The position numbers and the translations under genes were made by a program. From a virus: a stretch of 64,000 nucleotides of DNA. The notes under the pieces are model-generated. The model had not been told where the DNA came from. It did no database searches and saw nothing but the letters and a program-made list of their open reading frames with translations. This document shows, piece by piece, positions 1 through 64,000 of this stretch (positions are counted from its first letter, which is position 1; every line of letters begins with the position of its first letter). The DNA lies in IMG/VR virus record IMGVR_UViG_3300005613_000050, positions 4,927 to 68,926 of that record. One strand, 5' to 3'.

Positions 1-300
1 AAAATTTCTTATGAAAAGCTTCAAGAAATTTTTGACCAAATTGACGCTGCTAAAGTTGTTATTCAAGACCCTGAAACAATTAAGGAGCATATTGAGCTTT
101 GCTTAATATCTGCTGAGACAGTTTCTCAAGCTCTCGGTTATGAGTCTGGAGAAACTGAGAAAGCCAAAGAAGAACACGCCGAACGTGCAGCACGTATTGT
201 TACAGCACAACAGGCAGCAACATACAATAATCTCGATAAACGTACAGAAACAGGCTTAGACGTAACTGTTAAAGATAAGACAAGAGGGGAGGGACAATGA
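1..300 (+). CDS. 3' end of probable portal protein (partial)
   Basis: Open frame from base 1 (KISYEKLQEIFDQ...KDKTRGEGQ*) ending TGA at 298-300, overlapping the next ATG; the call rests on position upstream of scaffold and coat. Confidence 0.45.
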   Translation, partial: KISYEKLQEIFDQIDAAKVVIQDPETIKEHIELCLISAETVSQALGYESGETEKAKEEHAERAARIVTAQQAATYNNLDKRTETGLDVTVKDKTRGEGQ

Positions 301-746
301 CACCCTATATAACAGAAGAAGATGCAGATGCTTATTTTGATGAACGATTAAGAACAAGCCCTTGGGATGATACAACAGAGAGTAGTGGTGATAGGTTAAG
401 AGCTTTAAAAGAAGCGACAAGACTTATTGATAGGTTAAACTTTAAAGGTGATAAAACGTCTTCAACACAAGAACGGGAGTTCCCCAGAGAGGAGGAAACA
501 ACAGTACCTACAGACATACAATATGCGTGTGCGGAAATTGCTTTAAAACTATTAGATGATTTTGATCCAGACATGGAGGTTGAGAACCTTGGGATTGTGT
601 CTCAAGGAATCTCAACAGTAAAATCTACCTATGACCGTTCATATGTAATGGATCATTTGAGAGCGGGTATACCAAGTGCAACAGCTTGGAGTTATCTTGT
701 ACCTTATCTTGCTGATTCAAATGCAATAAACGTGAATAGGGTTTAG
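297..746 (+). CDS. Head-tail adaptor (DnaT-like/gp15-type)
   Basis: YITEEDADAYF, RALKEATRLIDRLNFKG, EFPR, VPTDIQYACAEIAL motifs typical of phage adaptors. Confidence 0.65.
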   Translation: MTPYITEEDADAYFDERLRTSPWDDTTESSGDRLRALKEATRLIDRLNFKGDKTSSTQEREFPREEETTVPTDIQYACAEIALKLLDDFDPDMEVENLGIVSQGISTVKSTYDRSYVMDHLRAGIPSATAWSYLVPYLADSNAINVNRV

Positions 747-759
747 TAAGGAGAAAGAA

Positions 760-1527
760 ATGGAATTTTTGAGTTACCAAATCAAGTGGGTTGGCGAGGA
801 TCAGGAACCGAATCAGGAACCGAATCAGGAACCGAATCAGGAACCGAATCAGGAACCTAAAAATAAGACCTACAGTCAAGCTGAGTTTGATAAACATATG
901 GCAGGTTTACGCCGTAAAAATGAATCTCAAGTTGAAGCTATGTCTAAAGAACTTGAGACTCTTAAAGAACGCAGTAACCTAACAACCCAAGAACGTGCTG
1001 ATTTGGAGACTCGTCTTGAGACTCTTAAAGAGGAATCAATGACGAAAGAGCAAAAACTTAATAAGCAGTTGAAGAAAGTCGATACTGAGTGGGCAAATAA
1101 GTTTAAGACTCTTGAAGAGAAACATAATGATCTCAGTAACCGCTATGAGAATGAAACAATTAACCGTGCAATTACTAATGCAGCAATAGACGGCGATGCG
1201 TTTTCCCCCGAACAAATTGTCGCTATCCTGCGTCCTACCACTCAGTTAATTCCTGAGTTGGGTGAGAATAAAGAACCTACCGGTAATTTGCTTACTATTG
1301 CAAACTTTACTGGGATTGATGAAGAAGGTAACACTGTAACAGAGAAATTACCCGTACAAGAAGCTGTTAAACGGATGCGAGAGATGCCGGAAAAATATGG
1401 TAATCTCTTTAAATCCGATTCCTCTTCTGGTGTGGGGCGTGGTAACAGTAATAATAATACAGACGATGATGCAAAATATAGTGGCGACATGAACTCATTC
1501 ATGCGCCGTAGGAAAAAAGAAAGGTAA
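760..1527 (+). CDS. Capsid scaffolding protein
   Basis: AAGGAG RBS, KTYSQAEFD motif, long coiled coil, Gly/Ser-rich C-terminus, directly upstream of coat. Confidence 0.75.
   Translation: MEFLSYQIKWVGEDQEPNQEPNQEPNQEPNQEPKNKTYSQAEFDKHMAGLRRKNESQVEAMSKELETLKERSNLTTQERADLETRLETLKEESMTKEQKLNKQLKKVDTEWANKFKTLEEKHNDLSNRYENETINRAITNAAIDGDAFSPEQIVAILRPTTQLIPELGENKEPTGNLLTIANFTGIDEEGNTVTEKLPVQEAVKRMREMPEKYGNLFKSDSSSGVGRGNSNNNTDDDAKYSGDMNSFMRRRKKER
800..859 (+). repeat. 12-bp tandem repeat x5 (ATCAGGAACCGA) encoding QEPN linker
   Basis: Direct reading. Confidence 0.95.
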
Positions 1528-1533
1528 TAAAAT

Positions 1534-2922
1534 ATGAAGACTTTGAGTTACCAAATCAAATGGATCGGTGCTAATGACGTAGATGCGCTTGTTCCCGAAA
1601 AATGGGCGATGGAAGGTCTTGCTCTGCTTCACGAGAATATGGTTGTTAAGCACCTTGTTCACACTGATTATAGTAATGAGATTCAGCGTGAAGGCGATAC
1701 CGTAAACACCCGTAAACCGAGCACCTTTACTGCTATCCGTAAGACTGATGCAGATACGGTCACGGTTCAGGATGCTACTGTAACGAATATTCCTGTCCTC
1801 CTCGATCAGCACCTGCACACTTCGTTCCTTATTAAGGATGGCGAAGAGAGTAAGTCGATGAAGGATCTCGTTGCTGAGTTCCTGCAACCTGCTATGCTTA
1901 GTATTGCTTCTCGCGTCGATCTCATGCTTCTTGGTCAGTTTCCGCGCTTTATGTCTAATGCTGCGGGTAGCCTTGGTACGCTGACTTCAACGACTGCGAA
2001 ACAACGTATTCTTTCTGCCCGTCAGGTCATGAATGATCTTAATGTTCCTGTTCAAGATCGTAACATGATTTGGAATACTGCTTCGGAAACGTCTGTACTT
2101 GATACCGACTTGTTCTTGAGTGCTGAACGTGTTGGTGATGATGGTACGGCTCTCCGTGATGCGAGTCTTGGTAAGAAGCTTGGTTTCAACCACTTCATGT
2201 GTCAGAACATGGCGAACATTGCTACTGGTTCGACTGCTGTGACTGGTGCTGTGAATAAGAGTGGTGGTTATGCTGCTGCAAGCACAACTATTGTTGTTGA
2301 TGGTTTCAGTGCTGCCATTACTGCCGGTTCTTATGTGACAATCGCTGGTGATATGATTCCTCGCCGTGTTGCTTCGACTGTTGGTGGTGCAACCCCGACG
2401 ACTATTGTTCTTGCTACTGGTCTGACGAGTGCTGTCGCTAATGATGCAGTTGTGACTGTCTATACTCCGGGCGCTGTGAATCTCAGTGGCGGTTATGCTG
2501 TTGGTTATGGTGGTAAGATTGCAGTTGATGGTTTCACTATTGCACCGAAAACTGGTCAGATTATTGCATTCGGTGACAGCACGACCACTGATTATTACAC
2601 TGTTATGGCGGCGACGACCACTCAGATTGAGCTTGATCGTCCTCTGGCTACTGCTATCAGTAATGATGATGCAGTCTGTGTCGGTCCTGCGGGAGAATAC
2701 AACTTCTTCTTCCGGCGTAATGCGATCTCGTTCGTGAACCGTCCTCTTGCTCTGCCCCGTACTAATGCAGGTGCTTTGAGTGCAGTCATGGACTATGAAG
2801 GTATTGCGCTTCGTATCGTTATCACTTATGATGGTGATAAGCAGGGTCACTTGGTCACGTGTGATACCCTCTGTGGTGTTGCACAATATGATAGTGATGA
2901 AGGTGGCGTATTGTTCGGTTAA
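1534..2922 (+). CDS. Major capsid protein, P22 coat-like HK97 fold with duplicated insertion domain
   Basis: ALVPEKWAMEGLALLHENMV, GDTVN, LGKKLGFNHFMCQN, C-terminal CDTLCG; optimised codon usage; followed by terminator. Confidence 0.9.
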   Translation: MKTLSYQIKWIGANDVDALVPEKWAMEGLALLHENMVVKHLVHTDYSNEIQREGDTVNTRKPSTFTAIRKTDADTVTVQDATVTNIPVLLDQHLHTSFLIKDGEESKSMKDLVAEFLQPAMLSIASRVDLMLLGQFPRFMSNAAGSLGTLTSTTAKQRILSARQVMNDLNVPVQDRNMIWNTASETSVLDTDLFLSAERVGDDGTALRDASLGKKLGFNHFMCQNMANIATGSTAVTGAVNKSGGYAAASTTIVVDGFSAAITAGSYVTIAGDMIPRRVASTVGGATPTTIVLATGLTSAVANDAVVTVYTPGAVNLSGGYAVGYGGKIAVDGFTIAPKTGQIIAFGDSTTTDYYTVMAATTTQIELDRPLATAISNDDAVCVGPAGEYNFFFRRNAISFVNRPLALPRTNAGALSAVMDYEGIALRIVITYDGDKQGHLVTCDTLCGVAQYDSDEGGVLFG

Positions 2923-2933
2923 GTTACTAACTC

Positions 2934-2970
2934 AGATAGGGGAGTCTTTAAGACTCCCCTATCTACTTTT
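2934..2970 (+). terminator. Intrinsic terminator after coat gene
   Basis: AGATAGGGGAGTC-TTTAA-GACTCCCCTATCT then ACTTTT. Confidence 0.85.
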
Positions 2971-2982
2971 AAGGATATAACA

Positions 2983-3405
2983 ATGTCTGATTATTTATAT
3001 AAAAGATCAGCACGTAAAATATTATACAGATTATCACGGCAGTACGGCACACAAGTAACATTCTCTCGTATTTTAAGCAAAACAAAAGATTTTGAAACAG
3101 GTGAATTTGTATATACAACTGAAGCAGAGACAGTAAAACGAGGTATATTACTTCCTTTGAAAATGAGTTCGTTATACTCGTATGATCTAACTTTCTTAGC
3201 TGCAAATAAAAACTTCCAATATGGGGCTAATTACGATGCGGGTTTACGATATATAATTATAGATCAGCGAGATATAACATTTGATGTTGGGCTACAGGAG
3301 TTTTGTTATATTGGTAGCATAAAGTATGAGGTATTATCTTTTGAAGATTTTGCGCCTTCAATAGCTCAAATTGCACGTATAAGACTGACACAGAATAGGG
3401 AGTAA
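2983..3405 (+). CDS. Head closure/stopper protein
   Basis: Position after coat; beta-rich; DFETGE motif. Confidence 0.55.
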   Translation: MSDYLYKRSARKILYRLSRQYGTQVTFSRILSKTKDFETGEFVYTTEAETVKRGILLPLKMSSLYSYDLTFLAANKNFQYGANYDAGLRYIIIDQRDITFDVGLQEFCYIGSIKYEVLSFEDFAPSIAQIARIRLTQNRE

Positions 3406-3408
3406 CAA

Positions 3409-3624
3409 ATGGAAATATTTTTTGGTTTAGCTTCAACAATAATTTTGGGGCTTATTGCAGTTATATATGCTAATTTAAATTCCAATGTTAAACAACTTTG
3501 GAAAGTTTTAGACGACATAAAATATGAATTTGCAAAATTGAGTAAGGCTCTTGTTGAACAAGAACTCCAAAATGAAAAACGTTTTGTAACGAAAGAAGAA
3601 TGTAAGAGTTGTCGTGGGGATTGA
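3409..3624 (+). CDS. Small membrane-anchored coiled-coil protein
   Basis: N-terminal TM helix, coiled coil, FVTKEEC ending; RBS GGGAG. Confidence 0.55.
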   Translation: MEIFFGLASTIILGLIAVIYANLNSNVKQLWKVLDDIKYEFAKLSKALVEQELQNEKRFVTKEECKSCRGD

Positions 3625-3649
3625 GTTATTAACTTAAGGAGTAAACAAT

Positions 3650-3892
3650 ATGAATCTTAGGTTCTGCTACTCAAAAGACGAGTTAGAAATATACTGGATC
3701 GTTTGCGCGAATCAGGCTGATTGTGATTCACTATCAAACCTTTATATTCCTAACAAGTTAAACGACACAGGCGACCCAGACACATTCGCCGTGACTAATT
3801 ACATGGATGTTTCTGGTGATGATATTTTCTGCCTTTACGGTTCGCGTACTAAGTATGTTGATGTTCTTGATAGTGAAATAAAGGAGATATGA
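3650..3892 (+). CDS. Hypothetical protein
   Basis: AAGGAG RBS, ATGA overlap with next gene. Confidence 0.55.
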   Translation: MNLRFCYSKDELEIYWIVCANQADCDSLSNLYIPNKLNDTGDPDTFAVTNYMDVSGDDIFCLYGSRTKYVDVLDSEIKEI

Positions 3893-5484
3893 TGGCTTGG
3901 AGTTCTGGGTTGCAAACAAACCTTATATCTCTTCACGAGTTTGACACTACAAATGAGACTAATCTTGGGGTGCCAACTGTAGGCACCTATAACGCGACAA
4001 ATGTTAACGGTGTTTTATATTCAAAGATAAAGGAGGGCACTGCTTGCCATGTGAACGGTGGATTAACATCATACCTTGAGTCAACTACCGCCCCATCTGT
4101 TAGTACAAATTTCTCGTTTAGTATGTGGCTTAGACAGACAGCCGGATTATCCGTAACCTACAGCTATATATCAAAGACTCAAACAAACAAAGAATTCTTG
4201 GTTTACTCTGATACTGTAGGAAATTTAATATTTCAACTTTTCTTGGCTGGTGGTCAGGTTGCAGCAGTATCACAGCCAATAGTACGTAATGCAACATATC
4301 ATATTGTTGGGACATGGGACTCATCTGTCGGAACGAAATTATATATTAATAACGGAACCCCAGCTGCGACCGCTTATACTGGTTCGTATAATTCTGGCGT
4401 TTCGTCTACGCTCCAAATTGGTGCGCGAAATGGTGGTCAAGTTGGTAACGGGTGGATCGGTCAAGTAGCGTTTTGGAATAGGACTCTATCTGCTTCAGAC
4501 GTTGCGGAGCTATACAATAGCGGTACTATGTTGCCGTATGTTGACTCACCTACAGACGATCAAATATTAGAAGCTGCAGGAGGCAACTACCACGATCCAG
4601 AAAATAGCGAAGTCCTAAAGGATGCACGGGTAGGCGTTGCTCCTCGTGTCGGCACGTTTGATGAAGCGGCACGTAATATCGACCCACTTGAAGAAAATGT
4701 TAAAGATGGTACAGCTTATAAGATTCTTAATGCAGATAAAACAGGTTCATTAGCTACAGGGCTTTTAACTCCTGCATTATCTATTGACGGGAACTTATTA
4801 GCAACAATAAGTAACAGCGAAACAGATTATGAGAATCATTTGAGTATACTTAAAGTTAGTAACTCAAAGTGGCATACAATCGGTTCGAGAACAGGGGATG
4901 GCACCTTACAGATTGCGGGTTTATCGGCAGGTGATTATACTGCTAGGGTAATGTCTATAGGGTCGCCCGGAACTGTTAGTGATAGCGTTGCATTTAGTGT
5001 GTCGGGGGATGCGCTTAATGGCGGCGTTAATGCTAACTGGGGGAGATGGATTTATGCCTCTATATGTAAACATTTCAATACTCATAGAGGGGATTATACT
5101 ATGTTTGTTGAAGGCGAGGAGAAGGACATTAGAGGGAATTCATCTTATTTTGAATTACGCGTAGATGGTCCTTATTATACGCAAAGCATGCACGGTTTTT
5201 GGGATTGTAGAATCGAGATAAACACTGTCTTTACTTTTGCAAATAAAGATAATGTTTTTTATGCTCGTGAGTTTGCAGATAAGCTAGCATCAATATTTAC
5301 TACTATTAGTTGTTATCGTTATGGTAATGGTATTTATGATGATGATACACTTTTAGGCTGTTTACAACCTATAGAAGGGTATAGGGAAAAGTTACAAATT
5401 AGTCAGTTTGGTGTTATGCCTAATGCTGAGGTACAGCAAGGCTCGATAGAAAGGCATTACAAGATGGAATTAGCGGAGGAATAA
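3889..5484 (+). CDS. LamG/ConA-domain protein fused to a probable tail terminator domain
   Basis: FSFSMWLR, YHIVGTWD, LYINN, IGQVAFWNRTLSASDVAELYN (LamG); C-terminal ~150 aa from NANWGRWIYASI lies directly before the major tail gene. Confidence 0.6.
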   Translation: MMAWSSGLQTNLISLHEFDTTNETNLGVPTVGTYNATNVNGVLYSKIKEGTACHVNGGLTSYLESTTAPSVSTNFSFSMWLRQTAGLSVTYSYISKTQTNKEFLVYSDTVGNLIFQLFLAGGQVAAVSQPIVRNATYHIVGTWDSSVGTKLYINNGTPAATAYTGSYNSGVSSTLQIGARNGGQVGNGWIGQVAFWNRTLSASDVAELYNSGTMLPYVDSPTDDQILEAAGGNYHDPENSEVLKDARVGVAPRVGTFDEAARNIDPLEENVKDGTAYKILNADKTGSLATGLLTPALSIDGNLLATISNSETDYENHLSILKVSNSKWHTIGSRTGDGTLQIAGLSAGDYTARVMSIGSPGTVSDSVAFSVSGDALNGGVNANWGRWIYASICKHFNTHRGDYTMFVEGEEKDIRGNSSYFELRVDGPYYTQSMHGFWDCRIEINTVFTFANKDNVFYAREFADKLASIFTTISCYRYGNGIYDDDTLLGCLQPIEGYREKLQISQFGVMPNAEVQQGSIERHYKMELAEE

Positions 5485-5485
5485 T

Positions 5486-5992
5486 ATGTATGAAATTAAA
5501 TGGGTTGGTGCTCAAATTGAAATGAAGAACACCATTTTAAAAATTAAAGATGGTGGAGCAAATGAGTTACAGATCAAAATTGGTGAAGGTACTTTAACAT
5601 ATGACGAAAAACGTAACATGGAATATGTTAAAGATCGTGGAGTTTTGGATAGTGTCCGTGAAGGTGATGAAGAAGCAATGGATGTTTCTTTTGAGTTTGT
5701 TTGGGAACAACTCACGGCAGTATCGACTTCTGGTTCTGGTACACCTACAATTGAAGATGCACTTAAACAGCGTGGTGAAGCTTCTGGTTGGGTGACGACT
5801 TCTTCGGATGAGTGTGAGCCTTATGCAGTTGATGTTGAGGTTGTTCATACACCGAACTGTGGGTCTGAATCTGCAGAAACCATTTTACTTCCTGATTTCC
5901 GTTGGACGAGTTTGGCTCATGATCTTAAAGCAGGTACTGTGGCAGTATCTGGTCGGTGTAATGCAAAAGAAGCAACTATTACACGTGCATAA
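5486..5992 (+). CDS. Major tail (tube) protein
   Basis: 168 aa beta-rich protein before the frameshifting chaperone and tape measure gene. Confidence 0.65.
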   Translation: MYEIKWVGAQIEMKNTILKIKDGGANELQIKIGEGTLTYDEKRNMEYVKDRGVLDSVREGDEEAMDVSFEFVWEQLTAVSTSGSGTPTIEDALKQRGEASGWVTTSSDECEPYAVDVEVVHTPNCGSESAETILLPDFRWTSLAHDLKAGTVAVSGRCNAKEATITRA

Positions 5993-6002
5993 TTCTTTTT
6001 TG

Positions 6003-6033
6003 TTCCCACCTGAGTTACTAACTCAGGTGGGAA
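6003..6033. promoter_or_regulatory. Perfect 15-bp-arm inverted repeat centred on the dispersed palindrome
   Basis: TTCCCACCTGAGTTA-C-TAACTCAGGTGGGAA; no U-tail on either strand. Confidence 0.7.
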
Positions 6034-6053
6034 AACCCTTATGAGGAGTAGAT

Positions 6054-6509
6054 ATGAAAATTGGCGGTAAAGTAATTGAAGGTAGTTATGTTGAAATTAT
6101 TCCTGTAATTCGTGGCGAAGAAGAAATCATTTTTAAAGCACAGCCTGTATGTGACTATGATGATTTCAATAAGGTTTGTCCAGAACCTACACCCCCTACG
6201 ACAATGAAGCCCGGTGGCGAACAAGGTATTGATCTTAAGAGTCCTGTTTTCCTGGAGGCAATGAATAAACACGCGGAGAAAAAAGCTAATTGGATGTTCC
6301 TTAAAGCCCTCGAACCTACTGAAATTGAATGGGATACAGTTAATATGGCTGATCCAGATACTTTTGAGAATTGGGAGAAGGAACTTAAAGGCCTTAAGTT
6401 TACTGAGTATCAGATTATTACTCTTAAGAATGGTATTTGGGCGGCTCAAGGTTTAGACACTGATAAGATTAAGGCGGCAAAAGAAAGTTTTTTAGCTTCC
6501 GCTCAGTAA
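6054..6509 (+). CDS. Tail assembly chaperone (gpG-like)
   Basis: Position; slippery T TTT TTA near 3' end. Confidence 0.75.
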   Translation: MKIGGKVIEGSYVEIIPVIRGEEEIIFKAQPVCDYDDFNKVCPEPTPPTTMKPGGEQGIDLKSPVFLEAMNKHAEKKANWMFLKALEPTEIEWDTVNMADPDTFENWEKELKGLKFTEYQIITLKNGIWAAQGLDTDKIKAAKESFLASAQ

Positions 6510-6709
6510 AGGCTGAGCATACAGTAATACCAAAAGGTAGAACAGGTATTTATTTACAATGGAGAGCGTGTGAGCGTATGGGTGTACGCCCACACGCTGT
6601 TAAGGAAAATTGGGAGGATAATAGCGTCTGGGAACAGGCAATGCTGCTTGCATATGAGGAGTTAAGAAGCTATGAAGATTCGGGTGCAGACACGGCTGAA
6701 AGGCGTTAA
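6488..6709 (+). CDS. -1 frameshift extension of tail chaperone (gpGT-like)
   Basis: In-frame T_TTT_TTA at 6488-6494, hairpin GCTCAG/CTGAGC at 6501-6518, -1 frame open to TAA at 6709 (SFRSVKAEHTVIPKGRTGIYLQWRACERMG...). Confidence 0.8.
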   Translation, partial: FFSFRSVKAEHTVIPKGRTGIYLQWRACERMGVRPHAVKENWEDNSVWEQAMLLAYEELRSYEDSGADTAERR

Positions 6710-7181
6710 AATTAAACCCATCAACCTTGATGATATTATGTGGGAAATACTTGACACATCAGCTAAGGTTTTGATTACTGAGGTGGCTCATAGAATACCT
6801 GTTTGGACGGGTCAAGCCGTTGGTAGTTTACTACCAGCGGCAAGACTCTTAAAGAAAGTTAAAATTGATTTTAGTCTTTTTCAGCAAAATGGAACCTATG
6901 CTAATTCAACTAAGAACTGGCGTACTGGAGCACAACAAGGTGAAGCAGATAGATTTAAGACTGGTAAAAAATATATTTTTAATTTTGACTCTTCACTTAT
7001 TGACTACATGGTAGAGAACGAACATATAGATCAAGAAGATGTAAATAATAGTTTTCAACGTGAGAGAGCATGGAGAATATTTGAAGAGATAACCCCTAGT
7101 GTGCAAGAATATATAGATGCATTTGTAAAGTGGAAATTTAAAAATGTATTTTCAGGGGCATATGTTGGGAGAGCATTATGA
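6672..7181 (+). CDS. Tail completion protein, HK97 gp10-like
   Basis: IPVWTGQAVGS resembles the PVxTGxL motif. Confidence 0.45.
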   Translation: MKIRVQTRLKGVKIKPINLDDIMWEILDTSAKVLITEVAHRIPVWTGQAVGSLLPAARLLKKVKIDFSLFQQNGTYANSTKNWRTGAQQGEADRFKTGKKYIFNFDSSLIDYMVENEHIDQEDVNNSFQRERAWRIFEEITPSVQEYIDAFVKWKFKNVFSGAYVGRAL

Positions 7182-10100
7182 GTGATTTTGGTGGTCGCAT
7201 TGAATTCCAATTAGGGACATCTATAAAAGATATAGGGGAGTTAAGCGAAGCTCTTAAGTTATTAAATGAAAAAATGTCAGAGCTTGTAACTAAATCACAA
7301 GCTGTTACTGATGCTTTTAATCAAGCTAAAACAGTTGCTAAACTTGAGAAAACACTTGAGAAATTAGCTAAAGCCGAAGCTAAAGTGCTTGAAGAACAAA
7401 AGAAAACAAGCGCGGCATTGAAAAATGCTAAAGCACTTTATACAGATAAGATTGCATCTGTTAAAAAACTAACTGATACATATGATGCTACTAATACAAA
7501 AATAAAAGAAACCAATACATATCTTTTAGATAATAACAGTGTACTTAAAGAAAACCTTAAAGTCTTAGAAGATGGTACGACAGAACTTAAAAGCTATAAT
7601 GTAGCTACAGAGGATCAAGTTCAAGCTAAAAAGAAACTAGAAGCAGCAGAGAAGAAAGCTAATAAAGAGACTCTAAGTGGTATAAAAGGCATACAGCGTT
7701 TAATGTCTTTTACAAATAAATTAGTTAAAGGCGAAAATGAAGCTTCAATACAAAAAATTAAATTAGCTAGAACAACAAGAGAACTTAATGCTGCAGAAGA
7801 TAGCCAAAGTAAACAGTGGGCTACTATGGTTACTCAGGCTAATAAATTAAATAGAGCATACGATCGTGCTGCAAAAATTAAGGCTAAAGAGCATGATGAA
7901 GCTATACGTCTTAATAGGGCTTATGATGCTAATACTCAATTACAAAAGCGTTTAACCTCTAATAAGATTAAAAATGTTCAAGTTACTAACTCATATAATG
8001 CAGCACTTGGTAAAGAGACAATAACCTATAAAGGTGTAACATCAGCGGGTAAACAGTATGTTGCAACAGTAACTAAAGTTAATGGTGTTGTTACAAATGT
8101 TACATCAAGAACTAAAGATGCTAATGCCCAATTAGATGAACAAAAGAAACGCCTAACTAAATTAACATTATCTTGGGCGACTTTTGCTCGTATTGCCGCA
8201 GTACAACTTATACATCGTGCTATAAGTCGTATTACAATGGAACTTCGTGAAGCAACAATATCAGCTAAAGACTTCTCTCTACGTATTGCTGAAATCCAAA
8301 CAATCTCTCAACGTAATCAATTAAGTACAGAAGCATGGGCAGAAGGACTTAAAGAAGTATCTAATAATTTAGGCATTGATGTTCTCGATCAAGCTGAAGC
8401 AGCTTATCAGGCTTTATCTAACCAGATTACTGAAGGCGCTGAGACCTTTGAGTTTCTAACTCAAGCAAGTAAGTTCGCTATAACAACAGTATCTTCATCT
8501 GCTGACTCAGTTAAACTCTTATCTGCTGCTCTCAATGCTTATGAATTAGGTATTGAAGATACTAATAAGGTCGCTGCAAACTTCTTTAAGACGATTGAGT
8601 TAGGTCGTATACGCTCTTCGGAACTTGCAGATACTTGGGGTAAGGTCGCTGTACCTGCTCGAACACTTAATATTCGTATGGAAGACGTTAATGCGTCATT
8701 AGCATTTATGACAATTAATGGTATTAAAGCTGATGAAGCAATGACTCTACTCCGCAATATTGTTCTTAAGTTAATTAAGCCTTCGACTGAGATGAAGAAT
8801 CTCTTTAAAGAGCTTGGAGTATCTTCTGGCGAAGCCGCTATCGCTACCTATGGTTTTGGCGGTTTTATGGCGGAGCTTGAGAAACGAACGAAAGGCAGTA
8901 CCACAGAGCTTGGTAAATTCTTTACTCGTCAGCGAGCATTAACAGGTGCTACACTCTTTGCAGGTAAAGGTTTAGAGAAATATAATGCAACCCTTAAGGA
9001 ACTTATAGCAGGGGAAGCTGATTATGCTAAAGCTAATGAGATTGCCTTAAATAATGTGGGTCGTAAATGGGAGATCTTAGGTACTAAAACCAAGAACTTC
9101 TTTTTAGATTTTGGCGACCTTATTGTCAACAGCACTATTTGGTGGGCAGACTTCTTAGGTGTTTTTGATGATATTAAAATAGCACAGGATTTAGAAAAAG
9201 AATATGCCATACTCCGTAAAGCAAACCAAAAACTAATAGACTCAAATGCTAAAGTTGTTGACGCTTATATTCGCGGGCTTAATCTTGAGGTAGCACAAGC
9301 AAATATAGCTAATAATAAAATTATCGACGCTAATAAAAAGCGTATTGGTATTCTTAAAAAATCTTTTGATGGTTATAAAAGTTATATTGAAGGCGGGTAT
9401 AAAGCCTTAATCGAGACTACTAAAAATCAAATAAAAAGTTTCGCATCTGAAATTGAAGCTATTGAAGCCGGAGGTAAGAAGTTTGAGCAGTTCATTAAAA
9501 GCATACAGATTAGTACCGAAAAACAAATCTTTGAATTCGAGCTAGAAGATAAATCAGTATCAAGACAAATTGATGCAGTAGGCGAGAAATATAGAGAGAC
9601 AATAGAACGAGCAAGAGCAACAGATTTATTTGATCCCGATACAGCTATACAAGAACTTAATAGAGCTAGAGAGTTAGCAACTCAAGGTATCAATCTAACA
9701 CGTCAAGTAAATAAAGAAAACAAGAAGGTTGAAGCTGAACGAACAAAACTTATTAAAGGGCGTAATAAGCTTGAAGTAGCGAAACAAAAAATTATTGATG
9801 CTTATAATCTTAAAATCTTTAATATAGAATCTTACACTACAAAAACAATTAAAGAACGAGCAAAACTAAAAGAAGATGCTAATAAAGAGCTAGCTAAACA
9901 GCTAGAAGATAATAATAACAAGCAAGAAACTTTTGAAAAGAAGTTAGCAGGTATCAAAGCAACAAATATTTCTCAAGAATTTACTGACTATAAACAAGTT
10001 TATGAAGATCTTAATGATGTAATTAAAGGTATACGTGAGCGTCAACAAGAAGCTGAGAAAAAACGTATCGAAGAACTTGGAAAATTAAAAGCTGAGCAGA

Positions 10101-11332
10101 TTATTAAATTAGCTAAACTTGAGAAGCAACTTAAAGTAACTGGGGGTTTTGATCTTGATAAACTATTAGCTACTGGCGATATTGAGGCAATCAATAAGGG
10201 TATTAGTAGTTATCGTATAGAACTTGAAAAACTTACAAGAGCCCAAGAAGCATTAGGTCTTAAAGTTGATACTACGGAAATTGAGAAGCAGGCTTTAGCT
10301 GTTGAAGAAGCTGGAAAATTAACTATTGCAAATATTCGTAATGAAGAACTAAAGAAAGCCGCAGAAGAAAAAAATAAAATCTTAATTGATAGTATACAGA
10401 AAACAAAAGAAGCATATGAGCAAGACCAAAATCAATTTTTTAATTACTCAAATGAAATAAGAAAAGCATTTAGGGAACTTGCAACTGCAGATGTTCCTTC
10501 TTCTTTCTTCGATCAAAGTGTCTCAACTGATACACTCAATAACTTGAGATTTTTAGCAGAAGAGCTAGACTATATAAGTGAAGATATTAATAAATTCAGT
10601 CTCTCTGATATTGAAGGATTTAAAACCAAACTTAGTACCTTAGAGGAAGCACTTAATATAAAAGTAGAGGGTAAAAAGCTTGCAGAACGGTATCCAGAAC
10701 TTGCCAAAGCATATGCTAAGGCGATAAATGCACTAAACACTAAAATAGACGGTAAAAACTTAATTGATTTTATTAAACAAGCTGAAAGAACTAAAACAAA
10801 ATATGAAGAATTAAAAACTAAAGCAGAAGAGTTTAAAGAAGCACAGAATGGAGTTAATAACTCACAGGAAACTAATTTAACTTTAACACAGCAGTTAACT
10901 ACAGCTACCGATAATTACGCAGAAGCCTTAGAACGTAGAAATAGGGCTATGAAGGATGCAGAAAATATTCGTGCTTTAATTGATAAAACAGAAGAAGCCA
11001 GACAGATAGCACAATGGAATCGCGCTTTCCCTGATGAACCTATACTCAGGGCTAATGGTGGGCGTATTAATGGTACTGATACTGTTCCGGCAATGTTGAC
11101 TCCGGGTGAATTTGTTGTTAATAAACACGCTTCACAGCGGTTTTTAAGTGAGCTTACAGCTATGAACAGTGTTAGGGGCTATGCAAATGGCGGTATGGTA
11201 ACAAATAATACTCAGAGTATTGGAGATATTAATGTTAATCTCCAGAGTAGTGGTAACTCTCAGGTTGATGTACGGCGTATTGCCAGTGGTATTAAACGTG
11301 AGATACGTCGAGGTACGATAAGTAATTTTTAG
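7178..11332 (+). CDS. Tape measure protein
   Basis: 1384 aa coiled coil with TP901-like core (GIKADEAMTLLRN) and GTDTVPAMLTPGEFVVN motif. Confidence 0.93.
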   Translation: MSDFGGRIEFQLGTSIKDIGELSEALKLLNEKMSELVTKSQAVTDAFNQAKTVAKLEKTLEKLAKAEAKVLEEQKKTSAALKNAKALYTDKIASVKKLTDTYDATNTKIKETNTYLLDNNSVLKENLKVLEDGTTELKSYNVATEDQVQAKKKLEAAEKKANKETLSGIKGIQRLMSFTNKLVKGENEASIQKIKLARTTRELNAAEDSQSKQWATMVTQANKLNRAYDRAAKIKAKEHDEAIRLNRAYDANTQLQKRLTSNKIKNVQVTNSYNAALGKETITYKGVTSAGKQYVATVTKVNGVVTNVTSRTKDANAQLDEQKKRLTKLTLSWATFARIAAVQLIHRAISRITMELREATISAKDFSLRIAEIQTISQRNQLSTEAWAEGLKEVSNNLGIDVLDQAEAAYQALSNQITEGAETFEFLTQASKFAITTVSSSADSVKLLSAALNAYELGIEDTNKVAANFFKTIELGRIRSSELADTWGKVAVPARTLNIRMEDVNASLAFMTINGIKADEAMTLLRNIVLKLIKPSTEMKNLFKELGVSSGEAAIATYGFGGFMAELEKRTKGSTTELGKFFTRQRALTGATLFAGKGLEKYNATLKELIAGEADYAKANEIALNNVGRKWEILGTKTKNFFLDFGDLIVNSTIWWADFLGVFDDIKIAQDLEKEYAILRKANQKLIDSNAKVVDAYIRGLNLEVAQANIANNKIIDANKKRIGILKKSFDGYKSYIEGGYKALIETTKNQIKSFASEIEAIEAGGKKFEQFIKSIQISTEKQIFEFELEDKSVSRQIDAVGEKYRETIERARATDLFDPDTAIQELNRARELATQGINLTRQVNKENKKVEAERTKLIKGRNKLEVAKQKIIDAYNLKIFNIESYTTKTIKERAKLKEDANKELAKQLEDNNNKQETFEKKLAGIKATNISQEFTDYKQVYEDLNDVIKGIRERQQEAEKKRIEELGKLKAEQIIKLAKLEKQLKVTGGFDLDKLLATGDIEAINKGISSYRIELEKLTRAQEALGLKVDTTEIEKQALAVEEAGKLTIANIRNEELKKAAEEKNKILIDSIQKTKEAYEQDQNQFFNYSNEIRKAFRELATADVPSSFFDQSVSTDTLNNLRFLAEELDYISEDINKFSLSDIEGFKTKLSTLEEALNIKVEGKKLAERYPELAKAYAKAINALNTKIDGKNLIDFIKQAERTKTKYEELKTKAEEFKEAQNGVNNSQETNLTLTQQLTTATDNYAEALERRNRAMKDAENIRALIDKTEEARQIAQWNRAFPDEPILRANGGRINGTDTVPAMLTPGEFVVNKHASQRFLSELTAMNSVRGYANGGMVTNNTQSIGDINVNLQSSGNSQVDVRRIASGIKREIRRGTISNF

Positions 11333-11337
11333 GATAA

Positions 11338-11367
11338 TTGGCTCCCCTTAATTGGGGAGCCAAATTT
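11338..11367 (+). terminator. Terminator-like hairpin after tape measure gene
   Basis: TTGGCTCCCC-TTAATT-GGGGAGCCAA-ATTT. Confidence 0.6.
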
Positions 11368-11377
11368 GGAGAATATT

Positions 11378-11755
11378 ATGGCAGTTACATTTTCTTATCC
11401 AGTAACATCGCCAACCTCTACTTTAACTCTAAAGTCCCCTGAACTTGGAGATACATACAGTTTAGATACAGGTGTTGAGAATAGAGTAAATAGAGGTAAT
11501 GAGACTTTAGTTGCTTATGATAGTGATTGGGTAAAGACCAGAATAAAAACATTATCCTTTGTAGGTAATAGTGACGCTAAGAAAACAGAGTTAGAGACAT
11601 TTTTATCTACAGTACAAGGATTACAAATAAAATATGTTGACCAGAATAATTATATATGGCACTGTTACATTATAGATAGTGCTGTTGAGTTAGTAAATCA
11701 ATATCGTGAGTGTGGGTGGAGATTTACTCTACAGATTACAGGAGAAAGACAATGA
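11378..11755 (+). CDS. Distal tail-like protein, paralogue 1
   Basis: Follows tape measure gene; ATG 11378 with GGAG RBS. Confidence 0.55.
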   Translation: MAVTFSYPVTSPTSTLTLKSPELGDTYSLDTGVENRVNRGNETLVAYDSDWVKTRIKTLSFVGNSDAKKTELETFLSTVQGLQIKYVDQNNYIWHCYIIDSAVELVNQYRECGWRFTLQITGERQ

Positions 11756-12219
11756 GTATAACATTGAGTTATCCTGTAACTTCACCTACTAATATAGTTA
11801 CTATACCAAATCAAAATATGGAGTATACAGAGACTTTTGAACTACCTTTACAGTATGGTAAAAGTATGAACGGTACTTTTTATACTTATAAAAAGACTCC
11901 AAATAAAAGAACATTTAATTATAGTTTTACTAATGTTAAACAGTCTATACTTGATGATGTTGAAACATTGCTATTAGCGTCGATAGGGCAGCAAGTCAGA
12001 CTAATAGACCAAGATAGTAATAACTGGTCAGTATTGATATTAACAAATCCTTTGGATATTGGCTATGAAAGATATTTAAATAGTACATGTAAAGATGCAG
12101 GTGGTTTTACCTTACAAATGACTGGGACAAGTATCGCAGTAGTAAGTAATAATCTGCTTCTTGAAACAGGTGATTCACTTTTACTTGAGACTGGCGATAA
12201 CTTACTTTTGGAGGCTTAA
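11752..12219 (+). CDS. Distal tail-like protein, paralogue 2, with LLLETGD repeats
   Basis: N-terminus SYPVTSPT shared with previous gene; C-terminal NLLLETGDSLLLETGDNLLLEA. Confidence 0.55.
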   Translation: MSITLSYPVTSPTNIVTIPNQNMEYTETFELPLQYGKSMNGTFYTYKKTPNKRTFNYSFTNVKQSILDDVETLLLASIGQQVRLIDQDSNNWSVLILTNPLDIGYERYLNSTCKDAGGFTLQMTGTSIAVVSNNLLLETGDSLLLETGDNLLLEA

Positions 12220-12220
12220 A

Positions 12221-15184
12221 ATGGCAGATACAAAAGTTTCAGCATTAACTGAGTTAGTAACTCTAGCTGATGTAGATTTATTTTACGCGGTAGATGATCC
12301 GAGTGGTAGCCCTTTAAGTAAAAAAATTACTGCATTAAATGTATATAATTACTTAGCCACTAAAGGTTTTGTAACTAAAGTTGGTACACCTGTTGATAAT
12401 CAAATAGGTATTTGGACAGGTGATGGAACACTTGAAGGTGATACTAATTTAACTTTAGATACGACTAAATTTTCTGTTGGTCTTCCTATTGCTCTTAATA
12501 CTTCTTATACAGTAACTGGCTCAGAACCTATTGGTGCTATTTATTGGGATACTGATAATGCCACATTTAGTGGTGTTCTAGAAGGCGGAGTTGTTGGGCA
12601 ATTTTTTGAAGAAGCCTTCTTCCCTGTACAAAATGATACCGGAGATACTCTTGCAAATGGCACTGTAGCAACCTATGCTTCATCTATTGGAAACAGTGGT
12701 AATATAAGAATTGAACACACAGTGGCCTCAGCAAGTGAAGAACCTTATTTAACCTTAGGACTTATAACAGAAGATATAACAGATGAAGCCACGGGTAAAG
12801 TCACAACACGAGGTAAAGTCAGAGGTATACAAACTAATGGTGCGAACTATAGTGAAACTTGGTCAAATGGAGATATACTTTATAAGTCCGGTACAATAGC
12901 AGGAGGTCTAACTAATGTTGCCCCAGAAGCACCCATACCTGCGATACCTTTAGCTGTTGTTATTTCTGCTCATGTGTCTGATGGTACATTATTTGTACGT
13001 CCGACATTTCCGGTCGCATTCACAGACCTTACAGACGTTAATGGTACGGCTTTAACGGCAAATGGTCAATTAGCTGTTTGGGATAATGATAATAGCTATT
13101 TTGATTTCACTGAAAATATTAATGATTATGTAAAGAATACAGATACTATTTCTGCTAATTTAATTGAGCTTGATGAAATTGGTACAGCGACTTATGATGA
13201 TGTACAAGATTGGTGTAATGGTACACAATCAGCTGGTATAATTAGTGGTGGCGATATTAGTGATTCAGGCTCTGGTGAGATTGATATTTCTACTGTTAAA
13301 GGTATTGTTAAAACTACAAATAGTGATATTGGAGTTAATAACTTTTTTGATCTTACTGGAGTTACAAATCAGCCTTTAACAGACAATTCAACAAACTATG
13401 TTGCAGTTGATTATAATAGCGGTACGCCACAGTTCGTTATTGGTGTTACTAATACCGCTAATGGTCATACAATATTTAACCTAGGTAAAGTTTATCGTGA
13501 AGGTACGTCTTTAGATATTATTGACAGCGGTCTGCGTATTTATGATTTCCAGAAACGTATACAACAACACCATGTTGAAAAGGACACTTTAGAGTTTGTT
13601 AGTGGTGCTATTGTTGGCGAAACAGGTACACGTAATATTAGTATCATGGCAGGAATTATGTATGCAGGTATAAATCGTATCGCAACAGATTCTATTGATA
13701 CTTCTAGTACAGATGATTTCGAGTTTTATTATTATAATGGAGCAGCATGGATTGAAAGTGATGAGACCCAGATTAATAACTCACAATATAATAATATTGC
13801 TACTGGGCTTGTTTCATTGACATCAAATCGTTATGGGGTACAGTGGGTTTATAAGGGCACAAATAGTACAACTTATGTAGTTTGTGGTCAAGGAGACTAT
13901 ACTCTATCACAGGCACAAGCAGCACAGCCACCTTCATCTTTGCCAAATCATGTAAGTGGTTTCGGTGTATTGAGAGCGAAAATTATTATCCAAGAAGGGG
14001 ATTCATCATTCACTGAAATTGAAAGCGTGGAGGATGAGTCTTTTACTGCTTCGACACCAACAAACCATAATGAGCTAAGCAACTTGGATGGTGGGACCGC
14101 AGACGAATATTATCACTTGACGGCTGCTGAGTACGCTGCTCTTGGTAGTTTTAAGCCCTCCGAAATCGTTGCAGACAAGACGGATGACTATTCAATCCTC
14201 ACAACAGACCTCGGTAAAATGCTTACGCTTGGGTATGCTACGGCGGCAGCCAAAACATTCACGCTTCCATCGGTTGGTGCTACAGAGGACCGTAAGTTTA
14301 TATGGATCAGGAATAGTAGTCAATATACTCTAACGGTAACAGCTTCTGATTCTGACACATTAGCGTTCCCGTCCGTCAGCGCACAGTCAATTGATGTTAA
14401 ACCCAATACTGTATTTATGCTGATATTCGATAACGGCGATTCGTTTTGGGAGTTACATAACAAGACAGGCAATAAGATTTATCCCTCGCAATCCTCACTA
14501 TATATGAAGTGTAACAAGTTATTTTCAAAACGTCTCGATCAAGGGATGGCTGATGAGTTACTAGAGCGCCATATACTTAGAGCTATAGGCTCATCATTTA
14601 ATGTTGAAGACGATGACACTTATGAGCTGTTTGGCGGCGGTGTTTATGATTTTACTGGCGCTGAATACCTAAGATCGTCTGCTACGGCTGATCTGTCGGA
14701 TTTCGATTTCTTCGGTGACATTACAGGCGATTATACTCTATTCTTTCGCGCGAGACATGATAGTTTAAGTTCAGATCGTGCGCTATGCGGCCAATATGAA
14801 AATTCAAGTAACTTCTGGGATTTGTACGCCGATGCAACTGGTTTTGTGGAACTAAGAATCCGCACAGGAGGGATTGCACGCGTACTCCCGCAAACTGCTG
14901 CAGGCATTATAACAACTGGGAACTGGTATGATTATGCAATTGTGCGGAAGGCTGGCAATGTAGGTATTTATATTAACGGGACGCTTTTAGCTCACGATAC
15001 ACAGGCAAGCAATTATACGATTGACGGTGCGTTAAATATCGGTCAAAATGGGAATGGAATGTACTTTGATGGCAGAATTCAGGAAGTCTACATGGGGAAA
15101 AATAACATCTTTGGCGCCGACCCAGACGCGGGACTTACTGACACGATAACCATCCCATCTCAATTTTTGGATTTAGTCCTGTAG
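12221..15184 (+). CDS. Tail fibre/appendage with C-terminal LamG domain
   Basis: MADTKVSALTE start, HNELSNLDGG..EYYHLT linker, WYDYAIVR..IYING..YFDGRIQE LamG motifs. Confidence 0.75.
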   Translation: MADTKVSALTELVTLADVDLFYAVDDPSGSPLSKKITALNVYNYLATKGFVTKVGTPVDNQIGIWTGDGTLEGDTNLTLDTTKFSVGLPIALNTSYTVTGSEPIGAIYWDTDNATFSGVLEGGVVGQFFEEAFFPVQNDTGDTLANGTVATYASSIGNSGNIRIEHTVASASEEPYLTLGLITEDITDEATGKVTTRGKVRGIQTNGANYSETWSNGDILYKSGTIAGGLTNVAPEAPIPAIPLAVVISAHVSDGTLFVRPTFPVAFTDLTDVNGTALTANGQLAVWDNDNSYFDFTENINDYVKNTDTISANLIELDEIGTATYDDVQDWCNGTQSAGIISGGDISDSGSGEIDISTVKGIVKTTNSDIGVNNFFDLTGVTNQPLTDNSTNYVAVDYNSGTPQFVIGVTNTANGHTIFNLGKVYREGTSLDIIDSGLRIYDFQKRIQQHHVEKDTLEFVSGAIVGETGTRNISIMAGIMYAGINRIATDSIDTSSTDDFEFYYYNGAAWIESDETQINNSQYNNIATGLVSLTSNRYGVQWVYKGTNSTTYVVCGQGDYTLSQAQAAQPPSSLPNHVSGFGVLRAKIIIQEGDSSFTEIESVEDESFTASTPTNHNELSNLDGGTADEYYHLTAAEYAALGSFKPSEIVADKTDDYSILTTDLGKMLTLGYATAAAKTFTLPSVGATEDRKFIWIRNSSQYTLTVTASDSDTLAFPSVSAQSIDVKPNTVFMLIFDNGDSFWELHNKTGNKIYPSQSSLYMKCNKLFSKRLDQGMADELLERHILRAIGSSFNVEDDDTYELFGGGVYDFTGAEYLRSSATADLSDFDFFGDITGDYTLFFRARHDSLSSDRALCGQYENSSNFWDLYADATGFVELRIRTGGIARVLPQTAAGIITTGNWYDYAIVRKAGNVGIYINGTLLAHDTQASNYTIDGALNIGQNGNGMYFDGRIQEVYMGKNNIFGADPDAGLTDTITIPSQFLDLVL

Positions 15185-15192
15185 GAGAAATC

Positions 15193-15546
15193 ATGTATTG
15201 GAATAAAGAGACGAGAAATGAAGTCGGAGAATATTTTCGTGACGGTAATTGGGGAGTATCGAAGACACCACAACGTCCTGAAAACTTCACAACCACCTCA
15301 CCGCCACAAGAAGCGTTTGAAGGTATACCTTGTGATTGGATATACGGTGAGTGGGTACTAGATGAGAGTGAGCTCGCTAAAAAAGAACTTGCCGAGCTAG
15401 ACTCAGAAGGCGAAATGAACCGGACTGTTGAAGAGATTGTGGATGCTCTTGCTATTGCAGCCCCTGAAGTATATGCTCTTATATCCGAGTATGGTAAGGC
15501 GAAGATTGCCGACCGTAAGGCTAAAAGGGGGAAGATTCATGGCTAA
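15193..15546 (+). CDS. Probable tail fibre assembly chaperone
   Basis: Directly after fibre; TTTSPP..W..GEWV pattern. Confidence 0.5.
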   Translation: MYWNKETRNEVGEYFRDGNWGVSKTPQRPENFTTTSPPQEAFEGIPCDWIYGEWVLDESELAKKELAELDSEGEMNRTVEEIVDALAIAAPEVYALISEYGKAKIADRKAKRGKIHG

Positions 15547-15637
15547 TAAAGGTACACCAAAAAGAGATGGTAGTGGTAAAGGGCGTAGAGCAAATAAAGG
15601 AAGAGGCGGTTGTACTGTGCCTAGAAAGAGGAGTTAG
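15539..15637 (+). CDS. Small basic peptide (MANKGTPKRDGSGKGRRANKGRGGC...)
   Basis: 32 aa, fills the gap, purine-rich RBS. Confidence 0.5.
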   Translation: MANKGTPKRDGSGKGRRANKGRGGCTVPRKRS

Positions 15638-15643
15638 TAACTT

Positions 15644-18600
15644 ATGAAGACCGTACCTGCTAATGCACAAACACTTTTAGATACTAATACAGGTACAGAA
15701 CCTTACTCTATTGTTAAGGTAGAGTGGGGTTCAGGTACTATTTATTATGGAGATAAAGATAATGATTCTTTAAATGTGTTAGGTAAAATATTAAGTGTCT
15801 CTGCTTTATCCAATACAAAAAAGGCTGACAGTTCTGGTAATGTATCTTCTTGTAGCATTGAGTTAGATGATAGTGATGGGAGTTTAAAGACACTATTAAA
15901 TACTTTAGAGATTGAGGGTACTGCATGTACGGTCTATCAATATTTTGATGAGTTAGTAACTCTAGACGATGCTGTTACTCTTCTTACAGGTAAGATTCTT
16001 GAAGATATTTCTTGGGACGAAGGACAAAGAACATTTAGTTTTACTATTGAGTCTATACAAGATGATGGTGAAGTAGGCTATACCATTGAAGAAGGATTTA
16101 TTGATAATTTAAACCCTGATGTTGTTGGCGATAATATACCTTTATGTTTTGGTTCACCAATTTATGTTCCTGCTGTTCAATTAAGAAAAATACCGAGAGG
16201 AACATTAAAAAATGAGATTACTTATGGTGTACAATCTTTTGCTATTGATGATGGAGATTATTTCCCACAAGATGAAGAGATCGAGATAGATATAGATCAT
16301 ATTCGTTTTACCGGTAGTTTTAGTGGGGATGTCTTTACCCCAACAAGCTCTAATGATAATCACTATACAAATTTAACACCTGCAATAAGACCCGCTGAGA
16401 GTACAGACTCTGATACTGATTATACTACATTACTTTGGGTTGATGAGGGTATTCAATTAGAGGGACTCTATGTTATCGTAAGTAAATATGTCGCTGCGGC
16501 TGCTACAACATTTATTATGATTAATAAATGTATTAAACAAGAAGGCACGAAATGTACTTTTATTCAACCTTGGATGCCTAATTATACTGTAAGAGATAAT
16601 GTTAACGCCGTAGTAAATACAACAGAACATAAGTTTAAAATAGAACACTCTGATACCATTTTATATGCAGCAGGACGACCAAGAACAGATTGGGCAGAAG
16701 AATATATTTATTTTATGGACTATGCAGTAACTAAAGATGCCTATGATGGTAAAATATCTGATGTACGTGTTCTAAGATATACTAAAACCCTAGAGAGCGA
16801 TTGGAAACTACCCTCTGGTACTGAAGTTAAATTAGTTAGTAGCTATACAAATCTATTTGCCTGTAATTTAGTTAATTCTTTGCAGATATATGAAGTTATG
16901 GCTTACCGTGAAGTTGATGGTATAAAGAAATTAGTTTCTGTACCTTCATCTTACTATACTAAAAGCTTAAGTGACGTGCAGGGCGGTAAAACATTAACTA
17001 CAATTGAGTTTGATACGGAACTAAGCTATAGAACCTGTGAGAAATGGGAACCTGACCAGATTTATGTAACATTGAAAAGCTCTATAGGTAGTAATATATC
17101 AGACATTATAAGATGGGTTATTGAAAATAATACTGATCTGTCTGTAGATAACACTTCATTTGCAGATGTTAAAACTAAGGTTGCAGATTATCCAGCTAAT
17201 TTTGCTTTATTTACTACAAAAAATGCTATTGCTTTTTGTGAGGAAGTTGCATGGCAGGCTAGATGTGCTATATTGGTTAGTAATAATACAGTTTATTTAA
17301 AGTATTTAAGTGAAGTCCCTACAGGTGATTTTACTATTGATGAGGATTTAGTTGCCTCTAAGACATTAACTCTTGGTCACATGGGCATAGACAACTTAAG
17401 TACAAGATTAATAGGGTCATGGCGACCTAATTATCTACCTGATACAGAAGATAGAAAAATTACTTATAGCAATAATGAAGATGAATATGGTCTTAATGTA
17501 TCCTCAGCAGATATGTACATATATAATGATGAGGATTTAGCTAAACTATCATTATATTTTTGGGGATATAGAGTTAGTAACTCATGGCGTACAGCTTCTT
17601 TTGATGCGTTCTTACAGGCTCTACCTTTAAATGCTTTTGATACCTTAACACACGATATTGCTATTTTAAGTACAAACACAATACGCGGGGATATAAACGA
17701 AAGTAGCCATAATTCAGATACAAATACAATATCTTTGACTTCTGTTTTAGCTTCTAAAGCTGGTGATGAGACTGACGATCAACCTATTGAAGATTTATAT
17801 TATTGGTATGGTGATCCTGCTTACCCTGTTATAGAATCTGAGAACCCAATAACTGTTGAGGACCAAATAACAGGACGCGAAGAAGTTGATTACACTATTG
17901 ATTGTGAGGACGAGTTATCGGCAGATGAAACAGGTACAGATAGTTTTGGTGATGAAGGTGGAGATGGAGGTGGGGCTAATAATTTAAGTATTGTTTGGAC
18001 TAAAACTCCTGGTATTGTAGAGCGTGGAATTAATTTTGATCTTGAGGCTCAAATAATTAATAACCAAAATGTACTTCAAAAATTAAATTTTAATACTTTT
18101 GTAGCAAGTAACTTAACTGACATTAACGATGTAGATAACTTAGGAGGTATAAACTTTGTTGGTGGTATTTGGAATACAAATACAGCTAATATTGTAGGCG
18201 GCTCCGGTGTTGATGTAGGTAATACTTTTAATATTGCTGGTGGCGCTAATATTGTAGGCGCATTATCTCCACAGTTTACAGTAACAGATGAAAGAATATT
18301 AGAACTTACCATAACTGGACCTTATAATGTAACAAGAGAATCTGCTTTTAATGTTAGTATAACTAATGGTCCTGCTTTAGGTGTTTTTGATGTTGACTAC
18401 AATGGTACAGACCCTCTTGATAAGTTGTTCGATGCTACCGGAGCTGAGGTTACTACTGTTACACTTGATGGGGCAGGGGCATGGTCAACAGCAGGTTGGT
18501 ATATTAGTGGAGGTTCAGGTGAGAAATTTGGACGAATAACTTTTGTAGATCAAGCTAAAGTATATAAAGATAGCAGTACAGATGTATTTACTGTCGATGG

Positions 18601-19729
18601 TAATTCAACTTATAACTTAAGTATCGTAGAATATGATAGCACAGTAACACGGGGTGTATCGTTTAATCTTGGGGTGGAGTTAGTAACTCAAGGTGGCGAC
18701 CACATTAACGGGAATGGTACAGTTTATTTATATTTACAAGAATCTACAACAGATGGGGATGATATTGACCCCGATACAATGACAATGCAAAATGGATGGG
18801 CGCACATCGCTACAACTATAGATGGGGGATCAGGCTCCGATACAATAACTATAGTAGCTGAACGAGCTAATACAAATAGTGATAGTGTTATTGTCACTGT
18901 CGATGAACCTTATTTAGTATTTACATCTGTACCTGATCTTGTATATAGAGGTGAGTATTTTGATTTAACAGTACAGGCTCAAGATGTAAATGGTAATATT
19001 TTAACTGTTAATCCAACGGTAGATTTAAGTATCAATACGGGCGATGTTTCTGATGCTTTTACGCCTTTATCAGTTAATTTAGTTGATGGTATAGGAGAGG
19101 TACCTGCAGGTGAAATAGATGGAGGTAGTGGGGATGATTTGACAACATTATTAGCAGAATGTACTGGCTACAGTGATGGTATCAGTGATTCTTTTAGTGT
19201 ATTTGATGATGTAGATAGTTTTGGCATAGTTATTGCTACTTTTAATACACCTTCTATAGCTGTTGATAGCATAAATGGGTATGGATGTAAGATAGATAAC
19301 TATGGAATATCATCTAGATGGTCAAATATTGCTGCTGATACAGGGCGAAGTATTGATCCTCAAGATGAGAGTTGGGGTACGTCCCCTGTAGGTTATGGAT
19401 CACCGGCTCAAAAAGTTTATATAAATGGAGTATTAGTACATGATAATACAGATTCTCCACTTGGTACAAACTATTCTATCGAATATCAGAAATGGAAATG
19501 CCCTTTGATTTATGGTTTAGGCACTCCAGCATTAAAAGCAGGTGATGTTTTAACTTATAAGTTCTTAATCGCTGAGCCTAGTAATCCAAACTGGAAGACA
19601 CCAACACTTATGCTATATTTGTATCAACTTCGTAGTACATTATATCCAACATCACCATCAGTTTTACTTGGTTCAACAAGTATTTTAGGGTCTGCCGGGT
19701 GGCAGACTGCGAGTTTCACTATACAGTAA
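15644..19729 (+). CDS. Tail tip/hub protein with repeated Ig-like domains
   Basis: 1361 aa; IPLCFG motif; repeated V(T/E/Y)RG..F.L..GGSG.D modules. Confidence 0.7.
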   Translation: MKTVPANAQTLLDTNTGTEPYSIVKVEWGSGTIYYGDKDNDSLNVLGKILSVSALSNTKKADSSGNVSSCSIELDDSDGSLKTLLNTLEIEGTACTVYQYFDELVTLDDAVTLLTGKILEDISWDEGQRTFSFTIESIQDDGEVGYTIEEGFIDNLNPDVVGDNIPLCFGSPIYVPAVQLRKIPRGTLKNEITYGVQSFAIDDGDYFPQDEEIEIDIDHIRFTGSFSGDVFTPTSSNDNHYTNLTPAIRPAESTDSDTDYTTLLWVDEGIQLEGLYVIVSKYVAAAATTFIMINKCIKQEGTKCTFIQPWMPNYTVRDNVNAVVNTTEHKFKIEHSDTILYAAGRPRTDWAEEYIYFMDYAVTKDAYDGKISDVRVLRYTKTLESDWKLPSGTEVKLVSSYTNLFACNLVNSLQIYEVMAYREVDGIKKLVSVPSSYYTKSLSDVQGGKTLTTIEFDTELSYRTCEKWEPDQIYVTLKSSIGSNISDIIRWVIENNTDLSVDNTSFADVKTKVADYPANFALFTTKNAIAFCEEVAWQARCAILVSNNTVYLKYLSEVPTGDFTIDEDLVASKTLTLGHMGIDNLSTRLIGSWRPNYLPDTEDRKITYSNNEDEYGLNVSSADMYIYNDEDLAKLSLYFWGYRVSNSWRTASFDAFLQALPLNAFDTLTHDIAILSTNTIRGDINESSHNSDTNTISLTSVLASKAGDETDDQPIEDLYYWYGDPAYPVIESENPITVEDQITGREEVDYTIDCEDELSADETGTDSFGDEGGDGGGANNLSIVWTKTPGIVERGINFDLEAQIINNQNVLQKLNFNTFVASNLTDINDVDNLGGINFVGGIWNTNTANIVGGSGVDVGNTFNIAGGANIVGALSPQFTVTDERILELTITGPYNVTRESAFNVSITNGPALGVFDVDYNGTDPLDKLFDATGAEVTTVTLDGAGAWSTAGWYISGGSGEKFGRITFVDQAKVYKDSSTDVFTVDGNSTYNLSIVEYDSTVTRGVSFNLGVELVTQGGDHINGNGTVYLYLQESTTDGDDIDPDTMTMQNGWAHIATTIDGGSGSDTITIVAERANTNSDSVIVTVDEPYLVFTSVPDLVYRGEYFDLTVQAQDVNGNILTVNPTVDLSINTGDVSDAFTPLSVNLVDGIGEVPAGEIDGGSGDDLTTLLAECTGYSDGISDSFSVFDDVDSFGIVIATFNTPSIAVDSINGYGCKIDNYGISSRWSNIAADTGRSIDPQDESWGTSPVGYGSPAQKVYINGVLVHDNTDSPLGTNYSIEYQKWKCPLIYGLGTPALKAGDVLTYKFLIAEPSNPNWKTPTLMLYLYQLRSTLYPTSPSVLLGSTSILGSAGWQTASFTIQ

Positions 19730-19740
19730 AGGAGAAACAA

Positions 19741-20106
19741 ATGGAAGGTTTTTGGGTTGAAATTTTAGGTTCTATTGCTGCTGTTTTAGGTACTATTTTA
19801 ACTTATTTTACTACTAAAGCTATTAATTATCTTGTTAAGAAAATGAAAGCCACTGATGACCAAAAGAAAGCGTTTGATGCTCTTGCGGCGGGTATGGCAG
19901 AGGCACAAAATAATTTTATTCGTGATGCTAAAAAGGCTTCGGAAGATGGTCGTCTTACTAAAGAAGAGATTAAACAAGCAGAGGAAATGGCTCTTGAGCG
20001 GGCTAAAGAATTAGCAACTGGTCCTGTTAAAGATATTATTCTTAGTTGGGGTAAACAACAGATTAGTTCCTATATTAAGCAGATCTTAAATAAGGAGAAG
20101 AAATAA
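19741..20106 (+). CDS. Holin-like membrane protein
   Basis: N-terminal TM helix, DGRLTKEE motif, after tail genes. Confidence 0.55.
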   Translation: MEGFWVEILGSIAAVLGTILTYFTTKAINYLVKKMKATDDQKKAFDALAAGMAEAQNNFIRDAKKASEDGRLTKEEIKQAEEMALERAKELATGPVKDIILSWGKQQISSYIKQILNKEKK

Positions 20107-20393
20107 TGGCAGTATTTAAACCAAAGAAGACACCAATAACAAAAGAGCAACGTAAAGAGCTAATTGAAAAGAGCAATGAAGCGATGAAGAATTTTAAACC
20201 CGCTCCAGAACCTAAACCTATTAAATCTGTTATTGAGAAGAAACCAGTAGCACCGAAATTAAAGCCTAAGTTAGTAACTCAACCAGTACCTAGACCTATC
20301 CATTTTGTTAGGCTTGAGCCTCCTAAGTTAGTAACTCAAGATTTACGTGGACGGGGTTCTGTAGAGTATCGTGGACGCGAGGATCGAGTATGA
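20106..20393 (+). CDS. Pro/Lys-rich hypothetical protein
   Basis: TAATG coupling; two PKLVTQ segments encoded by the palindrome. Confidence 0.55.
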   Translation: MAVFKPKKTPITKEQRKELIEKSNEAMKNFKPAPEPKPIKSVIEKKPVAPKLKPKLVTQPVPRPIHFVRLEPPKLVTQDLRGRGSVEYRGREDRV

Positions 20394-20551
20394 AATGGCT
20401 TATTGAATTATTAAGTAGTATTATACTTGACTTACTTAAGACACCAGCAAAGGAGATTCAAATTGAAAAAGCAGGTTCAGATATTGATTATAAGCCTGAT
20501 GGTCTTGTTGATATTGACTGGATGCTCGATAGGTGTGAAGGAAAAAGTTAG
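20390..20551 (+). CDS. Small protein, possible i-spanin
   Basis: 53-aa ORF MKWLIELLSSIILDLLK..., ATGA overlap, overlaps the lipoprotein gene. Confidence 0.4.
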   Translation: MKWLIELLSSIILDLLKTPAKEIQIEKAGSDIDYKPDGLVDIDWMLDRCEGKS

Positions 20552-20744
20552 AGTAGTTTATGTCCGGGTATTCAAAGAACCAGAAGAAACAAAGAAATTT
20601 ATCCGTATTGCTACAAACAAAAAGGTAGCAGTAACTTTAATATCAGATTCTAAGGAGCCAATATCTACAACAATGGATTTAGGGGGTATGATAGTTAGTG
20701 ATGAACAGCAATTTGCTCAGATACTTAGGGAGGCAAAGAAATGA
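20463..20744 (+). CDS. Lipoprotein, possible o-spanin
   Basis: TTG start after AAGGAG; signal MKKQVQILIISLMVLLILTG|C (lipobox). Confidence 0.6.
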   Translation: MKKQVQILIISLMVLLILTGCSIGVKEKVRVVYVRVFKEPEETKKFIRIATNKKVAVTLISDSKEPISTTMDLGGMIVSDEQQFAQILREAKK

Positions 20745-20998
20745 GTTTCCGCAATATGCCAAATGGTGATCTTGTTGCGGTCGCTAGGGGGAAGCCACCG
20801 GCTCCCCCTAGCGGTTACTACCAAGATAAGAAATATCCATTAGTTTATCACCCAATCTTAGAACCATGTAAACATCGACGTTATATTGAGAAAAAGAAAG
20901 ACTGTTGTAACATATTTATTAAGAGTCTATACTGTGGAGCTAAAGATAAGTTAATAACTCAAGAGGACTGTAAATCATGCGAATACCTAGAGAAATAA
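20741..20998 (+). CDS. Cys-rich hypothetical protein
   Basis: ATGA overlap, GGAGG RBS, 6 Cys. Confidence 0.55.
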   Translation: MSFRNMPNGDLVAVARGKPPAPPSGYYQDKKYPLVYHPILEPCKHRRYIEKKKDCCNIFIKSLYCGAKDKLITQEDCKSCEYLEK

Positions 20999-21471
20999 CT
21001 TTATTAGGTAAAGGTCCAAGTCTTGATAATTACGAATATGAGATGTATACAGTTGGTATTAATGAGACTGCTTATTTTAAAGACTGCGATGCTGCTATAG
21101 CTATAGATTACCCTATATTAAGAAAATATCAAGAATACTTATCAAAAGAAATTTTAGTGTTTAGAAAACATACTCACATAAGTTATAGTTTCCCAAAAAT
21201 GTTCTTAGTTGATTATGCTATTCATGCCCCTATAAAAGATTTAAGAGGAGGTACAGCATCAATATTTATTCAATTAGCTCATTTTCTCGGTGTTAAAACC
21301 ATACATTTTTGGGGTTTTGATGCTGTTACTGGTACTGATTCAGGGTATGCAGGTAGTGTTATTGAACATAAAGCTCAAGGTACAAACACCAATAAATATA
21401 AGAGAATAAGTAATGGTATTGTTTCAACTTTAAAGAAGACAAAAATACAGCCAATATGGAGGCACTTATAA
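20977..21471 (+). CDS. DUF115/MptE-like (Maf/CstII-like) sugar transferase domain protein
   Basis: LLGKGPSL, VGINE, LAHFLGVKTIHFWGFD. Confidence 0.65.
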   Translation: MRIPREITLLGKGPSLDNYEYEMYTVGINETAYFKDCDAAIAIDYPILRKYQEYLSKEILVFRKHTHISYSFPKMFLVDYAIHAPIKDLRGGTASIFIQLAHFLGVKTIHFWGFDAVTGTDSGYAGSVIEHKAQGTNTNKYKRISNGIVSTLKKTKIQPIWRHL

Positions 21472-22223
21472 TGCTCGGTGTAAGTATAGTTATTGCAACA
21501 TATAACCGAGATCATTTACTGAAACTCGGATTAGAATCTATAGCCAGACAAGAATATCCAAACTTGGAAGTTATTGTCGTTAATGATGGTTTATCTGGTG
21601 ATGCAGAGAACATAACAAAAGACTACGGATACACATATATTTACACAGGAGAGAGAAACTTAACAAAACCATTTTGGCGGTCAGCAGGTGTCGCTTTAAA
21701 TATAGGCGCAACCAGAGCAACTAAAGAAGTTTTGATACTATCTTGCGCTGAGATGTACCACTTACAATATAACACTATTGAGTTACTAACTTATCCACTA
21801 TATAACAATAAGAATCTATTATGTACTCCAAAAGGTAAAGATGATGTTACTGGACAATATCTACATAAATTACTAAGTACAGGTCACTCCGTACAAGAAT
21901 TAAATAGATGTAATAAATTAAATACTAAGCTACCTTTCTTAATGGCTATATGGAAAAAATATTTTATTGAGTTAGGTGGTTATGATTTAGATTTAACTAA
22001 AGGTATGTCCTATGATGATGATGATATAGTTGATCGTTTATTACGATATGGGTGTAGTTATGAAAGAACACAAGCAGAGTGTGTCCATCTTTATCATAGT
22101 CGTAGTACACCAACTAAAAGAGACAAAGGTCGATACGAATATAATAAGAACTTATTTGAACAGCGTAAAGGTATTTTAATCAGGAATGGAGGAGCATTAA
22201 ATGAGCAGTTATCTGTCAGCTAA
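21471..22223 (+). CDS. Glycosyltransferase family 2 with GT7-like C-terminus
   Basis: VSIVIATYNR, VVNDG, GGYD..YDDDD, HLYH. Confidence 0.9.
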   Translation: MLGVSIVIATYNRDHLLKLGLESIARQEYPNLEVIVVNDGLSGDAENITKDYGYTYIYTGERNLTKPFWRSAGVALNIGATRATKEVLILSCAEMYHLQYNTIELLTYPLYNNKNLLCTPKGKDDVTGQYLHKLLSTGHSVQELNRCNKLNTKLPFLMAIWKKYFIELGGYDLDLTKGMSYDDDDIVDRLLRYGCSYERTQAECVHLYHSRSTPTKRDKGRYEYNKNLFEQRKGILIRNGGALNEQLSVS

Positions 22224-23139
22224 TACAGTACCTTGGAAACTTTTAAAGAACCCTAAAAGAATTAAGAGTCCGTATCACGTGCAATTTATACCTACTAATA
22301 GGTGTAATGGAAACTGTTCTTGGTGTTCTTGTAAAGGAGTTGATCGTCAACTTGAGTTAGAAACTCAAGAAGCCATAGATATTATTAACTATTTTGCGGA
22401 GCTTGGTACTCGCGCTATAACAATAACAGGTGGAGGTGAGCCAACTTTACACCGAGGCTTCGAGCGTATATATAACAACATTATTAGACATAATATTAAA
22501 TCAGGTTTAACAACTAATGCTATACTTTTAAGTCAAGGGCGTTATGCAGGTATTTTAAATGATAATCTAACATGGTGTCGTTTATCTGTTACAGATACCG
22601 AGAGTGGTAACTACCCAATGGGGCGTTTAAGTGACTCTATTAGTTATTTACCTAACGTGGATGTCGGTATAAGTTTCACAGTTACAAGTAGTGTTAGCTT
22701 AGATACTGTTAAGGAAGTCTGTGTATTAGCAAAATGTTCAAGTAATGTTACTCATATCAGGTTTACACAAGATATTTTTAAAGCCGAAGATGAAGATAAT
22801 ATAGTAGCAATGAAGCGCGTAGAGAAAATGGCTAAACAAATTACAGACAAAGCTATTATTCAGTTCCGTAATACGCCTACAAAAGGAGCTAGAAAATGCC
22901 ATATATCTAAAGTTAAACCAGTTATTAATTGTGACGGGTATATTTATCCTTGTTGTGGTGCTCAATATGCTATTGATGAAACACATAAAATGCCTAAAGA
23001 GATGCGCATGTGTTATTGGAACGATTTCGATATTACTCCAATTTTTAATGGAAGCATTTGTAAAATCTGTTACTATAATGATTATAATAAATGTATTGAT
23101 AACTTAATATCTCCTATTGAGCACGAGGACTTCTTATGA
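22201..23139 (+). CDS. Radical SAM enzyme with SPASM/twitch-like domain
   Basis: CNGNCSWC, TGGGEPT, C-terminal Cys cluster (DGYIYPCC, CKIC). Confidence 0.9.
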   Translation: MSSYLSANTVPWKLLKNPKRIKSPYHVQFIPTNRCNGNCSWCSCKGVDRQLELETQEAIDIINYFAELGTRAITITGGGEPTLHRGFERIYNNIIRHNIKSGLTTNAILLSQGRYAGILNDNLTWCRLSVTDTESGNYPMGRLSDSISYLPNVDVGISFTVTSSVSLDTVKEVCVLAKCSSNVTHIRFTQDIFKAEDEDNIVAMKRVEKMAKQITDKAIIQFRNTPTKGARKCHISKVKPVINCDGYIYPCCGAQYAIDETHKMPKEMRMCYWNDFDITPIFNGSICKICYYNDYNKCIDNLISPIEHEDFL

Positions 23140-23837
23140 GTTTGACAGTGGCTACACCTTGTTATAACCATGGTAAATATCTTGAGGAAGCTATTTTATC
23201 TGTACTTAATCAATCTTATGGGGATTATACTTATATCCTTGTTAATGATGGTAGTACAGATAATAGCCTTGAAATAATGAGAAAATATGAAAAATTAGAT
23301 AAACGCATTAAGATTATAGATCAACCAAAACAACGTAATAAAACTTTTGGATTGAATAAAACTATTAAAGGAGATTATTGGCTGTGGTGTCCTGCTGATG
23401 ATAAACTAAAACAAGATTGCATCTTACATAAAATGGAGCATATTAAGAAATACCCATGTGTAATATATAATTATAATTATGATTTAATAAATCAATATGG
23501 TGAGTTAACTGGTGTTGTTAATATGAAACCAAAAACAAATGAAGAATTTTGGGATCATGTTTGGCACAGTTGTGAGATTGCTTTCACTGGGGCATTATTT
23601 GATTGTCGGGTATTTAATATTGTTGGTGATTTCCCTGAGGACGAGGATATTAGTGAGGACTTCAAATGGATGCTGAAAGCTTGTATCTATAAAATCCCGT
23701 TTATTGGTTTACACGATAATCAGCACTATAAGCGTAAAAATCCGGAGTCGGTGACCGCCAAAAATATTGATATTATAGCTGAAAATACTGCTAGAATAAG
23801 GAGAGAAATTTGCAACTCAGTAGGACTGATCGACTGA
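23136..23837 (+). CDS. Glycosyltransferase family 2
   Basis: TPCYNHGKYL, VNDGSTDNS, ADD, SED. Confidence 0.92.
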   Translation: MSLTVATPCYNHGKYLEEAILSVLNQSYGDYTYILVNDGSTDNSLEIMRKYEKLDKRIKIIDQPKQRNKTFGLNKTIKGDYWLWCPADDKLKQDCILHKMEHIKKYPCVIYNYNYDLINQYGELTGVVNMKPKTNEEFWDHVWHSCEIAFTGALFDCRVFNIVGDFPEDEDISEDFKWMLKACIYKIPFIGLHDNQHYKRKNPESVTAKNIDIIAENTARIRREICNSVGLID

Positions 23838-24415
23838 TGTGGCATATACTTAAACTCAATATTGTTATAAGTCCAGAGCAAGGATTTATGTACGCTAAAG
23901 CCCCAAAAACGGCGGGAACATCTATTTACCGTAAAATCATGGAGAAGCATATTCCAGATGTGTTCTTGCTAGACAATAATAAGAAATGGATCTTCAAAAA
24001 TAGGAAACAAAAACTATATAAATTTACAGTTGTTAGAAACCCTTGGGGCAGATTAGTTTCAAATTTTACATACTGTAAGAAATTAAAATACGCCCCAATA
24101 CCATCAACTTTCAGTGATTTTATTACTTTCTTAGAGGACGGTAATGGTACTACAAATTTAAAAGCTCACTGTAGAACAATACATGAATATTTTTTATTTG
24201 AAGGTGAGCAATGGGTAGATCGTATTTACTTTTTTGAATGTTTGGTATCAGAGTGGCAACATATAAGGTCAAAAGTTAATAACTTACCAGAAGTGTTGCC
24301 ACTATCAAATAAAAGTAATCATGCTAATTATCGACAATACTATACTGACAATGATATTGATAGAGTTTATGTGATGTATAAAACTGAGATCGACTACTTG
24401 GGATATAGCTTTTAA
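23837..24415 (+). CDS. Sulfotransferase (Sulfotransfer_2-like)
   Basis: PKTAGTS (5'-PSB), FTVVRNPWGRLVS (3'-PB), YRQYY..DYLGYSF. Confidence 0.88.
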   Translation: MWHILKLNIVISPEQGFMYAKAPKTAGTSIYRKIMEKHIPDVFLLDNNKKWIFKNRKQKLYKFTVVRNPWGRLVSNFTYCKKLKYAPIPSTFSDFITFLEDGNGTTNLKAHCRTIHEYFLFEGEQWVDRIYFFECLVSEWQHIRSKVNNLPEVLPLSNKSNHANYRQYYTDNDIDRVYVMYKTEIDYLGYSF

Positions 24416-24426
24416 AGGAGAGAGAT

Positions 24427-25248
24427 TTGCGCGCAATACTTTGTTGGGGAAATTCAAAATTAAGTTGGTTGCGGTACATGACACTATATAGTTTAAGGAA
24501 ATTTAATCCAGATTTAGATATTACACTATATCGTTATGATGGTAGCACTGAAAAACAATGGAAAGATGATGTTGAACAGGATTTTAATGGTTATGACGGT
24601 ATCGACTATATGGATCGTGTACCTGAATTAAATATTAAAATTGAGAATTGGGATTGTGAGCTAGAAGATGCAACATTATCACATAAGAGTAATATCCTTA
24701 AGTGGCAGATGTTAGGGCAAGGTGATTGTATTTATTTTGATATGGATATTTTATTCTTACGGGATATACAACCTGTTATTAAGTTACTAACTCAAGGTAA
24801 TACAATGTTATGTATAGATGAGTGGTTAATGATTGGGGTCTTAGGTTCTATAGGTAAAAACGTATTCTTTAATACTGCTTATCAGAACTGTTCTAGGGTC
24901 TTTGATAAAAATAGATACCAGAGCCTAGGTGTTGAGAATCTATATACTATGCTCTATGGCGGTTTTGCTCACAATACTGATGGTACTATAAATTGGGACT
25001 ATATTTTTAAGCAAGATATTAAAAAAGATATTGAACATTTATTTGGTGTTACTGTTGCTAATTTACCTAAAGATATGTTCTATAGATATGACCATAAAAA
25101 CATTGATTGTATTTACGGGACTGAGGATGTTGACGTTGGCGGTATGGTTGGTTTACATTGGTATGGTGGTCATATTGCTTCGCAAAGATTTAATAATAAC
25201 GTATATGAAGATGCTTTTATCTATAGAAAAATTAAGGAGATACTGTGA
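24427..25248 (+). CDS. DXD-motif glycosyltransferase (GT32-like)
   Basis: WLRYMTLYS, IYFDMDILFLR, GLHWYGG. Confidence 0.8.
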   Translation: MRAILCWGNSKLSWLRYMTLYSLRKFNPDLDITLYRYDGSTEKQWKDDVEQDFNGYDGIDYMDRVPELNIKIENWDCELEDATLSHKSNILKWQMLGQGDCIYFDMDILFLRDIQPVIKLLTQGNTMLCIDEWLMIGVLGSIGKNVFFNTAYQNCSRVFDKNRYQSLGVENLYTMLYGGFAHNTDGTINWDYIFKQDIKKDIEHLFGVTVANLPKDMFYRYDHKNIDCIYGTEDVDVGGMVGLHWYGGHIASQRFNNNVYEDAFIYRKIKEIL

Positions 25249-26066
25249 TACCCAAAAGACTAATATTCTTTTGGGCAGGGACAAAAATGTCTTGGTTACG
25301 GTATATTAGTATTTATTCAGCTTGGTATTATCATCGTGATTATGAGATTAAACTCTATTATACCTCAGATGTTGATAATCAATCTCTGCCTGAACGTAAT
25401 GATTTATGTGGCGAGAACTATTTTGATAGACTTAAAGAGTTAGGTATTATTATTGAGGAGTACGAGATTCTTCAAAACCCAGAACGAACAAAAAGAGGGT
25501 GGAAATATGTAGCCCCTGCTCAAACTTGTGATATACTGCAATGGCATAAATTATATGAAGAAGGTGGGATATTTTGTGATTCGGATATTATATTCTTAAG
25601 ACCTATTAATGAGGAGTTACTAACTCATGATATTTTAACCTGTTTTAAACGTTATTATACTGTTGGGTTCTGGGGAGCTAAGCCTGATACTGAGATGATG
25701 CTAGATTTTTATAGTAATGCTTTCTTCACTTTTGATGAAGATAATTATCAGACAGCAGGTGTTACCAATATTCAAAGTGTTACAAAACAAAAGCTTAGCA
25801 GCCTTAGTGGGCATAAGCTTAAAGATTTAGTTATGAGCTACCCTGATCTAAGCATTTTTAATCTGTCTTTCGATTCTTTTTACAGATGGGATTATAATAA
25901 TCTCGACAAAGTTTATGAAAGTTTCGAGGCAATTAAAGATAATCAAATAGGTATACATTGGTATGGCGGTCATGTTGACAGTAAGAAGTGGATTAAGTTA
26001 CTAACTCAAGATAATTATAAGTCATTTAATAGTACACTCTGTAATGCTATAAGGAGAATAACATGA
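25245..26066 (+). CDS. DXD-motif glycosyltransferase (GT32-like), paralogue
   Basis: MIPKRLIFFW, LYEEGGIFCDSDIIFLRP, GIHWYGG. Confidence 0.85.
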   Translation: MIPKRLIFFWAGTKMSWLRYISIYSAWYYHRDYEIKLYYTSDVDNQSLPERNDLCGENYFDRLKELGIIIEEYEILQNPERTKRGWKYVAPAQTCDILQWHKLYEEGGIFCDSDIIFLRPINEELLTHDILTCFKRYYTVGFWGAKPDTEMMLDFYSNAFFTFDEDNYQTAGVTNIQSVTKQKLSSLSGHKLKDLVMSYPDLSIFNLSFDSFYRWDYNNLDKVYESFEAIKDNQIGIHWYGGHVDSKKWIKLLTQDNYKSFNSTLCNAIRRIT

Positions 26067-27334
26067 AGGTCTGTGCGTTTTACACAATAGGTACACCTTA
26101 TGAAGAGCTTGTTGCTCGTTTCAAATTGAGTGCTTTAAACAATAGTATCAAGCCTTATATTAAAGGTTACGAACCTCAAGGGTCTTGGGAATTAAACTGT
26201 GGTCTTAAGCCAACTTTCATTAAAGAATGCCTTGAGAAGTTTAAAGAACCTATTCTCTATGTAGATATAGATGCGACATTTGAAGCCCCTATTGATGAGT
26301 CTATTATGGATGGTGATATATGCTTATATAGACTACAAGATAAAGAAGTATTAAGTGGTACATTATATTTTAAATACAACAAGAGAACATTAGCTTTCCT
26401 TGATAAATGGATTGAGAAACAAAAAGAATATCCAATGATGTGGGATCAACGGACATTAAGTAAAACATTATTAGAGTCTGATATTAAGCAAGGCAAACTC
26501 CCTGCTACTTATTGTAAGATTTTCGATATTATGAAAAAAGTCAGTGGCGGTGTTATTGTTCATCACCAAGCTTCAAGGCGGCTAAAGAAAGTTGTTAAAG
26601 ATGTTATAGAGCCAAAACCTATTGTATCTATCGAAGAGAAAGAAGAGGTTGTTATACCTAAAGAGGTTCGTTTTGCAGCTAATGGTCTTATGTTTATGGT
26701 ACGCAATAAACGTGATGCTGTTGAATATATGGATAAACATTTCCAGCGTGTAACTAATGAACTAAAATGGTATCCAAAGATTGAGGCGACTGATTTCAAA
26801 AAATTTAAAGAGAAATATAAAAATAAGATCTGTAATATTATTGGGAAAGGTTCTAGCCTTGATTTACTAACTCAAATCGATAATGATGGTCCAATTATTT
26901 GTTTAAATGAGTCGATACATTATATTGAGGGGCTAGGTCTTAAGAACCCAATCTATTGTGTCCAACAGGATACCCGACTACAAGGCTCTTGTGAGCCTAA
27001 AGAAGGCTTCTTATTTGTTAATGCCTTAGCGAAACGTTTTTACAAAGATTTTGACAATAAGTATATTTATGTTGCTGGATCATTAGGACTTAAAGATACT
27101 TCTTTATCAGTTTGTGTGGCTATTGAGATTGGTAAAATATTTGGATGTAAAGAATTTAAGCTTTACGCTTTTGATGCCTGCACAAATAAGACCCTTAATT
27201 ACGCTAAAGCTATTGGCTATGATTCTAAAAAATATGGTGACCCAAGTAGATTCTTGAGCCACCACGAGATTATTGATAAACAGCTTGAAGGCTGTAATTA
27301 CGGGTACGTAAACATCTCAACCAAACGCTTATAG
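26063..27334 (+). CDS. Nucleotide-diphospho-sugar transferase fused to DUF115/MptE-like domain
   Basis: KPTFI, LYVDIDA, WDQ, HHQASR; C-terminal IIGKGSSL..ICLNE..FGCKEFKLYAFD. Confidence 0.8.
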   Translation: MKVCAFYTIGTPYEELVARFKLSALNNSIKPYIKGYEPQGSWELNCGLKPTFIKECLEKFKEPILYVDIDATFEAPIDESIMDGDICLYRLQDKEVLSGTLYFKYNKRTLAFLDKWIEKQKEYPMMWDQRTLSKTLLESDIKQGKLPATYCKIFDIMKKVSGGVIVHHQASRRLKKVVKDVIEPKPIVSIEEKEEVVIPKEVRFAANGLMFMVRNKRDAVEYMDKHFQRVTNELKWYPKIEATDFKKFKEKYKNKICNIIGKGSSLDLLTQIDNDGPIICLNESIHYIEGLGLKNPIYCVQQDTRLQGSCEPKEGFLFVNALAKRFYKDFDNKYIYVAGSLGLKDTSLSVCVAIEIGKIFGCKEFKLYAFDACTNKTLNYAKAIGYDSKKYGDPSRFLSHHEIIDKQLEGCNYGYVNISTKRL

Positions 27335-27900
27335 ACAAGAGAGGTATTAATAGCATCATCTAAAGCTGTATGAGCCTGACGCTTAGGTAACTCTAATGCA
27401 GCTACCATTTTCTGTAAGTTTACTTTATCAAAGGGGCGGACTTCTCTACGGAAGTCTGCCCTATCATTTAGAAGATTAGCAGCGATCATACTATCCCTAT
27501 AATGGTAATGGAAACAATCATTATAGGTAGTAGGACCAATCCATTTAGAAATAAAGCCCATATCAAATTGGTAGTTTTGACCGAGAGGTATAATACGTTT
27601 ATTCTCCCCAATAGGTAGCTTCTGGAACCAAGTATCAAAAAGATCAGCAGCTATATCTTGATCTGTACCTCGGTTAATAGCTTCTGCTAATGAGACTTTA
27701 GCCACCCTTAAAGCTGCAGGTTCTACATTATCAATAAGTTCAGGTTTCAGATACATATGAAAAGGCATTATACCTTTATATGGATCTAAACAAGAATCTA
27801 AAGGTAAAATACAAACCTCAATAATTTCATTTTTCTCACAATCTAAACCTGTTGTCTCTGTATCAATAGCACAAATAATATTACCCCATGTCTTAATCAT
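27298..27900 (-). CDS. DEDDh 3'-5' exonuclease (DnaQ-like)
   Basis: IDTETTGLD, GQNYQFD, AHTALDD. Confidence 0.9.
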   Translation of the reverse strand: MIKTWGNIICAIDTETTGLDCEKNEIIEVCILPLDSCLDPYKGIMPFHMYLKPELIDNVEPAALRVAKVSLAEAINRGTDQDIAADLFDTWFQKLPIGENKRIIPLGQNYQFDMGFISKWIGPTTYNDCFHYHYRDSMIAANLLNDRADFRREVRPFDKVNLQKMVAALELPKRQAHTALDDAINTSLVYKRLVEMFTYP

Positions 27901-28177
27901 CTGTTACCTTTCTAAACCCTATTGAGTTACTAACTCCAACGTGTTTCATCTCGTAACTATAAAGTTCTACATTATAGTAATTCCCTTCAACAAAATAACC
28001 ACATTCGTAAGTTCGGCAGTTTCCTTGGGTGATACGTATAGCATTAATATGCCCTATGTTTTCACCAAACTCTACCTTGTCTCCGATATTATATTCCCTA
28101 TCTGTCGCGTGACATAAACTACATCGACCATCAGTACCTAGATTTTCTGTCTCTACTCCACATTGTTTACAGGTCAC
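27893..28177 (-). CDS. Hypothetical protein with Zn-ribbon
   Basis: CxxC...CxxC; coupled to neighbours. Confidence 0.55.
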   Translation of the reverse strand: MTCKQCGVETENLGTDGRCSLCHATDREYNIGDKVEFGENIGHINAIRITQGNCRTYECGYFVEGNYYNVELYSYEMKHVGVSNSIGFRKVTDD

Positions 28178-28178
28178 A

Positions 28179-28385
28179 TTATTCCTCCTGCGATAATTTT
28201 CTTAAACTAATCAATGTCCTCGCTTGCTCCGCACTTTCACAAACAGCAACTCGTCCGGTAAAATGCTCCTCGTATTTAAGTGGCTCAACAGTGCGACGCC
28301 ACGGGATCATCTCAAATTCTTTCATAAGAATCAACCTATCGTGCCCACAGTTATTACATTTGTAATTCTTTCGTGTTATGCTCAT
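28179..28385 (-). CDS. Hypothetical protein
   Basis: Operon tiling, ATGA overlap. Confidence 0.5.
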   Translation of the reverse strand: MSITRKNYKCNNCGHDRLILMKEFEMIPWRRTVEPLKYEEHFTGRVAVCESAEQARTLISLRKLSQEE

Positions 28386-28606
28386 GTCTTTCTCTCTCCA
28401 CCGGCTTTAAGTTCTGTTTGTAATACATCTTGAATCATGCATATGCCTTCTTTGTAATACGTTGGGAATAAAAGCCTCAACAACCATGGAACTTTTTGCG
28501 AAAGAAAGCATTTCTTCCCGTCGGAAACATAACACTTTTCATGTGCCTTCTGAAGTTTGCACCTGTCTATCCGTATAGCAAGATCATTAGGAAATTCAAG
28601 CATCAT
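28382..28606 (-). CDS. Hypothetical protein
   Basis: GGAGG RBS, overlap coupling. Confidence 0.55.
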   Translation of the reverse strand: MMLEFPNDLAIRIDRCKLQKAHEKCYVSDGKKCFLSQKVPWLLRLLFPTYYKEGICMIQDVLQTELKAGGERKT

Positions 28607-28800
28607 CCCTCCCGTCCCGCTTGGGCTATCGGGTCAACCCTTCCCGCCTTCTTAAAAACAGACTCCCGAAACACATGGCACATTGCAGACAAATCATCTG
28701 CCTCCACTGCCGAGAGAGGGTACGATTTCCCATCTTCCTCAACATCAATAACAAAGTTCGGTGTCTTGAACGGTTTCAATTCAATCTTCACGTGCATCAC
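28603..28800 (-). CDS. Hypothetical protein
   Basis: GGAGGT RBS, overlap coupling. Confidence 0.6.
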   Translation of the reverse strand: MMHVKIELKPFKTPNFVIDVEEDGKSYPLSAVEADDLSAMCHVFRESVFKKAGRVDPIAQAGREG

Positions 28801-29123
28801 TTCACCTCCTCGCCCGCTTGGGCTTTAGCATTTTTTATAGCACAGTCAATCCAGATATTTCCTAGGATTGCCTCGTGTACATAACCTGTTGTTTTATGTA
28901 CGTTAGTTTTATATTCTTCTGCTTCTGCGATAAGATACCTTATAGCACTAATAATATGATTATTTTCTTCCTGTAACTGTTTAACTTCTGCTTTTAGTTT
29001 AGTGAGTCTTTGAAGATCTTCATGCCAGCACTTCGTAGTCCTTAGCAACGCAACATCTTTCTTTCTGCACTGTTCTTTATAGTCTATCTCTTCTCTCTGT
29101 AGCAACCTTCCAATAAATCCCAT
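28797..29123 (-). CDS. Hypothetical coiled-coil protein
   Basis: TAATG coupling, GGAGG RBS. Confidence 0.6.
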   Translation of the reverse strand: MGFIGRLLQREEIDYKEQCRKKDVALLRTTKCWHEDLQRLTKLKAEVKQLQEENNHIISAIRYLIAEAEEYKTNVHKTTGYVHEAILGNIWIDCAIKNAKAQAGEEVK

Positions 29124-29677
29124 TACCCCTCCCCGCCCGTCTGGGCTTTATACTTAGTCACAAGCATATCTACTAGAGCCACCCAATCGGGTCGATCACC
29201 GGGATGCATCTTGTTCTTGAAGGCAACAGCCAATTCCAGCACTGGCAGCATTAGGTTTATATCTGCCTTCAACCGCTCGATCTCTTTGTCTTTCTCTTCT
29301 ATTATCAAAACAGCATTTTCGTCTGACTCTAGACTCTTGTACTTCCAAAACTTTAACCGTTCCTTCAACCGCTCGATCTCTTTGTCTTTCTCCGCTGTCG
29401 CTTGGGCTTTCTTGTTTTGCATCTCCTCCTCTAGAGTTGGATAGGCATACGTCCCCTTTTTTAGTGCCTCATAGAGATCCTTGCAGATGTTCATATTAGC
29501 GTTGAACTCCTGTAGGAATTGTTTATACACCATCTCCCTGATTTTTTCTATCCCATATTTCACAAGAGTGGGGCATGGTTCTTCTTGGATGTGATTCAAG
29601 AGTACCTGTATCTGTTGCATGACATTGTTCATCTGTTTCTGTGAATTTTGATGAGCTTCTTCAAACGAATTATTCAT
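29123..29677 (-). CDS. Hypothetical coiled-coil protein with duplicated EKDKEIERLK
   Basis: 31-bp exact repeat at 29266-29296 and 29362-29392. Confidence 0.6.
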   Translation of the reverse strand: MNNSFEEAHQNSQKQMNNVMQQIQVLLNHIQEEPCPTLVKYGIEKIREMVYKQFLQEFNANMNICKDLYEALKKGTYAYPTLEEEMQNKKAQATAEKDKEIERLKERLKFWKYKSLESDENAVLIIEEKDKEIERLKADINLMLPVLELAVAFKNKMHPGDRPDWVALVDMLVTKYKAQTGGEG

Positions 29678-29689
29678 TAGTCTCTCCCA

Positions 29690-29974
29690 TCATTTCTCCT
29701 TAACTAAAATATCGCATTGTTCATCAATAGAGGCAATAATGTTTTGAGCATGAGAGCGTATTCTTTTTAAAACGGCATTAAGTCTACTAATTTCCTTCAT
29801 AGCTGTCATATATCCTTCACATTGAGCTTGAGCATCAATAGCTAACCTCTTAATAGCTTTAATATTTTTACAGGTCTCACAAATACATACTCTTGGGTTC
29901 TCAAAATAAGGTTCTATCTCATTTGGGAAAACTGATTCACACACATCACAAGCCCACTCATCTTTTGATCTCAT
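29690..29974 (-). CDS. Hypothetical protein, Zn-ribbon plus coiled coil
   Basis: CDVC..CETC; TAATG coupling. Confidence 0.55.
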   Translation of the reverse strand: MRSKDEWACDVCESVFPNEIEPYFENPRVCICETCKNIKAIKRLAIDAQAQCEGYMTAMKEISRLNAVLKRIRSHAQNIIASIDEQCDILVKEK

Positions 29975-30162
29975 TATTCTTCTCCTTCTAAGTTAGTAAC
30001 TCTATAAGTAAGATTATTGATAGTAACTAAATCACCAATTTTAAACTCCGCATCCATCTCAAACTTGATATAGCTATTAGTAGCCCTCATCCATTTTACA
30101 TTTTCGGCTACAATACTAAATGCTGTAGGTTTATAATCTATAGGTTTAAGAGTCACTATCAT
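29974..30162 (-). CDS. Hypothetical protein
   Basis: MIVTLKPIDY start with GGAG RBS. Confidence 0.5.
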   Translation of the reverse strand: MIVTLKPIDYKPTAFSIVAENVKWMRATNSYIKFEMDAEFKIGDLVTINNLTYRVTNLEGEE

Positions 30163-30448
30163 TTTGCATCTCCATCCATAACATAAAGAGTATACAACAA
30201 GCCGCATGAGCTAAATGAGATAAACCAGATTCTGCATCTATTTTTTCTTTAGCTGTTAAGTGGCGCATACACGCCCCAAAATAACGCTCCTTACTGATTT
30301 TCTTCCAGTTGTCTGGGGCATATTTCTTAGCTCCAAAAGTCAAGACTTTAACAATCTGACGTAAAGCACCATAGGGCATTAGTTCCCATCTATCTTTATC
30401 TTGATCGTGCTTGACTCCTTCTTGAGTTACTAACTTATTTTCGCTCAT
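30146..30448 (-). CDS. dATP/dGTP diphosphohydrolase domain protein (DUF5664)
   Basis: GVKHDQDKDRWELMP, VLTFGAKKYAPDNW, DAESGLSHLAHAACC. Confidence 0.88.
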   Translation of the reverse strand: MSENKLVTQEGVKHDQDKDRWELMPYGALRQIVKVLTFGAKKYAPDNWKKISKERYFGACMRHLTAKEKIDAESGLSHLAHAACCILFMLWMEMQNDSDS

Positions 30449-30947
30449 TTTATTTCTCCTTTATATACTTGTATTCTTTCATAACTACCTTCATCAGACC
30501 AAAAAGCATATATCCTAGCTTGCGGGAACATTTCATCCAACTTCTCATATATAGGAATAGGTGGACTCCAAGCTGTCTCAAACTTAATATCAATCTGTTG
30601 TACATCTTCATATAAGACATGTATATTACCATAAGAGTTCCACTTGGTTCCCCACCTCAAAGTGCACCAATCATACCAGTTATCTGCACCATATTTTTCT
30701 TCCCATGCTCTTAAGACTTTCTCGGGTACTGGCACAATTTCCCCATCTGTTTCATACCGTGATGTTATTACCTGTCCATTCACATTACAAGACCCAGAAC
30801 AAACACCATCAAAAACTTTAGGTTTTTCTACAATACTATTAAAATCCATATGTTTTTGGTCATTAGGTATAAGCAGCTTTTTAATTTCTTTTAAAGTTTC
30901 TTCGCAATAAGAAAAATAGAGATAATATTAGTTGTATTATTTGGCAT
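30445..30947 (-). pseudogene. DUF1281/YubB-like protein interrupted by a frameshift near codon 12
   Basis: MPNNTTN start at 30947 (TAATG-coupled, GGAG RBS) stops early; the -1 frame continues into MDFNSI..WYDWC..WGTKWN..FETAWSPP. Confidence 0.65.
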
Positions 30948-31141
30948 TATTTTATTTCTCCCATAGCCCAAGAACCCTGTTCCTCAAGTATAGTAATATT
31001 ACTTAAAGAGCTACAATTCACACCAATAAATTTCTTCTCTTCATATACAATAATTTGAGATAAGTCGTTATTAAAAGCGTACATTAACTGCTTATATTGT
31101 TCCTCCCCTAAAGAGGATAATATATTTTTTATATTAGACAT
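30947..31141 (-). CDS. Hypothetical protein
   Basis: GGAG RBS, coupling. Confidence 0.5.
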   Translation of the reverse strand: MSNIKNILSSLGEEQYKQLMYAFNNDLSQIIVYEEKKFIGVNCSSLSNITILEEQGSWAMGEIK

Positions 31142-33854
31142 ATATATTCTCCCCATTCTCGTAAACTAAAACATTATTTTTACAAACAATCTTTTTTCCT
31201 CCTTGAGGAGGCTCTTTATCAGGTTTTAGGACATCTTTAACCCAAATATTACCAATATAAATTTGATTATTCTTAGCTGACCTGCCTTTTGGATATTGCA
31301 TACTTAGTTCTTTACCCATACGTTGCTTAGTCCAATCCATAATATCATCAGGATCAGCCCATTGCCTAAACTCATCCCACAATACCCCATATTTTACTGC
31401 TTGACCCGGAATATAAACGCATTGTTCTCTAATAAATTGCTCAAGAAGGCTTTCATTAAGTACGCCCGCCCTTGTTTTATCGTCAGTATGAATAACTGGT
31501 ATACGTAAACGACCATTTGGAGTTGGTAACTCAAGATTTAAACAAGATGCTAAGAAATCAGATGCTTCATGTTCAAGTTTAGACATTAATTTAGACTTCG
31601 GTATAAGGTCAATAGGGTCAATAGGATCAACATATACCATTGTAATACGTGTATCCCCTGTAAAAATAGGGCAATACGTATAGTCATTTGCACACTGCAC
31701 CCAGTGGGTGGTGTTTGTTGTGTGATAAAGCTCCTTATACAAGGCTCTAATAGGTAATTCTTTAGCTGTGACCCAATCTTTAATCCTATTATAAGCCATT
31801 TTACTGACTGACAAATTAACTTCCTCAACTACGCACAAAACTGCTGTAGCTAATTCACCATTAAAACCATTTTTATCTGTTAAAGCTGTATCAGCACGAA
31901 TAACACCTTTAGTTACAAGCAAATTAATTGCTTCATGGAACGTGCTTTTCCCGTTATCCTGTGGACCATAGAAGAAAAGATAAGGTAAAGGCTCCATAGG
32001 GTCTTTAAGTATTGCTGTTATCCAGCACATCAGATACTCGCCACCTTTTACAATACCATTTGCTTTACACCAACCGTCTTTAAGGACAAAATCATCGAGA
32101 TTTTTACCACAGTGATTAAGAACTTTATCCCATGTTGGATGAGTTAGTAACTCACTTTCAACGGTCGGAGCAATCCTGAGTTGAGGTGCGCCACGGTTCC
32201 ACTGCCGATCACCTAGATATTCAGGCTGAAAAGGACGATTAATTATTTTCCAAGATTTAAAAATATTAGAGCCTAGAGCCGTTTTAACGTCTTTAGTGTT
32301 CAAACCCAGAGATTCTAAAGCTACTTTAACGTGTTGAAAAGGTTCTGTACGCCATTCAGAACCCACATTGACCATCCAACCCTGATCTTTACCTGATTCA
32401 GACGTTAAATGCCTAATTATTTCGTCATAATTGTATGTTTCTTCGCCTATAGCCTCGTAAGAATTAATATTAAAGATTCTTTTCCATTTATTTTTCTCTA
32501 ATAACCACCCTTGAGGGGCAGAATCTCGGTCATTACGCTCAACTTCAACAATAATACGCTTACCATCCTTATGTTTTTTGATTACTGTAGGTCTACCACC
32601 CATCCAAGTTGGTAACTCAGCATTAGCACCCAACATTCCTATAGCCTGAGCAGCTAATTCTCCATGTTGAAAGACAAAATTACCATTTTCATTCTCAATA
32701 CCTTCATAAAATGATGCTGCACACTTCAAGTCTGGGTCTTTATTCAAATAACAACGTGTCCAACCAAGTCCATCTTGATCCCAAGAGCTATGTTCTGCTA
32801 CTCCTTTAGTATAACGGCGTATAGACCATGCTCCATTGCGTAAAGGGAAAGCAAAACAGTTAATATCTGCTCCTTTATCCTTGCCAGAAGAGATCGTATC
32901 GAACATTCCCCTCATTTGCAGCGTCTCATGAGCCTCTTTAAGGTGGATTGTATGGGTTACAAGCATACCATTATCGGTATCCCACCACCAAGCAGCGTTA
33001 TTTTCTTGTAACCAGTCAATTAATTTAGTATGAGCAGCGTCTAAAGTTGTTTCACTCTGTAAACTTGTCAAATTTTCAAAAGATTCCTTTTGTTTTTCAG
33101 TCAAAAAGTTAGGTAAAATCTTTTGAGTCTTATTTAAGACAACATCAAGATGGTCACGCCAGTTTGGAGGTATATTTTTAAGAACCTCACCTTGACTTAT
33201 TAACTTAAGACCATCAGTTCCTGCCATTTTTCTATGCCAAACCCACATATTACCGCCGCATACATCTACTTTTGTAGAAAAATCAAACCCAGTCTCTGCT
33301 GATAATAGTCCAATAACTGCACGAGCTAGAGCTGCATGCTCAGTATGGTTCGCCGTAGGAATATCATTTAAAAAGACATATAAATGTAGACCGGAACCAC
33401 TTGTGGACTTACGTACTGTTACCCAAGGGATCTTTTGAGCTGTTTTCTTAACCTCATTCATCTCTGCGGGCGTAAGTTTCTTTTTGTGTTGGTCGCTATG
33501 TCCTATAATAGCATCAAAATCAAAGGCTACCCATTTGGAGACTTTGTTTTTCCAGTCCCAACCAGTCATTCCAATACCTTCAACGTGAGTTACTAAATCA
33601 AAATTCATAGGTGAATCGGTATATTCAGGTTCGGTTTTAGCTTTCCATGGTATACGAAAAGCTTTCCAAGTCTCTAAGCCATCTGTCCAACCTACCCAAT
33701 CCCTACCTTTAAATTGCCCAGAGACACGTTCACCACATCCTTGGGCAACATTTACTTGGCATTCCATATTAAAATTATACAATTCTGCTAAATCTGCAAC
33801 TGTTTTTACAGTCAAAAACCTCTTAATTGCCTCTGTTTTCATTGGTCTTGTCAT
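31134..33854 (-). CDS. Primase-helicase (AEP-like N-terminus, SF3/D5-like P-loop C-terminus)
   Basis: AFDFD, STSGSGLHLYV; Walker A GPQDNGKST, VVEE. Confidence 0.85.
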   Translation of the reverse strand: MTRPMKTEAIKRFLTVKTVADLAELYNFNMECQVNVAQGCGERVSGQFKGRDWVGWTDGLETWKAFRIPWKAKTEPEYTDSPMNFDLVTHVEGIGMTGWDWKNKVSKWVAFDFDAIIGHSDQHKKKLTPAEMNEVKKTAQKIPWVTVRKSTSGSGLHLYVFLNDIPTANHTEHAALARAVIGLLSAETGFDFSTKVDVCGGNMWVWHRKMAGTDGLKLISQGEVLKNIPPNWRDHLDVVLNKTQKILPNFLTEKQKESFENLTSLQSETTLDAAHTKLIDWLQENNAAWWWDTDNGMLVTHTIHLKEAHETLQMRGMFDTISSGKDKGADINCFAFPLRNGAWSIRRYTKGVAEHSSWDQDGLGWTRCYLNKDPDLKCAASFYEGIENENGNFVFQHGELAAQAIGMLGANAELPTWMGGRPTVIKKHKDGKRIIVEVERNDRDSAPQGWLLEKNKWKRIFNINSYEAIGEETYNYDEIIRHLTSESGKDQGWMVNVGSEWRTEPFQHVKVALESLGLNTKDVKTALGSNIFKSWKIINRPFQPEYLGDRQWNRGAPQLRIAPTVESELLTHPTWDKVLNHCGKNLDDFVLKDGWCKANGIVKGGEYLMCWITAILKDPMEPLPYLFFYGPQDNGKSTFHEAINLLVTKGVIRADTALTDKNGFNGELATAVLCVVEEVNLSVSKMAYNRIKDWVTAKELPIRALYKELYHTTNTTHWVQCANDYTYCPIFTGDTRITMVYVDPIDPIDLIPKSKLMSKLEHEASDFLASCLNLELPTPNGRLRIPVIHTDDKTRAGVLNESLLEQFIREQCVYIPGQAVKYGVLWDEFRQWADPDDIMDWTKQRMGKELSMQYPKGRSAKNNQIYIGNIWVKDVLKPDKEPPQGGKKIVCKNNVLVYENGENIYV

Positions 33855-34527
33855 AAAATCCCCTTAAGTTAATAACTCCAAGAATGTTATTTAAGTAGTT
33901 ACTCAAAAATATTTCTTGAGTTTGAGTAAATAAATCTATCTCTCCCGCCTATATATAATGTATAGCATATAAGAGGGCACAAGTAATATCTTGTAAGTCC
34001 TTATATACCAAGGACTTGGAGAAATTTTTTCATCCACTTTTTCCGTGACTGTAAGTCCTTATATATCAACGACTTATAAACTTACTAGATATAGCTATTT
34101 TTACCTCACTACTATAGGGGAAAAATAAATTTATAGTATATAGAGAGAGGTTTCGCCAGATTCTGGTAGTTCTTACAACCCTATGATATATAAGGACTTA
34201 TAATATCAACTTTTAGCTTGCGTTTAAGTCGTTGATATATAAGGACTTAAAAGTTTTATTTTTCATTTCACTATGACCCGCTTATATGCTATTATATAGT
34301 ATACGGGAAGGAAATTGGATTTAGAAGATATATTTACTCAAATAATTTATTTAAGTTATTACTCAAATAAGTAAATAAAGTTAGTAACTCAAGCGTGACT
34401 GTTATTTAATTGCCTTCCTCCTGTAGTTACGCTTGAGTTATTAACTTAAATCGAATATGGGCGGTACTATTTGTCAGTTCACTAGGGGAGACCCGCCGCC
34501 CATTTTATTTAAAGAGGAGTTACTAAC
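33855..34527. promoter_or_regulatory. Divergent control region (two homologous back-to-back promoters; possible origin)
   Basis: Rightward TTCACT-17-TATTAT with TG extension (34267-34295); leftward copy of CCCKCTTATATGCTAT near 33962-33977; four 25-bp inverted repeats between them. Confidence 0.7.
34378..34506 (+). ncRNA. Candidate structured RNA (two hairpins)
   Basis: 23-bp stem 34378-34400/34425-34447 with two G-U pairs, loop containing CCTTCCTCCT; second stem ATGGGCGG/CCGCCCAT followed by T-rich tail. Confidence 0.4.
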
Positions 34528-34692
34528 TTGACTTTAACAGAATGGATAAATTATGAGACTCTCTACTCAATGCACTGGATTTGTCCTTCCGATTATGAAC
34601 TAGAATATTGTAGAGTTATTGCTGTAACAGGTGAGGTACAATATAAGTTTCCGATTTGTGAGGTAGGACGTAAACCTTGGATAAGTAACTAA
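34528..34692 (+). CDS. Small hypothetical protein (54 aa, TTG start)
   Basis: GAGGAG RBS; MTLTEWINYETLYSMHW...KPWISN. Confidence 0.45.
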   Translation: MTLTEWINYETLYSMHWICPSDYELEYCRVIAVTGEVQYKFPICEVGRKPWISN

Positions 34693-34760
34693 CTCAAATA
34701 TCTATGTGGGATACTTGGGATAACATAAAAAGAGTAGTTAACAAAAGGAGAAGTAGAATT

Positions 34761-35720
34761 ATGAGTACAGGTGAAGTTCGTTTTGTTCCGACCGCTACCA
34801 TTCGTGAGAACCCCGCAGCCCTTCGTAATGTGGATGTTGAATCTGAAAAGTTTGAGCAACTTAAAGATTCGGTCGCCCGTGAAGGCATTTTGAACCCTCC
34901 TCTCGGTGTCGATGCGGTTGATCCTGAAACGGGTGAACAGTATGTTGGTCTGGTTGATGGTTTGCAACGTACCACAGCGGCGAAAATGGTAGGACTCAAA
35001 GAGATTCCTATGCTTATCAAGGATTTTGATGAACAGCAGATTCTTACTGCTCAGATCATTACGAATATTCAGCGCATTGAGACGAAGCCTGCCGAATATG
35101 CAAAAAGTTTGCAGCGTCTTCTCGCCCTGAACCCGACCAAGACTCTTACTGAATTTGCTCAAGAGTTGTCGGTAAGTTTGGGATGGTTGCAGGGTCGTTT
35201 GAAGTTGACGAATCTGGCTGAAAGTATTCAGGCTCTTGTCAATGACGGTAGCATTACCGTGACCAATGCTATTCAGCTTGGTAAAATGCCCGAAGATGAA
35301 CAGATGAATTGGCTCGAAGCCGCGCAGACTGAGAGTCCTTCTGAGTTCGTTCCGAAGATTACTGCCCGTATCAAAGAGATTCAAAAGGCTAATCGCGAAG
35401 GTCGTGAAGCCAAGACTCTTACGTTTGAGGATGTGGTCAAGCCTGTTCGTCGTAAGCTCGACGAAATTGTGTCTGAGTTAGAAACTCAAACTGTCGGCGC
35501 TTCGCTCTGTAACAAGTTGTCTCTTTCGACAGCGGAAGAAGGATTCAAGCTTGGTCTTGAATGGGCAATGTCGATGGACCCCGATACGCTTGAGGTCAAA
35601 CGGGCTGAATGGGAACAGAAAAAAGCTGAGAAGGAGGAACGTAAGGCGAAGCGTAAGGCTGAACGCGAAGAGCGTAAGGCTGAACTCGCCGCGGCTAAAG
35701 CCGAAGAAGCTGGAGCATAA
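34761..35720 (+). CDS. parB: ParB/Spo0J-family protein 1
   Basis: LKDSVAREGILNP, LVDGLQRTTA, NIQR, HTH (TLTEFAQELSVSLGWL); charged C-terminal coil; AAGGAG RBS. Confidence 0.85.
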   Translation: MSTGEVRFVPTATIRENPAALRNVDVESEKFEQLKDSVAREGILNPPLGVDAVDPETGEQYVGLVDGLQRTTAAKMVGLKEIPMLIKDFDEQQILTAQIITNIQRIETKPAEYAKSLQRLLALNPTKTLTEFAQELSVSLGWLQGRLKLTNLAESIQALVNDGSITVTNAIQLGKMPEDEQMNWLEAAQTESPSEFVPKITARIKEIQKANREGREAKTLTFEDVVKPVRRKLDEIVSELETQTVGASLCNKLSLSTAEEGFKLGLEWAMSMDPDTLEVKRAEWEQKKAEKEERKAKRKAEREERKAELAAAKAEEAGA

Positions 35721-35746
35721 GTTAATAACTCATAAAAGGATAAGAC

Positions 35747-36394
35747 ATGGCAGAAAATGAAGTAGCACTAATTAGTGGTTTAACACCTGCAATCAGTGAG
35801 AAAGAAGTCCAAGAAGAGATTAAGAGTGGTGATTGGCTTTCTCGTATTCAGATCATTGACCCGAAATCATCTTTCGCTATGGAAGGTAAAGTCGGTCAAG
35901 GTAATTTTGCTCTTGTCCACAGTAAGGATGAAGCTGATGATCTGACAAATGAAATTGATTGCATCATTATGGACGTTCGATGGAAAGCTCTTGACATTTC
36001 TAACAGTGAAGAGATCATTAATGTCTATGATAAAGAAGCCGATGAATTCAAACGGATTCAAAGTGAATCTGAGATTAAGGACTCTGGTTGTATGTGGGGT
36101 ATGGAGTTCTTGATTTGGATTGCTTCTGTTGGCAAATATGCAACTTATTTTTGTTCAAGTAAGACTGCTCGGCGTGAAAGCAAAAATATCCATCGCCTTA
36201 TTGGGTATCCCGCGACACTTCGTACAGAACTTATTAAGACTAAGAAGTATTCTTGGTTCGGACCGAAAGTAGTATCTTGTACTACTCCTTTTGATGTTCC
36301 TCCAAAAGAGGAACTTGTAGCAGAAGTGGAAAAATTCCGTAAATCATCTGTCAGCGATGAGGTGGCAGGAGATACAGAGGAACGGGAACGATAG
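35747..36394 (+). CDS. Hypothetical replication protein, possible ssDNA-binding protein
   Basis: Beta-rich, aromatic KYSWF segment, acidic tail, optimised codons. Confidence 0.4.
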   Translation: MAENEVALISGLTPAISEKEVQEEIKSGDWLSRIQIIDPKSSFAMEGKVGQGNFALVHSKDEADDLTNEIDCIIMDVRWKALDISNSEEIINVYDKEADEFKRIQSESEIKDSGCMWGMEFLIWIASVGKYATYFCSSKTARRESKNIHRLIGYPATLRTELIKTKKYSWFGPKVVSCTTPFDVPPKEELVAEVEKFRKSSVSDEVAGDTEERER

Positions 36395-36403
36395 GCACAA
36401 AAC

Positions 36404-36438
36404 GGGGCGGTGAGTTAGTAACTTACCACCCCATTTTC
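36404..36438 (+). terminator. Intrinsic terminator built around the dispersed palindrome
   Basis: GGGGCGGTGAGTTA-G-TAACTTACCACCCC-ATTTTC. Confidence 0.7.
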
Positions 36439-36452
36439 TAATAAGGTGAAAA

Positions 36453-36944
36453 ATGGATATAGTCTGTTTGGCAAAAACTAAAATAAACTGGACAGACTAC
36501 ATAGCCTTATGTAAGATGAAAACAGGCTCTGCGCCTACAAGACAGTTAGATAAATCAAACATAAAATTAATAGAGGATCTCGCTTTAATATCTTCTTTAA
36601 GTGAATTAGCAGGTAAGAATTATACACCTGTTAATGCCGTTCAAAAGAGCGAGATATTTCTTGATTCTATATTCTTAGCATTTTTGGTCTTTGATTTTGA
36701 TACTAACATTTGTGGAACTTTAAATTGTTTTAAGTTACTAAATCAAACAATACTGTTATCTGGTACTTTAAAACAATGGAAAGACACAATAGTATTTAAT
36801 CTTACACCTGAACAAGATAAAGATCAGCGCGAACTATTTGGACGTATACTTGTCTTCTTAGAGTCTAATGGGTATAAACTTATTTTTAATAAGTACAGTA
36901 AAAATACATTAAAAGATGGGACATTTACATTGGAGAGCAAATGA
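36453..36944 (+). CDS. Hypothetical protein, possible degenerate ThyX fold
   Basis: LSGTLKQWK resembles ThyX MTANFREWR; no RHR motif. Confidence 0.35.
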   Translation: MDIVCLAKTKINWTDYIALCKMKTGSAPTRQLDKSNIKLIEDLALISSLSELAGKNYTPVNAVQKSEIFLDSIFLAFLVFDFDTNICGTLNCFKLLNQTILLSGTLKQWKDTIVFNLTPEQDKDQRELFGRILVFLESNGYKLIFNKYSKNTLKDGTFTLESK

Positions 36945-38962
36945 GTAAAGAACTAACTAAATTTAGAGTAGGACGGCGTTTAGTTAAAGGTTACTTGGAT
37001 TACCAAGATAACCGTGTCTTTATTTATACACCATATAATAAAGCACTACTTGCTGAGATTAAAGCGTTCCACGATGCTAGGTGGCACGGCTTTGAAGACC
37101 CTCCTATTAAGGCTTGGTCTATACCTCTCACAGAACGTAATAAGTTCCAACTTGAGTACCTTACTGGTGGTAACCCATACATTAAATATGACCATTATAT
37201 TAAAGAAGCAAAAACACATGAAATTATTTATCCTGAATATAATCATCAAACTGAGTTAGTAAATCAAGCACTCTCAACTAACTATTGTATTTGGGCTGCG
37301 GAGATGGGAACAGGAAAAACATTATCTGCTTTGATCTTAATGATTGAATCTGGTATTAAAGATTGGTGGTGGTTCGGACCGAAATCTGCCCTATACTCCG
37401 TCAAACTTGATGTTCTTAAGTGGAAAAGATGGGCAGAAGAACATAATGTCCCTAAAGATAAGTACCCTGTTATGCCGGTCTTCAATACTTATAATGCTTT
37501 AACAAAAATAATGAAGAACTGGGAAGATGGAGATAAAGCCCCTCAAGGTGTTATTTTTGATGAATCTTCAAGACTCAAAACACCAACAGCACAACGTTCT
37601 AAAGCTGCTCTCGCTCTTGTAGATGGTATCCGAGAAGACTGGGGCGATGAAGGTTATGCCATACAAATGACTGGTACGCCCTCACCTAAAGCACCTACAG
37701 ACTGGTGGTCACAATGTGAGATTGCTTGTCCTGGGTTCCTTAAAGAAGGGAATATACATAAATTTAAAAATAGGCTTGCTATTGTTGAGCAGCGTGAAAA
37801 CACAATTATTGGTGGGACTTATCCTCATTTAATTGCTTGGCGTAAAGGTGGAGATATTTGTAATGTATGTGGTCTGCCTGAATCTGCTCATACTTTAGAT
37901 GAGTCTACTGTTGCTGATTATCATCCATTTGAAAAAGCGGATAATGAGGTAGCTAAGCTCTATAGACGTATGCAGGGATTGGTAGAGGTTCGTTTTAAAA
38001 AGGACTGTACTGATCTACCTGATAAGATTTATCGTGTTATTGAATGTAAGCCTTCGGTACAACTACAACAATATGCCCGTACAATCTTACAGACTGCTCC
38101 GCGTGTTGTTACAGGTCTTATGATGTTGCGAGAATTAAGTGATGGTTTCCTTTATCGTGATGAACAAGATGGTACAAGTGTTTGTACTGTTTGTAATGGT
38201 AGAGGTAAACGTCCTCAAGAAGTCTTAAAAGGGGGTTATGAACTTCTTGATACTGGTAACATACTTGAGTTAGAAACTCAAAAAGAATATACAACAGCAG
38301 ATAATACTACTAACTTCTGGGAAACAGTTGAGGATGCTCTTTGTGATGGCTGTGGTGGTAGTGGTAAAGTACCAAAGTATAAGAGAGAAACTAAAACGAT
38401 CCACTCACCTAAAGAAGATGTTCTTAATGATTTATTAGATGAGTTTGAAGAAGCAGGTCGAGTAGTTATTTATGCTGGTTTCCAAGGCTCTCTTGATAAG
38501 GTTGAAGCTATCTGTAAAAATAAAGGTTGGATAACTTTAAGAGCCGATGGTAAAGGGTGGAAAACAAGTACTGGTTCAGTTGAAGATATCCTTCAAGCAA
38601 TGGATCAATCCCACCCAGACCGTGAAAAATATGTTGAACTTTATGACAAAATAGCCTTTATTGGTCAGCCCGGCGCAGCAGGTATGGGGCTTAACTTAAC
38701 AGCATCACCTGTCATTATTTATTACTCTAATGATTTTAATGCTGAGAACCGTATACAAAGTGAAGACCGCGTACACCGTTCTGGTATGGATAAGAATCGC
38801 GCACCAACAATTATTGACATTATTAATTTGGAGTCTGATAAAAAGATTCTTGAGAATCTACAAAATAAACGTGAACTTCAAGAAATGTCAATGGGGCTAT
38901 TTAAAACTATTTTAGATGAAGAAAAAGAAAGACTTACTTATGGAGATAGTATTTCCACTTAA
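36941..38962 (+). CDS. SNF2-family helicase with Zn-finger insertion
   Basis: EMGTGKT, DESS, MTGTP, GMGLNLTA, QSEDRVHRSG; CTVCNGRG and CDGCGGSG. Confidence 0.92.
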   Translation: MSKELTKFRVGRRLVKGYLDYQDNRVFIYTPYNKALLAEIKAFHDARWHGFEDPPIKAWSIPLTERNKFQLEYLTGGNPYIKYDHYIKEAKTHEIIYPEYNHQTELVNQALSTNYCIWAAEMGTGKTLSALILMIESGIKDWWWFGPKSALYSVKLDVLKWKRWAEEHNVPKDKYPVMPVFNTYNALTKIMKNWEDGDKAPQGVIFDESSRLKTPTAQRSKAALALVDGIREDWGDEGYAIQMTGTPSPKAPTDWWSQCEIACPGFLKEGNIHKFKNRLAIVEQRENTIIGGTYPHLIAWRKGGDICNVCGLPESAHTLDESTVADYHPFEKADNEVAKLYRRMQGLVEVRFKKDCTDLPDKIYRVIECKPSVQLQQYARTILQTAPRVVTGLMMLRELSDGFLYRDEQDGTSVCTVCNGRGKRPQEVLKGGYELLDTGNILELETQKEYTTADNTTNFWETVEDALCDGCGGSGKVPKYKRETKTIHSPKEDVLNDLLDEFEEAGRVVIYAGFQGSLDKVEAICKNKGWITLRADGKGWKTSTGSVEDILQAMDQSHPDREKYVELYDKIAFIGQPGAAGMGLNLTASPVIIYYSNDFNAENRIQSEDRVHRSGMDKNRAPTIIDIINLESDKKILENLQNKRELQEMSMGLFKTILDEEKERLTYGDSIST

Positions 38963-39728
38963 TAATAACAAGTATTATAATACTCATTATAGGTATGTAT
39001 TAAGTATTTTTAATGCCTTCCCTGATACGAACATAGTTTTTGAGCCAGTAGAATACTTCATTGTTGGGGTAAATGGTAAAAGATGCTTATTTGATTACAG
39101 TGATTATTTTGATATTGCAGGATATAATCCTAGAAACTTTGATTATGTTTTTAAGTTCCATAAACACTATGATGTAATGTATCCTGATAATGTTCTACCT
39201 TTCCCACCAATAAGCTTTTATAACTGGGATAAATATTTGTATAGTAGCATACAATATGCCCCAAATAAAGCAGGCATTTCTATGCGCCAGAAGAGCTATG
39301 GTAATGCTAGAGAACGCCGAAACATTGTTAGAGATATGTTGGTTAAAGAATTCGGTTCAGAGGTTAGAACAAGCATTTTAGAGCAAGACCTATATTTCTT
39401 AGAGGTTGAAGATATTTTCTTAGGGGTGTTTGTTCCGGGCGCTCAGGAAAATATGTTAGATCGTGGTCAGTTTCAATATATGGCTTATGGTGTTCCAACA
39501 ATAAGCCCTATGATACCTGAGTTACTAACTTATGATATTAGGTTCCAAGATGTAGAAGACTATATTGCTTGTAGAAATGATTACAGTGATTTAATCGACA
39601 TTATTATCGAAGCGAAAAAACAACCAGAGTTTATGCAGCAAATGGGGAGTAATGCTATGGTAAAATTTTTAGATACATCAACACCTATTAATCTTTATAG
39701 GTATTTTAAGAAAATATTTGGAGAATAA
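38940..39728 (+). CDS. Glycosyltransferase (GT-B-like)
   Basis: VFVPG..LDRGQFQYMAYG, DYIAC..DYSDL..MGSNA. Confidence 0.65.
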   Translation: MEIVFPLNNNKYYNTHYRYVLSIFNAFPDTNIVFEPVEYFIVGVNGKRCLFDYSDYFDIAGYNPRNFDYVFKFHKHYDVMYPDNVLPFPPISFYNWDKYLYSSIQYAPNKAGISMRQKSYGNARERRNIVRDMLVKEFGSEVRTSILEQDLYFLEVEDIFLGVFVPGAQENMLDRGQFQYMAYGVPTISPMIPELLTYDIRFQDVEDYIACRNDYSDLIDIIIEAKKQPEFMQQMGSNAMVKFLDTSTPINLYRYFKKIFGE

Positions 39729-39729
39729 A

Positions 39730-40569
39730 ATGAAAAAGATTGAAGTTATTAACTTAAAAGATATTTTGGCTGACGAAGCATTTAACTGTCGTGGCCGTAT
39801 TATGGGTACAGATGTTATTGACCTATCTAAAGATATTGAAGAGAATGGTCTTGATAGCCCTGTTACCATACAGACTTGGGATAAAGACGGCTATAAATAC
39901 CGTCTAGTTGCAGGGTTCCGGCGGTTCATGGCTCATCGCGTCCTTAAGAAAGAAAATATTGAATGTATTGTTCGTGAGTTTACAGATGAAAAAGAAGCAC
40001 GACTCATGAATATGCGTGAAAATATTATACGCAAAGAGTTGAATATCTTGCAAGAAGCTAAATCTATTAATCGTCTTTTAGCCATGGGTATGGGTATTAA
40101 AGCTATTGCTAAAGAGTTCTCACGTTCAGTAACTTGGGCACAAGTTCGTAAGGATTTGCTTGATCTACCAGAAGAGATTCAAAGTGAAGCAGCAGCAGGG
40201 CTATTAAATCAAAAACAAATTAAACAGCTTTGTAAGTTGCCAACTAAAGATATGCAATATGCAGCTACAAGAAAAATTAAAGACGCTAAATTCCGTGGTG
40301 ATGATATGCCTCGAATAACACCTAAAGTAAAAGAAAGTTCTCATGTTAAACGTCTACGGAAAAAGGTTGAGATCTTTTATATGCAAATGCACATCCAGAA
40401 AGCAATTAGTAATAACATTGGTACACGTTGTTTAGCTTGGGCAGCAGGGGAGATTAGTGATGCAGAGATTTTCAATGAAGTTGAAAAAATAGCGCAAGAT
40501 AAAGGTATATCCTATATTAAGCCAACTCATAGTGTTGCTACTCTTGTAGACCATGACCCAAGGGGGTAA
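39730..40569 (+). CDS. parB: ParB/Spo0J-family protein 2
   Basis: FNCR, DIEENGLDSPV, YRLVAGFRRFMA, NMRENIIRKELN, HTH (IAKEFSRSVTW). Confidence 0.92.
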   Translation: MKKIEVINLKDILADEAFNCRGRIMGTDVIDLSKDIEENGLDSPVTIQTWDKDGYKYRLVAGFRRFMAHRVLKKENIECIVREFTDEKEARLMNMRENIIRKELNILQEAKSINRLLAMGMGIKAIAKEFSRSVTWAQVRKDLLDLPEEIQSEAAAGLLNQKQIKQLCKLPTKDMQYAATRKIKDAKFRGDDMPRITPKVKESSHVKRLRKKVEIFYMQMHIQKAISNNIGTRCLAWAAGEISDAEIFNEVEKIAQDKGISYIKPTHSVATLVDHDPRG

Positions 40570-40572
40570 GCT

Positions 40573-40764
40573 ATGAAAATTGAAGAGTTATCAAATAAAG
40601 AACTATATGAAATATATTCTTACTACTTCATGGAACGGCTACCAAAAGGAGCAAAAATATCAAAAATGGCTCACGGTACATCTAACCATGAAGTGACATG
40701 TATTTATACAAAAGATAATAAACAATACTTTACAAGCGAAATTATACCGGAGAGGTTACGATGA
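40573..40764 (+). CDS. Hypothetical protein
   Basis: Tiles operon, ATGA overlap with polymerase. Confidence 0.55.
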   Translation: MKIEELSNKELYEIYSYYFMERLPKGAKISKMAHGTSNHEVTCIYTKDNKQYFTSEIIPERLR

Positions 40765-42977
40765 TTTATTATGATACAGAGACTTGTGGCTTTAAAGGTC
40801 CGATGGTTTTGCTTCAATATGCTGTAAATGAAGGTCCGATACAATTAGTAAACATTTGGAAACAACCAGTTGAAGAGACTTTAGAATTAATTGAGTGTAT
40901 GTTGCAGGATACTAATTGTGCTTTCAATTTAGTTTTTGACCATTTCCAACTCTGTAAAATTTATGGTATGTTTGAGCTTTTACCTAATCATACAAAATGC
41001 CCTCAAGATTATTTAGATGAGTTAACAACTCAAGAGTGGCATGATATTGAGAAGAGAGCAAGAGACGTAAAATGCCTTAAACCTAAAAATTGTTTTGATG
41101 TTATGCTACACGCACGTAAAGGTCCTTATCAAAGTACAATGGATCGTAAAGACATTTGGGTGAAACGTGTACCAACGGCTATAGCTCAACAGTTAGCTGA
41201 TACACTTGAAGAGCTTATACCTTTAAAGAAGATTTATTTTTCAGGTTTTAAAGACAAAAACAGAAAACATTGGCAAGTCGAAGATATTATTGACGCTGAA
41301 GGTGAGGTCGTAACAAACCTAAAAAATATTGTCTTGAGGTTTCGAGCGTCTTCTGCCCTTAAGAATCTAGCTGTTGATGCTCTTGGTCTTGATGAGAATG
41401 ATGTTCTTCGTTTCGGGACTATTGGTGTTGATAAGCACTATTATCCTAATGAGGATAAATATGTCCCATATGGTAGTGATTGGGTTGGGAAGATTATTCA
41501 CCATATTAACTATTGGGCTTTTAATCCATTGGCTAAGCAATACGCAGGAGACGATGTAAAATATGTCAGAGAACTTTATCATTATTTCGGTGATCCTCCT
41601 GTTGGTGACGCTGACTCTGAGCTTGCCGCGATGGTGGCAGCAGTAAGATGGAAAGGTTTTAGTGTTGATTGCGGTAAGCTATCTGAGTTAGCAACTCAAG
41701 CCCGAGCTAAAGCAGAAAATATCCCTACTGCACCTTCTACTGCTAAGAAGTATTTAATACAGCATATGAATGAATTTGAACGAAGCATTATCCAAGAGTC
41801 CACAAAAAAGGTTGTTCTTCAAGAAGTAGCAAAATGGAAAGATCACCCCGCTGCTAAAGCCGCTAGAGATATTCTGCAAGCAAGACAAGCATTAAAAGAG
41901 GTTGAACTTTATGATAAACTTATTGCTGCGGAGCGGTTCCATGCCGGCTTTAGAATCATTGGTACAAAAAGCACACGTATGTCGGGTAGTGATGGTCTTA
42001 ATCCTCAAGGTATTAAGAAAGACGGTAAAGTCAGAAGTTGTTTTGGTCTTGCTCCAGATGGTATGATACTATGTGGTGGTGATTTTGACGCATTTGAAGT
42101 GAGTCTAGCGGAAGCTATTTACAATGACGCTGAACTCCGTAAAGTTCTTTTAAGTGGTAAGAAGCTCCATGCTCTGTTTGCCATGTCTATGTACCCAGGT
42201 TCTACTTATGAAGAGATTATGGAGGAAAATAAGCGCGATGAATTTGATCCACAATATGTAAATGGTACACGTTATAAAGATGGTAAGCAAGGTGTTTTTG
42301 GTAAGATTTATGGTGGCGATTATAACACAATGGTACAGAAACTTGGACTTTCAGAGGAGGTAGCCAAACAAGCTGAAGCTAATTTTGAGCGTCAATTTCC
42401 GGGTATTGCCAAAGCTAGGATGCGTATACAAGATATGTTTTGTTGTATGACACAGCCTAATGGCATTGGTTCACAAGTCATTTGGAAAGAACCTAAAGAT
42501 TATATTGAAAGCATTTTTGGGTTCCGTAGATATTTTACCCTAGAGAATAAGATTTGTAAAGCTCTTTATGATTTAGCACAGAATCCACCTAAAGAATGGA
42601 GAAACATTCGTGGTAAGATTATTCGTAGAGAGCGAACACAAACAATCTCAGGTGCAACAATGAGTGGTTTATATGCGGCAGCTTTCAATATTCAATCACA
42701 AAATATGAGAGCAGCTTCAAACCATGAGATACAAAGTCCGGGCGCAACAATAACTAAAGAAGTACAAAATGCCATTTGGAGCCACCAACCTATTGGTATA
42801 CATGATTTCAAAGTGATGCCCTTAAATATTCATGATGAAATCATGACAGCAGTTGCTCCAGAGTTAGTAAATCAAGTTAAAGAGACGGTCGAAGCTAAAG
42901 TAGAAAGTTACAGGGATCGTGTCCCACTTATCGCTCTTGAATGGAAGGCAGGATTAAAATCATGGGGAGAGAAATAA
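40761..42977 (+). CDS. polA: Family A DNA polymerase
   Basis: Exo I YDTET; STRMSG, motif A DFDAFE, motif B KQGVFGKIYG, motif C IHDE. Confidence 0.93.
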   Translation: MIYYDTETCGFKGPMVLLQYAVNEGPIQLVNIWKQPVEETLELIECMLQDTNCAFNLVFDHFQLCKIYGMFELLPNHTKCPQDYLDELTTQEWHDIEKRARDVKCLKPKNCFDVMLHARKGPYQSTMDRKDIWVKRVPTAIAQQLADTLEELIPLKKIYFSGFKDKNRKHWQVEDIIDAEGEVVTNLKNIVLRFRASSALKNLAVDALGLDENDVLRFGTIGVDKHYYPNEDKYVPYGSDWVGKIIHHINYWAFNPLAKQYAGDDVKYVRELYHYFGDPPVGDADSELAAMVAAVRWKGFSVDCGKLSELATQARAKAENIPTAPSTAKKYLIQHMNEFERSIIQESTKKVVLQEVAKWKDHPAAKAARDILQARQALKEVELYDKLIAAERFHAGFRIIGTKSTRMSGSDGLNPQGIKKDGKVRSCFGLAPDGMILCGGDFDAFEVSLAEAIYNDAELRKVLLSGKKLHALFAMSMYPGSTYEEIMEENKRDEFDPQYVNGTRYKDGKQGVFGKIYGGDYNTMVQKLGLSEEVAKQAEANFERQFPGIAKARMRIQDMFCCMTQPNGIGSQVIWKEPKDYIESIFGFRRYFTLENKICKALYDLAQNPPKEWRNIRGKIIRRERTQTISGATMSGLYAAAFNIQSQNMRAASNHEIQSPGATITKEVQNAIWSHQPIGIHDFKVMPLNIHDEIMTAVAPELVNQVKETVEAKVESYRDRVPLIALEWKAGLKSWGEK

Positions 42978-42982
42978 AAGAA

Positions 42983-43381
42983 ATGTCTTCTATAGTTCAA
43001 GATCGAATAAATAGACTAAGGAGACTAAAATATTTTTTAGATAATCAAACTAAAATCAACGAAGAAGTTAAAGACACTATTGATAATTTTTTAGATACCA
43101 ATCTCGCTTTAGTTGAGTTTGAGTTGTTTAAAGCTATGTTACAAGATAATACACCTATAGACGCATTATCTGATAACCGCTTACGAACAATAGCTAAAGC
43201 ATTAGGGGTACCACGTTATCGCTACTTAACTCGGCAAGAATTATTGGTACTTATCGAAAAAGAAGGAGAAGTTTATGGCACTACATACTCACATCCCAAT
43301 GCAGCATCCAAAAGAACCCTCAGAAGAATTTGTGCGCGAGACGCTAAAAACCTTAAAAATAAGGTTCCCGAAGAAGGCTAA
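42983..43381 (+). CDS. Hypothetical protein with Rho-N-like helical motif
   Basis: LRTIAKALGVPRYRYLTRQELL. Confidence 0.5.
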   Translation: MSSIVQDRINRLRRLKYFLDNQTKINEEVKDTIDNFLDTNLALVEFELFKAMLQDNTPIDALSDNRLRTIAKALGVPRYRYLTRQELLVLIEKEGEVYGTTYSHPNAASKRTLRRICARDAKNLKNKVPEEG

Positions 43382-43550
43382 AATTAAAAGTATTATGCCG
43401 GAGTTCCAAGAATATATGGCTATCAGGCGTTTGATGCCAGACGCTGCTTGGGAGAACTATAGAACACTCGGTATTAGGGATTTAACAGAGATTAAACTAA
43501 TGAATAAGGCTATTAAAGCCCTACGTAAAGGAGTAAAAGAAAATGGCTAG
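43275..43550 (+). CDS. Hypothetical protein
   Basis: AAGGAG RBS. Confidence 0.5.
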   Translation: MALHTHIPMQHPKEPSEEFVRETLKTLKIRFPKKAKIKSIMPEFQEYMAIRRLMPDAAWENYRTLGIRDLTEIKLMNKAIKALRKGVKENG

Positions 43551-43782
43551 GAAAAATATTATCAGTATTAAGAAACAGAAAGACCTGCTTAAAGATTGTG
43601 TGTTTAATAGTACGGCTTGTAAGCAAATGCAAATCATTATTGATATGGATGATATTAGCTATTACAAGAATCGTGCTATTGAGTTTATAACTCAAGGGAA
43701 ATTAGTTGAAGCTCAAATGTTACTTAATATTGCGAGGTATAAAAATGAGGAGTCTAAAAGCGAGAAAAAAGCACGGTCCTGA
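43543..43782 (+). CDS. Hypothetical protein
   Basis: AAGGAG RBS. Confidence 0.55.
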   Translation: MARKNIISIKKQKDLLKDCVFNSTACKQMQIIIDMDDISYYKNRAIEFITQGKLVEAQMLLNIARYKNEESKSEKKARS

Positions 43783-44083
43783 ATGGTACATACAACAAGA
43801 CATTATTAAATTCTTAAGAGCCAGGGAATGGTTTGTGAAGCCTACACATGGTAATGCCCATCAAAGCGGCTTTCCTGACTTGTTCTGTTGCCATAGGAAA
43901 TATGGGTATAGATGGGTTGAGGTAAAGAACCCTAAGAGCTATAAATTTACACCTGCTCAAAAAGAGTGTTTCCCTTTATTTTGTGCTAATGGTAGTGGTA
44001 TATGGGTAATGACTGCTGCCACAGAAGAAGAGTATCAGAAAATTTTAAAACATCCTTTTAATTGGTGGCAATATTTAAAATAA
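43745..44083 (+). CDS. VRR-NUC nuclease (Holliday junction resolvase-like)
   Basis: E..IQ, SGFPDL, WVEVK, TPAQ. Confidence 0.85.
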   Translation: MRSLKARKKHGPEWYIQQDIIKFLRAREWFVKPTHGNAHQSGFPDLFCCHRKYGYRWVEVKNPKSYKFTPAQKECFPLFCANGSGIWVMTAATEEEYQKILKHPFNWWQYLK

Positions 44084-44089
44084 GGAAAA

Positions 44090-44572
44090 ATGATGAAAAA
44101 TGCGCTCATGTTATTAGACACAGGTAATCTCTTTTATAATGTAAGTAAAAAGTTCCCGAACCATAGAATTAACTATGCTAATTTTCTTAAAACTATACCA
44201 GATGATTTTGACACTGTTAAGAAAATTGCTTTTGGTTCTTACCGTGAAGAAAATAAGAGGGCAATGTCATTTATGTTTGCTCTTAGTAAACTTGATTTCG
44301 TTGTTCGTTTCAAAAAGTTAGTAGATCAAAAATTCTATAAACCTACTATTGATATTGTTATTGAAGCATATGAAAATATTGATATTGATTGTCTTATCTT
44401 AGGTTCTAATAATCTTAGTCTACTACCTTTAATTAAAAAATTCAAAGAAAGAGGTATTAAGGTATATGTTGTGGGGTGTAATATGCCTAAACCTTTTGAG
44501 CATATAGCAGATAAAATTATTGAGATAAATGAGGAGTTTCTAGCAGATGAAGTTAATAACTCAAAAGAATAA
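44090..44572 (+). CDS. NYN/LabA (PIN-like) domain protein
   Basis: LLDTGNL, ILGSNN.SLLPLI..GIKVYVVG..AD; acidic catalytic residues look partly replaced. Confidence 0.75.
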   Translation: MMKNALMLLDTGNLFYNVSKKFPNHRINYANFLKTIPDDFDTVKKIAFGSYREENKRAMSFMFALSKLDFVVRFKKLVDQKFYKPTIDIVIEAYENIDIDCLILGSNNLSLLPLIKKFKERGIKVYVVGCNMPKPFEHIADKIIEINEEFLADEVNNSKE

Positions 44573-44945
44573 TTCCTGTATACTATATTCTTTAGCTATG
44601 TGTTTAAACCTAGATCCTCAAGAGTTAATAACTTATGCTGGTCATGATGGCACTGAGATGTTCGGTGATAAAGATAGGGCATACACGATTGAAGAGTTTG
44701 TAACTTTTCTCTTCAATCGTGGCTATTGTGCTATACCTTTTGTTCGTCGTGCTGGATACAATGGTAAAGTTATTAACTTTAAGAATGACCCACCTTTACA
44801 TTATCAGGGTATTTTAATTTATGGTAATCACGCTGTAGCTTGGGATGGTGAACATATTTATGACCCACGTGGTAAAGTTACTAACTTTAATCAAGATTGG
44901 GATGTGTTTTGGCTTATTGAGTTGTTACTCAATAATAATTTTTGA
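44547..44945 (+). CDS. Papain-fold cysteine peptidase, C39-like
   Basis: Q-x4-C (TQKNNSCILYSLAM), HAVAWDG, IYDP. Confidence 0.6.
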   Translation: MKLITQKNNSCILYSLAMCLNLDPQELITYAGHDGTEMFGDKDRAYTIEEFVTFLFNRGYCAIPFVRRAGYNGKVINFKNDPPLHYQGILIYGNHAVAWDGEHIYDPRGKVTNFNQDWDVFWLIELLLNNNF

Positions 44946-44993
44946 GTTTGAGTTTTACACGAAAAAAAAGTTTTTACAATGATTTTTTCGTGT

Positions 44994-45021
44994 TTGACAA
45001 AGGCGTTTTTTGTGGTAAAAT
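44994..45021 (+). promoter_or_regulatory. Sigma70-type promoter
   Basis: TTGACA-16 bp-TAAAAT with TGn extension, upstream of phage sigma gene. Confidence 0.75.
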
Positions 45022-45124
45022 TAATACATTAATATGGCGCGGAGGTCATGCAAAATTTACTAACTCCAACTCAAACAATGTTTTTGAGTAATTACTTAAA
45101 GTTACTAAATCAAGAGGGGATTAT

Positions 45125-45817
45125 ATGTTTTTAAAAGGCATACCTTATTTAAAAGGGAAAAGACATCCAAGCGTACTAACGTCACAAAAATATAATAGAT
45201 TAGACGAGAGTGAACTCCTTGATTTAGTAACTTATTACTTTAAACATCAAGACCAAGAATCAAGAGACAAGATTATTGAGTCTCATATGCCTTTGGCTTT
45301 GAACATTGCTTCAAAATATATTTATAAACGACCAAATAAAGCGGACGAGATTCAAGCCGAAGCAGTAGCAGCTTTATGTAAGTTAGTAACTCAAGCAAAA
45401 GAAAAAATGTATGATACAGATATAACTAAATATTTACGTTGTAACATACACGGGGCTATAGCTACATACTTGCGTTACGATAATTTATTCGCATTACCTG
45501 CGGGTGAGAAATGTAGAGTATATAGTCTTGCACCTAAAATAGAAAAAGGTAAAGAAGACCCAGACAACATAGCGTACACAAACGAAACAGAATCGTCTGC
45601 ACTCCCTCCGAGTACAGATGATCACCTGTTAGATATTTTTGAATCTTTAGAATGTCTAACACATATAGAAAAGAAAATAATCTTGTTGAGGGTGGAAGGG
45701 TACAATGATCCTGAAATCGCTGAACAGCTAGGATATACTAAAAACCGTATTGGTCAATACAGGAAAGATATAGGTAATAAACTTAAGTTAGTAACTCTAT
45801 CAAAAAGGAGAGTATGA
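45125..45817 (+). CDS. Phage sigma70-family sigma factor
   Basis: RDKIIESHMPLALNIASKY (region 2); EKKIILLRVEGY..EIAEQLG (region 4 HTH). Confidence 0.8.
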   Translation: MFLKGIPYLKGKRHPSVLTSQKYNRLDESELLDLVTYYFKHQDQESRDKIIESHMPLALNIASKYIYKRPNKADEIQAEAVAALCKLVTQAKEKMYDTDITKYLRCNIHGAIATYLRYDNLFALPAGEKCRVYSLAPKIEKGKEDPDNIAYTNETESSALPPSTDDHLLDIFESLECLTHIEKKIILLRVEGYNDPEIAEQLGYTKNRIGQYRKDIGNKLKLVTLSKRRV

Positions 45818-46245
45818 TGGAATATTTTAATAAAGTATTCTTTAACCCACCTTATCGTATTACTGCTACGCTTATTAAAAAGATTCAAGAAACTGGATTA
45901 TTTGAAAATCTACCAGAACAAAGTAATCTTTGTTCTAATTTAGGATGTGATTGTACAAGTATTACAGAATATATACATGGTACTCGTGATGGTAAAAAGG
46001 GTATGTTTTTATCTGATCTTGTTCTTGCTGTTGATGAATATTGTACTCGCATGAACATTCTTCTCACAGACAAAGATGGGAAACACGAAATAAGCATCCA
46101 TAACTATCACCCAGAATTTGAATCAAATTACACATATATTCGTCCATATGTCTTTGAACCAAATTTTGGTCATGGGGTTAAATGGATTGAGTTAGCACCC
46201 AATAAATGTACTAAGTTGTTTAAACGATGGGAAAATATGATTTAA
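45814..46245 (+). CDS. Hypothetical protein
   Basis: AAGGAG RBS, ATGA overlap. Confidence 0.6.
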   Translation: MMEYFNKVFFNPPYRITATLIKKIQETGLFENLPEQSNLCSNLGCDCTSITEYIHGTRDGKKGMFLSDLVLAVDEYCTRMNILLTDKDGKHEISIHNYHPEFESNYTYIRPYVFEPNFGHGVKWIELAPNKCTKLFKRWENMI

Positions 46246-46255
46246 TAACTTAAAT

Positions 46256-46341
46256 AGGCATATGGCGGAATGGCAGACGCAACGGATTTAAAATCCGTTT
46301 CTCATAAGAGAGTGAGGGTTCGACTCCCTCTATGCCTACCA
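46256..46341 (+). tRNA. trnL: tRNA-Leu(TAA)
   Basis: Acceptor AGGCATA/TATGCCT, anticodon arm ACGGA-TTTAAAA-TCCGT, long variable arm, GGTTCGACTCC, encoded CCA. Confidence 0.95.
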
Positions 46342-46347
46342 TTTTTA

Positions 46348-46393
46348 GGGTCTATAGCTCAGTTGGTCGTAGGTTCAAGTCCTACCAGACCCA
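46348..46393 (+). pseudogene. Internally deleted tRNA lacking anticodon arm
   Basis: GGGTCTA-TAGCTCAGTTGGT joined directly to CGTAGGTTCAAGTCCTAC-CAGACCCA. Confidence 0.75.
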
Positions 46394-46407
46394 TTTAAGG
46401 GGATAAT

Positions 46408-46749
46408 ATGACTAAAGTCAAATGTATGATAACCTTTACTGACGAATACGAACTTGACCCTGAACTTTACCCTGAGGGTAGTAATATCCAAGATATGATT
46501 GCCATTGATATGGCATCAGCGCAGAAAGACCCAATAACGTTTTGTAATGATATGCCTTGTGAAATCGATATTAAAGTTAATAACTCAGTTTCGCTCAAAG
46601 AACTTATCAATGAGTTTTTCTCTATTTTAGAAGAGACAGAGGTATCGGACAGTGGTACAGAATTTCACCCAACAACCATAAACAGTTGTAGAGTCTTTAA
46701 GACACAAAGGCTAGGTGAGCTTATTGCAGCCATTAAGGAGCAATTATGA
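46408..46749 (+). CDS. Hypothetical protein
   Basis: RBS AAGGGG, ATGA overlap. Confidence 0.6.
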   Translation: MTKVKCMITFTDEYELDPELYPEGSNIQDMIAIDMASAQKDPITFCNDMPCEIDIKVNNSVSLKELINEFFSILEETEVSDSGTEFHPTTINSCRVFKTQRLGELIAAIKEQL

Positions 46750-47063
46750 TTATATATGAACCAGATACAAGAACCAAAATTATTATCAAACATGATGCAG
46801 GGTATCGTGAAGAATGTAAAATCAGAGACAGTATGGTTGAGTTAGCAGATCAAGATATGCAACTTATTGATATTCTTGATGCAGCTATCTCCACTGATAC
46901 ACAACTTGAACGTCTTCAAGATCGCTATTATCATGCCGATACTCTTCTTGATAATATTAAAGCCCATCTTGATAAGCTACCGAGAAAACCACTTAAAGAA
47001 GATCTTGTTAATTTTGTTAAAGATCTTCAAAGTGAAATTGAAAACTCATACCATGAATTTTAA
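46746..47063 (+). CDS. Hypothetical protein
   Basis: AAGGAG RBS. Confidence 0.6.
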   Translation: MIIYEPDTRTKIIIKHDAGYREECKIRDSMVELADQDMQLIDILDAAISTDTQLERLQDRYYHADTLLDNIKAHLDKLPRKPLKEDLVNFVKDLQSEIENSYHEF

Positions 47064-47236
47064 CTCGCAGGTTTATTTACCGGAGTGTGTAAGATACGCA
47101 CTCCACTTTTGGAGGGCGTTTTTTAATGAGATACGTTTGTGGTTTCCTCATTATAAGCTTTTTAATATTCTATTTTATTTGTCTCTATAGGGCTATAGAT
47201 TCTTGGAGAAAGAGTTAATAACTTAAAGGGGAAGGT

Positions 47237-47803
47237 ATGAAAACGATCACACTAAACAAAGAAAATACAATTCACATTTTAGGCAATTTGTATAAATGGA
47301 TTCCAGATAACCACGAGCCGTATAATCTCGTTGTTGAAGACGGGATAGACATCACCACTCGCGGCGGGAATATCGACACTCACGGCGGTAGCATCTACAC
47401 CAACGGCGGTCGCATCTACACTAACGGCGGGAATATCTACACTTACGGCGGGAATATCGACACTAACGGCGGGAATATCTACACTCGCGGCGGGAATATA
47501 CACACTCACGGCGGTAGCATCTACACCAACGGCGGACGTATTACATCTAACAAGTTGACTTGCGGAACATTGTACTGGCAGTCAATGTCAATACCAGACG
47601 TAAAAGAGATTGAGTGCAAAATCGTATATCCAGAAACCTCTACTCGCAGTCATTGGCAAGAACGCCTATCGGATTGGGTTGACATAAGCGAAGGATGCTA
47701 CGAAGAGTTGCTAGAAAAGGTTCGTCCGCATCTCGACGATATTTTAACATCGGAAAAATGGTCAAAATGTGAGCGCTGGATAATTGGGAGTTGGAGGGCG
47801 TGA
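47237..47803 (+). CDS. Protein with heptad TxGGxI[YD] repeats (beta-solenoid-like)
   Basis: About 9 x 21-bp repeats at 47350-47545. Confidence 0.7.
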   Translation: MKTITLNKENTIHILGNLYKWIPDNHEPYNLVVEDGIDITTRGGNIDTHGGSIYTNGGRIYTNGGNIYTYGGNIDTNGGNIYTRGGNIHTHGGSIYTNGGRITSNKLTCGTLYWQSMSIPDVKEIECKIVYPETSTRSHWQERLSDWVDISEGCYEELLEKVRPHLDDILTSEKWSKCERWIIGSWRA

Positions 47804-47876
47804 TGAAATATATCATATTTGCCTCTGGTGTGGTTCTTTGGTGGGTATTTTGGATTTATATTGCTTAGGAGGACGC

Positions 47877-48005
47877 ATGAATGAATTAGACAAGTGCTGT
47901 AAGTGTGGATGTGATTTGCGTCGTGACGAAATGACAATGTGCGAATATTGCCAGAAAGAAGTAAACAAACTTATCGCTAAAGCAAAGGAGAACGAAGATG
48001 AGTGA
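47877..48005 (+). CDS. Small Zn-ribbon protein
   Basis: AGGAGG RBS; CCKCG..CEYC. Confidence 0.5.
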   Translation: MNELDKCCKCGCDLRRDEMTMCEYCQKEVNKLIAKAKENEDE

Positions 48006-48207
48006 GAATACACAAGATATCGAAGAGATTCGCCAACAGCGGGATGTGCTGCTAGAGGCTTGCAAGAAAATAAGTTATGCAGTCCCCGACCTACTCGATC
48101 ACTCTTTAGATATTGCGATAATCAAGCGGGCGGTAAAAGTAGCGAAAGCCGCCATCTCAGAAGTAAACAAACTTATCGCCAAGGTAAATGAGAACGAAAA
48201 TGATTAA
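47998..48207 (+). CDS. Hypothetical protein
   Basis: AAGGAG RBS; QRDVLLEACK. Confidence 0.55.
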   Translation: MSENTQDIEEIRQQRDVLLEACKKISYAVPDLLDHSLDIAIIKRAVKVAKAAISEVNKLIAKVNENEND

Positions 48208-48237
48208 GAAAGATACATCTTTTTAGAAAGGAAAAGC

Positions 48238-48870
48238 ATGTCTAAAGATGTTATGGCAAAAATCGCGAGCAAAGATCGCGCATATTTCAATTTGTTGATT
48301 GAAATTCAAAACACTAAAAAGAAATATCCAACTCTGAGAAGTGGACAAAACATATTCAACACAGTACATGATTTATACCCAAAAATTGCAAATTATTATC
48401 GCAGCGGTGCTATCGATCCATTCTACAAAGATCATCGGATTGATCTATTTTTGAAAGCAGTGCGTAGAGATTTAGACAAAATGGATAAAGAAGTTAATAA
48501 CTCAAAGGGGAATGAAATGCCAGCAAAAACAGAAAAGCTGTTGTATTTCCGAAATTGTCTTGGTGGTATTGAACTTGCAATTGATGTGGAAGAGATAATA
48601 ATACCTTATATTGATAGGTATTTCACCTTTTTCCACCATATTGATAGGTCAGATGTTTATAATAGACACCTCATTTCAGAATATAAAACTGGGAAAGTGA
48701 TCGGATGTGGATTAACAAAAGAAAAAGCAATTGAAAATACTGTCACCTCAATCAATAGTATTGGAATAAAAAAGTTTAACGAAAATATCGAAGACGTAAT
48801 CGAAAAATATGGTATTATAAACAGCTTGAAACAGGGTGAGGAATGTTGCGCACACAAGGAGAAAGCATGA
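48238..48870 (+). CDS. Hypothetical protein (possibly two fused modules)
   Basis: LRSGQ..FN..DPFY N-terminal module; internal RBS-like AAGGGG before MPAK. Confidence 0.6.
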   Translation: MSKDVMAKIASKDRAYFNLLIEIQNTKKKYPTLRSGQNIFNTVHDLYPKIANYYRSGAIDPFYKDHRIDLFLKAVRRDLDKMDKEVNNSKGNEMPAKTEKLLYFRNCLGGIELAIDVEEIIIPYIDRYFTFFHHIDRSDVYNRHLISEYKTGKVIGCGLTKEKAIENTVTSINSIGIKKFNENIEDVIEKYGIINSLKQGEECCAHKEKA

Positions 48871-49073
48871 GCATTGAATGTGAACCACTCACAGCACAAG
48901 AAGCGTTTATTGAAAAGATTGACTCGATCCGTAATCATCTTGGGCAGATCAAAAAACTTGTTGATGGAGCTGAGAATCAAATGAACCCAGAAAATATCTC
49001 GTGGAGTGATGTTAGCGACCTCTGCCATGTTGAAGAAAAATTGAATGAAGTCCTTTTAGGAGAAACAAAATGA
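48867..49073 (+). CDS. Hypothetical protein
   Basis: AAGGAG RBS; PENISWSDV. Confidence 0.6.
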   Translation: MSIECEPLTAQEAFIEKIDSIRNHLGQIKKLVDGAENQMNPENISWSDVSDLCHVEEKLNEVLLGETK

Positions 49074-49261
49074 TGGTCGTACAATGCTATGTATGTGGCT
49101 GTGTACGCATCAAGGAAGAAGGCAACAGTAAATATTGGCACTTAGCTTCACATGGTACTTGCAGTGAGTGTTCTAAGTTAACAACTCAAGAACAAATTCA
49201 AAAGGCATACGATTATCATCTTAATTATGTTGAAGAGATGAAGAAAAAAGGAGCCAAATAA
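49070..49261 (+). CDS. Small Zn-binding protein
   Basis: CYVC..SHGTCSEC. Confidence 0.6.
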   Translation: MMVVQCYVCGCVRIKEEGNSKYWHLASHGTCSECSKLTTQEQIQKAYDYHLNYVEEMKKKGAK

Positions 49262-49641
49262 TGTGTAATATAGATGTAGCAAAAAGCTTTGCTAATGGTG
49301 GTAAACCTTGTAAAGTAGCACATATGAGTCATGATGGTGAATGTCTCTATAGTTATAAGGCTACTATCGCCAAAAAGGTCAATGATGTCTTTTTGATTAA
49401 TACCCGTGACGGATGGAGTCAAACAACCAAACGCCATATTGGTTTGGTTATGCGGGCTTGCTATCCTAATTACATTATTGTTTATGATGTTCTTAAGGGT
49501 AAAGATTATAACATCCTTGGCATGAAGAACAATATTCGGCATCTTTTTAAGAAACGAAGAAATGCAAGAACAATGAAGAAATATTACAAAAATCTTATTC
49601 TATTGGCTATCCGCGATCTTCGCCAATATAAGGAGCTATAA
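49261..49641 (+). CDS. Hypothetical protein
   Basis: LYSY.ATIA..WSQTTKRH; TAATG coupling. Confidence 0.6.
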   Translation: MCNIDVAKSFANGGKPCKVAHMSHDGECLYSYKATIAKKVNDVFLINTRDGWSQTTKRHIGLVMRACYPNYIIVYDVLKGKDYNILGMKNNIRHLFKKRRNARTMKKYYKNLILLAIRDLRQYKEL

Positions 49642-49934
49642 TGAAACCTGTTCTCATTAAATTTCAAAATAGTTGGCACGTTTATTCTTTTCTTACCCAT
49701 CTTGAGCTAAAGGAAAATGATCTTGTCGTTTGTAAAAGTTCTTGTGGTTATGATATTGGTCGTGTCTTTAAAGTTAATAACTTAACACCTAAAGAGACGA
49801 AAAATGCTAAAGCTTTTATCGTTCAAAAAATTGATACTGAGACTTACAAAAAAGTAGCAGAAGAATATAAAGTAGAAAATGCTTTGACTCTTGTTAAACA
49901 GATTAAAAAATTATTGGAGGATTATGATGGCTAA
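49641..49934 (+). CDS. Hypothetical protein
   Basis: TAATG coupling, AAGGAG RBS. Confidence 0.6.
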   Translation: MKPVLIKFQNSWHVYSFLTHLELKENDLVVCKSSCGYDIGRVFKVNNLTPKETKNAKAFIVQKIDTETYKKVAEEYKVENALTLVKQIKKLLEDYDG

Positions 49935-50934
49935 ACGTGAGTTCCTAATGCTCGCTCATGTCTATAAGAATCAACCTGTTGCAGATTGGTATGTGAGCGA
50001 GAAACTTGATGGTATGCGATGCTTTTGGGATGGTGGCATAACACGAGGTATGCTTAAGGTAGATGTGCCTTGGGCGAATTGTGCTAAAGATGCCCGTTAT
50101 AAAGAAACACAATATAGCACAGGCTTATGGTCACGTTATGGTAGTGTGATACACGCTCCTGATTGGTGGCTCGACGCTTTACCTAATATGTTTCTTGATG
50201 GTGAGCTTTATACTAAAATCAATGATCGTCAGAATCTTATGTCTACGGTTAAACAGCTTATACCCGATGATCGTTGGGTTGATGTATTCTATTATTGTTT
50301 CGATTCACCTGCACCTGAAAGTATTTTTGCAGCAGGGCGGATCAATACAACGAACTTCAAGAAAGACATGAAAGATTGTCTGGCTTTTGTGAAGTCTAAG
50401 AATCCTGATGTTACAATCAATTTTGGTACAAACTTTGAGGCTGTTTATAAGGTTCTTAAAGCCTTTTGTATTGGTGGTCGGGCTATAGCACATAAGCAAG
50501 AAGAAGTTAGTAACTTAAATCAACAGCTTCTTGAGGTTAGCGAAGCAGGTGGTGAGGGTCTTATTGTTCGTAACCCAAAAGCAGTATGGGTTCCTCAACG
50601 GTCAAAGAACCTTTTGAAGCTAAAGAAATTCGAAGATGATGAAGGTACTGTTGTTGGCTATGTTACTGGGCGAGGTAAGTTGCTTGGTAAAATGGGTGCT
50701 TTAATCCTCGACTATAAAGGGCAGCGTTTAGAGCTTAGTGGTTTCACTGATGCAGAGCGCGAACTTAATGATACTTTTTGGGCTGAAAATCATATTGCCC
50801 ATGAATGCCCAGAGTCTGTTTGGTGTGAACATTTTCCACGAGGAAGTAAAGTCACTTTTAAATATCGCGGGAAGAGTCGTGATGGTATCCCACAAGAAGC
50901 TCGTTATTGGAGGAAATATAATGAACTTGGGTAA
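49924..50934 (+). CDS. lig: ATP-dependent DNA ligase
   Basis: SEKLDGMRC, LDGELY, EGLIVR, LLKLK, OB domain VTFKY. Confidence 0.93.
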   Translation: MMAKREFLMLAHVYKNQPVADWYVSEKLDGMRCFWDGGITRGMLKVDVPWANCAKDARYKETQYSTGLWSRYGSVIHAPDWWLDALPNMFLDGELYTKINDRQNLMSTVKQLIPDDRWVDVFYYCFDSPAPESIFAAGRINTTNFKKDMKDCLAFVKSKNPDVTINFGTNFEAVYKVLKAFCIGGRAIAHKQEEVSNLNQQLLEVSEAGGEGLIVRNPKAVWVPQRSKNLLKLKKFEDDEGTVVGYVTGRGKLLGKMGALILDYKGQRLELSGFTDAERELNDTFWAENHIAHECPESVWCEHFPRGSKVTFKYRGKSRDGIPQEARYWRKYNELG

Positions 50935-50975
50935 GATGAAAAACGAGTTTTACAGCTATTTTAAGGAGAAAAATA

Positions 50976-51428
50976 ATGATTGAATATACTGTAAGAGTTT
51001 ATAAGCACAAGACTGAGTGGCGGTTAAATGGCGATTTGCATCGAGAAGGAGGTTTGCCTGCTATTGAATATGCTGACGGCTGCAGAGCATGGTACGTCAA
51101 TGGCAAACGCCATCGCGAAAATGATCTCCCTGCTATTGAATATGCTATTGAATATGCTAATGGCTGCAGAGTATGGTACGTCAATGGCAAACGCCATCGC
51201 GAAAATGATCTCCCTGCTATTGAATATGCTGACGGCTACAAGGCATGGTACGTCAATGGCAAACGCCATCGCGAAGGTGATCTCCCTGCTATTGAATGGA
51301 GTGACGGTGATAAAGAGTGGTGGGTCAATGGCGTTCGTCAACCTGACCCGACAAAGGTAAAAGAAATGACACTTGCCGAAGTCTGTGCAGAACTTGGTCA
51401 TAATATTAAGATTATTAAGGAGAAATAA
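50976..51428 (+). CDS. Repeat protein (HRExxLPAIEYADG..WYVNG, MORN-variant-like)
   Basis: Four ~69-bp coding repeats. Confidence 0.75.
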   Translation: MIEYTVRVYKHKTEWRLNGDLHREGGLPAIEYADGCRAWYVNGKRHRENDLPAIEYAIEYANGCRVWYVNGKRHRENDLPAIEYADGYKAWYVNGKRHREGDLPAIEWSDGDKEWWVNGVRQPDPTKVKEMTLAEVCAELGHNIKIIKEK

Positions 51429-52042
51429 TGAAATACTTTGAAGACCTAACAGACAAAGAGATTCTCGCACTTACAGATAAAGAGATCGAACATTATTGTT
51501 ATTTACGCACAGCACAAGAAGGGTTGACTTTTGTCCCGAAGCCAAGTTTACCAGAACCTAAGAAACCGAATATCCAAAAGACTGTGACAATGTTTGAAGC
51601 TTGTGGGGTACTGTTTGGTTGTTTGGCTAATGCCGAAGAGTTTCTTGAGTTAAGCCCGTGTACATCTACTTATGATTATGCTTTTGGTGGGTATGATTAT
51701 CCTTGGGTTGAAGAACACAGTGAAGAGATAACAACAAAACGGTTTTATAGTAAAGAGAATGTTGAGAATCTTAAAGTTGAACTTCAAGAATATAATGAGA
51801 AGAAAAGTGCTTATGATGCAGAACAAAATACTTATAATACTTTTCTGCGTAAACTCAAAGAACTAAATAAATCTATTTTTGATAAGGTCAATGAACTCAA
51901 GAAGCAAGAGCAACATAAAAAGCACTTAAAGAAACAATATGATAATTATCTTGAGTTAGCAAATCAAGATGAAGAGATTGCAAAGAACTTCTTCATTAAG
52001 GCTTACAGCGAGGAGGAATATAATGATCTATGTAATCAGTAA
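51428..52042 (+). CDS. Hypothetical coiled-coil protein
   Basis: AAGGAGAAATAATG junction. Confidence 0.65.
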   Translation: MKYFEDLTDKEILALTDKEIEHYCYLRTAQEGLTFVPKPSLPEPKKPNIQKTVTMFEACGVLFGCLANAEEFLELSPCTSTYDYAFGGYDYPWVEEHSEEITTKRFYSKENVENLKVELQEYNEKKSAYDAEQNTYNTFLRKLKELNKSIFDKVNELKKQEQHKKHLKKQYDNYLELANQDEEIAKNFFIKAYSEEEYNDLCNQ

Positions 52043-52274
52043 AAAAGGTTGTGGTAAATGCGAAGCAGCGAAAGATAAACTTAAGGTTCTTGATTTGGAG
52101 TATGAAGAGCATGATGAATCTGAACTTCAAGGTTCTGATTCTACATTAACAGCAGAACAAAAATCTGAGGCTATGGCTGAATATATTCAGTCTGGAACTT
52201 TACCTGTTATTATTATTAAGGATAGAGCTTATAGTTATCCAAAAGCTATGAAGGAGCTTAAAAATGCTAACTAA
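52023..52274 (+). CDS. Glutaredoxin-like protein
   Basis: GCGKCEAAK, TLPVII. Confidence 0.8.
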   Translation: MIYVISKKGCGKCEAAKDKLKVLDLEYEEHDESELQGSDSTLTAEQKSEAMAEYIQSGTLPVIIIKDRAYSYPKAMKELKNAN

Positions 52275-52536
52275 ATCAGAGATTGATAAAGTGGTAGCTA
52301 TTAGGACTAAGCTATCTAATATTGATACTATTTTAAATGAGATTGAACAAGCAACAGAATACAACATACACATAGCTTTTTTGCAGTCAGGTTATTATGA
52401 ACGTTATGGGGAGGCTGAGTTATTTTTTAAACGGCGTCCACTTAAATTAGCTATTATGGCATTAATAAAAAACTATTTAGACAAAGAGTGTAAAGAGTTA
52501 AATACCGAATTATCAAAGTATGTTGAAGATGTTTAA
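52264..52536 (+). CDS. Hypothetical protein
   Basis: AAGGAG RBS. Confidence 0.55.
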   Translation: MLTKSEIDKVVAIRTKLSNIDTILNEIEQATEYNIHIAFLQSGYYERYGEAELFFKRRPLKLAIMALIKNYLDKECKELNTELSKYVEDV

Positions 52537-52867
52537 GGTACTCTTGTGTTGCTACCTTATTATTAGTGGTCTTGGTATAGCTCATGATCCTGAAAATATT
52601 GGCAACTATATTATTCATGGTTTGGTTCTTTTGGCTTTAAGGAGTTATGATGATCGTTAAATCTAAGAAGCTAGGTTATATTCAAGACCATTAAAGACCT
52701 TAAAGAAGCAGGGTACACCGAATATATTAAAGTCTTTAAGGTTGATACTGGACTTAAAGATATATATATGGCGGAAAAATCTACCGTCTTACGTTCAAAG
52801 ATTCTACTTTTAATGTTATTGTTGAATCAAAATATAAATCTAAAGTTACTAACTTAAAGGAGAAATA

Positions 52868-53056
52868 ATGAAAAACGGATATCTTGTAGTCGCTATTGTT
52901 TTAATTATCTGCCTTACGTTTTACAATTGTATCGCACGCATCTGTGAGTATGGCGAAAATACAACTTGGGAATCGGTAGAGATTGAGAAAGCAAAACAGA
53001 ATTCAACTGGATATTGGCAAGGAAAGTATGAAGGTGCCATGAAGAAGGAGAAATAA
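52868..53056 (+). CDS. Small membrane-anchored protein
   Basis: N-terminal TM; flanked by conserved junctions. Confidence 0.6.
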   Translation: MKNGYLVVAIVLIICLTFYNCIARICEYGENTTWESVEIEKAKQNSTGYWQGKYEGAMKKEK

Positions 53057-53282
53057 TGGCTAACGTTATCCGTAGTGAAAAGGTAAAGACCGTGAATGGT
53101 GGCTCGAATATTGTGATGGAGAGATTACGTTGAAGTGTTCTTGCGACGGTCGCGAATACTATGTTTTGTCAATTACGGAAGAAGGCGAAATCGCACGCCA
53201 TAGCGATGTTGCGAAGGATGGCGCTTTGCCTGAACTTAATCTTGACGAGGATGGGCTGGTCAAAATCGGAAAGGAGAAATAA
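53056..53282 (+). pseudogene. Frameshifted small gene (A4 run at 53078-53081)
   Basis: Adding one A, as in the paralogous start at 53700 (A5), yields a 75-aa ORF ending at the next junction. Confidence 0.6.
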
Positions 53283-53509
53283 TGATTAAATCTGTTTTTG
53301 TAAATTATGAAGCGTTCGGTGCGGAGTTCGCAAACAGCGATGCGGAGGCACAGGCTATGTTTTTCCGTGGGGTTGCGCGTGAGTTAATGCACTGGGAAAG
53401 TAACCACTTGAAGCAGCTTCAATTTTCTAGCGTGGCAGACTTTTTGACAGAAAAAGACAAGGTAGAACTGGAGAATGCGCTTGCAATGCTATACTATAAG
53501 GAGAAATAA
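53282..53509 (+). CDS. Hypothetical protein
   Basis: Flanked by conserved junctions. Confidence 0.65.
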   Translation: MIKSVFVNYEAFGAEFANSDAEAQAMFFRGVARELMHWESNHLKQLQFSSVADFLTEKDKVELENALAMLYYKEK

Positions 53510-53688
53510 TGGATACGACTGTATTGTCTTATATTGGGTTAGCCTACTGCGCATGGGTATTTACGGTATTCACCTGGAATAGGTGTATTGCAATCGGTGG
53601 CGCTGAGTGCGATGAGCCTAACACTATGGGCGTATACATGGCTATTGCATTACCTGTTTTTGTATGGTGCATGAAAACTTTATTCTAA
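53509..53688 (+). CDS. Small two-TM membrane protein (59 aa)
   Basis: MDTTVLSYIGLAYCAWVF...; starts at conserved junction. Confidence 0.55.
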   Translation: MDTTVLSYIGLAYCAWVFTVFTWNRCIAIGGAECDEPNTMGVYMAIALPVFVWCMKTLF

Positions 53689-53699
53689 AAGGAGAAATA

Positions 53700-54278
53700 A
53701 TGGCTAATGTGATGTGTGGTGAAAAAGGTAAAGACCGTGAAATGGACATACAAATTGGTGATGTTTGGGGAAGCGATGAGTTTATTTACGAGATTGTTGG
53801 TTATGCTACCGATGGGTTTGGGTACAAGTGTACTTATACAACCGATGGGTATACTTCTTACAACAGTGCAAATAGCGAATACATAATGAAAAACACCAAG
53901 CTCATGTCTCGCATGGTTGACGGCAAGCGCATTGACCGTCCGGAGGCTGATCAGTATTGCACTCTCGATGAGTGCATAATCTTTGAACTCGGAACCGACG
54001 ACGAATGGAATGCTTTGGCGTGCAAAGGAACAGTCACACTCGACGACAACGGTGAGTTGCCGAAGCCGAAGAGAACCCGTAAAATGTATTCATGGGGGGA
54101 TGCGTGTAAAATTGCTGAGAAGAACAGGGGGTTGATAATGGAGACAATTAACCTCAAATTTGTTATTTCCGCATTCTTTTTCACCGAAGACGGAGATATG
54201 CTTATACCAGACGCAGGCAACTTTTATCCAAAGTCAGCACATATATGTGCAAAATGGTCTATACGAAAGGAGAAATAA
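53700..54278 (+). CDS. Hypothetical protein, paralogue A
   Basis: KLMSRMVDGKRIDRP, LDDNGELP shared with next gene. Confidence 0.65.
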   Translation: MANVMCGEKGKDREMDIQIGDVWGSDEFIYEIVGYATDGFGYKCTYTTDGYTSYNSANSEYIMKNTKLMSRMVDGKRIDRPEADQYCTLDECIIFELGTDDEWNALACKGTVTLDDNGELPKPKRTRKMYSWGDACKIAEKNRGLIMETINLKFVISAFFFTEDGDMLIPDAGNFYPKSAHICAKWSIRKEK

Positions 54279-54880
54279 TGGACGTACAAGTTAGAGATGT
54301 TTTTGAAGTAACTGGGAATCGCACAGATATTGTTTATGTACATGGACTAATCGGTGGTGAAGCGGTATGTTCATATAACCGAAATGGGTGTTTACGCGCG
54401 TGCACAATGGACATTGTCAGCCTATCGACTAAAAAGCTCCTGTCTCGCATGGTTGACGGTAAGCGTGTTGAGCGTCCGAAGGCTGGGGGACCGTGTACTT
54501 GGGCTCAGTTCAGGACGTTTGAGATTGGTACATTTGAGGAATGGGCGTTTGCTTGCGATAATAATGGTGATTGTAGTCCTATTCTCAACGATAACGGTGA
54601 GTTACCAACTCAAAAGCCAGAACCCAAAGACTATGTGGATTGTCCGGTTAAAGAAAACTCGGAAAGTTATTATTACACAGAGCCAAGCGGAGGTACTTTT
54701 GATATCACACGCGCACCCAGTCGAAAAGGCTTCATGGGCTACGTCTGGGACGTTGATGGCAAGGAAGGACGGGGCGGTGTTTATGTTCTTTGGCGAGACA
54801 AGGGTGGGCGATTGTGGGACTGGTATAAAGAAGGTCGCACACTCGAACGCTGCAAAGCTGTACGTTATGCTAATACTTAG
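54278..54880 (+). CDS. Hypothetical protein, paralogue B
   Basis: KLLSRMVDGKRVERP, LNDNGELP. Confidence 0.65.
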   Translation: MDVQVRDVFEVTGNRTDIVYVHGLIGGEAVCSYNRNGCLRACTMDIVSLSTKKLLSRMVDGKRVERPKAGGPCTWAQFRTFEIGTFEEWAFACDNNGDCSPILNDNGELPTQKPEPKDYVDCPVKENSESYYYTEPSGGTFDITRAPSRKGFMGYVWDVDGKEGRGGVYVLWRDKGGRLWDWYKEGRTLERCKAVRYANT

Positions 54881-54981
54881 TCATACGAGTTACCAACTCA
54901 AAACAGATAAGTATATTATTAAAGGGAACCCTTATCATATTAAGAAACTTTTGAAAATGACGGAAGGGAGATTCTGGCAAT

Positions 54982-55290
54982 ATGTCCGAAAAAATAAAAT
55001 GTCCGCGGTGCGGTATAATGTGCAAGAGACACTCTCGACGAAAACGAAGAGTCCTTGATGTTGATGGTTATATTGAGTACTATGCAGAAGTTTATGTTTG
55101 TCCTTTACATAAATATTTTACTGCTGATAACGATACTGCAACTAAAGGCTCTAGGTACAGTAAGAGTCTTGTAGCCTTGGGTAAGGAGTTCTTGACTGAA
55201 TATACTATTGAAGAGACAATAAAAAAGCTCAAAGAAATTTGTGGTGTACGGATACCTTATACGACACTATCAGAATGGAGGAGACGATGA
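54982..55290 (+). CDS. Zn-finger/HTH protein resembling a transposase N-terminus
   Basis: CPRCG..R.R.V.D..YVCP..FT..SRY, C-terminal HTH-like; no catalytic domain. Confidence 0.5.
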   Translation: MSEKIKCPRCGIMCKRHSRRKRRVLDVDGYIEYYAEVYVCPLHKYFTADNDTATKGSRYSKSLVALGKEFLTEYTIEETIKKLKEICGVRIPYTTLSEWRRR

Positions 55291-55523
55291 AGATTGACGA
55301 ATACATTAAGCTCAAAGACCCTAAAGATATTATGGAAGGGTTATTAAAAGAATTACGCGATAAAGTTATTAACTTAAAACGTGATGCCGCAGTCAAACGG
55401 GCTATGAATCTGATTGATAAGAAATGGCGTTCTATAGCCAAGAGACGTATGCTCAGAGAAAATGGTTTCTCTAGTACTATTGAGTTCTATTATCCGGAGG
55501 TTTATAAACGATGGAAAAAGTAA
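55287..55523 (+). CDS. Hypothetical protein
   Basis: GGAGG RBS, ATGA overlap. Confidence 0.55.
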   Translation: MKIDEYIKLKDPKDIMEGLLKELRDKVINLKRDAAVKRAMNLIDKKWRSIAKRRMLRENGFSSTIEFYYPEVYKRWKK

Positions 55524-55688
55524 TGTTAATTGATCGTAATGGCTTTTGCAAATATTGTGAATTACCTAAAGATCAAAATTATGCTAAAGTTAAGTTACTA
55601 ACTCATTATGGTAAAGAGATGGTTGTTACGTTTAATATGACTAAAGATAAGTTGCATAATATGAGAGTATTTAAGGAGGATTACTAAT

Positions 55689-55985
55689 ATGATGATTATT
55701 GATTTCCAAGAGCGTATTGAGAAACATCCCGATCTTAAGATTATTGGTTATAAAGATTTTAAGATTTATGTTGACCATAAAGGTCAGGTTAGTAGTGTAT
55801 CAGGGACGTGTGTTGAAGAGAATTTGTGGGTTGATCTTGAGGCTGTTTTAACTGGTCAACGAGAACCTGATGCTCTTTATCATATGAGCCGTGTTGTTGG
55901 TTATTATAGTCGGATTGAGAACTGGAATGATAGTAAGCAAGGCGAACTTAAAGATCGTCATAAAGGAGATTATAATGTTGGTTGA
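55689..55985 (+). CDS. Standalone NrdD-like C-terminal glycyl-radical domain
   Basis: SRVVGYYSRIENWNDSKQGELKDR. Confidence 0.75.
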   Translation: MMIIDFQERIEKHPDLKIIGYKDFKIYVDHKGQVSSVSGTCVEENLWVDLEAVLTGQREPDALYHMSRVVGYYSRIENWNDSKQGELKDRHKGDYNVG

Positions 55986-56163
55986 ACTTAAAGATGGTAC
56001 TGTATTGAAAAGTGAATCTACTTTTAAGAGTCTTAAAGACGTTGTTGATGAGTTAGTAAGTCAATATGGTGTTGGTCAAATTATTAACGCTATTGATGAT
56101 TGCGATGAAGTTCTTGATTCTCTTGAAGATGAAGAAATTAAACTGTATATGGAGGGGATGTAA
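55975..56163 (+). CDS. Small acidic hypothetical protein
   Basis: AAGGAG RBS. Confidence 0.5.
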   Translation: MLVELKDGTVLKSESTFKSLKDVVDELVSQYGVGQIINAIDDCDEVLDSLEDEEIKLYMEGM

Positions 56164-56501
56164 TGCTTAAGATTCTTATGGCAGTTATTATTGTTGTTCC
56201 TACAGTAACGGCAGAAACAGTTAGTAAAGAATTTAAAGAAAATGAGATTACAGCAGAAGAAAAATATAAGAAACAAGAATACATTATTACTGGTGTTGTT
56301 AAGTCTGTATCTAAAGGTACTGAGGAAGGTACAGCCGAAGTTTGTACGGAAAGTTTGATCTATATTGTTGTGCCACTTAAAGCTAATAAAAAAGTTTTGG
56401 TGGCTTTGAAAGCCGGAGACAAAATATCCTGTAAATGTAGGTTTAGTAGTAATCTCATTTCGCCTGAATTTAAAGGCAAGGAGATCAAAAATGTCAAATA
56501 A
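56163..56501 (+). CDS. OB-fold (tRNA_anti-like) exported protein
   Basis: KEFKENEITAEEKYK..ITGVVKSV..LKAGDKI. Confidence 0.65.
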   Translation: MLKILMAVIIVVPTVTAETVSKEFKENEITAEEKYKKQEYIITGVVKSVSKGTEEGTAEVCTESLIYIVVPLKANKKVLVALKAGDKISCKCRFSSNLISPEFKGKEIKNVK

Positions 56502-56922
56502 AGTTATTAAAAATATAGTAGATATGGATGCTTGGGAAGAGTATCAAAATAAAAATACTGATCCTTACGGTGCTGCTTGTGTTACAGTTGCTCGGAATGT
56601 TATGTTGTATTTAGATGAGAATCCAACAGAATTTGAACTTGGCTATTCTCCTAATATGAAAACTACTCACGGTATTATTTGTCACTGTGATACTGTAGGT
56701 GGAATAACAGGATTTATGGCTGGCTATGTTACAACTATGGTTTCAAGATGCTATAAGGATGGATGGAAATTTCTTCTTGCTGATACTCTTGTTGGTTGTA
56801 ATATGACTGATGAACATATTAAAAAGGCTATTAAGAGTTCTATGGCGGTGGTTTTGAAGCAAATGCAAGACACTATGCTTGAGTATGTTAATTCTCTTAA
56901 TGTGGGAGATCAAAAATGTTGA
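56491..56922 (+). CDS. Hypothetical protein
   Basis: NTDPYG..GITGFMAG; AAGGAG RBS. Confidence 0.6.
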   Translation: MSNKVIKNIVDMDAWEEYQNKNTDPYGAACVTVARNVMLYLDENPTEFELGYSPNMKTTHGIICHCDTVGGITGFMAGYVTTMVSRCYKDGWKFLLADTLVGCNMTDEHIKKAIKSSMAVVLKQMQDTMLEYVNSLNVGDQKC

Positions 56923-57131
56923 ATGATGAAGCCTTGAAAAAATTGTGTGCAGCAACAGGTAAAGAAGAAATGGAGATGCTTGAAGAGGCGACTTTTGATT
57001 CTGTAGCTGATGCTATCTGCGTTGAGTGTGGTTATACTACAGTTATGGAACCTGACCAAGATCGGGGTTGGTGTGAAGAGTGTGAGAAGAACACAGTTAA
57101 AAGTTGTCTGATACTTGCGGGGATGATTTAA
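56916..57131 (+). CDS. Small Zn-ribbon protein
   Basis: ICVECG..EPDQ..GWCEEC. Confidence 0.65.
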   Translation: MLNDEALKKLCAATGKEEMEMLEEATFDSVADAICVECGYTTVMEPDQDRGWCEECEKNTVKSCLILAGMI

Positions 57132-57988
57132 TGAAAAAAATGGGTTTTCATGGGATTTCGTCGGATAGGGTTTATGCCAAGGGCATAGTATATTGTGAGC
57201 ATATAGTAACAGAAAAATGTAATTTTCATTGCTCATATTGCAATAGGCTCTGTGCCGGAGATGACCTATCTTTTAACGGAATAATTAGTTTATTTGATAA
57301 GATTGCAGGATGTAAGTTTTACCATATCACAGGAGGCGAGCCTACAACCAGAAGCGATATTGTTGATATTGTAAAAGAGGCTAATAGCCGTTTCGATATG
57401 GTTCGTATGTCTACAAATGGTTCAGCACCAAAAAAGGTTTACCAAGATATTGTTGATGCTGGGTGTAAGTCTTTTGCTATATCGCTTGATCGAGGTCAAG
57501 AAATGTTTAATCATGTTGTGGATATAATTAAGTTTCTTTCTGATTATGATGTACAGATCGGGACTGTTGAAGCCGACTCGGACATGATAAAATTTATTTA
57601 TAGCCTTGGTGTTAGCGATATAAAAATAGGAACGGCGAGCCAGAACAAAACGTCTATTGTTGATGTTGATGTTTTGCCAACAACTCCGATAATGAAATAT
57701 CGTATTGACAGGTTTAGGCGTGGCTTAGGTATGCGAGGAACTCTCATTTCAGATCGTTGTTATTTATGTGAAACAGACATAACAATAAAAGGGAACAAGC
57801 ATTATCCGTGCGCCGTTTATATGCGAGAGGGCGGTAACGCTATAGGTGATATGTCAGATGATTTTATGCAAGAGCGAAAAGATTGGTCTATTAGGCACAA
57901 CACAAAGAACGATACGATATGCTCTAAATACTGTATGGACTTCAAGTGTGACTTTAACGGGGAGTGTATGAATGAAACAATCTGTTGA
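57131..57988 (+). CDS. Radical SAM enzyme (MoaA-like core, Cys-rich C-terminus)
   Basis: CNFHCSYC, TGGEPT, STNG, ISLD. Confidence 0.88.
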   Translation: MKKMGFHGISSDRVYAKGIVYCEHIVTEKCNFHCSYCNRLCAGDDLSFNGIISLFDKIAGCKFYHITGGEPTTRSDIVDIVKEANSRFDMVRMSTNGSAPKKVYQDIVDAGCKSFAISLDRGQEMFNHVVDIIKFLSDYDVQIGTVEADSDMIKFIYSLGVSDIKIGTASQNKTSIVDVDVLPTTPIMKYRIDRFRRGLGMRGTLISDRCYLCETDITIKGNKHYPCAVYMREGGNAIGDMSDDFMQERKDWSIRHNTKNDTICSKYCMDFKCDFNGECMNETIC

Positions 57989-58526
57989 GTTAATAACTTA
58001 TACGCCTGATCCTGAGAGTGTTATCGAGCGTTGTGGTAGAATCTGTTATCTTAGTGAGTGTAAAGATGCAGGTGCTTTTGTTCGTATGATCTTGAAGCGT
58101 GGGCATGAATCGGTGCTAGAACACGCATCAGCTACGTTCCAGATTATTACAGATCGCGGCATATCTCATGAGATTGTTCGTCATAGGTTGGCGAGTTATT
58201 CTCAAGAGTCAACACGTTTCTGTAAATATAAGGAACTTAATTTCATAGAACCTGCAGAACCAAATTTTGAATGGCTTTATGCCTGTAAGGCTGCTGAGAA
58301 AGCTTATAAGAGCATGATAGCTGATGGTGTTGCGCCACAATTTGCTAGAGACGTATTGCCTATGAGTCTAGCGACTAAGGTGGTTATGACGGCAAATTTT
58401 AGAGAGTGGCGTCATTTTATTAAGTTACGTAGTGCTAAAGATGCTCACCCTAAGATTCAAGAAGTTAGTAACTTAATTTTGGAAGAGTTAAAGAGTATTG
58501 CACCTAATTGTTTTGGAGGATTATAA
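57972..58526 (+). CDS. thyX: Flavin-dependent thymidylate synthase
   Basis: GHESVLEH, HEIVRHRLASYSQESTR, NFREWRHFIKLR..AHP. Confidence 0.95.
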   Translation: MKQSVELITYTPDPESVIERCGRICYLSECKDAGAFVRMILKRGHESVLEHASATFQIITDRGISHEIVRHRLASYSQESTRFCKYKELNFIEPAEPNFEWLYACKAAEKAYKSMIADGVAPQFARDVLPMSLATKVVMTANFREWRHFIKLRSAKDAHPKIQEVSNLILEELKSIAPNCFGGL

Positions 58527-58825
58527 TGCGTAATTTGTTTAAAAACCTTCGAGAAGGTAAAATACTAAAACTTGTTAAGAAATATGACCACTGGGTGATT
58601 AGGCGGTTTATGTCGGGTATGTTAAGTGATACTTTTATAATTGATAAATATTTTAATGTCCCTAAGAGTGTTGATACTATTTATATTAGTATTGTTAAGT
58701 ACCACCCACAAGGCGTTAAAATAGATGCTGAATTTCTAGAACAATGTAAAAGATGGAATCAATGTCGTCGGTATTTTGATGAATGGCGGAATGGTCGCTC
58801 TGGTTATCTTGTTGTACGTTATTAA
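58526..58825 (+). CDS. Hypothetical protein
   Basis: TAATG coupling, GGAGG RBS. Confidence 0.55.
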   Translation: MRNLFKNLREGKILKLVKKYDHWVIRRFMSGMLSDTFIIDKYFNVPKSVDTIYISIVKYHPQGVKIDAEFLEQCKRWNQCRRYFDEWRNGRSGYLVVRY

Positions 58826-58838
58826 TAGGAGAAAAATA

Positions 58839-59771
58839 ATGCGTGAAGTACGTTACTTATCACCAACCTCTGTTAAGAAGTATCTTACAGACCGTGAACA
58901 ATTCTTTATTGATTACATGGCTGATGAGCGTGAGGATCGTATGCCTCAGACTCAAGCCATGTCAGTTGGTTCAGCTTTTGATGCTTATGTTAAAGCCTAT
59001 TTATATAAGGAGCTTGCTTGCGGGAGTGATGCTGCGTTTGAGTTAGCAACTCTTTTAGAAACACAAGTAGAACCACATAATCTTGATTTCGCCCGTGAAG
59101 CAGGACGTAAATGTTTTGATGCTTATAAGGGCTTTGGTTGTATAGCTGATCTCATGCTTATGCTGACAGCCGGTACTAATCCACGCTTTGAGTTTACGCT
59201 TGAAGGTTCTATTGATCCTGTTACTATGAAGCTTGGAGACTCTGGGGTGACGCTCTTAGGCAAGCCGGATATGCACTTTATTAATAAAGACGGGTGTGGT
59301 GTCATACTGGACTGGAAAGTTAATGGCTATTGTTCTAAGCGTAAGCCCTCTCCAACACGTGGTTACTTGAATATGGTTCCTCAAGGCAAGTCGCATAAGG
59401 ATGCTATACCTGGATATATTAATGGCGTATTGTGTAATATTGCTTGCTACTTGGATACAGGCTCTGAGGACTGGGGGCGCCAATTGGCTATATATGGTTG
59501 GCTAATGGGTGAGGCTGTTGGTAGTGAGTTTATTACGGGTATCGACCAGTTGGTTTGTTGTAATGGTACGATACATGGTGTTGCTCAGCATCGCTCACGT
59601 ATTAATCCTGCTTATCAGCACGCTCTATTTGATAATGTCTGTGACATATGGAAACGAACAAGAGAAGGCGGTCACTTCTTTGATGATATGTCCTATACTG
59701 ATTCAATCGAAAGGTGTAAGGTTCTTAATGGCAGCTTCGGAGAGCCTATGGACTTTAGGCGGGAACTATAA
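58839..59771 (+). CDS. PD-(D/E)XK exonuclease (RecB-like)
   Basis: YLSPTS, GSAFD, GKPD, ILDWK, QLAIY. Confidence 0.8.
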   Translation: MREVRYLSPTSVKKYLTDREQFFIDYMADEREDRMPQTQAMSVGSAFDAYVKAYLYKELACGSDAAFELATLLETQVEPHNLDFAREAGRKCFDAYKGFGCIADLMLMLTAGTNPRFEFTLEGSIDPVTMKLGDSGVTLLGKPDMHFINKDGCGVILDWKVNGYCSKRKPSPTRGYLNMVPQGKSHKDAIPGYINGVLCNIACYLDTGSEDWGRQLAIYGWLMGEAVGSEFITGIDQLVCCNGTIHGVAQHRSRINPAYQHALFDNVCDIWKRTREGGHFFDDMSYTDSIERCKVLNGSFGEPMDFRREL

Positions 59772-59793
59772 GTTACTAACTTAGGAGAATAAA

Positions 59794-60054
59794 ATGCACG
59801 ACAAAGACTTTAACATGCTTGAACACCGTGCGAAACGATGCACAACACATCACTATGGATGTGATTGCCGAGAATACGAACGGATAAAGGCTTTAAGAAA
59901 AGTAGAAGAGCAAGCAGAAGAGATCGAGCGGTTGCTTAAGGGGATACACCTTCTCGGCGCGATGTGCGGCAATCCGCATTCCGGTGATGAAGCGTGTCGG
60001 TTGATTTTGAAGAAGTGCAAGGAACTTAAAGCCCAAGCGGGCTGGGAGGCGTGA
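59794..60054 (+). CDS. Hypothetical protein
   Basis: CTTHHYGCDCRE motif; AGGAG RBS. Confidence 0.6.
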   Translation: MHDKDFNMLEHRAKRCTTHHYGCDCREYERIKALRKVEEQAEEIERLLKGIHLLGAMCGNPHSGDEACRLILKKCKELKAQAGWEA

Positions 60055-60452
60055 TGAGCGAACAATCGGTAGTGGGTACAACTGCATTAGCACATGGAGA
60101 CACTCTTAATTTTCTTCACCGTTCCAGAGATGATGTTAAAGTACATGAAGACACAGAGAGTGCCCAGCAAGCTATCAACGAAGCAACGGCGGAGAAGGAT
60201 AAAGAGATTGAACAGTTGAAGGCAAGACTTATAAAAGCCCATGTATGTCCGGACTGTTTGGCCGAGACAGGAGGTGAAGTGATGAATAATTTTATTATGC
60301 CCGCGGCATATGGAGTCTTAACAGGTTTATCTATAAACATATATGCTAAGCTATATAAATATGACTGTGATTTAAAAGTTTATGCACTATTTTGTCTTTG
60401 TGTCTCTCTTGCGTTATATGGTAATTGCATGATGCAGATTGGTAAGAGATGA
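60051..60452 (+). CDS. Hypothetical protein (mosaic, C-terminal TM segment)
   Basis: ATAEKDKEIEQLKA module; internal GGAGG RBS before MNNF. Confidence 0.55.
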   Translation: MMSEQSVVGTTALAHGDTLNFLHRSRDDVKVHEDTESAQQAINEATAEKDKEIEQLKARLIKAHVCPDCLAETGGEVMNNFIMPAAYGVLTGLSINIYAKLYKYDCDLKVYALFCLCVSLALYGNCMMQIGKR

Positions 60453-60742
60453 TTGGTTGGGTTAGGCGCGGTAAACGGGTTAAACACTTTAAAATAGTTG
60501 GCGACTATATTACTGTGCCTAAAGGTTCTTCGCCTACTGCGGTGCTTAGTTGGTTAGGCTGTAGGGTCGAGGTAGGAAAAGGTAGGTTATGTTGGTGCAA
60601 GATTCTTAAGCCTAAAGGTGAGAAGTTACTAACTCGTTGTAAATATTATAAAATAAAAGGAGGTGTAAATCATCTTAGAATCTTGAAGTATTTGAACAAA
60701 GGAAAAAATGTTGGTTACATAAAAACGTGTAAGCCCGTTTAA
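60449..60742 (+). CDS. Basic hypothetical protein
   Basis: ATGA overlap; last gene before terminator. Confidence 0.45.
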   Translation: MIGWVRRGKRVKHFKIVGDYITVPKGSSPTAVLSWLGCRVEVGKGRLCWCKILKPKGEKLLTRCKYYKIKGGVNHLRILKYLNKGKNVGYIKTCKPV

Positions 60743-60750
60743 ACGAAATA

Positions 60751-60787
60751 AAAGGATACCCCTACCTTGGGGTATCCTTTCCTTTTA
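60751..60787 (+). terminator. Intrinsic terminator ending the right arm
   Basis: AAAGGATACCCC-TACCTT-GGGGTATCCTTT-CCTTTT. Confidence 0.85.
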
Positions 60788-61246
60788 ATGTTGCTCTACG
60801 GGCATTGTAGGTGCCTTAAACGGCAAAATAAGAGCAGGGTTCTGGGCGTTTTTACGCTCGATTTTGATGGAAAATAGCAGTATCCTGTAAGTCCTTATAT
60901 ACCAACAGTCTAAGTGGCTTTTTTTCAAAAATCTTATAACTCCTTGTCAGGCAAAGGGTTGAAAAAACTACTCGAAAGTGGAAAATCTATTGTTATATAT
61001 ATAAATTTTTATTTTTTCCTCTATATTAAAGGATATTTAGAAAAAAGATAGACTTTCCAAGTCCTTGTCAGAACTAGGGTTATGAGACTACGACAAACGT
61101 TTGAAATAGAACTCATTGCTATATAAGGACTTACAAGAAAAAAAGATAGTTATTACATAAATGTATCAGAAATTTCGGCGAAACGCTATAAATAGGCATT
61201 TGTAAAATTAGGCATTTGTAAGATGTATATATAAGAGTTTATAACT

Positions 61247-61405
61247 TAAGAATATTAGGTCTATGGCTCTTAGAATATTAGGTCTATGGTTCTTAGAATA
61301 TTAGGTTCTTAGAATATTAGAATATTAGGTTCTTAGAATATTAGGTTCTTAGAATATTAGAATATTAGAATATTAGGTTCTATAGCTCTAAGGGTATTAG
61401 GTTCT
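61247..61405. repeat. Degenerate TTAGAATA/TTAGGTTC 8-mer array
   Basis: Direct reading. Confidence 0.9.
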
Positions 61406-61619
61406 TGTAGCTCTATTCTGTTGAGTTAATAACTTGTTGAAAAAATAAATTTTTATCAGATTTTTCGCCGAAAAAGGCGTTTTGCTAGTCGATTGGCACT
61501 TTGTAAGAACCGTAGAACCCTATTTTATAGGCAAAAGTTCACTATATTTAGGCTCAAGAACTCATATTTAGGCTGTAAGAACCGTAGAATATAGAACTTG
61601 AGTTACTAAATTCTATGTG

Positions 61620-61760
61620 CTATCAGGCTATCAGGCTGTTAGGCTGTTGAGTTATCAGGCTGTTAGGCTGTTAGGCTGTTAGGCTGTTAAGTTATTAAGC
61701 TGTCAGGCTGTCAGTCTCAGGCTGTCAGGCTGTCAGGCTGTGCTGTCAGGCTGTCAGGTT
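61620..61760. repeat. (C/T)AGGCTGT 8-mer array
   Basis: Direct reading. Confidence 0.9.
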
Positions 61761-61801
61761 GTTGAGTTACTAAATTCTACGGTTCTGACAGCCTAACAAC
61801 C

Positions 61802-61866
61802 TATAAATATATAAATATATAAATATATAAATATATAAATATATAAATATATAAATATATAACTAT
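61802..61866. repeat. ATATATAA 8-mer array (about 7 copies)
   Basis: Direct reading. Confidence 0.92.
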
Positions 61867-61998
61867 AAAACACAGCCCACCCACCCACCGACCCGCTTCT
61901 CCCTTACGTTCAAGGGAACCAAAAAGTTAGTAACTTAAATTAAATTTACGTTTGAGTTAATAACTCAAAATATGGTGGATCGTGTCAAAATGACACTG

Positions 61999-62098
61999 TC
62001 AAAATGACCTGTAGGATAATCCAACATATCAAAATGACCTGTAGGATAATCCAACATATCAAAATGACCTGTAGGATAATCCAACATATCAAAATGAC
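61999..62098. repeat. 30-bp tandem repeat x3 (TCAAAATGACCTGTAGGATAATCCAACATA)
   Basis: Direct reading. Confidence 0.92.
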
Positions 62099-62122
62099 TC
62101 TTTCAGCGAGTTACTAAATCAA

Positions 62123-62570
62123 CATAGCCTATCAGTCATAAAGTATAGTCTTATAGTTTATAAAGTATACTGATAGCCTATCGACCTATAAGTATAGCCT
62201 TATAGACCGATAGAGTATACTGATAGCCTATCGACCTATAAGTATAGTCTTATAGTTTATAAAGTATACTGATAGCCTATCGACCTATAAGTATAGCCTT
62301 ATAGACCGATAGAGTATACTGATAGCCTATCGACCTATAAGTATAGCCTTATAGACCGATAGAGTATACTGATAGCCTATCGACCTATAAGTATAGTCTT
62401 ATAGACCGATAGAGTATACTGATAGCCTATCGACCTATAAGTATAGCCTTATAGACCGATAGAGTATACTGATAGCCTATCAGTCATAAAGTATAGCTTT
62501 ATAGACCGATAGAGTATACTGATAGCCTATCAGTCATAAAGTATAGCTTTATAGACCGATAGAGTATACT
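62123..62570. repeat. 49/50-bp tandem repeat x9
   Basis: GATAGCCTATCGACCTATAAGTATAGCCTTATAGACCGATAGAGTATACT and variants. Confidence 0.95.
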
Positions 62571-62722
62571 GATACACTATGCACCATATAAAAAGAGCTT
62601 GCTCTTTTGCCTTGTTTTGTAGTCAATTTTTTGATACACTATGCACCCTATAAAAAGAGCTTGCTCTTTTGCCTTGTTTTGTAGTCAATTTTTTTTGACC
62701 AGATAAAAAGAGCTTGCTCTCT
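62570..62722. repeat. About 62-bp direct repeat x2 plus partial third
   Basis: TGATACACTATGCACC..AAAAAGAGCTTGCTCTTTTGCCTTGTTTTGTAGTCAATTTTT. Confidence 0.85.
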
Positions 62723-63270
62723 TAAGTTAGAAAATCGACGAAAAAAGTTGATTATGCCATGTATGCCGTTTAAATCGCCATAGAGCGTGTTTAATGTTTT
62801 TCCGGTACTATCACCTTCGGCGGTGGAGTACATACTTTTATGTGGTATGAAAAAACTTTTTTGTGTGGAATGGTACTTGCTATTATATACCTTTTATATA
62901 TGGAGTTCCTTGCTTTATCTTGTAAGCCTATGGCATATAGAGACTTATAAAAATCTACATTATGGTAGGTGGTTAAATCTTTACATATCAAGGACTTATG
63001 AAATAATCGACTTTCCTACTATATGGTAGATTCTGGAAAATATCTTGTAAAGTGTTGATATGTAAGGACTTGCAAGAATACCTAAAAACATATCCTACCA
63101 TAATGTAGTAAATCTGCTTTCTTTGTATATCTTGTAAGTCGTTGACATATAAGAAGTTATATTTTTTTTCGTGTCTGGCACAAGTCTTGCTTTATATAAA
63201 GTGTTGTTTGATTGAGAGTTTATGGCTTACTCAAGACGGTTTTTAGAGTTGTTACTCAAAAGGGAGAAAA

Positions 63271-63585
63271 ATGGATACTGTTAAACTGATGCACTATGCG
63301 ACCGAGTATGTACACGAACACGAGCGTAATCAGGTACTAGAGCGCGCCCTCATTGATGAAATTATGCGTAGCGGTGAGTTGGCGTATATGATTCACAATG
63401 GCACGATCCGCCCAATTGACCAACTATTGCATACCGGAGGAACCATCTACGCACAATGTGGAGATGATGTTGTTATGATCTGTTTTTGTGCCGATGGGTG
63501 CATCCGCGCATTGACCGACACCCCCGCCGCCGATATTGCAACAATCAAAGAGATGAACAGGAAGCATATTGAAGACTACAGATAA
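63271..63585 (+). CDS. Hypothetical protein
   Basis: GGGAG RBS; first gene after the non-coding region. Confidence 0.6.
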   Translation: MDTVKLMHYATEYVHEHERNQVLERALIDEIMRSGELAYMIHNGTIRPIDQLLHTGGTIYAQCGDDVVMICFCADGCIRALTDTPAADIATIKEMNRKHIEDYR

Positions 63586-63635
63586 TTTTTTCCGGCAATG
63601 TTGCCGGAGTTGTTAACTTAAAAAAGGAGAACAAA

Positions 63636-64000
63636 ATGTACGCAAACGAAAAGGCAGTAATGAAAAGTTTTGAAACGTTGACAGTATGGGCGAAAAACCC
63701 GCGCACTAAGAGTGACGAAGTACAAACGGAAAGCCTTGGCTTATCTCTCAAACAAGGTTATGACGCGCGGTACCCTATGGTAGTTTTTCCGGCGGGTGAT
63801 GACGGCACCCACGCAGTCATTCAAGGCAACAAGCGCCTTACTTGTCTTCAGAGTATGACAGAGCAAGAGCGTGCAGTCTGTCTTGTCAACAATGAAATTC
63901 CCTGCATTATTTTTGACGGGAGCGAAGAAGACGCCATGTTATTGGCACTCAATGACAAAGGCACTGGCACCGATGAAAAAGAACTGTACGACATCGAAAA
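63636..64000 (+). CDS. ParB-like protein 3 (partial, runs off window)
   Basis: AAGGAG RBS; MYANEKAV..KNPR..LSLKQG..PMVV..VIQGNKRLTCL..IPCII. Confidence 0.7.
   Translation, partial: MYANEKAVMKSFETLTVWAKNPRTKSDEVQTESLGLSLKQGYDARYPMVVFPAGDDGTHAVIQGNKRLTCLQSMTEQERAVCLVNNEIPCIIFDGSEEDAMLLALNDKGTGTDEKELYDIE

Follow-up and report, generated by a model that had tools for sequence, protein, structure and literature searches.

The genome considered here belongs to an uncultured phage of about 69 kb (68,926 bp), and the window, that is, the whole stretch of DNA that was analysed, covers 64,000 nt of it. The head genes follow the order terminase, portal, adaptor-like, scaffold, and coat. A gene for a head-tail adaptor-like protein (positions 297 to 746, plus strand; PF20557, E = 4.5e-13; phrog_477, E = 1.7e-16) lies between the portal and scaffold genes, a place that a prohead protease gene takes in many phages. 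The head scaffolding protein (760 to 1527, plus strand; 255 aa) matches phrog_206 (E = 2.8e-15) and, weakly, the PF06810 family Phage_scaffold (E = 0.065). The major coat protein (1534 to 2922, plus strand; 462 aa) is of the P22 type (PF11651, E = 3e-33; phrog_283, E = 3.2e-58). Its Pfam match runs over coat residues 30-462 and profile positions 18-423, which corresponds to the whole P22-type coat fold, and the coat model reaches a pLDDT of 87.2.

The major tail (tube) protein (5486 to 5992, plus strand; 168 aa) matches no family and is identified from its fold and gene position. Its AlphaFold2 model (pLDDT 87.3) shows a predicted tail-tube fold. The best Foldseek matches in the PDB are all tail-tube proteins, namely the tube or tail chains of PVC, HFTV1, P74-26, Sf11, and monocin, and pb6 of T5, with probabilities of 0.98-1.00, TM scores of about 0.4-0.6, and weak E-values (best 1.2e-3). 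The location agrees with this fold, as the gene lies 5' of a chaperone-like ORF that is followed by the tape measure gene. The tape measure protein (7178 to 11332, plus strand; 1,384 aa) is assigned by its size, a sequence that resembles coiled coils, and a position downstream of the tube and chaperone-like genes.

Scaffold, coat, and tail tube share the sequence Y[QE]IKW[VI]G at their N-termini. According to the ORF list and the sequence itself, the leader and mature parts meet as follows (a vertical arrow marks the junction). The scaffold leader (760 to 795, plus strand; 12 aa) reads MEFLSYQIKWVG↓ED and is directly followed by an acidic linker of QEPN repeats. The coat leader (1534 to 1569, plus strand; 12 aa) reads MKTLSYQIKWIG↓AND, and residue 13 (A) is the post-Met start of leaderless coats. 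The tail-tube leader (5486 to 5509, plus strand; 8 aa) reads MYEIKWVG↓AQ, with residue 9 (A) aligning to the post-Met start of leaderless tubes. Shine-Dalgarno-like sites lie upstream of all three starts (AAGGAG at 760, GAAAGG at 1534, and GGAGG at 5486). Outside the three leaders, [QE]IKW is absent from all six frames of both the window and the complete genome, and no additional carrier emerged when every ORF N-terminus was scanned for W[VILFYM]G or [YF]x[IVL]xW; the single KWIG match in this motif scan falls in the interior of an exonuclease ORF, away from its start. The initial annotation had described a leader common to the scaffold, coat, and major tail proteins, and the ORF list, the sequence, and this six-frame uniqueness bear it out. 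That the carriers have three different folds is confirmed by phrog_206 for the scaffold, PF11651 for the coat, and the structural matches for the tail tube. The synonymous codon differences reported between the three copies are likewise real.

Comparison with homologues shows the leader to be a genuine N-terminal extension. Homologues that lack it start exactly at P1', as seen in 2 of 59 non-redundant coats (M↓ANSIDAF and M↓ANDLDAF) and in 24 of 50 non-redundant tail tubes (M↓AQIDxK). The residues after the final glycine had been read as normal protein starts, and it is at that residue that leaderless coats and tubes start; the alignment of homologous coats and tails, proposed as a check, places the leader as an addition relative to them. 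The Pfam coat model first matches the coat at residue 30, which is already profile position 18. In the AlphaFold2 models the leader is unstructured: the first 10 residues of the coat have a mean pLDDT of 48 and no secondary structure is present before residue 17, and residues 1-6 of the tube stay below 50.

Across the family, leaders are 8-16 aa long, carry a mean net charge of +1.7, consist of 58% hydrophobic residues, and contain tryptophan in 55 of 80 cases. Acidic or polar sequence comes next, here EDQEPN, ANDVDA, and AQIEMK. Family-wide, the consensus reads [KR][IV]Wx[PTS]V[FY]↓A, and the window form is ..Y[QE]IKW[VI]G followed by A or E; most relatives have an aromatic P1 and then alanine. 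No linker separates the leader from the mature start, and in 49 of 54 coats the P1 residue is Y, F, or G. Such a linker-free junction with a restricted P1 fits a cleavage site.

The relatives are uncultured phages and prophages of Planctomycetota, and 376 coat relatives were found in viral contigs. Their leaders vary between lineages and match within each phage. Scaffold, coat, and about half of the tail tubes act as carriers; portal and tape measure sometimes do as well, and the tape measure of the present phage carries no leader. Sharing within a phage was measured by comparing the last six residues of the coat leader with the other ORF N-termini of the same locus, in 57 non-redundant loci with 1,019 ORFs. 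Scores of at least 22 were observed 53 times within loci, where 44,072 cross-locus controls predict 2.5, and scores of at least 26 were observed 30 times against 0.18 expected. A similarity-independent test used 23 loci in which coat and tail leaders were chosen by motifs of the mature part only. Over P7-P1, coat and tail leaders were identical at 86 of 161 positions, against a mean of 45.0 and a maximum of 66 in 10,000 shufflings that treat the phages as unrelated and leave kinship uncorrected. P1 was the same in 17 of the 23 pairs (6.7 expected) and P3 in 13 (3.3 expected). Agreement is found at P5 and along the uninterrupted stretch P3-P1, and it is weak at P4 and P6. Leaders covary between phages, and the motif of the window represents just one variant of a leader that is far more widespread and specific to each lineage.

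Among close relatives the motif itself persists, as its proposed significance demanded. The locus L001 has it on scaffold and coat, with the sequences MSYQIKWVG and MMYQIKWVG, and the tail proteins P0002-P0005 carry MYKI[KNQ]W[VL]G. Viral contigs contain 51 stretches of YQIKW[VI]G, among which L001 is the only true relative; the others were rejected as internal or non-coding coincidences. No leader occurs in the cultured distant relatives MAR10, R5C, Pan1, and phiCP26F, all of which are leaderless, and the leader-bearing clade has no cultured members. Convergence of the xC[YF] leader type on the coat tree did not find support, since a single clade is not rejected by the AU test (p = 0.143).

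Several known types of N-terminal peptide were compared with these leaders. Secretion-type signals have either an adequately long hydrophobic core or a G↓F junction followed by a hydrophobic helix. Readings as a Sec signal peptide, a lipobox, or a type IV prepilin leader were rejected from the sequences, given the length of 8-16 aa and the acidic or polar residues downstream. The capsid targeting sequence of T4 is an N-terminal peptide of about 10 residues on unrelated internal proteins that is removed by the prohead protease gp21. It shares with the present leader the placement of a short N-terminal peptide on unrelated proteins of one phage, and it acts as an address that is later cut off. 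In contrast, T4 employs its own protease, cuts after glutamate, and marks head-internal targets only, whereas here tail proteins are carriers and no protease gene was found. In P2, the scaffold-protease gpO trims the N-termini of coat, portal, and scaffold, so that the shortening affects several head proteins, the portal among them; we know of no leader sequence common to these substrates. Moreover, P2 has its enzyme built into the scaffold, whereas in the present phage the scaffold is a coiled-coil protein without a peptidase match. In the main texts of the literature searched, leaders of the present kind are undescribed outside the Prp system.

No peptidase family was recovered among 78 phage ORFs searched with Pfam or among 18 searched with PHROGs, a search that a very divergent enzyme would escape. 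A prohead protease gene neither adjoins the scaffold nor lies between portal and coat, which agrees with the earlier remark that none sits by the scaffold, the slot being taken by the adaptor-like gene. If the leader is cleaved, the enzyme must consequently either come from the host or be a phage protein that escaped recognition. A 198-aa ORF of papain-like appearance, without a Pfam match, adjoins the prophage L014. It was rejected as a general reader, since it is present in L014 and L015 only and missing from this genome and the other loci.

The closest comparison is offered by staphylococcal phage 80alpha, whose scaffold and capsid bear L27-like N-terminal leaders cleaved by Prp; the major tail protein of phi13 was noted to have the same Prp-type motif (PMC5744158, excerpt). 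According to the same excerpt, 80alpha can dispense with the cutting of scaffold and coat but needs the scaffold leader for assembly, and a common chaperone was suggested (PMC5744158). Both systems place a short peptide at the extreme N-terminus of non-homologous scaffold, coat, and tail proteins, in phages without a prohead protease, as an addition to the mature protein and, in most of our relatives, with an aromatic-then-Ala junction (PMC5744158, excerpt). The proposal of a new leader on head and tail proteins therefore stands in part: the motif differs from that of Prp, but a shared leader that includes a tail protein had already been noted for phi13 (PMC5744158, excerpt). The L27/Prp motif is given as MLxx(D/N)LQ(F/L)F↓A(S/H)KK (PMC9405229, excerpt), and the window leader is unlike it. 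Other differences concern lineage and scope. Here the leader is lineage-variable and changes in concert within each phage, portal and tape measure are also carriers in relatives, and cleavage would be deduced from the junction.

The host side differs as well. The cysteine protease Prp (PF04327) was found, at E <= 0.001, in none of the five genomes of hosts that carry related prophages, which may not represent the host of the window phage; control searches recovered it in B. subtilis, T. maritima, and L. lactis. L27 is short and starts with M-AHKKGQG in all five, so these hosts have neither Prp nor a long L27. Neither gene was found in the phage genome. In three host genomes, the leader pattern matched prophage scaffold and coat only, under strict DNA patterns that a looser host substrate would escape. 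The looser of the two patterns gave 23 matches against 11 in the control, and none of the 17 non-prophage matches stood at an ORF start. Distinctness from the Prp/L27 motif, claimed at the outset, is upheld, and the suggested search of hosts for the motif retrieved nothing beyond the prophage copies. The leader does not look like part of the staphylococcal Prp/L27 system.

We consider it moderately probable that Y[QE]IKW[VI]G represents, in this phage, a leader of virion proteins whose sequence is specific to each lineage and which is read by one factor and most likely removed endoproteolytically. The leader would be a short, basic-hydrophobic, unstructured extension directly before the normal first residue of scaffold, coat, and tail tube, borne in some relatives by portal and tape measure too. 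All carriers of one phage would agree in their peptide because they share a single reader. This reader may bind the leader, probably in an extended conformation, with P5, P3, P2, and P1 as the positions that count. Endoproteolytic removal at the junction between an aromatic residue or glycine and Ala, Glu, or Asp is its most likely fate, as the sequence pattern suggests, and would leave the mature N-terminus that leaderless homologues obtain by Met removal. We infer that a single reader exists and that it may take part in timing or coordinating head and tail assembly.

An unlikely alternative, though one of some weight, is that the leader acts as an uncleaved docking or chaperone tag, which would bring a shared chaperone or assembly factor to those major virion proteins that self-assemble and would be kept, or removed incidentally. 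A leader can work uncut, because that of the 80alpha scaffold is essential and its cleavage is not, and the common chaperone suggested there would suit such a role (PMC5744158, excerpt). The failure to find a peptidase in the scanned phage ORFs and the basic-hydrophobic, tryptophan-rich composition point the same way. However, a tag would not need to abut the mature start without a linker in every case, nor to constrain P1 so strongly, both of which are expected of a cut site. A generic host chaperone motif would not demand a match within each phage at P3-P1, and half of the tail tubes do without a leader. Quite improbable is a tag that recognises itself, in which identical leaders pair, for example as in-register beta strands, and gather virion proteins without a separate reader. 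Such pairing would account for identity within a phage and for concerted change without a reader gene, and the leaders are rich in beta-formers and aromatics. Yet the pattern of matching at P5 and contiguous P3-P1, with P4 and P6 weak, is more like a binding cleft than a zipper, and head and tail assemble separately, so that mixing their subunits has no obvious use.

Ordinary mimicry of Prp/L27, in which a host with Prp and a long L27 of divergent motif would have been copied by the phage, is very improbable. The architecture agrees with that of 80alpha scaffold and coat and of the phi13 major tail protein (PMC5744158, excerpt), and the aromatic P1 and Ala of most relatives resemble F↓A. Against it stand the dissimilar motif, the absence of Prp and the short L27 in the five hosts, and the listing of Prp for few phyla only, namely Firmicutes, Fusobacteria, Synergistetes, Tenericutes, Thermotogae, and spirochaetes (PMC9405229, excerpt). 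Hardly credible, finally, is a leader without peptide function that arises as a by-product of a nucleic-acid element, be it the palindrome or some other signal in the 5' part of late-gene mRNAs. The initial annotation had cautioned that the LSYQI codons of scaffold and coat coincide with a DNA palindrome, and they do. The identical 17 nt TTGAGTTACCAAATCAA (769 to 785 and 1543 to 1559, plus strand) overlap the LSYQIK codons of both leaders and belong to a scattered palindrome family with 51 copies in the window against 0.2 expected. But the tail copy lacks TTGAGTTACCAAATCAA, and neither its codons nor those of KW[VI]G fall within the palindrome; they also show synonymous differences. The L001 coat retains YQIKWVG with codons that depart from the palindrome arms at four positions, and other lineages have the same architecture despite quite different leaders. 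Fifty leader pairs gave 165 identical degenerate residues; the codon was the same for 79 of these, against 67.2 expected if codon choice were independent. Synonymous codons thus differ about as chance predicts, which indicates selection on the peptide, as had been proposed for the three window copies.

To our knowledge, a removable N-terminal leader common to unrelated phage assembly proteins is known only from the Prp system, which relies on a host protease for a ribosomal protein that few phyla possess. The same architecture now appears in a large group of uncultured phages, and the known hosts of their prophage relatives lack Prp, which points to a second way of marking, and probably processing, virion proteins. 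We give slightly less than even credence to the broader proposal of a Prp-independent leader code, in which each lineage of this large group of siphophages would tag as many as five of its head and tail proteins with a co-evolving peptide of its own, read by a new leader peptidase or serving as a self-recognising assembly tag. If this holds, the reading factor would couple the maturation of head and tail proteins. The leader also offers a handle for finding its reader and an aid to recognising structural genes in viral dark matter. Under the preferred reading of a removed leader, the mature coat is predicted to start at A13 and the mature tube at A9.

The three leader-bearing genes belong to a viral contig of 68,926 bp (37% G+C, 123-bp direct terminal repeats), of which the window covers bases 4927-68926. 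With a slash marking the proposed junction, the plus-strand ORFs for scaffold (760), coat (1534) and tail tube (5486) open with MEFLSYQIKWVG/EDQEPN, MKTLSYQIKWIG/ANDVDA and MYEIKWVG/AQIEMK, each preceded by a Shine-Dalgarno-like site and each as the initial annotation had read it. The scaffolding protein matches phrog_206 (E 2.8e-15) and the coat is P22-type (PF11651, E 3e-33; phrog_283). No family matched the protein at 5486. Its AlphaFold model, built from 51 homologues (pLDDT 87.3, pTM 0.79), placed tail-tube proteins at the top of a PDB search (PVC, HFTV1, P74-26, T5 pb6 and monocin; probability ~1, TM ~0.5, best E 1.2e-3), and its gene lies upstream of a chaperone-like ORF and a 1,384-aa tape measure. 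Since the carriers are a scaffold, a P22-type coat and a tail tube, their folds are unrelated, as the annotation had claimed. The string [QE]IKW does not recur in any of the six frames, whether in the window or in the complete genome, and no fourth carrier came up when the N-termini of all ORFs were scanned.

The leader behaves as an addition to otherwise complete proteins. The Pfam coat profile aligns only from coat residue 30 (profile position 18), and in the AlphaFold coat model the first ten residues have a mean pLDDT of 48, with secondary structure beginning no earlier than residue 17. Residues 1-6 of the tube model fall below a pLDDT of 50. Among non-redundant relatives, 2 of 59 coats (M/ANSIDAF and M/ANDLDAF) and 24 of 50 tubes (M/AQIDxK or similar) are leaderless; their first residue after Met corresponds to the one following G12 of the window coat and G8 of the window tube, which bears out the suspicion that the motif is an extension. 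The other 26 of 50 tubes carry a leader, and 18 parsed loci, duplicates counted, have one on the coat and none on the tube. Gain or loss on the tube therefore marks the tag as modular and dispensable for some carriers. Locus L036, with leaderless coat and tube, has a scaffold (8185-8991) that opens with the leader-like MVLDLYDLLVWAG/DGEG; in L080, scaffold, coat and tube all seem leaderless.

Relatives were collected by a first coat scan of viral contigs (9 loci), a coat profile scan of viral contigs (376 confirmed relatives, 80 of them kept) and a genome-contig scan (14 loci), the last including prophages in large Planctomycetota contigs (Thermoguttaceae, Pirellulales and Planctomycetaceae) and one Opitutales contig. 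Within each phage the same peptide opens scaffold and coat, and often the tube; between phages it varies. Examples are RRWFG and REWFG in L002, RLWYG and RNWYG in L003, KKF[YV]LLY in L004, KVWVPVF, KIWTPVF and KAWTPVF in L088, ..FVACY and ..WFGCY in the L020 prophage, and F[KR]P[VI]Y in L092, L095 and L102. In some relatives the portal and tape measure also begin with the phage's own leader (L025 at 711 and 9545, L026 at 14527, L034 at 2622, L045 at 1097 and 8411), as in MRSRYWYG/EE, MIYKIRKWYG/TA and MKIWKSVF/GV. Across the family the leaders share the consensus [KR]-[IV]-W-x-[PTS]-V-[FY], after which coats and tubes have A and scaffolds E/D; W occurs in 55 of 80 leaders, whose net charge averages +1.7. 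Leader type tracks the coat tree (22 changes vs a shuffled mean of 33.8 over 62 rows), in which the window clusters with L001, L002 and L003, all of the W-x-G type. In the distant relative L019, a 145-aa ORF directly after the coat (9063-9500) starts MKWYPQIG/G, resembling its own coat (..KTYPQIG/A) and scaffold (..KWYILIG/E), and is possibly a third head protein with a leader.

Matching within phages was quantified in two ways. Coat starts could be parsed in 75 of 103 loci, the remaining 28 being excluded, and 57 loci were left once duplicates were collapsed and leaders shorter than 8 aa dropped. Each coat leader's last six residues were scored against the first 70 residues of every other ORF in its locus (1,019 ORFs in all): 53 scores reached at least 22 (2.5 expected from 44,072 cross-locus comparisons) and 30 reached at least 26 (0.18 expected). 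A second test kept similarity out of the selection: in 23 non-redundant loci, only motifs in the mature parts served to delimit the coat and tube leaders. Counting back from the junction, residues P7-P1 were identical in 86 of 161 cases; 10,000 shuffles, which ignore phage relatedness, averaged 45.0 (sd 4.8) and peaked at 66. Of 23 possible matches, P1 gave 17 (6.7 in shuffles), P3 13 (3.3), P2 18 (11.6) and P5 19 (13.6); the signal was weak at P4 and P6.

The account with the most support is a recognition tag, read by one common factor on all carriers of a phage. Removal of the leader at its junction with the mature start is likely because no linker separates the two, because 49 of 54 coats have Y, F or G at P1, and because the product would have the N-terminus of leaderless homologues. 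The main rival is an uncleaved chaperone or docking tag. No peptidase family was detected in 78 ORFs searched with Pfam or 18 with PHROGs, and the terminase, portal (phrog_145), adaptor-like protein, scaffold and coat follow one another with no peptidase match from portal to coat, in line with the earlier remark that no prohead protease adjoins the scaffold. An uncleaved tag is also possible in 80alpha, where, according to PMC5744158, Prp cuts scaffold and coat at F/A and the scaffold leader is essential but cleavage is not. Self-pairing leaders are a less likely reading of the within-phage matching than a tag recognised by a common factor. A papain-like-looking ORF beside one prophage was rejected as a general reader, being confined to L014 and L015.

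It is also less likely that the leaders are a nucleic-acid by-product. The 17 nt at the LSYQIK codons, identical in scaffold and coat, do copy the palindrome TTGAGTTnnnAACTCAA, as the annotation had cautioned, but neither the tail copy nor the KW[VI]G codons fall within it, and the L001 coat (82% identical) keeps the peptide with codons that depart from the palindrome arms at 4 positions. Across 50 within-phage leader pairs, the 165 identical residues with degenerate codons used the same codon in 79 cases vs 67.2 expected from independent draws. Codon choice thus indicates that selection acts on the leader peptide; with the same-codon count so near expectation, the copies are old, and recent gene conversion is not what keeps them similar. 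Close relatives retain the window's version: L001 has MSYQIKWVG and MMYQIKWVG, and four tail proteins of 77-82% identity open MYKIKWVG, MYKINWVG, MYKIQWLG and MYKIKWVG, giving the pattern Y-x-I-x-W-[VL]-G.

Prp mimicry in the window phage's own host is a further, less likely, explanation. Neither L27 nor Prp is encoded by the phage, Prp is missing from all five host genomes carrying related prophages (hosts of relatives, not of the window phage itself), and L27 starts M-AHKKGQG in all five. Host proteins bearing the motif were sought in three of these genomes: a strict pattern for the prophage's leader matched only prophage scaffold and coat (two per genome; control 0), and a looser one gave 23 matches vs 11 in the control, with no ORF start at any of the 17 matches outside the prophages. 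From these comparisons the system does not look like that of Prp. A leader common to scaffold, coat and tail protein is already known in kind, as the major tail protein of phi13 bears the 80alpha scaffold and coat motif (PMC5744158). However, the leaders here have another motif, are apparently Prp-independent, change in concert per lineage and extend to portal and tape measure. This variant is not a known one; no published description of such leaders was found in the literature, supplementary files aside.

The 17-bp palindrome TTGAGTTnnnAACTCAA has 51 sites in the window with at most 2 arm mismatches (0.2 in shuffles), dispersed over coding and intergenic DNA (for example at 8448, 22352, 38265, 43679 and 61952, and also 769 and 1543). 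Of the 51 sites, 16 are no more than 60 nt away from an ORF start, vs 19% of random points. L001 holds 3 copies, L003 5 and L028 8; L002, L004 and L030 have none. Two ParB-like genes (34704-35720 and 39718-40569) are possibly linked to it.

Directly after the scaffold leader come five QEPN repeats (796-860, plus strand), a position held in relatives by EGEGEG, GDGDGD or Ala-rich acidic runs. The head-neck block includes a small plus-strand protein with one hydrophobic helix (3409-3624); similar ORFs lie downstream of the coat gene in L003 (8686-8910), L036 (10393-10662) and L020 (10524-10811). A 531-aa protein (3889-5484, plus strand) has a C-terminal module (..NWGRWIYASICKHF..) fused to a concanavalin-A-like lectin domain (PF13385). 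Relatives encode this module as a ~160-aa protein of its own just upstream of the tube gene (for example L004, 5255-5764); the fusion is possibly a neck or tail-terminator protein that displays the lectin domain. At 30146-30448 (minus strand) lies a MazZ-like dATP/dGTP diphosphohydrolase N-terminal domain (PF18909, E 3e-30); because the genome has no adenylosuccinate-synthetase-like gene (PF00709), a full 2-aminoadenine pathway is not indicated. After the tail genes, a plus-strand sugar-modifying run (21456-27334) encodes two GT2 glycosyltransferases, a radical SAM enzyme, a sulfotransferase, and DXD-motif and nucleotide-diphospho-sugar transferases.

What the first reader, a model, noticed from the sequence alone, without database searches (positions are those of the whole stretch)
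2921..61966. Genome saturated with one 13-bp palindrome, RAGTTA-N-TAACTY
Seen: about 50 exact copies and about 25-30 single-mismatch copies counted by eye, roughly one per kb. A rough random expectation for 64 kb at ~65% AT is below 0.1 exact copies. Copies lie inside essential genes (tape measure, tail tip, primase, sigma, ThyX), at gene boundaries, in terminators and near promoters. In genes they use the two stop-free frames, giving recurring peptides [EK]L[VLI]T[QHYL] and [EKR]V[TSIN]N[SLF]. Established: dispersed palindromes of this size are used by ParB/parS, Noc/NBS, MatP/matS and SlmA/SBS, and many-site repressor binding is known from mycobacteriophage stoperators; this sequence matches none of the consensuses I know. 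Inference: a binding site kept genome-wide by selection, for coating, compacting, localising, protecting or silencing the phage chromosome.
Basis: partly seen in the sequence, partly recalled or inferred. Interest (0 to 1): 0.9.

Follow-up and report, generated by a model that had tools for sequence, protein, structure and literature searches.

The report
Phage-wide docking sites for its ParB
An uncultured 69-kb phage writes one short DNA palindrome about once per kilobase through its whole genome, genes included, and comparison with related phages indicates these are docking sites for the phage's own ParB-type DNA-binding protein, whose sequence preference has shifted together with all the sites.

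Summary
RAGTTANTAACTY occurs 53 times exactly in the window (0.05 expected) and 86 times with up to one mismatch (1.67 expected). It occurs 58 times in the whole 68,926-bp phage record. Synonymous-codon shuffles destroy about 38 of the 40 copies that lie within genes.

The phage encodes two ParB/Noc/KorB-family proteins: ParB1 (34704-35720) and ParB2 (39718-40569). I found no ParA, integrase, methyltransferase or Tet/JBP gene.

Phages with ParB1 homologues carry their own, different palindromes, often clustered just upstream of parB1. In several lineages these are spread at 0.7-1.2 per kb. The sister phages use TGATTTANTAAATCA. Seven of 33 mappable sites in this phage sit in register at the same gene positions as sister-phage sites (0.5 expected). 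So old sites were kept while one symmetric base switched from T to G. This genome has 58 new/new, 13 hybrid and 1 old/old site; the sisters have none of the new type.

Best reading: genome-wide loading sites of a phage ParB. ParB1 is favoured and ParB2 is not excluded. The system would work like KorB and its operators on plasmid RK2, but far denser. Binding and function are inferred, not shown.

This scan has noted the same phenomenon on other phage DNA. In print I found only the unexplained Cluster O mycobacteriophage repeats.

The parts
2921..63619 (.). Dispersed array of the palindrome t-R-A-G-T-T-A-N-T-A-A-C-T-Y-a: 53 exact and 33 one-mismatch copies in the window. Density is about 0.9 per kb in the virion-gene third (1-27.3 kb) and about 1.6-1.7 per kb in the rest.
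   Evidence: list and chance expectation; logo; codon shuffles. The densities were counted from the list.
34704..35720 (+). ParB1, 338 aa, ParB_N plus HTH_ParB. It is the favoured reader of the palindrome. Its family has an invariant DGLxR where canonical ParB has GERR.
   Evidence: PF02195 E 4e-12; PF17762 25.3 bits against a cut-off of 22.6. (best solved relatives Spo0J, Noc, KorB). (invariant columns). (AF2 pLDDT 91.8; Foldseek top hits ParB/Noc/KorB). (site clustering and co-occurrence).
39718..40569 (+). ParB2, 283 aa, ParB_N plus HTH_ParB. Its family keeps G-x-R-R and E-N-x-x-R, the canonical CTP-pocket motifs. It is the alternative or second reader.
33866..34695 (.). Cluster of 4 exact copies (33866, 34378, 34435, 34517) and 1 one-mismatch copy (34683) in the divergent control region between the primase/helicase gene and parB1.
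   Evidence: The same placement is seen in relatives: 70 sites within 600 nt upstream of parB1 against 15.8 expected, over 24 records.
61235..62120 (.). Second cluster: 3 exact and 4 one-mismatch copies interleaved with tandem-repeat arrays in a 1.5-kb non-coding region.
31134..33854 (-). Primase/helicase-like gene (DUF5906 / VapE-like), divergent from parB1. It is present beside parB1 in all 73 related loci and holds three of the in-register conserved sites.

Best explanation
The palindrome is the recognition (loading) site of a phage-encoded ParB/Noc/KorB-family protein that binds as a symmetric dimer. ParB1 (34704-35720) is the more likely reader.

About 90 sites, roughly one per kb, let the protein occupy the entire phage chromosome. 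Nucleation clusters lie in the control region upstream of parB1 and in the repeat-rich non-coding region at 61-62 kb.

By analogy with KorB, a CTP-dependent clamp that loads at OB sites and slides up to about 1.5 kb, dense sites would give continuous coverage. The purpose could be chromosome-wide silencing or timing of transcription, organisation, or marking and protection of phage DNA.

Shown: the enrichment, selection on the DNA sequence, the ParB genes, lineage-specific motifs, and positional conservation with a concerted motif switch. Inferred: binding, which paralogue binds, sliding, and the purpose.
For: 1. Selection on DNA. 58 copies against about 0.07-0.2 expected. Synonymous shuffles keep about 2 of 40 genic copies.

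2. Candidate readers. The only sequence-specific DNA-binding domains found were ParB1, ParB2 and a sigma-like protein. This rests on about 80 reading frames scanned against Pfam or PHROGs and a six-frame search (2 ParB_N matches). Both ParBs match Spo0J/Noc/KorB by sequence and by fold.

3. Lineage-specific motifs. 27 of 74 ParB1-bearing records have at least 4 copies of one palindrome with 10 specified bases, and the motif differs between lineages. Whole-record counts:
- TGATTTNNNAAATCA: 60 in 84.4 kb, 50 in 69.1 kb, 13 in 59.7 kb.
- TGATTNNNNAATCA: 67 in 54.4 kb.

4. Placement. Sites pile up upstream of parB1 (70 observed against 15.8 expected over 24 records) but not upstream of parB2 (8 against 10.7).

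5. Co-occurrence. Among ParB2-centred loci of at least 18 kb, 14 of 41 with a ParB1 gene have a palindrome with at least 5 copies, against 0 of 12 without one (Fisher P 0.023, not corrected for relatedness).

6. Orthologous positions. 7 of 33, 7 of 36 and 6 of 34 mappable sites lie within 15 nt of a site of the sister phage's own motif. Random expectation is 0.49-0.55, and 0 of 300 randomisations reach the observed value. Against the distant G004 the figure is 3 of 18 (0.59 expected, P 0.02). Most offsets are exactly 0.

7. Concerted switch. This genome has 58 G/G, 13 hybrid and 1 T/T site. The sisters have 44, 39 and 14 T/T sites, 0 G/G and at most 1 hybrid. 13 of the 33 one-mismatch copies carry the ancestral base at that position.

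8. Spacing. It is more even than random in G001, G002 and G004 (CV 0.63-0.70 against 0.98, P at most 0.002).

9. Analogue in print. KorB is a CTP clamp that loads at OB and reaches promoters up to 1.5 kb away (PMC11790492, passages). There are twelve OB sites on the ~60-kb plasmid, conserved in sequence and position in R751 (PMC13768133, passage).
Against: - No binding data exist. The phage is uncultured and its host is unknown.
- The recognition-helix comparison does not settle which ParB reads the site. For ParB1: L058 and L062 have identical ParB2 helices but different motifs. For ParB2: L036 and L052 share a motif with ParB1 helix identity 0.31 against 0.69 for ParB2. In one search, L006 and L071 combine unusual ParB2 helices with unusual motifs.
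- ParB1's family lacks the GERR arginine pair of CTP-binding ParBs, so a sliding-clamp mode for ParB1 is doubtful.
- In this genome itself the spacing is not significantly even (CV 0.85, P 0.16 for exact copies; 0.84, P 0.05 with one mismatch). G003 with one mismatch is clustered (CV 1.46).
- Many relatives with both ParBs show no dispersed palindrome (47 of 74 records, many of them short). The genes alone therefore do not predict saturation.
- The control region upstream of parB1 is also the upstream region of the primase/helicase gene, so clustering there does not single out ParB1.
- The ParB1 branch of this phage is only slightly more diverged than other proteins.
Confidence: 0.65

Rival explanations
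1. ParB2 (39718-40569), the paralogue that keeps the canonical CTP-pocket motifs, is the reader and clamp. ParB1 would have another role, for example local autoregulation or replication control.
For: - The ParB2 family keeps invariant G66, R69 (R68 nearly invariant) and E101-N102-x-x-R105.
- Its recognition helix (WVQ[IV]R) is conserved across phages whose half-sites mostly share TGAT/GAT.
- This genome's ParB2 uniquely reads WAQVR, and its motif is unusual.
- L036 and L052 share a motif with more similar ParB2 helices than ParB1 helices.
- Copies flank the parB2 start (39519, 39743).
Against: - There is no site enrichment upstream of parB2 over 24 records (8 against 10.7 expected).
- L058 and L062 have identical ParB2 helices but different motifs and spacings.
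- L033 shares the GAGTT half-site with this genome yet keeps WVQIR.
- 0 of 12 ParB2 loci without ParB1 have a repeated palindrome.
Confidence: 0.2
2. Another protein reads the sites: the adjacent primase/helicase (as distributed origin or helicase-loading signals), an unannotated phage protein, or a host factor.
For: - The clusters lie in the shared upstream region of the primase/helicase gene, which accompanies parB1 in 73 of 73 loci.
- They also lie in a repeat-rich region that looks like an origin.
- About 1-kb spacing recalls Okazaki-fragment length (inference).
- Most small proteins have no family assignment.
Against: - Perfect dyad symmetry of 13-15 bp is the signature of ParB/KorB-type HTH dimers (solved relatives).
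- No DNA-binding domain was detected in the primase/helicase beyond DUF5906/VapE.
- The motif changes between closely related phages, which fits a phage-encoded reader better than a host factor.
Confidence: 0.1
3. The palindrome is a target for DNA modification or a restriction-related signal. For example, it could guide a ParB-activated base-modifying enzyme.
For: ParB-like proteins activate phage thymine dioxygenases (PMC13229309, abstract). ParB-fold fusions to methyltransferases are common in phages (PMC12704722, passages).
Against: - The genome has no N6_N4_Mtase, DNA_methylase or Tet_JBP match at E up to 1.
- The dioxygenase-associated ParBs lack an obvious DNA-binding domain (PMC13229309, abstract), whereas both ParBs here carry HTH_ParB.
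- Enrichment, rather than avoidance, of a palindrome is not what restriction pressure gives (established knowledge).
Confidence: 0.03
4. It is not a protein site at all: a miniature mobile element, a recombination artefact, or an RNA or DNA structural element.
For: One copy is embedded in a 31-bp perfect palindrome that could fold.
Against: - Only 13-15 bp are conserved and the flanks are random.
- Copies are in frame inside genes and conserved at orthologous codons.
- Arms of 5-6 bp with a 1-nt centre cannot form a stable hairpin (33 of 58 have arm 5 and 19 have arm 6).
Confidence: 0.02

Closest known systems
KorB and its OB operators on IncP-1 plasmid RK2 (with the clamp-lockers KorA and TrbA)
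   Same: - A ParB-family protein with ParB_N plus HTH (8qa8/8qa9 are among the sequence and fold hits).
- A short palindromic site scattered over a ~60-70-kb replicon.
- Sites conserved in position between diverged relatives (PMC13768133 passage; here).
- A plausible action range of about 1-1.5 kb from each site (PMC11790492 abstract).
   Different: - RK2 has twelve sites. This phage has 58 exact and about 90 in all, most of them inside coding sequence.
- There is no ParA/IncC homologue, and no KorA-like partner has been identified.
- There are two conserved ParB paralogues.
- The replicon is a phage with no integrase and no relatives inside 185,579 prokaryote genomes.
- The ParB1 family lacks GERR.
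17-bp dyad repeats of Cluster O mycobacteriophages (Corndog and relatives)
   Same: A ~70-kb siphophage with more than 30 copies of one perfect inverted repeat, between and inside genes. It is not obviously temperate, has no parAB system, and has a ParB-like domain protein in the genome. The function is unknown (PMC4351075, abstract and passages).
   Different: - The sequence differs (7-bp arms, 3-bp spacer) and the density is about half.
- The authors did not link the repeats to the ParB-like protein.
- No mycobacteriophage appears among the tblastn hits to ParB1 at E up to 1e-10, so any relation is analogy and not shown homology.
Chromosomal ParB-parS and Noc-NBS
   Same: The same protein family and fold. 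Palindromic sites. Noc uses many dispersed sites; the numbers are recalled, not from a call.
   Different: There is no ParA. Site density is orders of magnitude higher. It is a phage, not a chromosome. The motif has an odd length with a free central base.
Stoperators of Cluster A mycobacteriophages
   Same: Many copies of one short site spread over a phage genome, also within operons, read by one phage protein.
   Different: Stoperators are asymmetric and oriented with transcription, and are read by the immunity repressor of temperate phages (PMC4351075 discussion passage). The sites here are symmetric, and no integrase or repressor was found.

Membership tests
ParB/Noc/KorB family (protein) | ParB N-terminal domain (PF02195) above the curated cut-off | tested here: met
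   ParB1 46.5 bits and ParB2 34.7 bits against a cut-off of 26.3. The six-frame search finds exactly these two.
ParB/Noc/KorB family (protein) | ParB-type HTH DNA-binding domain (PF17762) | tested here: met
   25.3 and 31.2 bits against a cut-off of 22.6. The fold matches ParB, Noc and KorB structures with E 1e-9 to 1e-11.
ParB/Noc/KorB family (protein) | CTP-pocket motifs (GERRxRA box II, ENLQR box III; motif wording recalled, seen aligned) | tested here: inconclusive
   The ParB2 family keeps G-x-R-R and E-N-x-x-R as invariant or nearly invariant columns. The ParB1 family has an invariant D-G-L-x-R with a single arginine, and only Q/N in box III. Nucleotide binding was not tested.
ParABS partition system | A ParA/Soj-type ATPase partner | tested here: not met
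   No CbiA (PF01656) match at E up to 1 in six frames. None was seen among the about 80 reading frames scanned against Pfam or PHROGs. It is therefore not filed as a partition system.
ParB-site (parS/OB-type) DNA element | A 13-16-bp palindrome clustered at or near the parB gene, and varying with the ParB lineage | tested here: met
   clusters upstream of parB1 (70 against 15.8 expected), with different motifs in different ParB1 lineages.
ParB-site (parS/OB-type) DNA element | Direct, specific binding by the cognate ParB | not testable with these tools
   No protein-DNA prediction or experiment was available.
KorB-type global regulator | A clamp-locking partner (KorA/TrbA-like) and sites placed upstream of promoters | not tested
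   No KorA-like protein was recognised. The conserved 215-aa neighbour has no family. 15 of 58 copies lie within 25 nt of a start codon, but promoters were not mapped.
Stoperator system | Asymmetric sites oriented with transcription; the immunity repressor of a temperate phage | tested here: not met
   The sites are perfect palindromes. There is no integrase and there are no prophage relatives.

The most novel reading that the evidence does not exclude
This is a two-ParB chromosome-marking system.
- ParB1, with a degenerate nucleotide pocket and a fast-changing DNA-reading surface, nucleates at about 90 sites.
- ParB2, which keeps the canonical CTP motifs, is recruited or loaded there.
- Together they coat the whole replicating phage chromosome. 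This forms a private compartment or 'self' label that organises replication and packaging, or shields the DNA from nucleases.
- The genome-wide T-to-G switch then creates a new 'incompatibility group', so that co-infecting sister phages cannot read each other's DNA.
Probability: 0.2. Interest if true: 0.9.

Novelty: new variant of a known kind. Interest (0 to 1): 0.72.

Why it matters
ParB-family proteins are known as centromere binders and, in KorB, as long-range silencers with a dozen sites per plasmid. Here a probably virulent phage lineage with no ParA keeps 50-90 sites at about one per kb, written into essential genes at the cost of amino-acid changes. That implies a chromosome-wide role for ParB in phage infection that has not been described.

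This genome also offers a clean natural experiment in how a reader and its sites evolve together:
- The same ancestral sites, in register, carry T in three sister phages and G here.
- 13 hybrid sites appear to be intermediates.
- The specificity determinants could therefore be found by swapping a few residues between two homologous proteins.

The sites could also serve as orthogonal ParB/parS pairs for DNA labelling.

Tried and rejected
1. Cultured relatives. Megablast of 20 kb found none. tblastn of the tape-measure gene gave only hits below 30% identity. tblastn of ParB1 gave 4 weak hits.

2. Prophage relatives or host. The ParB1 profile against 185,579 prokaryote genomes confirmed no relative.

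3. Host abundance of the motif. All 80 listed stretches hold a single site, in unrelated taxa. This is inconclusive and does not show absence.

4. Close variants for a synonymous-site test. The metagenome scan returned only a contig identical to this genome over 21,014 bases. Public sequencing runs: none was listed, and no RNA holder was listed.

5. Third ParB paralogue, claimed in another first-reader note. A 311-aa frame runs across the terminal-repeat junction. Its two pieces have no Pfam match, phmmer with ParB1 and ParB2 finds nothing else, and the six-frame ParB_N search finds only two genes. Not supported.

6. Recognition-helix covariation to decide between ParB1 and ParB2: inconclusive.

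7. A universal ParB2 site. Palindromes shared by many loci (GCATCNNNNGATGC, TCTTGNNNNCAAGA) sit at fixed offsets inside conserved genes. They are therefore conserved codons, not sites.

8. Other over-represented palindromes in this genome (GATAGNCTATC, CTATANNTATAG) belong to the 50-bp tandem array at 62.1-62.6 kb.

9. The conserved 215-aa neighbour of parB1 has no Pfam, PHROG or Atlas lead (Atlas scores 0.80, which is chance level).

10. Accelerated ParB1 evolution on this branch: only a slight excess.

11. The ParB1 tree is the quick tree. The careful search did not finish in 300 s.

12. Complex prediction was not used. A pass for two ParB paralogues could arise from likeness to solved ParB dimers.

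13. Literature. Searches found no paper describing dense dispersed ParB sites in a phage, apart from the unexplained Cluster O repeats.

Full report
**What the window is.** The window is bases 4927-68926 of a 68,926-bp IMG/VR virus record with a 123-bp terminal repeat. GC is 37%, and genes run mostly on the + strand with one leftward block at 27.3-33.9 kb. It has no close cultured relative, no relative inside 185,579 prokaryote genomes and no tyrosine integrase. So it is an uncultured, probably virulent tailed phage of unknown host.

- RAGTTANTAACTY occurs 53 times exactly in the window against 0.05 expected. With up to one mismatch it occurs 86 times against 1.67 expected. It occurs 58 times in the whole record, and the pattern read backwards occurs 0 times.
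- All 58 AGTTANTAACT cores have R and Y flanks, and the symmetry extends weakly to t...a, giving a 15-bp site t-R-A-G-T-T-A-N-T-A-A-C-T-Y-a.
- Mismatches in the 33 near-copies fall almost only at G3/C11 (15 copies) and at the two bases beside the centre (17 copies). They never fall at R1/Y13, A2/T12 or T4/A10.
- In 300 synonymous-codon shuffles that keep every protein and each gene's codon usage, about 2 of the 40 genic copies survive. So the DNA sequence itself is selected.
- Genic copies use only the two frames without a stop.
- Copies are three-fold enriched in non-coding DNA (17 of 58 in 10% of the genome) and near gene boundaries (19 of 58 within 25 nt against 6.2 expected).
- Two clusters stand out. 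One has five copies in the divergent control region at 33.87-34.70 kb. The other has seven copies between the tandem arrays at 61.2-62.1 kb.

**Candidate readers.**
- Pfam and PHROG scans of about 80 reading frames found sequence-specific DNA-binding domains in only three proteins: a sigma-like protein and two ParB-family proteins. The two are ParB1 (34704-35720) and ParB2 (39718-40569).
- Each ParB has ParB_N plus HTH_ParB above the curated cut-offs. A six-frame search finds exactly these two.
- Their best solved relatives are Spo0J, ParB, Noc and KorB by sequence and by fold. The AF2 models have pLDDT 91.8 and 93.9.
- The genome has no ParA, no DNA methyltransferase of the two main families and no Tet/JBP dioxygenase.
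- A third ParB suggested in another note of this scan is not supported.

**Relatives.**
- A profile of ParB1 found 73 IMG/VR loci. They share a module: primase/helicase (divergent), ParB1, a 215-aa protein, an SNF2 helicase, ParB2, DNA polymerase A and VRR-NUC.
- None carries this genome's motif (0 AGTTANTAACT cores in the five loci counted; it is never the top palindrome). But 27 of 74 records have at least 4 copies of some other palindrome with ten specified bases. The types include TGATTTANTAAATCA, TGATTNNNNAATCA, GATTAWTAATC, TGAGTTYRAACTCA, GATG-types and TGATCNNNGATCA.
- In many relatives the copies are confined to the intergenic region just upstream of parB1 (for example L006 and L008). 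Over 24 records, 70 sites lie within 600 nt upstream of parB1 against 15.8 expected. For parB2 the figures are 8 against 10.7.
- In several lineages the sites have spread over the whole genome at a similar density. Whole-record counts are 60 in 84.4 kb, 50 in 69.1 kb and 67 in 54.4 kb. A further lineage has 24 in 20.8 kb.
- In those three whole records the spacing is more even than random (CV 0.63-0.70 against 0.98, P at most 0.002). In the window's own genome it is not significantly so (CV 0.85, P 0.16).

**The strongest evidence.**
- On a quick ParB1 tree this phage is sister to G001-G003, with support of 100. Protein identity between them is about 46-60%.
- I mapped this genome's sites through protein alignments onto the sister genomes. 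Seven of 33 (G002), 7 of 36 (G001) and 6 of 34 (G003) fall within 15 nt of a site of the sister's own motif. Random expectation is about 0.5, and none of 300 randomisations reaches the observed value.
- Against the distant G004, 3 of 18 do so (0.59 expected, P 0.02).
- The offsets are mostly exactly zero. This fixes the register: T-G-A-T-T-T-A-N in the sisters against t-R-A-G-T-T-A-N here. So the two motifs differ by one symmetric base, T to G at half-site position 4. The encoded residues change to match, for example D-L-x-N-Q to E-L-x-T-Q, read from the codons printed.
- Counting all four combinations, this genome has 58 G/G, 13 hybrid and 1 T/T site. The sisters have 44, 39 and 14 T/T sites, no G/G and at most one hybrid.
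- TGATT-type half-sites are the commonest across the family, so G is the derived state. An ancient set of sites has therefore been retained in place while its sequence was converted genome-wide. That is what a change in the specificity of a trans-acting reader predicts.

**Which ParB?**

For ParB1:
- Sites cluster upstream of parB1 and not parB2.
- Among ParB2-centred loci of at least 18 kb, 14 of 41 with ParB1 but 0 of 12 without it have a palindrome with at least 5 copies (P 0.023, uncorrected for relatedness).
- L058 and L062 have identical ParB2 recognition helices but different motifs.

For ParB2:
- It keeps the canonical nucleotide-pocket motifs, while the ParB1 family has DGLxR.
- Some same-motif pairs have more similar ParB2 helices than ParB1 helices. 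Two loci with odd ParB2 helices also have odd motifs.

I put ParB1 at about one half, ParB2 at about one fifth, and allow that both act together.

**Mechanism (inferred).** The nearest working model is KorB. It is a ParB-family CTP clamp that loads at OB sites and slides to reach promoters up to 1.5 kb away (PMC11790492, abstract and passages). It has twelve OB sites on the ~60-kb plasmid, conserved in position in a distant relative (PMC13768133, passage). A site every 0.7-1.3 kb would keep an entire, heavily transcribed phage chromosome within reach of such a protein. Whether the outcome is silencing, organisation, protection or self-marking cannot be told from sequence.

**What is known.**
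- Cluster O mycobacteriophages carry more than 30 copies of a 17-bp dyad repeat of unknown function and also encode a ParB-like domain protein. The authors did not connect the two (PMC4351075, abstract and passages).
- Surveys of the ParB fold in phages (PMC12704722, passages) and the ParB activators of phage thymine dioxygenases (PMC13229309, abstract) do not describe dispersed sites.
- Six literature searches found no description of this arrangement.
- Notes of this scan report similar 'phage-wide ParB docking sites' in other, unrelated phage genomes. None shares a look-alike of ParB1.
- New here: the density, the conserved pair of paralogues, and the in-register, genome-wide single-base switch with hybrid intermediates.

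**Verdict.** I file it as a new variant of the ParB-site / KorB-operator kind, not as a partition system. Confidence that a phage ParB reads the sites is 0.65. Interest is 0.72.

Noticed in passing
window 61200-62720: A 1.5-kb non-coding region packed with tandem arrays: 8-bp periods, a 30-bp unit x3, a 49/50-bp unit x8-9 holding GATAGCCTATC and CTATAAGTATAG palindromes, and a 62-bp duplication. Seven copies of the ParB-type site lie between the arrays. It looks like an origin or a centromere-like nucleation zone.
   Followed up: partly
window 63636-64000, continuing at G000:C1:124-694: A 311-aa reading frame runs across the terminal-repeat junction of the record. It has no Pfam match in either piece and is not detectably a ParB.
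   Followed up: partly
window 6003-6033: A 31-bp perfect palindrome (arms of 15) with a copy of the site at its centre, in the gap after the gene ending at 5992. It is a possible terminator-like hairpin that doubles as a site.
   Followed up: no
window 30146-30448 (-): A 100-aa protein matching the N-terminal domain of dATP/dGTP diphosphohydrolase (PF18909, E 3e-30). It is conserved in 11 related loci. No PurZ-like gene was looked for.
   Followed up: no
window 35747-36394 (+): A 215-aa protein directly downstream of parB1, conserved in 65 of 73 related loci, with no Pfam, PHROG or Atlas lead. It is a candidate partner of ParB1.
   Followed up: partly
window 55689-55985, 57104-57988, 57972-58526: A small protein with only the C-terminal glycyl-radical end of NrdD, a radical-SAM protein, and ThyX lie close together in the small-gene region.
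   Followed up: no
L258 (IMG/VR contig, 20.8-kb locus), also L257, L260, L261: A further lineage has 24 copies of GATTTNNNAAATC in 20.8 kb. Its ParB1 is 62% identical to that of L035, which uses GATG-type sites. This is another motif change between fairly close ParB1 proteins and would be useful for mapping specificity.
   Followed up: no
G003 (= L015 contig, 59.7 kb): It has only 13 copies of the strict 15-mer but 52 when the three central bases are left free, so the bases beside the centre are relaxed in this sister phage.
   Followed up: partly
window 56491-56922 (+): A weak, sub-threshold match to the Thoeris inhibitor Tad4 family (E 0.0037, 18 bits against a cut-off of 25).
   Followed up: no

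Follow-up and report, generated by a model that had tools for sequence, protein, structure and literature searches.

ParA-less ParB-family proteins and a dispersed palindrome in a 68.8-kb phage genome and its uncultivated relatives

A phage genome that encodes three ParB-family proteins (ParB1, ParB2 and ParB3) and is studded with copies of one palindrome raises the question of which protein, if any of the three, reads that palindrome and to what end. The window analysed here, a stretch of 64,000 nucleotides, covers the greater part of a siphovirus-type phage genome of 68.8 kb, which has its own replication genes (Table 1); the IMG/VR record of 68,926 bp closes on a 123-bp terminal repeat (DTR), despite which CheckV gives its completeness as 74%. 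Neither lysogeny genes nor a partition motor were detected in the phage genome. Searches of the whole 68,926-bp record with the Pfam profiles AAA_31, CbiA, Phage_integrase and Resolvase returned no match at E ≤ 0.1, while positive controls matched. The preliminary description had seen no ParA or integrase in the window, which these searches corroborate and extend to the whole record, and a conventional parA outside the window, which it had named as evidence against its proposal, has no ParA-type match there either; the ParA ATPase that is encoded with ParB in ParABS systems was thus not found in the record. AAA_31 exceeded its cut-off in none of 28 long related records, seven of them at least 90% complete, and 27 of these 28 have two or more ParB_N genes. 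A regular-expression search for the ParA-binding motif [LFI]G[KR]G[LFI], as defined in the available text of PMC12704722, found it in none of the three ParBs.

Table 1. Coordinates of the ParB-family genes, the conserved module and the repeated elements (window positions)
Feature	Coordinates	Strand	Description
Dispersed palindrome TGAGTTAnTAACTCA	1..64000		15 bp; degenerate form TRAGTTA-n-TAACTYA
Primase/helicase-like protein (DUF5906/VapE-like)	31134..33854	-	PHROG and Pfam; divergent from ParB1; module member
Primase-ParB1 divergent intergenic region	33855..34703		Five motif-like copies; another palindromic element present four times
ParB1	34761..35720	+	ParB_N, HTH_ParB and charged helical tail; first gene of rightward replication operon
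Rest of module	35747..42977	+	gp215, gp163, SNF2-type helicase, gp270, ParB2, small ORF, family-A DNA polymerase
SNF2-type helicase	36941..38962	+	Module member
ParB2	39730..40569	+	ParB_N, HTH_ParB and conserved three-helix C-terminal domain, kind unassigned
Family-A DNA polymerase	40761..42977	+	Module member
Repeat region	60750..63270		2.5 kb, non-coding, directly upstream of ParB3; at least six tandem arrays
ParB3, N-terminal 121 aa	63636..64000	+	Divergent ParB fold, GNKR, head of packaging operon

ParB1 and ParB2 each combine a ParB_N domain with a ParB-type HTH that is intact in both (Pfam, Foldseek), and the earlier account of them, namely a DGLQR variant with an HTH and a charged coil near the start of the right operon and a second paralogue with a canonical AGFRR box and an HTH, was confirmed by Pfam and by the sequence itself. 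For ParB1 (ORF 34704-35720; the database form, P0004, 319 aa, begins at 34761) the ParB_N match (PF02195) reached E 4e-12 and 46.5 bits against a cut-off of 26.3, and the HTH_ParB match (PF17762) E 1.7e-5 and 25.3 bits against 22.6; its C-terminal tail is rich in Lys, Glu and Ala, it matches ParB-like families in PHROG, phmmer matched it to Spo0J, ParB, Noc and KorB structures over the N domain and HTH, and 110 database relatives were found. Its box II reads DGLQR and its box III TNIQR, with one Arg of GERR and the Asn kept, and the nucleotide pocket predicted from these boxes is degenerate. ParB2 (ORF 39718-40569, with an ATG at 39730) matched ParB_N at E 1.9e-8 and 34.7 bits and HTH_ParB at E 2.4e-7 and 31.2 bits, against the same cut-offs, and phmmer returned Noc, Spo0J, ParB and KorB. 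Its AGFRR box II keeps both Arg and has lost the Glu of the catalytic box, the family having GHRR, GFRR or GYRR here, and box III is ENIIR in the phage and ENLQRKDLN in the family consensus. An AF2 model of ParB2 (pLDDT 91.6) had Noc (7nfu, E 7e-11) as its best Foldseek match and aligned with the Caulobacter ParB-parS structure 6t1f at a target-normalised TM of 0.69.

Relatives of ParB1 are encoded in at least 198 IMG/VR stretches, and the surrounding genes form a module conserved in the order primase, ParB1, gp215, SNF2 helicase, ParB2, PolA. Among 82 related loci the primase was present in 80, gp215, which has no known family, in 70, the helicase in 56, ParB2 in 47 and the polymerase in 40. 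ParB1 and ParB2, both encoded in the replication operon, belong to the core gene set of a large clade of uncultivated phages.

The palindrome TGAGTTAnTAACTCA occurs in 73 copies at up to two mismatches in the 68.8-kb genome, compared with about 0.8 in shuffled sequences, and the window alone gave 34 matches at up to one mismatch and none in 100 shuffles; perfect copies lie at window positions 6011-6025, 32140-32154 and 61953-61967. Copies recur about once per kb and occupy all 14 five-kb bins of the genome, which upholds the earlier claim of dozens of sites genome-wide rather than the one clustered centromere of ParABS systems. Fifty-six of the 73 sites lie within ORFs, 43 of these in the sole stop-free frame, where they read E/K-L-x-T, and the other 17 lie outside ORFs, a 3-fold enrichment. 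Since stop codons explain this use of frames, selection acts on the DNA, and such selection would have placed the palindrome within genes at every point where their reading frame tolerates it. Motif-like copies in the intergenic region between primase and ParB1 lie at 33865, 34377, 34434, 34516 and 34682. The motif was not enriched in other viral contigs, and in bacteria the exact motif was found as one copy per stretch in at least 120 stretches, with no host-like abundance among the matches listed.

Many relatives have a palindrome of their own, alike in build and dispersed at about one per kb, including GATTT-N3-AAATC, GAGTT-N2-AACTC, GATG-N4-CATC and others: G001 has 42 perfect copies of TGATTTAnTAAATCA in 84 kb and G002 has 37, and G011 has 79 of GATG-N4-CATC. 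At orthologous sites within the primase and polymerase genes the phage has GAGTT where two relatives (L128 and L135) have GATTT, and half-converted hybrid sites occur in the phage. Departures from the motif at position 4 of the half-site are most often to T (14 of 146 half-sites). Across 32 loci, the 730 bp upstream of ParB1 contain 90 copies of the relatives' own palindromes where 25.3 would be expected, a 3.6-fold enrichment, and 31 of the 32 have at least one site there; such an enrichment would be consistent with any regulator of the main divergent promoter region. Because of these lineage-specific palindromes, the orthologous sites, the hybrids and the enrichment upstream of ParB1, the reader of the palindrome is probably phage-encoded and co-evolving with its sites, and it is probably dimeric. 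The expectation that ParBs and motif co-occur across related phages holds for many relatives and fails for others, 33 of the 82 loci having both ParBs and no clear dispersed palindrome, which goes half way to one of the results that the preliminary description had named as refuting its proposal; most of the 33 have one to three TGAT..ATCA-type palindromes directly upstream of ParB1. The core role of the ParBs therefore does not depend on dispersed sites.

In another reading, which we consider very improbable, no protein coats the palindrome; instead its DNA would be modified or nicked, or a host factor would act on it, and differences between phages would reflect different hosts. Related phages probably do infect different hosts, and phage ParB-like proteins can activate DNA-modifying dioxygenases (PMC13229309, available text); however, there was no Tet_JBP match in the phage genome and no methyltransferase in the scan of 46 of 105 ORFs, none of the bacterial stretches among the matches listed (at least 120) is rich in the exact motif, and a dimeric binder is suggested by the strict two-fold symmetry, which persists while the sequence changes. 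The ParB activators of phage thymine dioxygenases resemble the ParBs studied here in their ParB fold and would share with them a role other than segregation, but as presented in the available text they have no obvious DNA-binding domain and are paired with 5mYOX, whereas ParB1 and ParB2 have an HTH and the phage lacks a Tet_JBP match.

A ParB paralogue is the best candidate for the reader, and HTH dimers of the ParB family typically bind palindromes of 13-16 bp (PMC7383237, available text). ParB2 would be the somewhat better candidate of the two, with both box-II Arg, the family ENLQR box and a canonical recognition helix of the G-K/R-S-R type, and to judge from these features it is quite possibly the protein concerned. 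Residues common to the phage and an independent GAG-type lineage (L170, L199) and absent elsewhere occupy 4 of 3119 alignment columns in seven proteins, and one of the four is ParB2 R136, which in our alignment falls on Caulobacter ParB K171, a residue that contacts DNA (PMC7383237, available text). R136 is by itself not sufficient: in a wider set of 73 loci it occurs in 7, among them L235 and L290, whose palindromes are of the TGAT type, and three without a clear motif. The signal of a mutual-information scan was not concentrated in the HTH of ParB1 or ParB2, and the ParB2 recognition helix is nearly identical between phages with GATTT and GATG motifs.

It is possible, with less confidence than for ParB2, that ParB1 reads the palindrome as a KorB-like autoregulated silencer of its own promoter and some 70 further sites, in which case ParB2 would bind something else or DNA without sequence preference. 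The sites cluster directly upstream of ParB1 in all but one of the 32 relatives, clustered palindromes occupy the same place in relatives without dispersed sites (e.g. L006, L008), the recognition helix of ParB1 varies more among relatives than that of ParB2, and a subclade whose ParB1 helix reads W-I-[AG]-G-R pairs with GATG motifs. However none of 316 ParB1 columns is convergent for the GAG-type lineages, L150 and L199 have identical ParB1 recognition helices and partly different motifs, box II is degenerate and the canonical base-contacting Arg residues are missing, our alignment giving no equivalents of R173 and R204 in ParB1 (base-contacting roles from the available text of PMC7383237).

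A different phage protein (e.g. gp215, gp163, gp270 or a small ORF) is a distinctly unlikely reader; the ParBs would then serve replication or packaging without sequence-specific binding across the genome. The position of gp215 beside ParB1 in 70 of the 82 loci and the weak covariation signal for either ParB are compatible with such a protein, and the scan for DNA-binding families covered 46 ORFs, many of them without a known family, so a DNA-binding protein of an unrecognised kind is possible among the 105. Within the 46, however, the only recognised DNA-binding folds are those of the ParBs and a sigma-factor-like protein, and the palindrome has the size typical of targets of ParB HTH dimers, both HTHs being intact.

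Returning to the ParBs, we hold evenly balanced the proposal that the palindromes are sites for a dimer of one phage ParB paralogue that coats the chromosome without ParA. TGAGTTACTAACTCA would be the putative binding and loading site, with ParB1 acting as a co-factor or else reading the cluster of sites at its own promoter. From loading sites spaced at about 1 kb, and presumably by nucleotide-dependent spreading, the protein would come to coat the entire phage chromosome, much in the manner of Noc or KorB. The coat may mark the phage's DNA so that its transcription is controlled globally, or so that it is compacted or protected. That the ParA-less ParB pair of this lytic-type clade, with its roughly one site per kb in coding sequence, coats the chromosome so as to label it as self is a bolder and less probable form of the proposal. 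If true, the label would part phage from host DNA and allow shielding from nucleases or defence systems, a global transcription switch, or selective condensation and packaging; protein specificity and some 70 sites would drift together, rendering the labels of related phages mutually incompatible.

Several known systems share features with this arrangement. Noc of Bacillus is likewise a ParB paralogue, has no ParA partner and binds many palindromic sites across its replicon, but Noc-binding sites are sparse, about 70 on a 4-Mb chromosome, and there is one paralogue rather than two to three, whereas the phage sites lie about one per kb on 69 kb and are mostly intragenic. Classical ParABS systems (P1 ParB/parS, F SopB/sopC) also pair a ParB_N and HTH protein with palindromic sites; unlike them, the phage has no ParA, no ParA-binding motif and sites that are not limited to one centromere. 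The stoperators of cluster A mycobacteriophages are, like the phage sites, dozens of short sites over a phage genome, also inside operons, and are bound by one phage protein; they are asymmetric, oriented and bound by the immunity repressor, whereas the phage sites are palindromic, their candidate reader is a ParB and no lysogeny genes were found. KorB of plasmid RK2 is a ParB-CTPase that silences at a distance from a dozen sites with a 13-bp palindrome (PMC11790492, available text). Both ParB1 and ParB2 match KorB structures and sites lie at the promoter of a ParB gene itself, but RK2 encodes IncC, a ParA, and KorB acts with KorA, whereas no ParA was found in the phage, whose sites are several-fold denser than the OB operators and mostly intragenic. 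Plasmids, prophages and phages commonly carry orphan ParB-CTPase-fold proteins whose genes lie apart from parA and which, like the phage ParBs, are without the ParA-binding motif; the available text of a survey of them (PMC12704722) mentions neither a replication module with two ParBs nor a co-evolving array of sites across a genome. Of the earlier suggestion of an undescribed ParB system acting on many sites, the ParBs without ParA and the dispersed sites stand, while orphan ParBs on mobile elements, phages included, had already been described in general terms.

ParB3 is, on its predicted fold, a very divergent ParB-like protein whose role is probably separate and tied to the packaging operon and the repeat region. 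The full ORF of 311 aa runs past the window across the 123-bp terminal repeat; its first 121 aa had no Pfam match at E ≤ 0.1 and weak PHROG matches (1.3e-7 to 5.5e-4), and an exhaustive phmmer search gave a small family of 11 matches. With a 48%-identical relative as a stand-in (AF2 model, pLDDT 85.6), all seven PDB matches at E ≤ 0.001 were ParB or Noc, and the matches listed to E 0.035 were ParB, Noc or KorB chains. An hhalign comparison with the ParB2 family gave a probability of 75% (E 2.5e-5) over the N domain and HTH, and an ESM Atlas lead (0.93) connects the C-terminal part to a ParB-type HTH. The description of ParB3 as a ParB-family protein with a GNKR box beside the repeat region is thereby sustained at the level of the fold, without a Pfam match.

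One array of the repeat region consists of nine 50-bp units (62124-62574), and in another the 8-mer GCTGTCAG is repeated 18.6 times; the palindrome GATAG-C-CTATC, which occurs eight times in the genome, falls in the 50-bp array. Nine 50-bp units beside ParB3, each with a short palindrome, resemble the layout of sopC in the F plasmid. Such an array within an iteron-like non-coding region of 2.5 kb, together with the CheckV estimate, might be expected of a plasmid prophage with conventional partition, its motor supplied by the host or missed and its centromere the repeat region next to ParB3. We nevertheless judge this scarcely credible: the record closes on its terminal repeat, AAA_31 and CbiA are without a match in the record and AAA_31 is below cut-off in all 28 relatives, the three ParBs lack the ParA-binding motif, and some 70 sites inside genes would be left unexplained. 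A 31%-identical ParB3 homologue occupies the equivalent position in G001, and the 552-aa ORF downstream of it is, by position, a putative TerL. The repeat region also carries four degenerate copies of the dispersed motif.

Each of the three ParB-fold paralogues claimed in the preliminary description is real, ParB1 and ParB2 being recognised by Pfam and the very divergent ParB3 by fold. ParB1 and ParB2 each align across both domains with Spo0J, ParB, Noc and KorB chains of known structure; there, ParB1 has GLQR and ParB2 has GFRR at the GERR box, while the ENLQR box reads TNIQR in ParB1, ENIIR in ParB2 and ENLQRKDLN in the ParB2 family consensus. An AF2 model of ParB2 (pLDDT 91.6) matched Noc (7nfu, E 7e-11) and the KorB-KorA complex (8qa9), and gave a target-normalised TM of 0.69 against Caulobacter ParB on parS (6t1f). 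The C-terminus of ParB1 is a Lys/Glu/Ala-rich helix and that of ParB2 a conserved three-helix domain covered by none of the solved structures matched. Close relatives of ParB1 in the database number approximately 60 and measure about 320 aa; the closest (P0005-P0008, from ENA and JGI) are 60-76% identical.

The absence of a ParA or integrase, previously described for the window, extends to the whole record, in which AAA_31, CbiA, Phage_integrase and Resolvase gave no match at E<=0.1 while the controls for these profile searches were positive in 13 or 14 of 14 genomes; as far as the record goes, no conventional parA lies outside the window either. The ParA-binding motif [LFI]G[KR]G[LFI], as given in PMC12704722, is present in none of ParB1, ParB2 and ParB3. 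Among 28 related records of 44-112 kb AAA_31 exceeded its cut-off in none, with one sub-threshold match of 15.4 bits, and ParB_N was found in all 28, in at least two copies in 27. Five larger relatives (G007, G012, G013, G022 and G027, 94-112 kb) have three or four ParB_N matches each, thus paralogue number varies within the clade. A pattern scan of IMG/VR identified at least 198 stretches encoding a ParB1 relative, of which the best 80 of 198 were fetched; ParB2 is encoded by 163 IMG/VR stretches. Across the 82 related loci the neighbourhood is conserved, with the primase in 80, gp215 (an ORF next to ParB1 that found nothing in PHROG, Pfam or ESM Atlas) in 70, the helicase in 56, ParB2 in 47 and the polymerase in 40, shortfalls being largely due to short contigs. 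Given this neighbourhood, the presence of ParB_N throughout and the lack of AAA_31 over cut-off, the ParA-less pair of ParB1 and ParB2 belongs to the core of a large group of uncultivated phages. Three defining features of a ParABS partition system were tested and all failed, so the system is not one.

Features of the phage and of two other contigs (window positions unless a contig is named)
Feature	Position	Description
CTTGTAAGTCCTTATATAYCAAVGACTT-type element	33990-34253	four copies, primase-ParB1 intergenic
ParB1	34761-35720	ParB_N and HTH_ParB over Pfam cut-offs; database form P0004 starts at 34761
ParB2	39730 (ATG) to 40569	ParB_N and HTH_ParB over Pfam cut-offs
Small nuclease-like ORFs	43706-44572 and 56491-56922	after polymerase gene; VRR-NUC 22.7 bits, just under cut-off 23.8; NYN E 7e-9
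Sigma-factor-like protein	45125-45817	PHROG 351 E 1.3e-11; Sigma70_r4_2 match below cut-off
Palindrome-poor stretch	45784-54598	gaps of 6.2 kb and 2.6 kb (<=2 mismatches) vs ~1 kb elsewhere
tRNA-Leu (anticodon TAA)	46256-46341	mid rightward operon
In-frame tandem repeat	47356-47551	21/63-bp period, inside 188-aa ORF
In-frame tandem repeat	51057-51332	72-84-bp period, inside 150-aa ORF
Repeat region	60750-63270	2.5 kb, ORF-free, upstream of ParB3, at least 6 tandem arrays
CTTGTAAGTCCTTATATAYCAAVGACTT-type element	60880-60910, 62900-63160	several copies, repeat region
ParB3	start 63636	crosses record junction, 311 aa total
CTTGTAAGTCCTTATATAYCAAVGACTT-type element	L207 5380-5460, 6555-6580	
AGTTAnTAACT cores	L115 6419-6730	four, two of them the full 15-mer, one intergenic region

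The 15-bp palindrome TGAGTTACTAACTCA is dispersed through the genome, with 34 matches at <=1 mismatch in the window against 0 in 100 shuffles, and with 3 perfect, 40 one-mismatch and 30 two-mismatch sites in the whole genome when the centre base is left free (shuffles ~0.8). The folded half-sites (n=146) read T(117) G(108)/A(38) A(146) G(130)/T(14) T(146) T(145) A(130). Fifty-six of the 73 sites fall inside ORFs and one single frame holds 43 of these 56, a bias explained by stop codons in the other two reading frames of the site (TGA, or TAA/TAG); sites in stop-containing frames carry the expected changes. Since the frame bias follows from stops, selection acts on the motif at the DNA level, and proteins accommodate it as E/K-L-x-T. 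Non-ORF DNA makes up 7.8% of the genome, yet holds 17 of the 73 sites (p 3.5e-5), and the 850 bp that separate the divergent primase and ParB1 genes contain five motif-like copies. The palindrome-poor stretch may hold recently acquired accessory genes.

Exact copies of TGAGTTACTAACTCA are not enriched in other viral contigs, where at least 116 stretches have one copy each with the exception of L115, an unrelated contig with operator-like copies and no ParB homologue within 10 kb of them. A host-derived repeat was considered and is not supported, at least 120 bacterial stretches having one exact copy each among the matches listed. A second palindromic element, roughly CTTGTAAGTCCTTATATAYCAAVGACTT, is confined to non-coding regions and conserved in the relative G001, with a short form, GTAAGTCCTTAC, upstream of ParB1 in three related loci (L143, L154 and L187); a link of the element to promoters or operators is probable.

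Relatives bear their own palindromes of the same build as TGAGTTACTAACTCA, and further types exist in other related loci. The sites of G001 and G002 are mostly intragenic and lie in the stop-free frame, where they read D-L-x-N.

Palindromes of related loci and site counts in long related records
Locus or record	Size	Palindrome	Sites	Shuffles
L127, L128, L135		TGATTTAnTAAATCA		
L156, L182, L197, L202-204		GATTT-N3-AAATC		
L170/L173, L199		TGAGTT-N2-AACTCA		
L145		GATAT-N3-ATATC		
L158, L159/L161, L177		GATG-N4-CATC		
L183, L165		GATTA-N-TAATC		
A relative		TGATTTACTAAATCA		
G001	84 kb, terminal repeats		42 perfect, 64 at <=1 mismatch	0
G002	69 kb		37 perfect, 52 at <=1 mismatch	0
G016	60 kb		65 at <=2 mismatches	1.8
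G028	48.5 kb		66 at <=2 mismatches	5.0
G011	48 kb	GATG-N4-CATC	79	0.8

At primase column 168 an orthologous site reads TGATTTAGTAACTCA here and TGATTTAGTAAATCA in L127, L128 and L135, with the same pattern at polymerase columns 165 and 1117. Half-converted hybrid sites are present in this phage and T is the main deviation at site position 4, the half-site base that is G in GAGTT and T in GATTT, which together suggest that its lineage moved from GATTT to GAGTT; the hybrid sites would then mark a specificity change under way. The symmetry kept through the change, together with the lack of bacterial abundance among the matches listed, argues for a phage-encoded dimeric reader that co-evolves with its sites.

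Co-occurrence of the ParB clades with the motif across related phages had been proposed as a check on the ParB proteins as readers of the palindrome. Thirty-three of the 82 loci have no clear dispersed palindrome. As ParB1 and ParB2 always occur together, presence or absence cannot name the reader. That both proteins read the palindrome strikes us as improbable. In most of the loci without a dispersed palindrome, between one and three palindromes of the TGAT..ATCA type directly precede ParB1; L006 and L008 have tight palindrome clusters there. In 32 clear-motif loci, some of them near-duplicates, the 730 bp upstream of ParB1 contain 90 sites against 25.3 expected, with at least one site in 31 of the 32. 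Such clusters upstream of its gene favour ParB1 as the reader, as does its more variable recognition helix, but its nucleotide box is degenerate and by our own alignment it has no equivalents of R173 and R204; we rate ParB1 as rather less likely than not, slightly behind ParB2. A search for one palindrome common to all relatives, as a possible conserved ParB2 site, gave only the TGATTT family.

Phylogeny dominated a mutual-information scan that related the columns of ParB1 and of ParB2 to features of the motif. In a convergence test on one common locus set, residues were sought that this phage has in common with the independent GAG-type lineage (L170, L199) and that are absent elsewhere. Four of 3119 columns in seven proteins were returned, namely ParB2 R136, one exonuclease column and two helicase columns, with none among the 316 columns of ParB1. 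In our own alignment, on the LLxLP motif, R136 aligns with K171 of Caulobacter ParB, and the common G-K-S-R-G-W of ParB2 aligns with G170-K171-S172-R173. The residues contacting parS include G170, K171, S172 and R173, with specificity positions at 173, 179, 184 and 201, according to PMC7383237. An arginine arising where T becomes G is plausible as chemically sensible. In a second set R136 occurs in 7 of 73 ParB2-centred loci, including two with TGAT-type palindromes and three without a clear motif, and for this reason is at most permissive. We tentatively regard ParB2 as the candidate reader, at somewhat less than an even chance, and hold it unlikely that the reader is another protein or that another kind of site is involved.

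ParB-CTPase clamps segregate chromosomes and plasmids, act in nucleoid occlusion as Noc and silence plasmid genes as KorB. In its predicted working the present system is closest to Noc, an orphan ParB with many scattered sites, or to KorB, which has palindromic operators, long-range silencing and sites at its own promoter. To our knowledge the site density of the array is the highest for the ParB family. The literature searched, coverage of which was partial, yielded no account of phages in which a pair of ParBs without ParA goes with a genome-wide array of co-evolving sites. Orphan ParBs are known in general on mobile elements and phages, and a survey (PMC12704722) has shown them to be common on the former; few of their targets are known. 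ParB-fold proteins have been described as activators of phage dioxygenases (PMC13229309); this genome, by contrast, has no match to the Tet_JBP dioxygenase partner. The genome-wide array inside coding sequence is a candidate target for the ParBs of an entire phage clade, and would offer a natural experiment in which a DNA-binding protein co-evolves with tens of sites at once. If true, this would mean that viruses put the ParB fold to use independently of ParA, with orthogonal ParB/site pairs that could serve DNA labelling.

ParB3 escaped Pfam and gave weak PHROG matches, its C-terminal 230 aa had no match in a word-based search, and a profile search against PDB sequences returned chance-level GldM matches only. 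Exhaustive phmmer with its first 121 aa identified 11 proteins, and none of nine ParB3 relatives scanned has a Pfam match. The database protein P0115, 48% identical to ParB3, was modelled on the family alignment (pLDDT 85.6) and has seven PDB matches at E<=0.001; every match listed to E 0.035 is a ParB, Noc or KorB chain, with an alignment of >200 columns. By hhalign ParB3 matched the ParB2 family with a probability of 75% (E 2.5e-5) and the ParB1 family with 42%, and an ESM Atlas lead agrees with the ParB-type assignment.

The arrays of the adjacent repeat region have periods of 8, 16-24, 30, 50 and 62 bp, in addition to an AT-rich (TATAAATA)x8 tract, and a repeat unit reads GATAGCCTATC. One array comprises 9 units of 50 bp, inside which GATAG-C-CTATC (8 in the genome) falls, and an (8-mer)x18.6 array has motif half-sites on its flanks. 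In appearance the whole resembles an origin, iteron or pac region. ParB3 is followed by a 205-aa ORF, the large terminase and the portal, and in G001 a homologue of 31% identity occupies the same position beside a non-coding region. From these neighbours and the position of the homologue, ParB3 looks tied to packaging or to an origin/centromere-like region, and not to the dispersed motif.

The window covers bases 4927-68926 of the IMG/VR virus record. The 68,926-bp record starts and ends with an identical 123 bp, closing it as a 68,803-bp unit, despite which CheckV puts its completeness at 74%. PHROG and Pfam searches (46 of 105 ORFs scanned, from a crude ORF call) gave a siphovirus-like layout with a structural arm (large terminase, portal, scaffold, major head protein, 1384-aa tape measure and large tail proteins), a leftward gene for a DUF5906/VapE-type primase, and a rightward replication operon encoding an SNF2-type helicase, a family-A DNA polymerase, the sigma-factor-like protein, an ATP-dependent ligase and ThyX. 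Neither megablast of 10 kb for close GenBank phage relatives nor tblastn of the primase against 50,697 GenBank phage records gave a match, and ParB1, ParB2 and the polymerase matched GenBank phages only distantly (<33% identity). The set containing the small nuclease-like ORFs also includes a weak sub-threshold match to the Thoeris inhibitor family Tad4 (E 0.0037).
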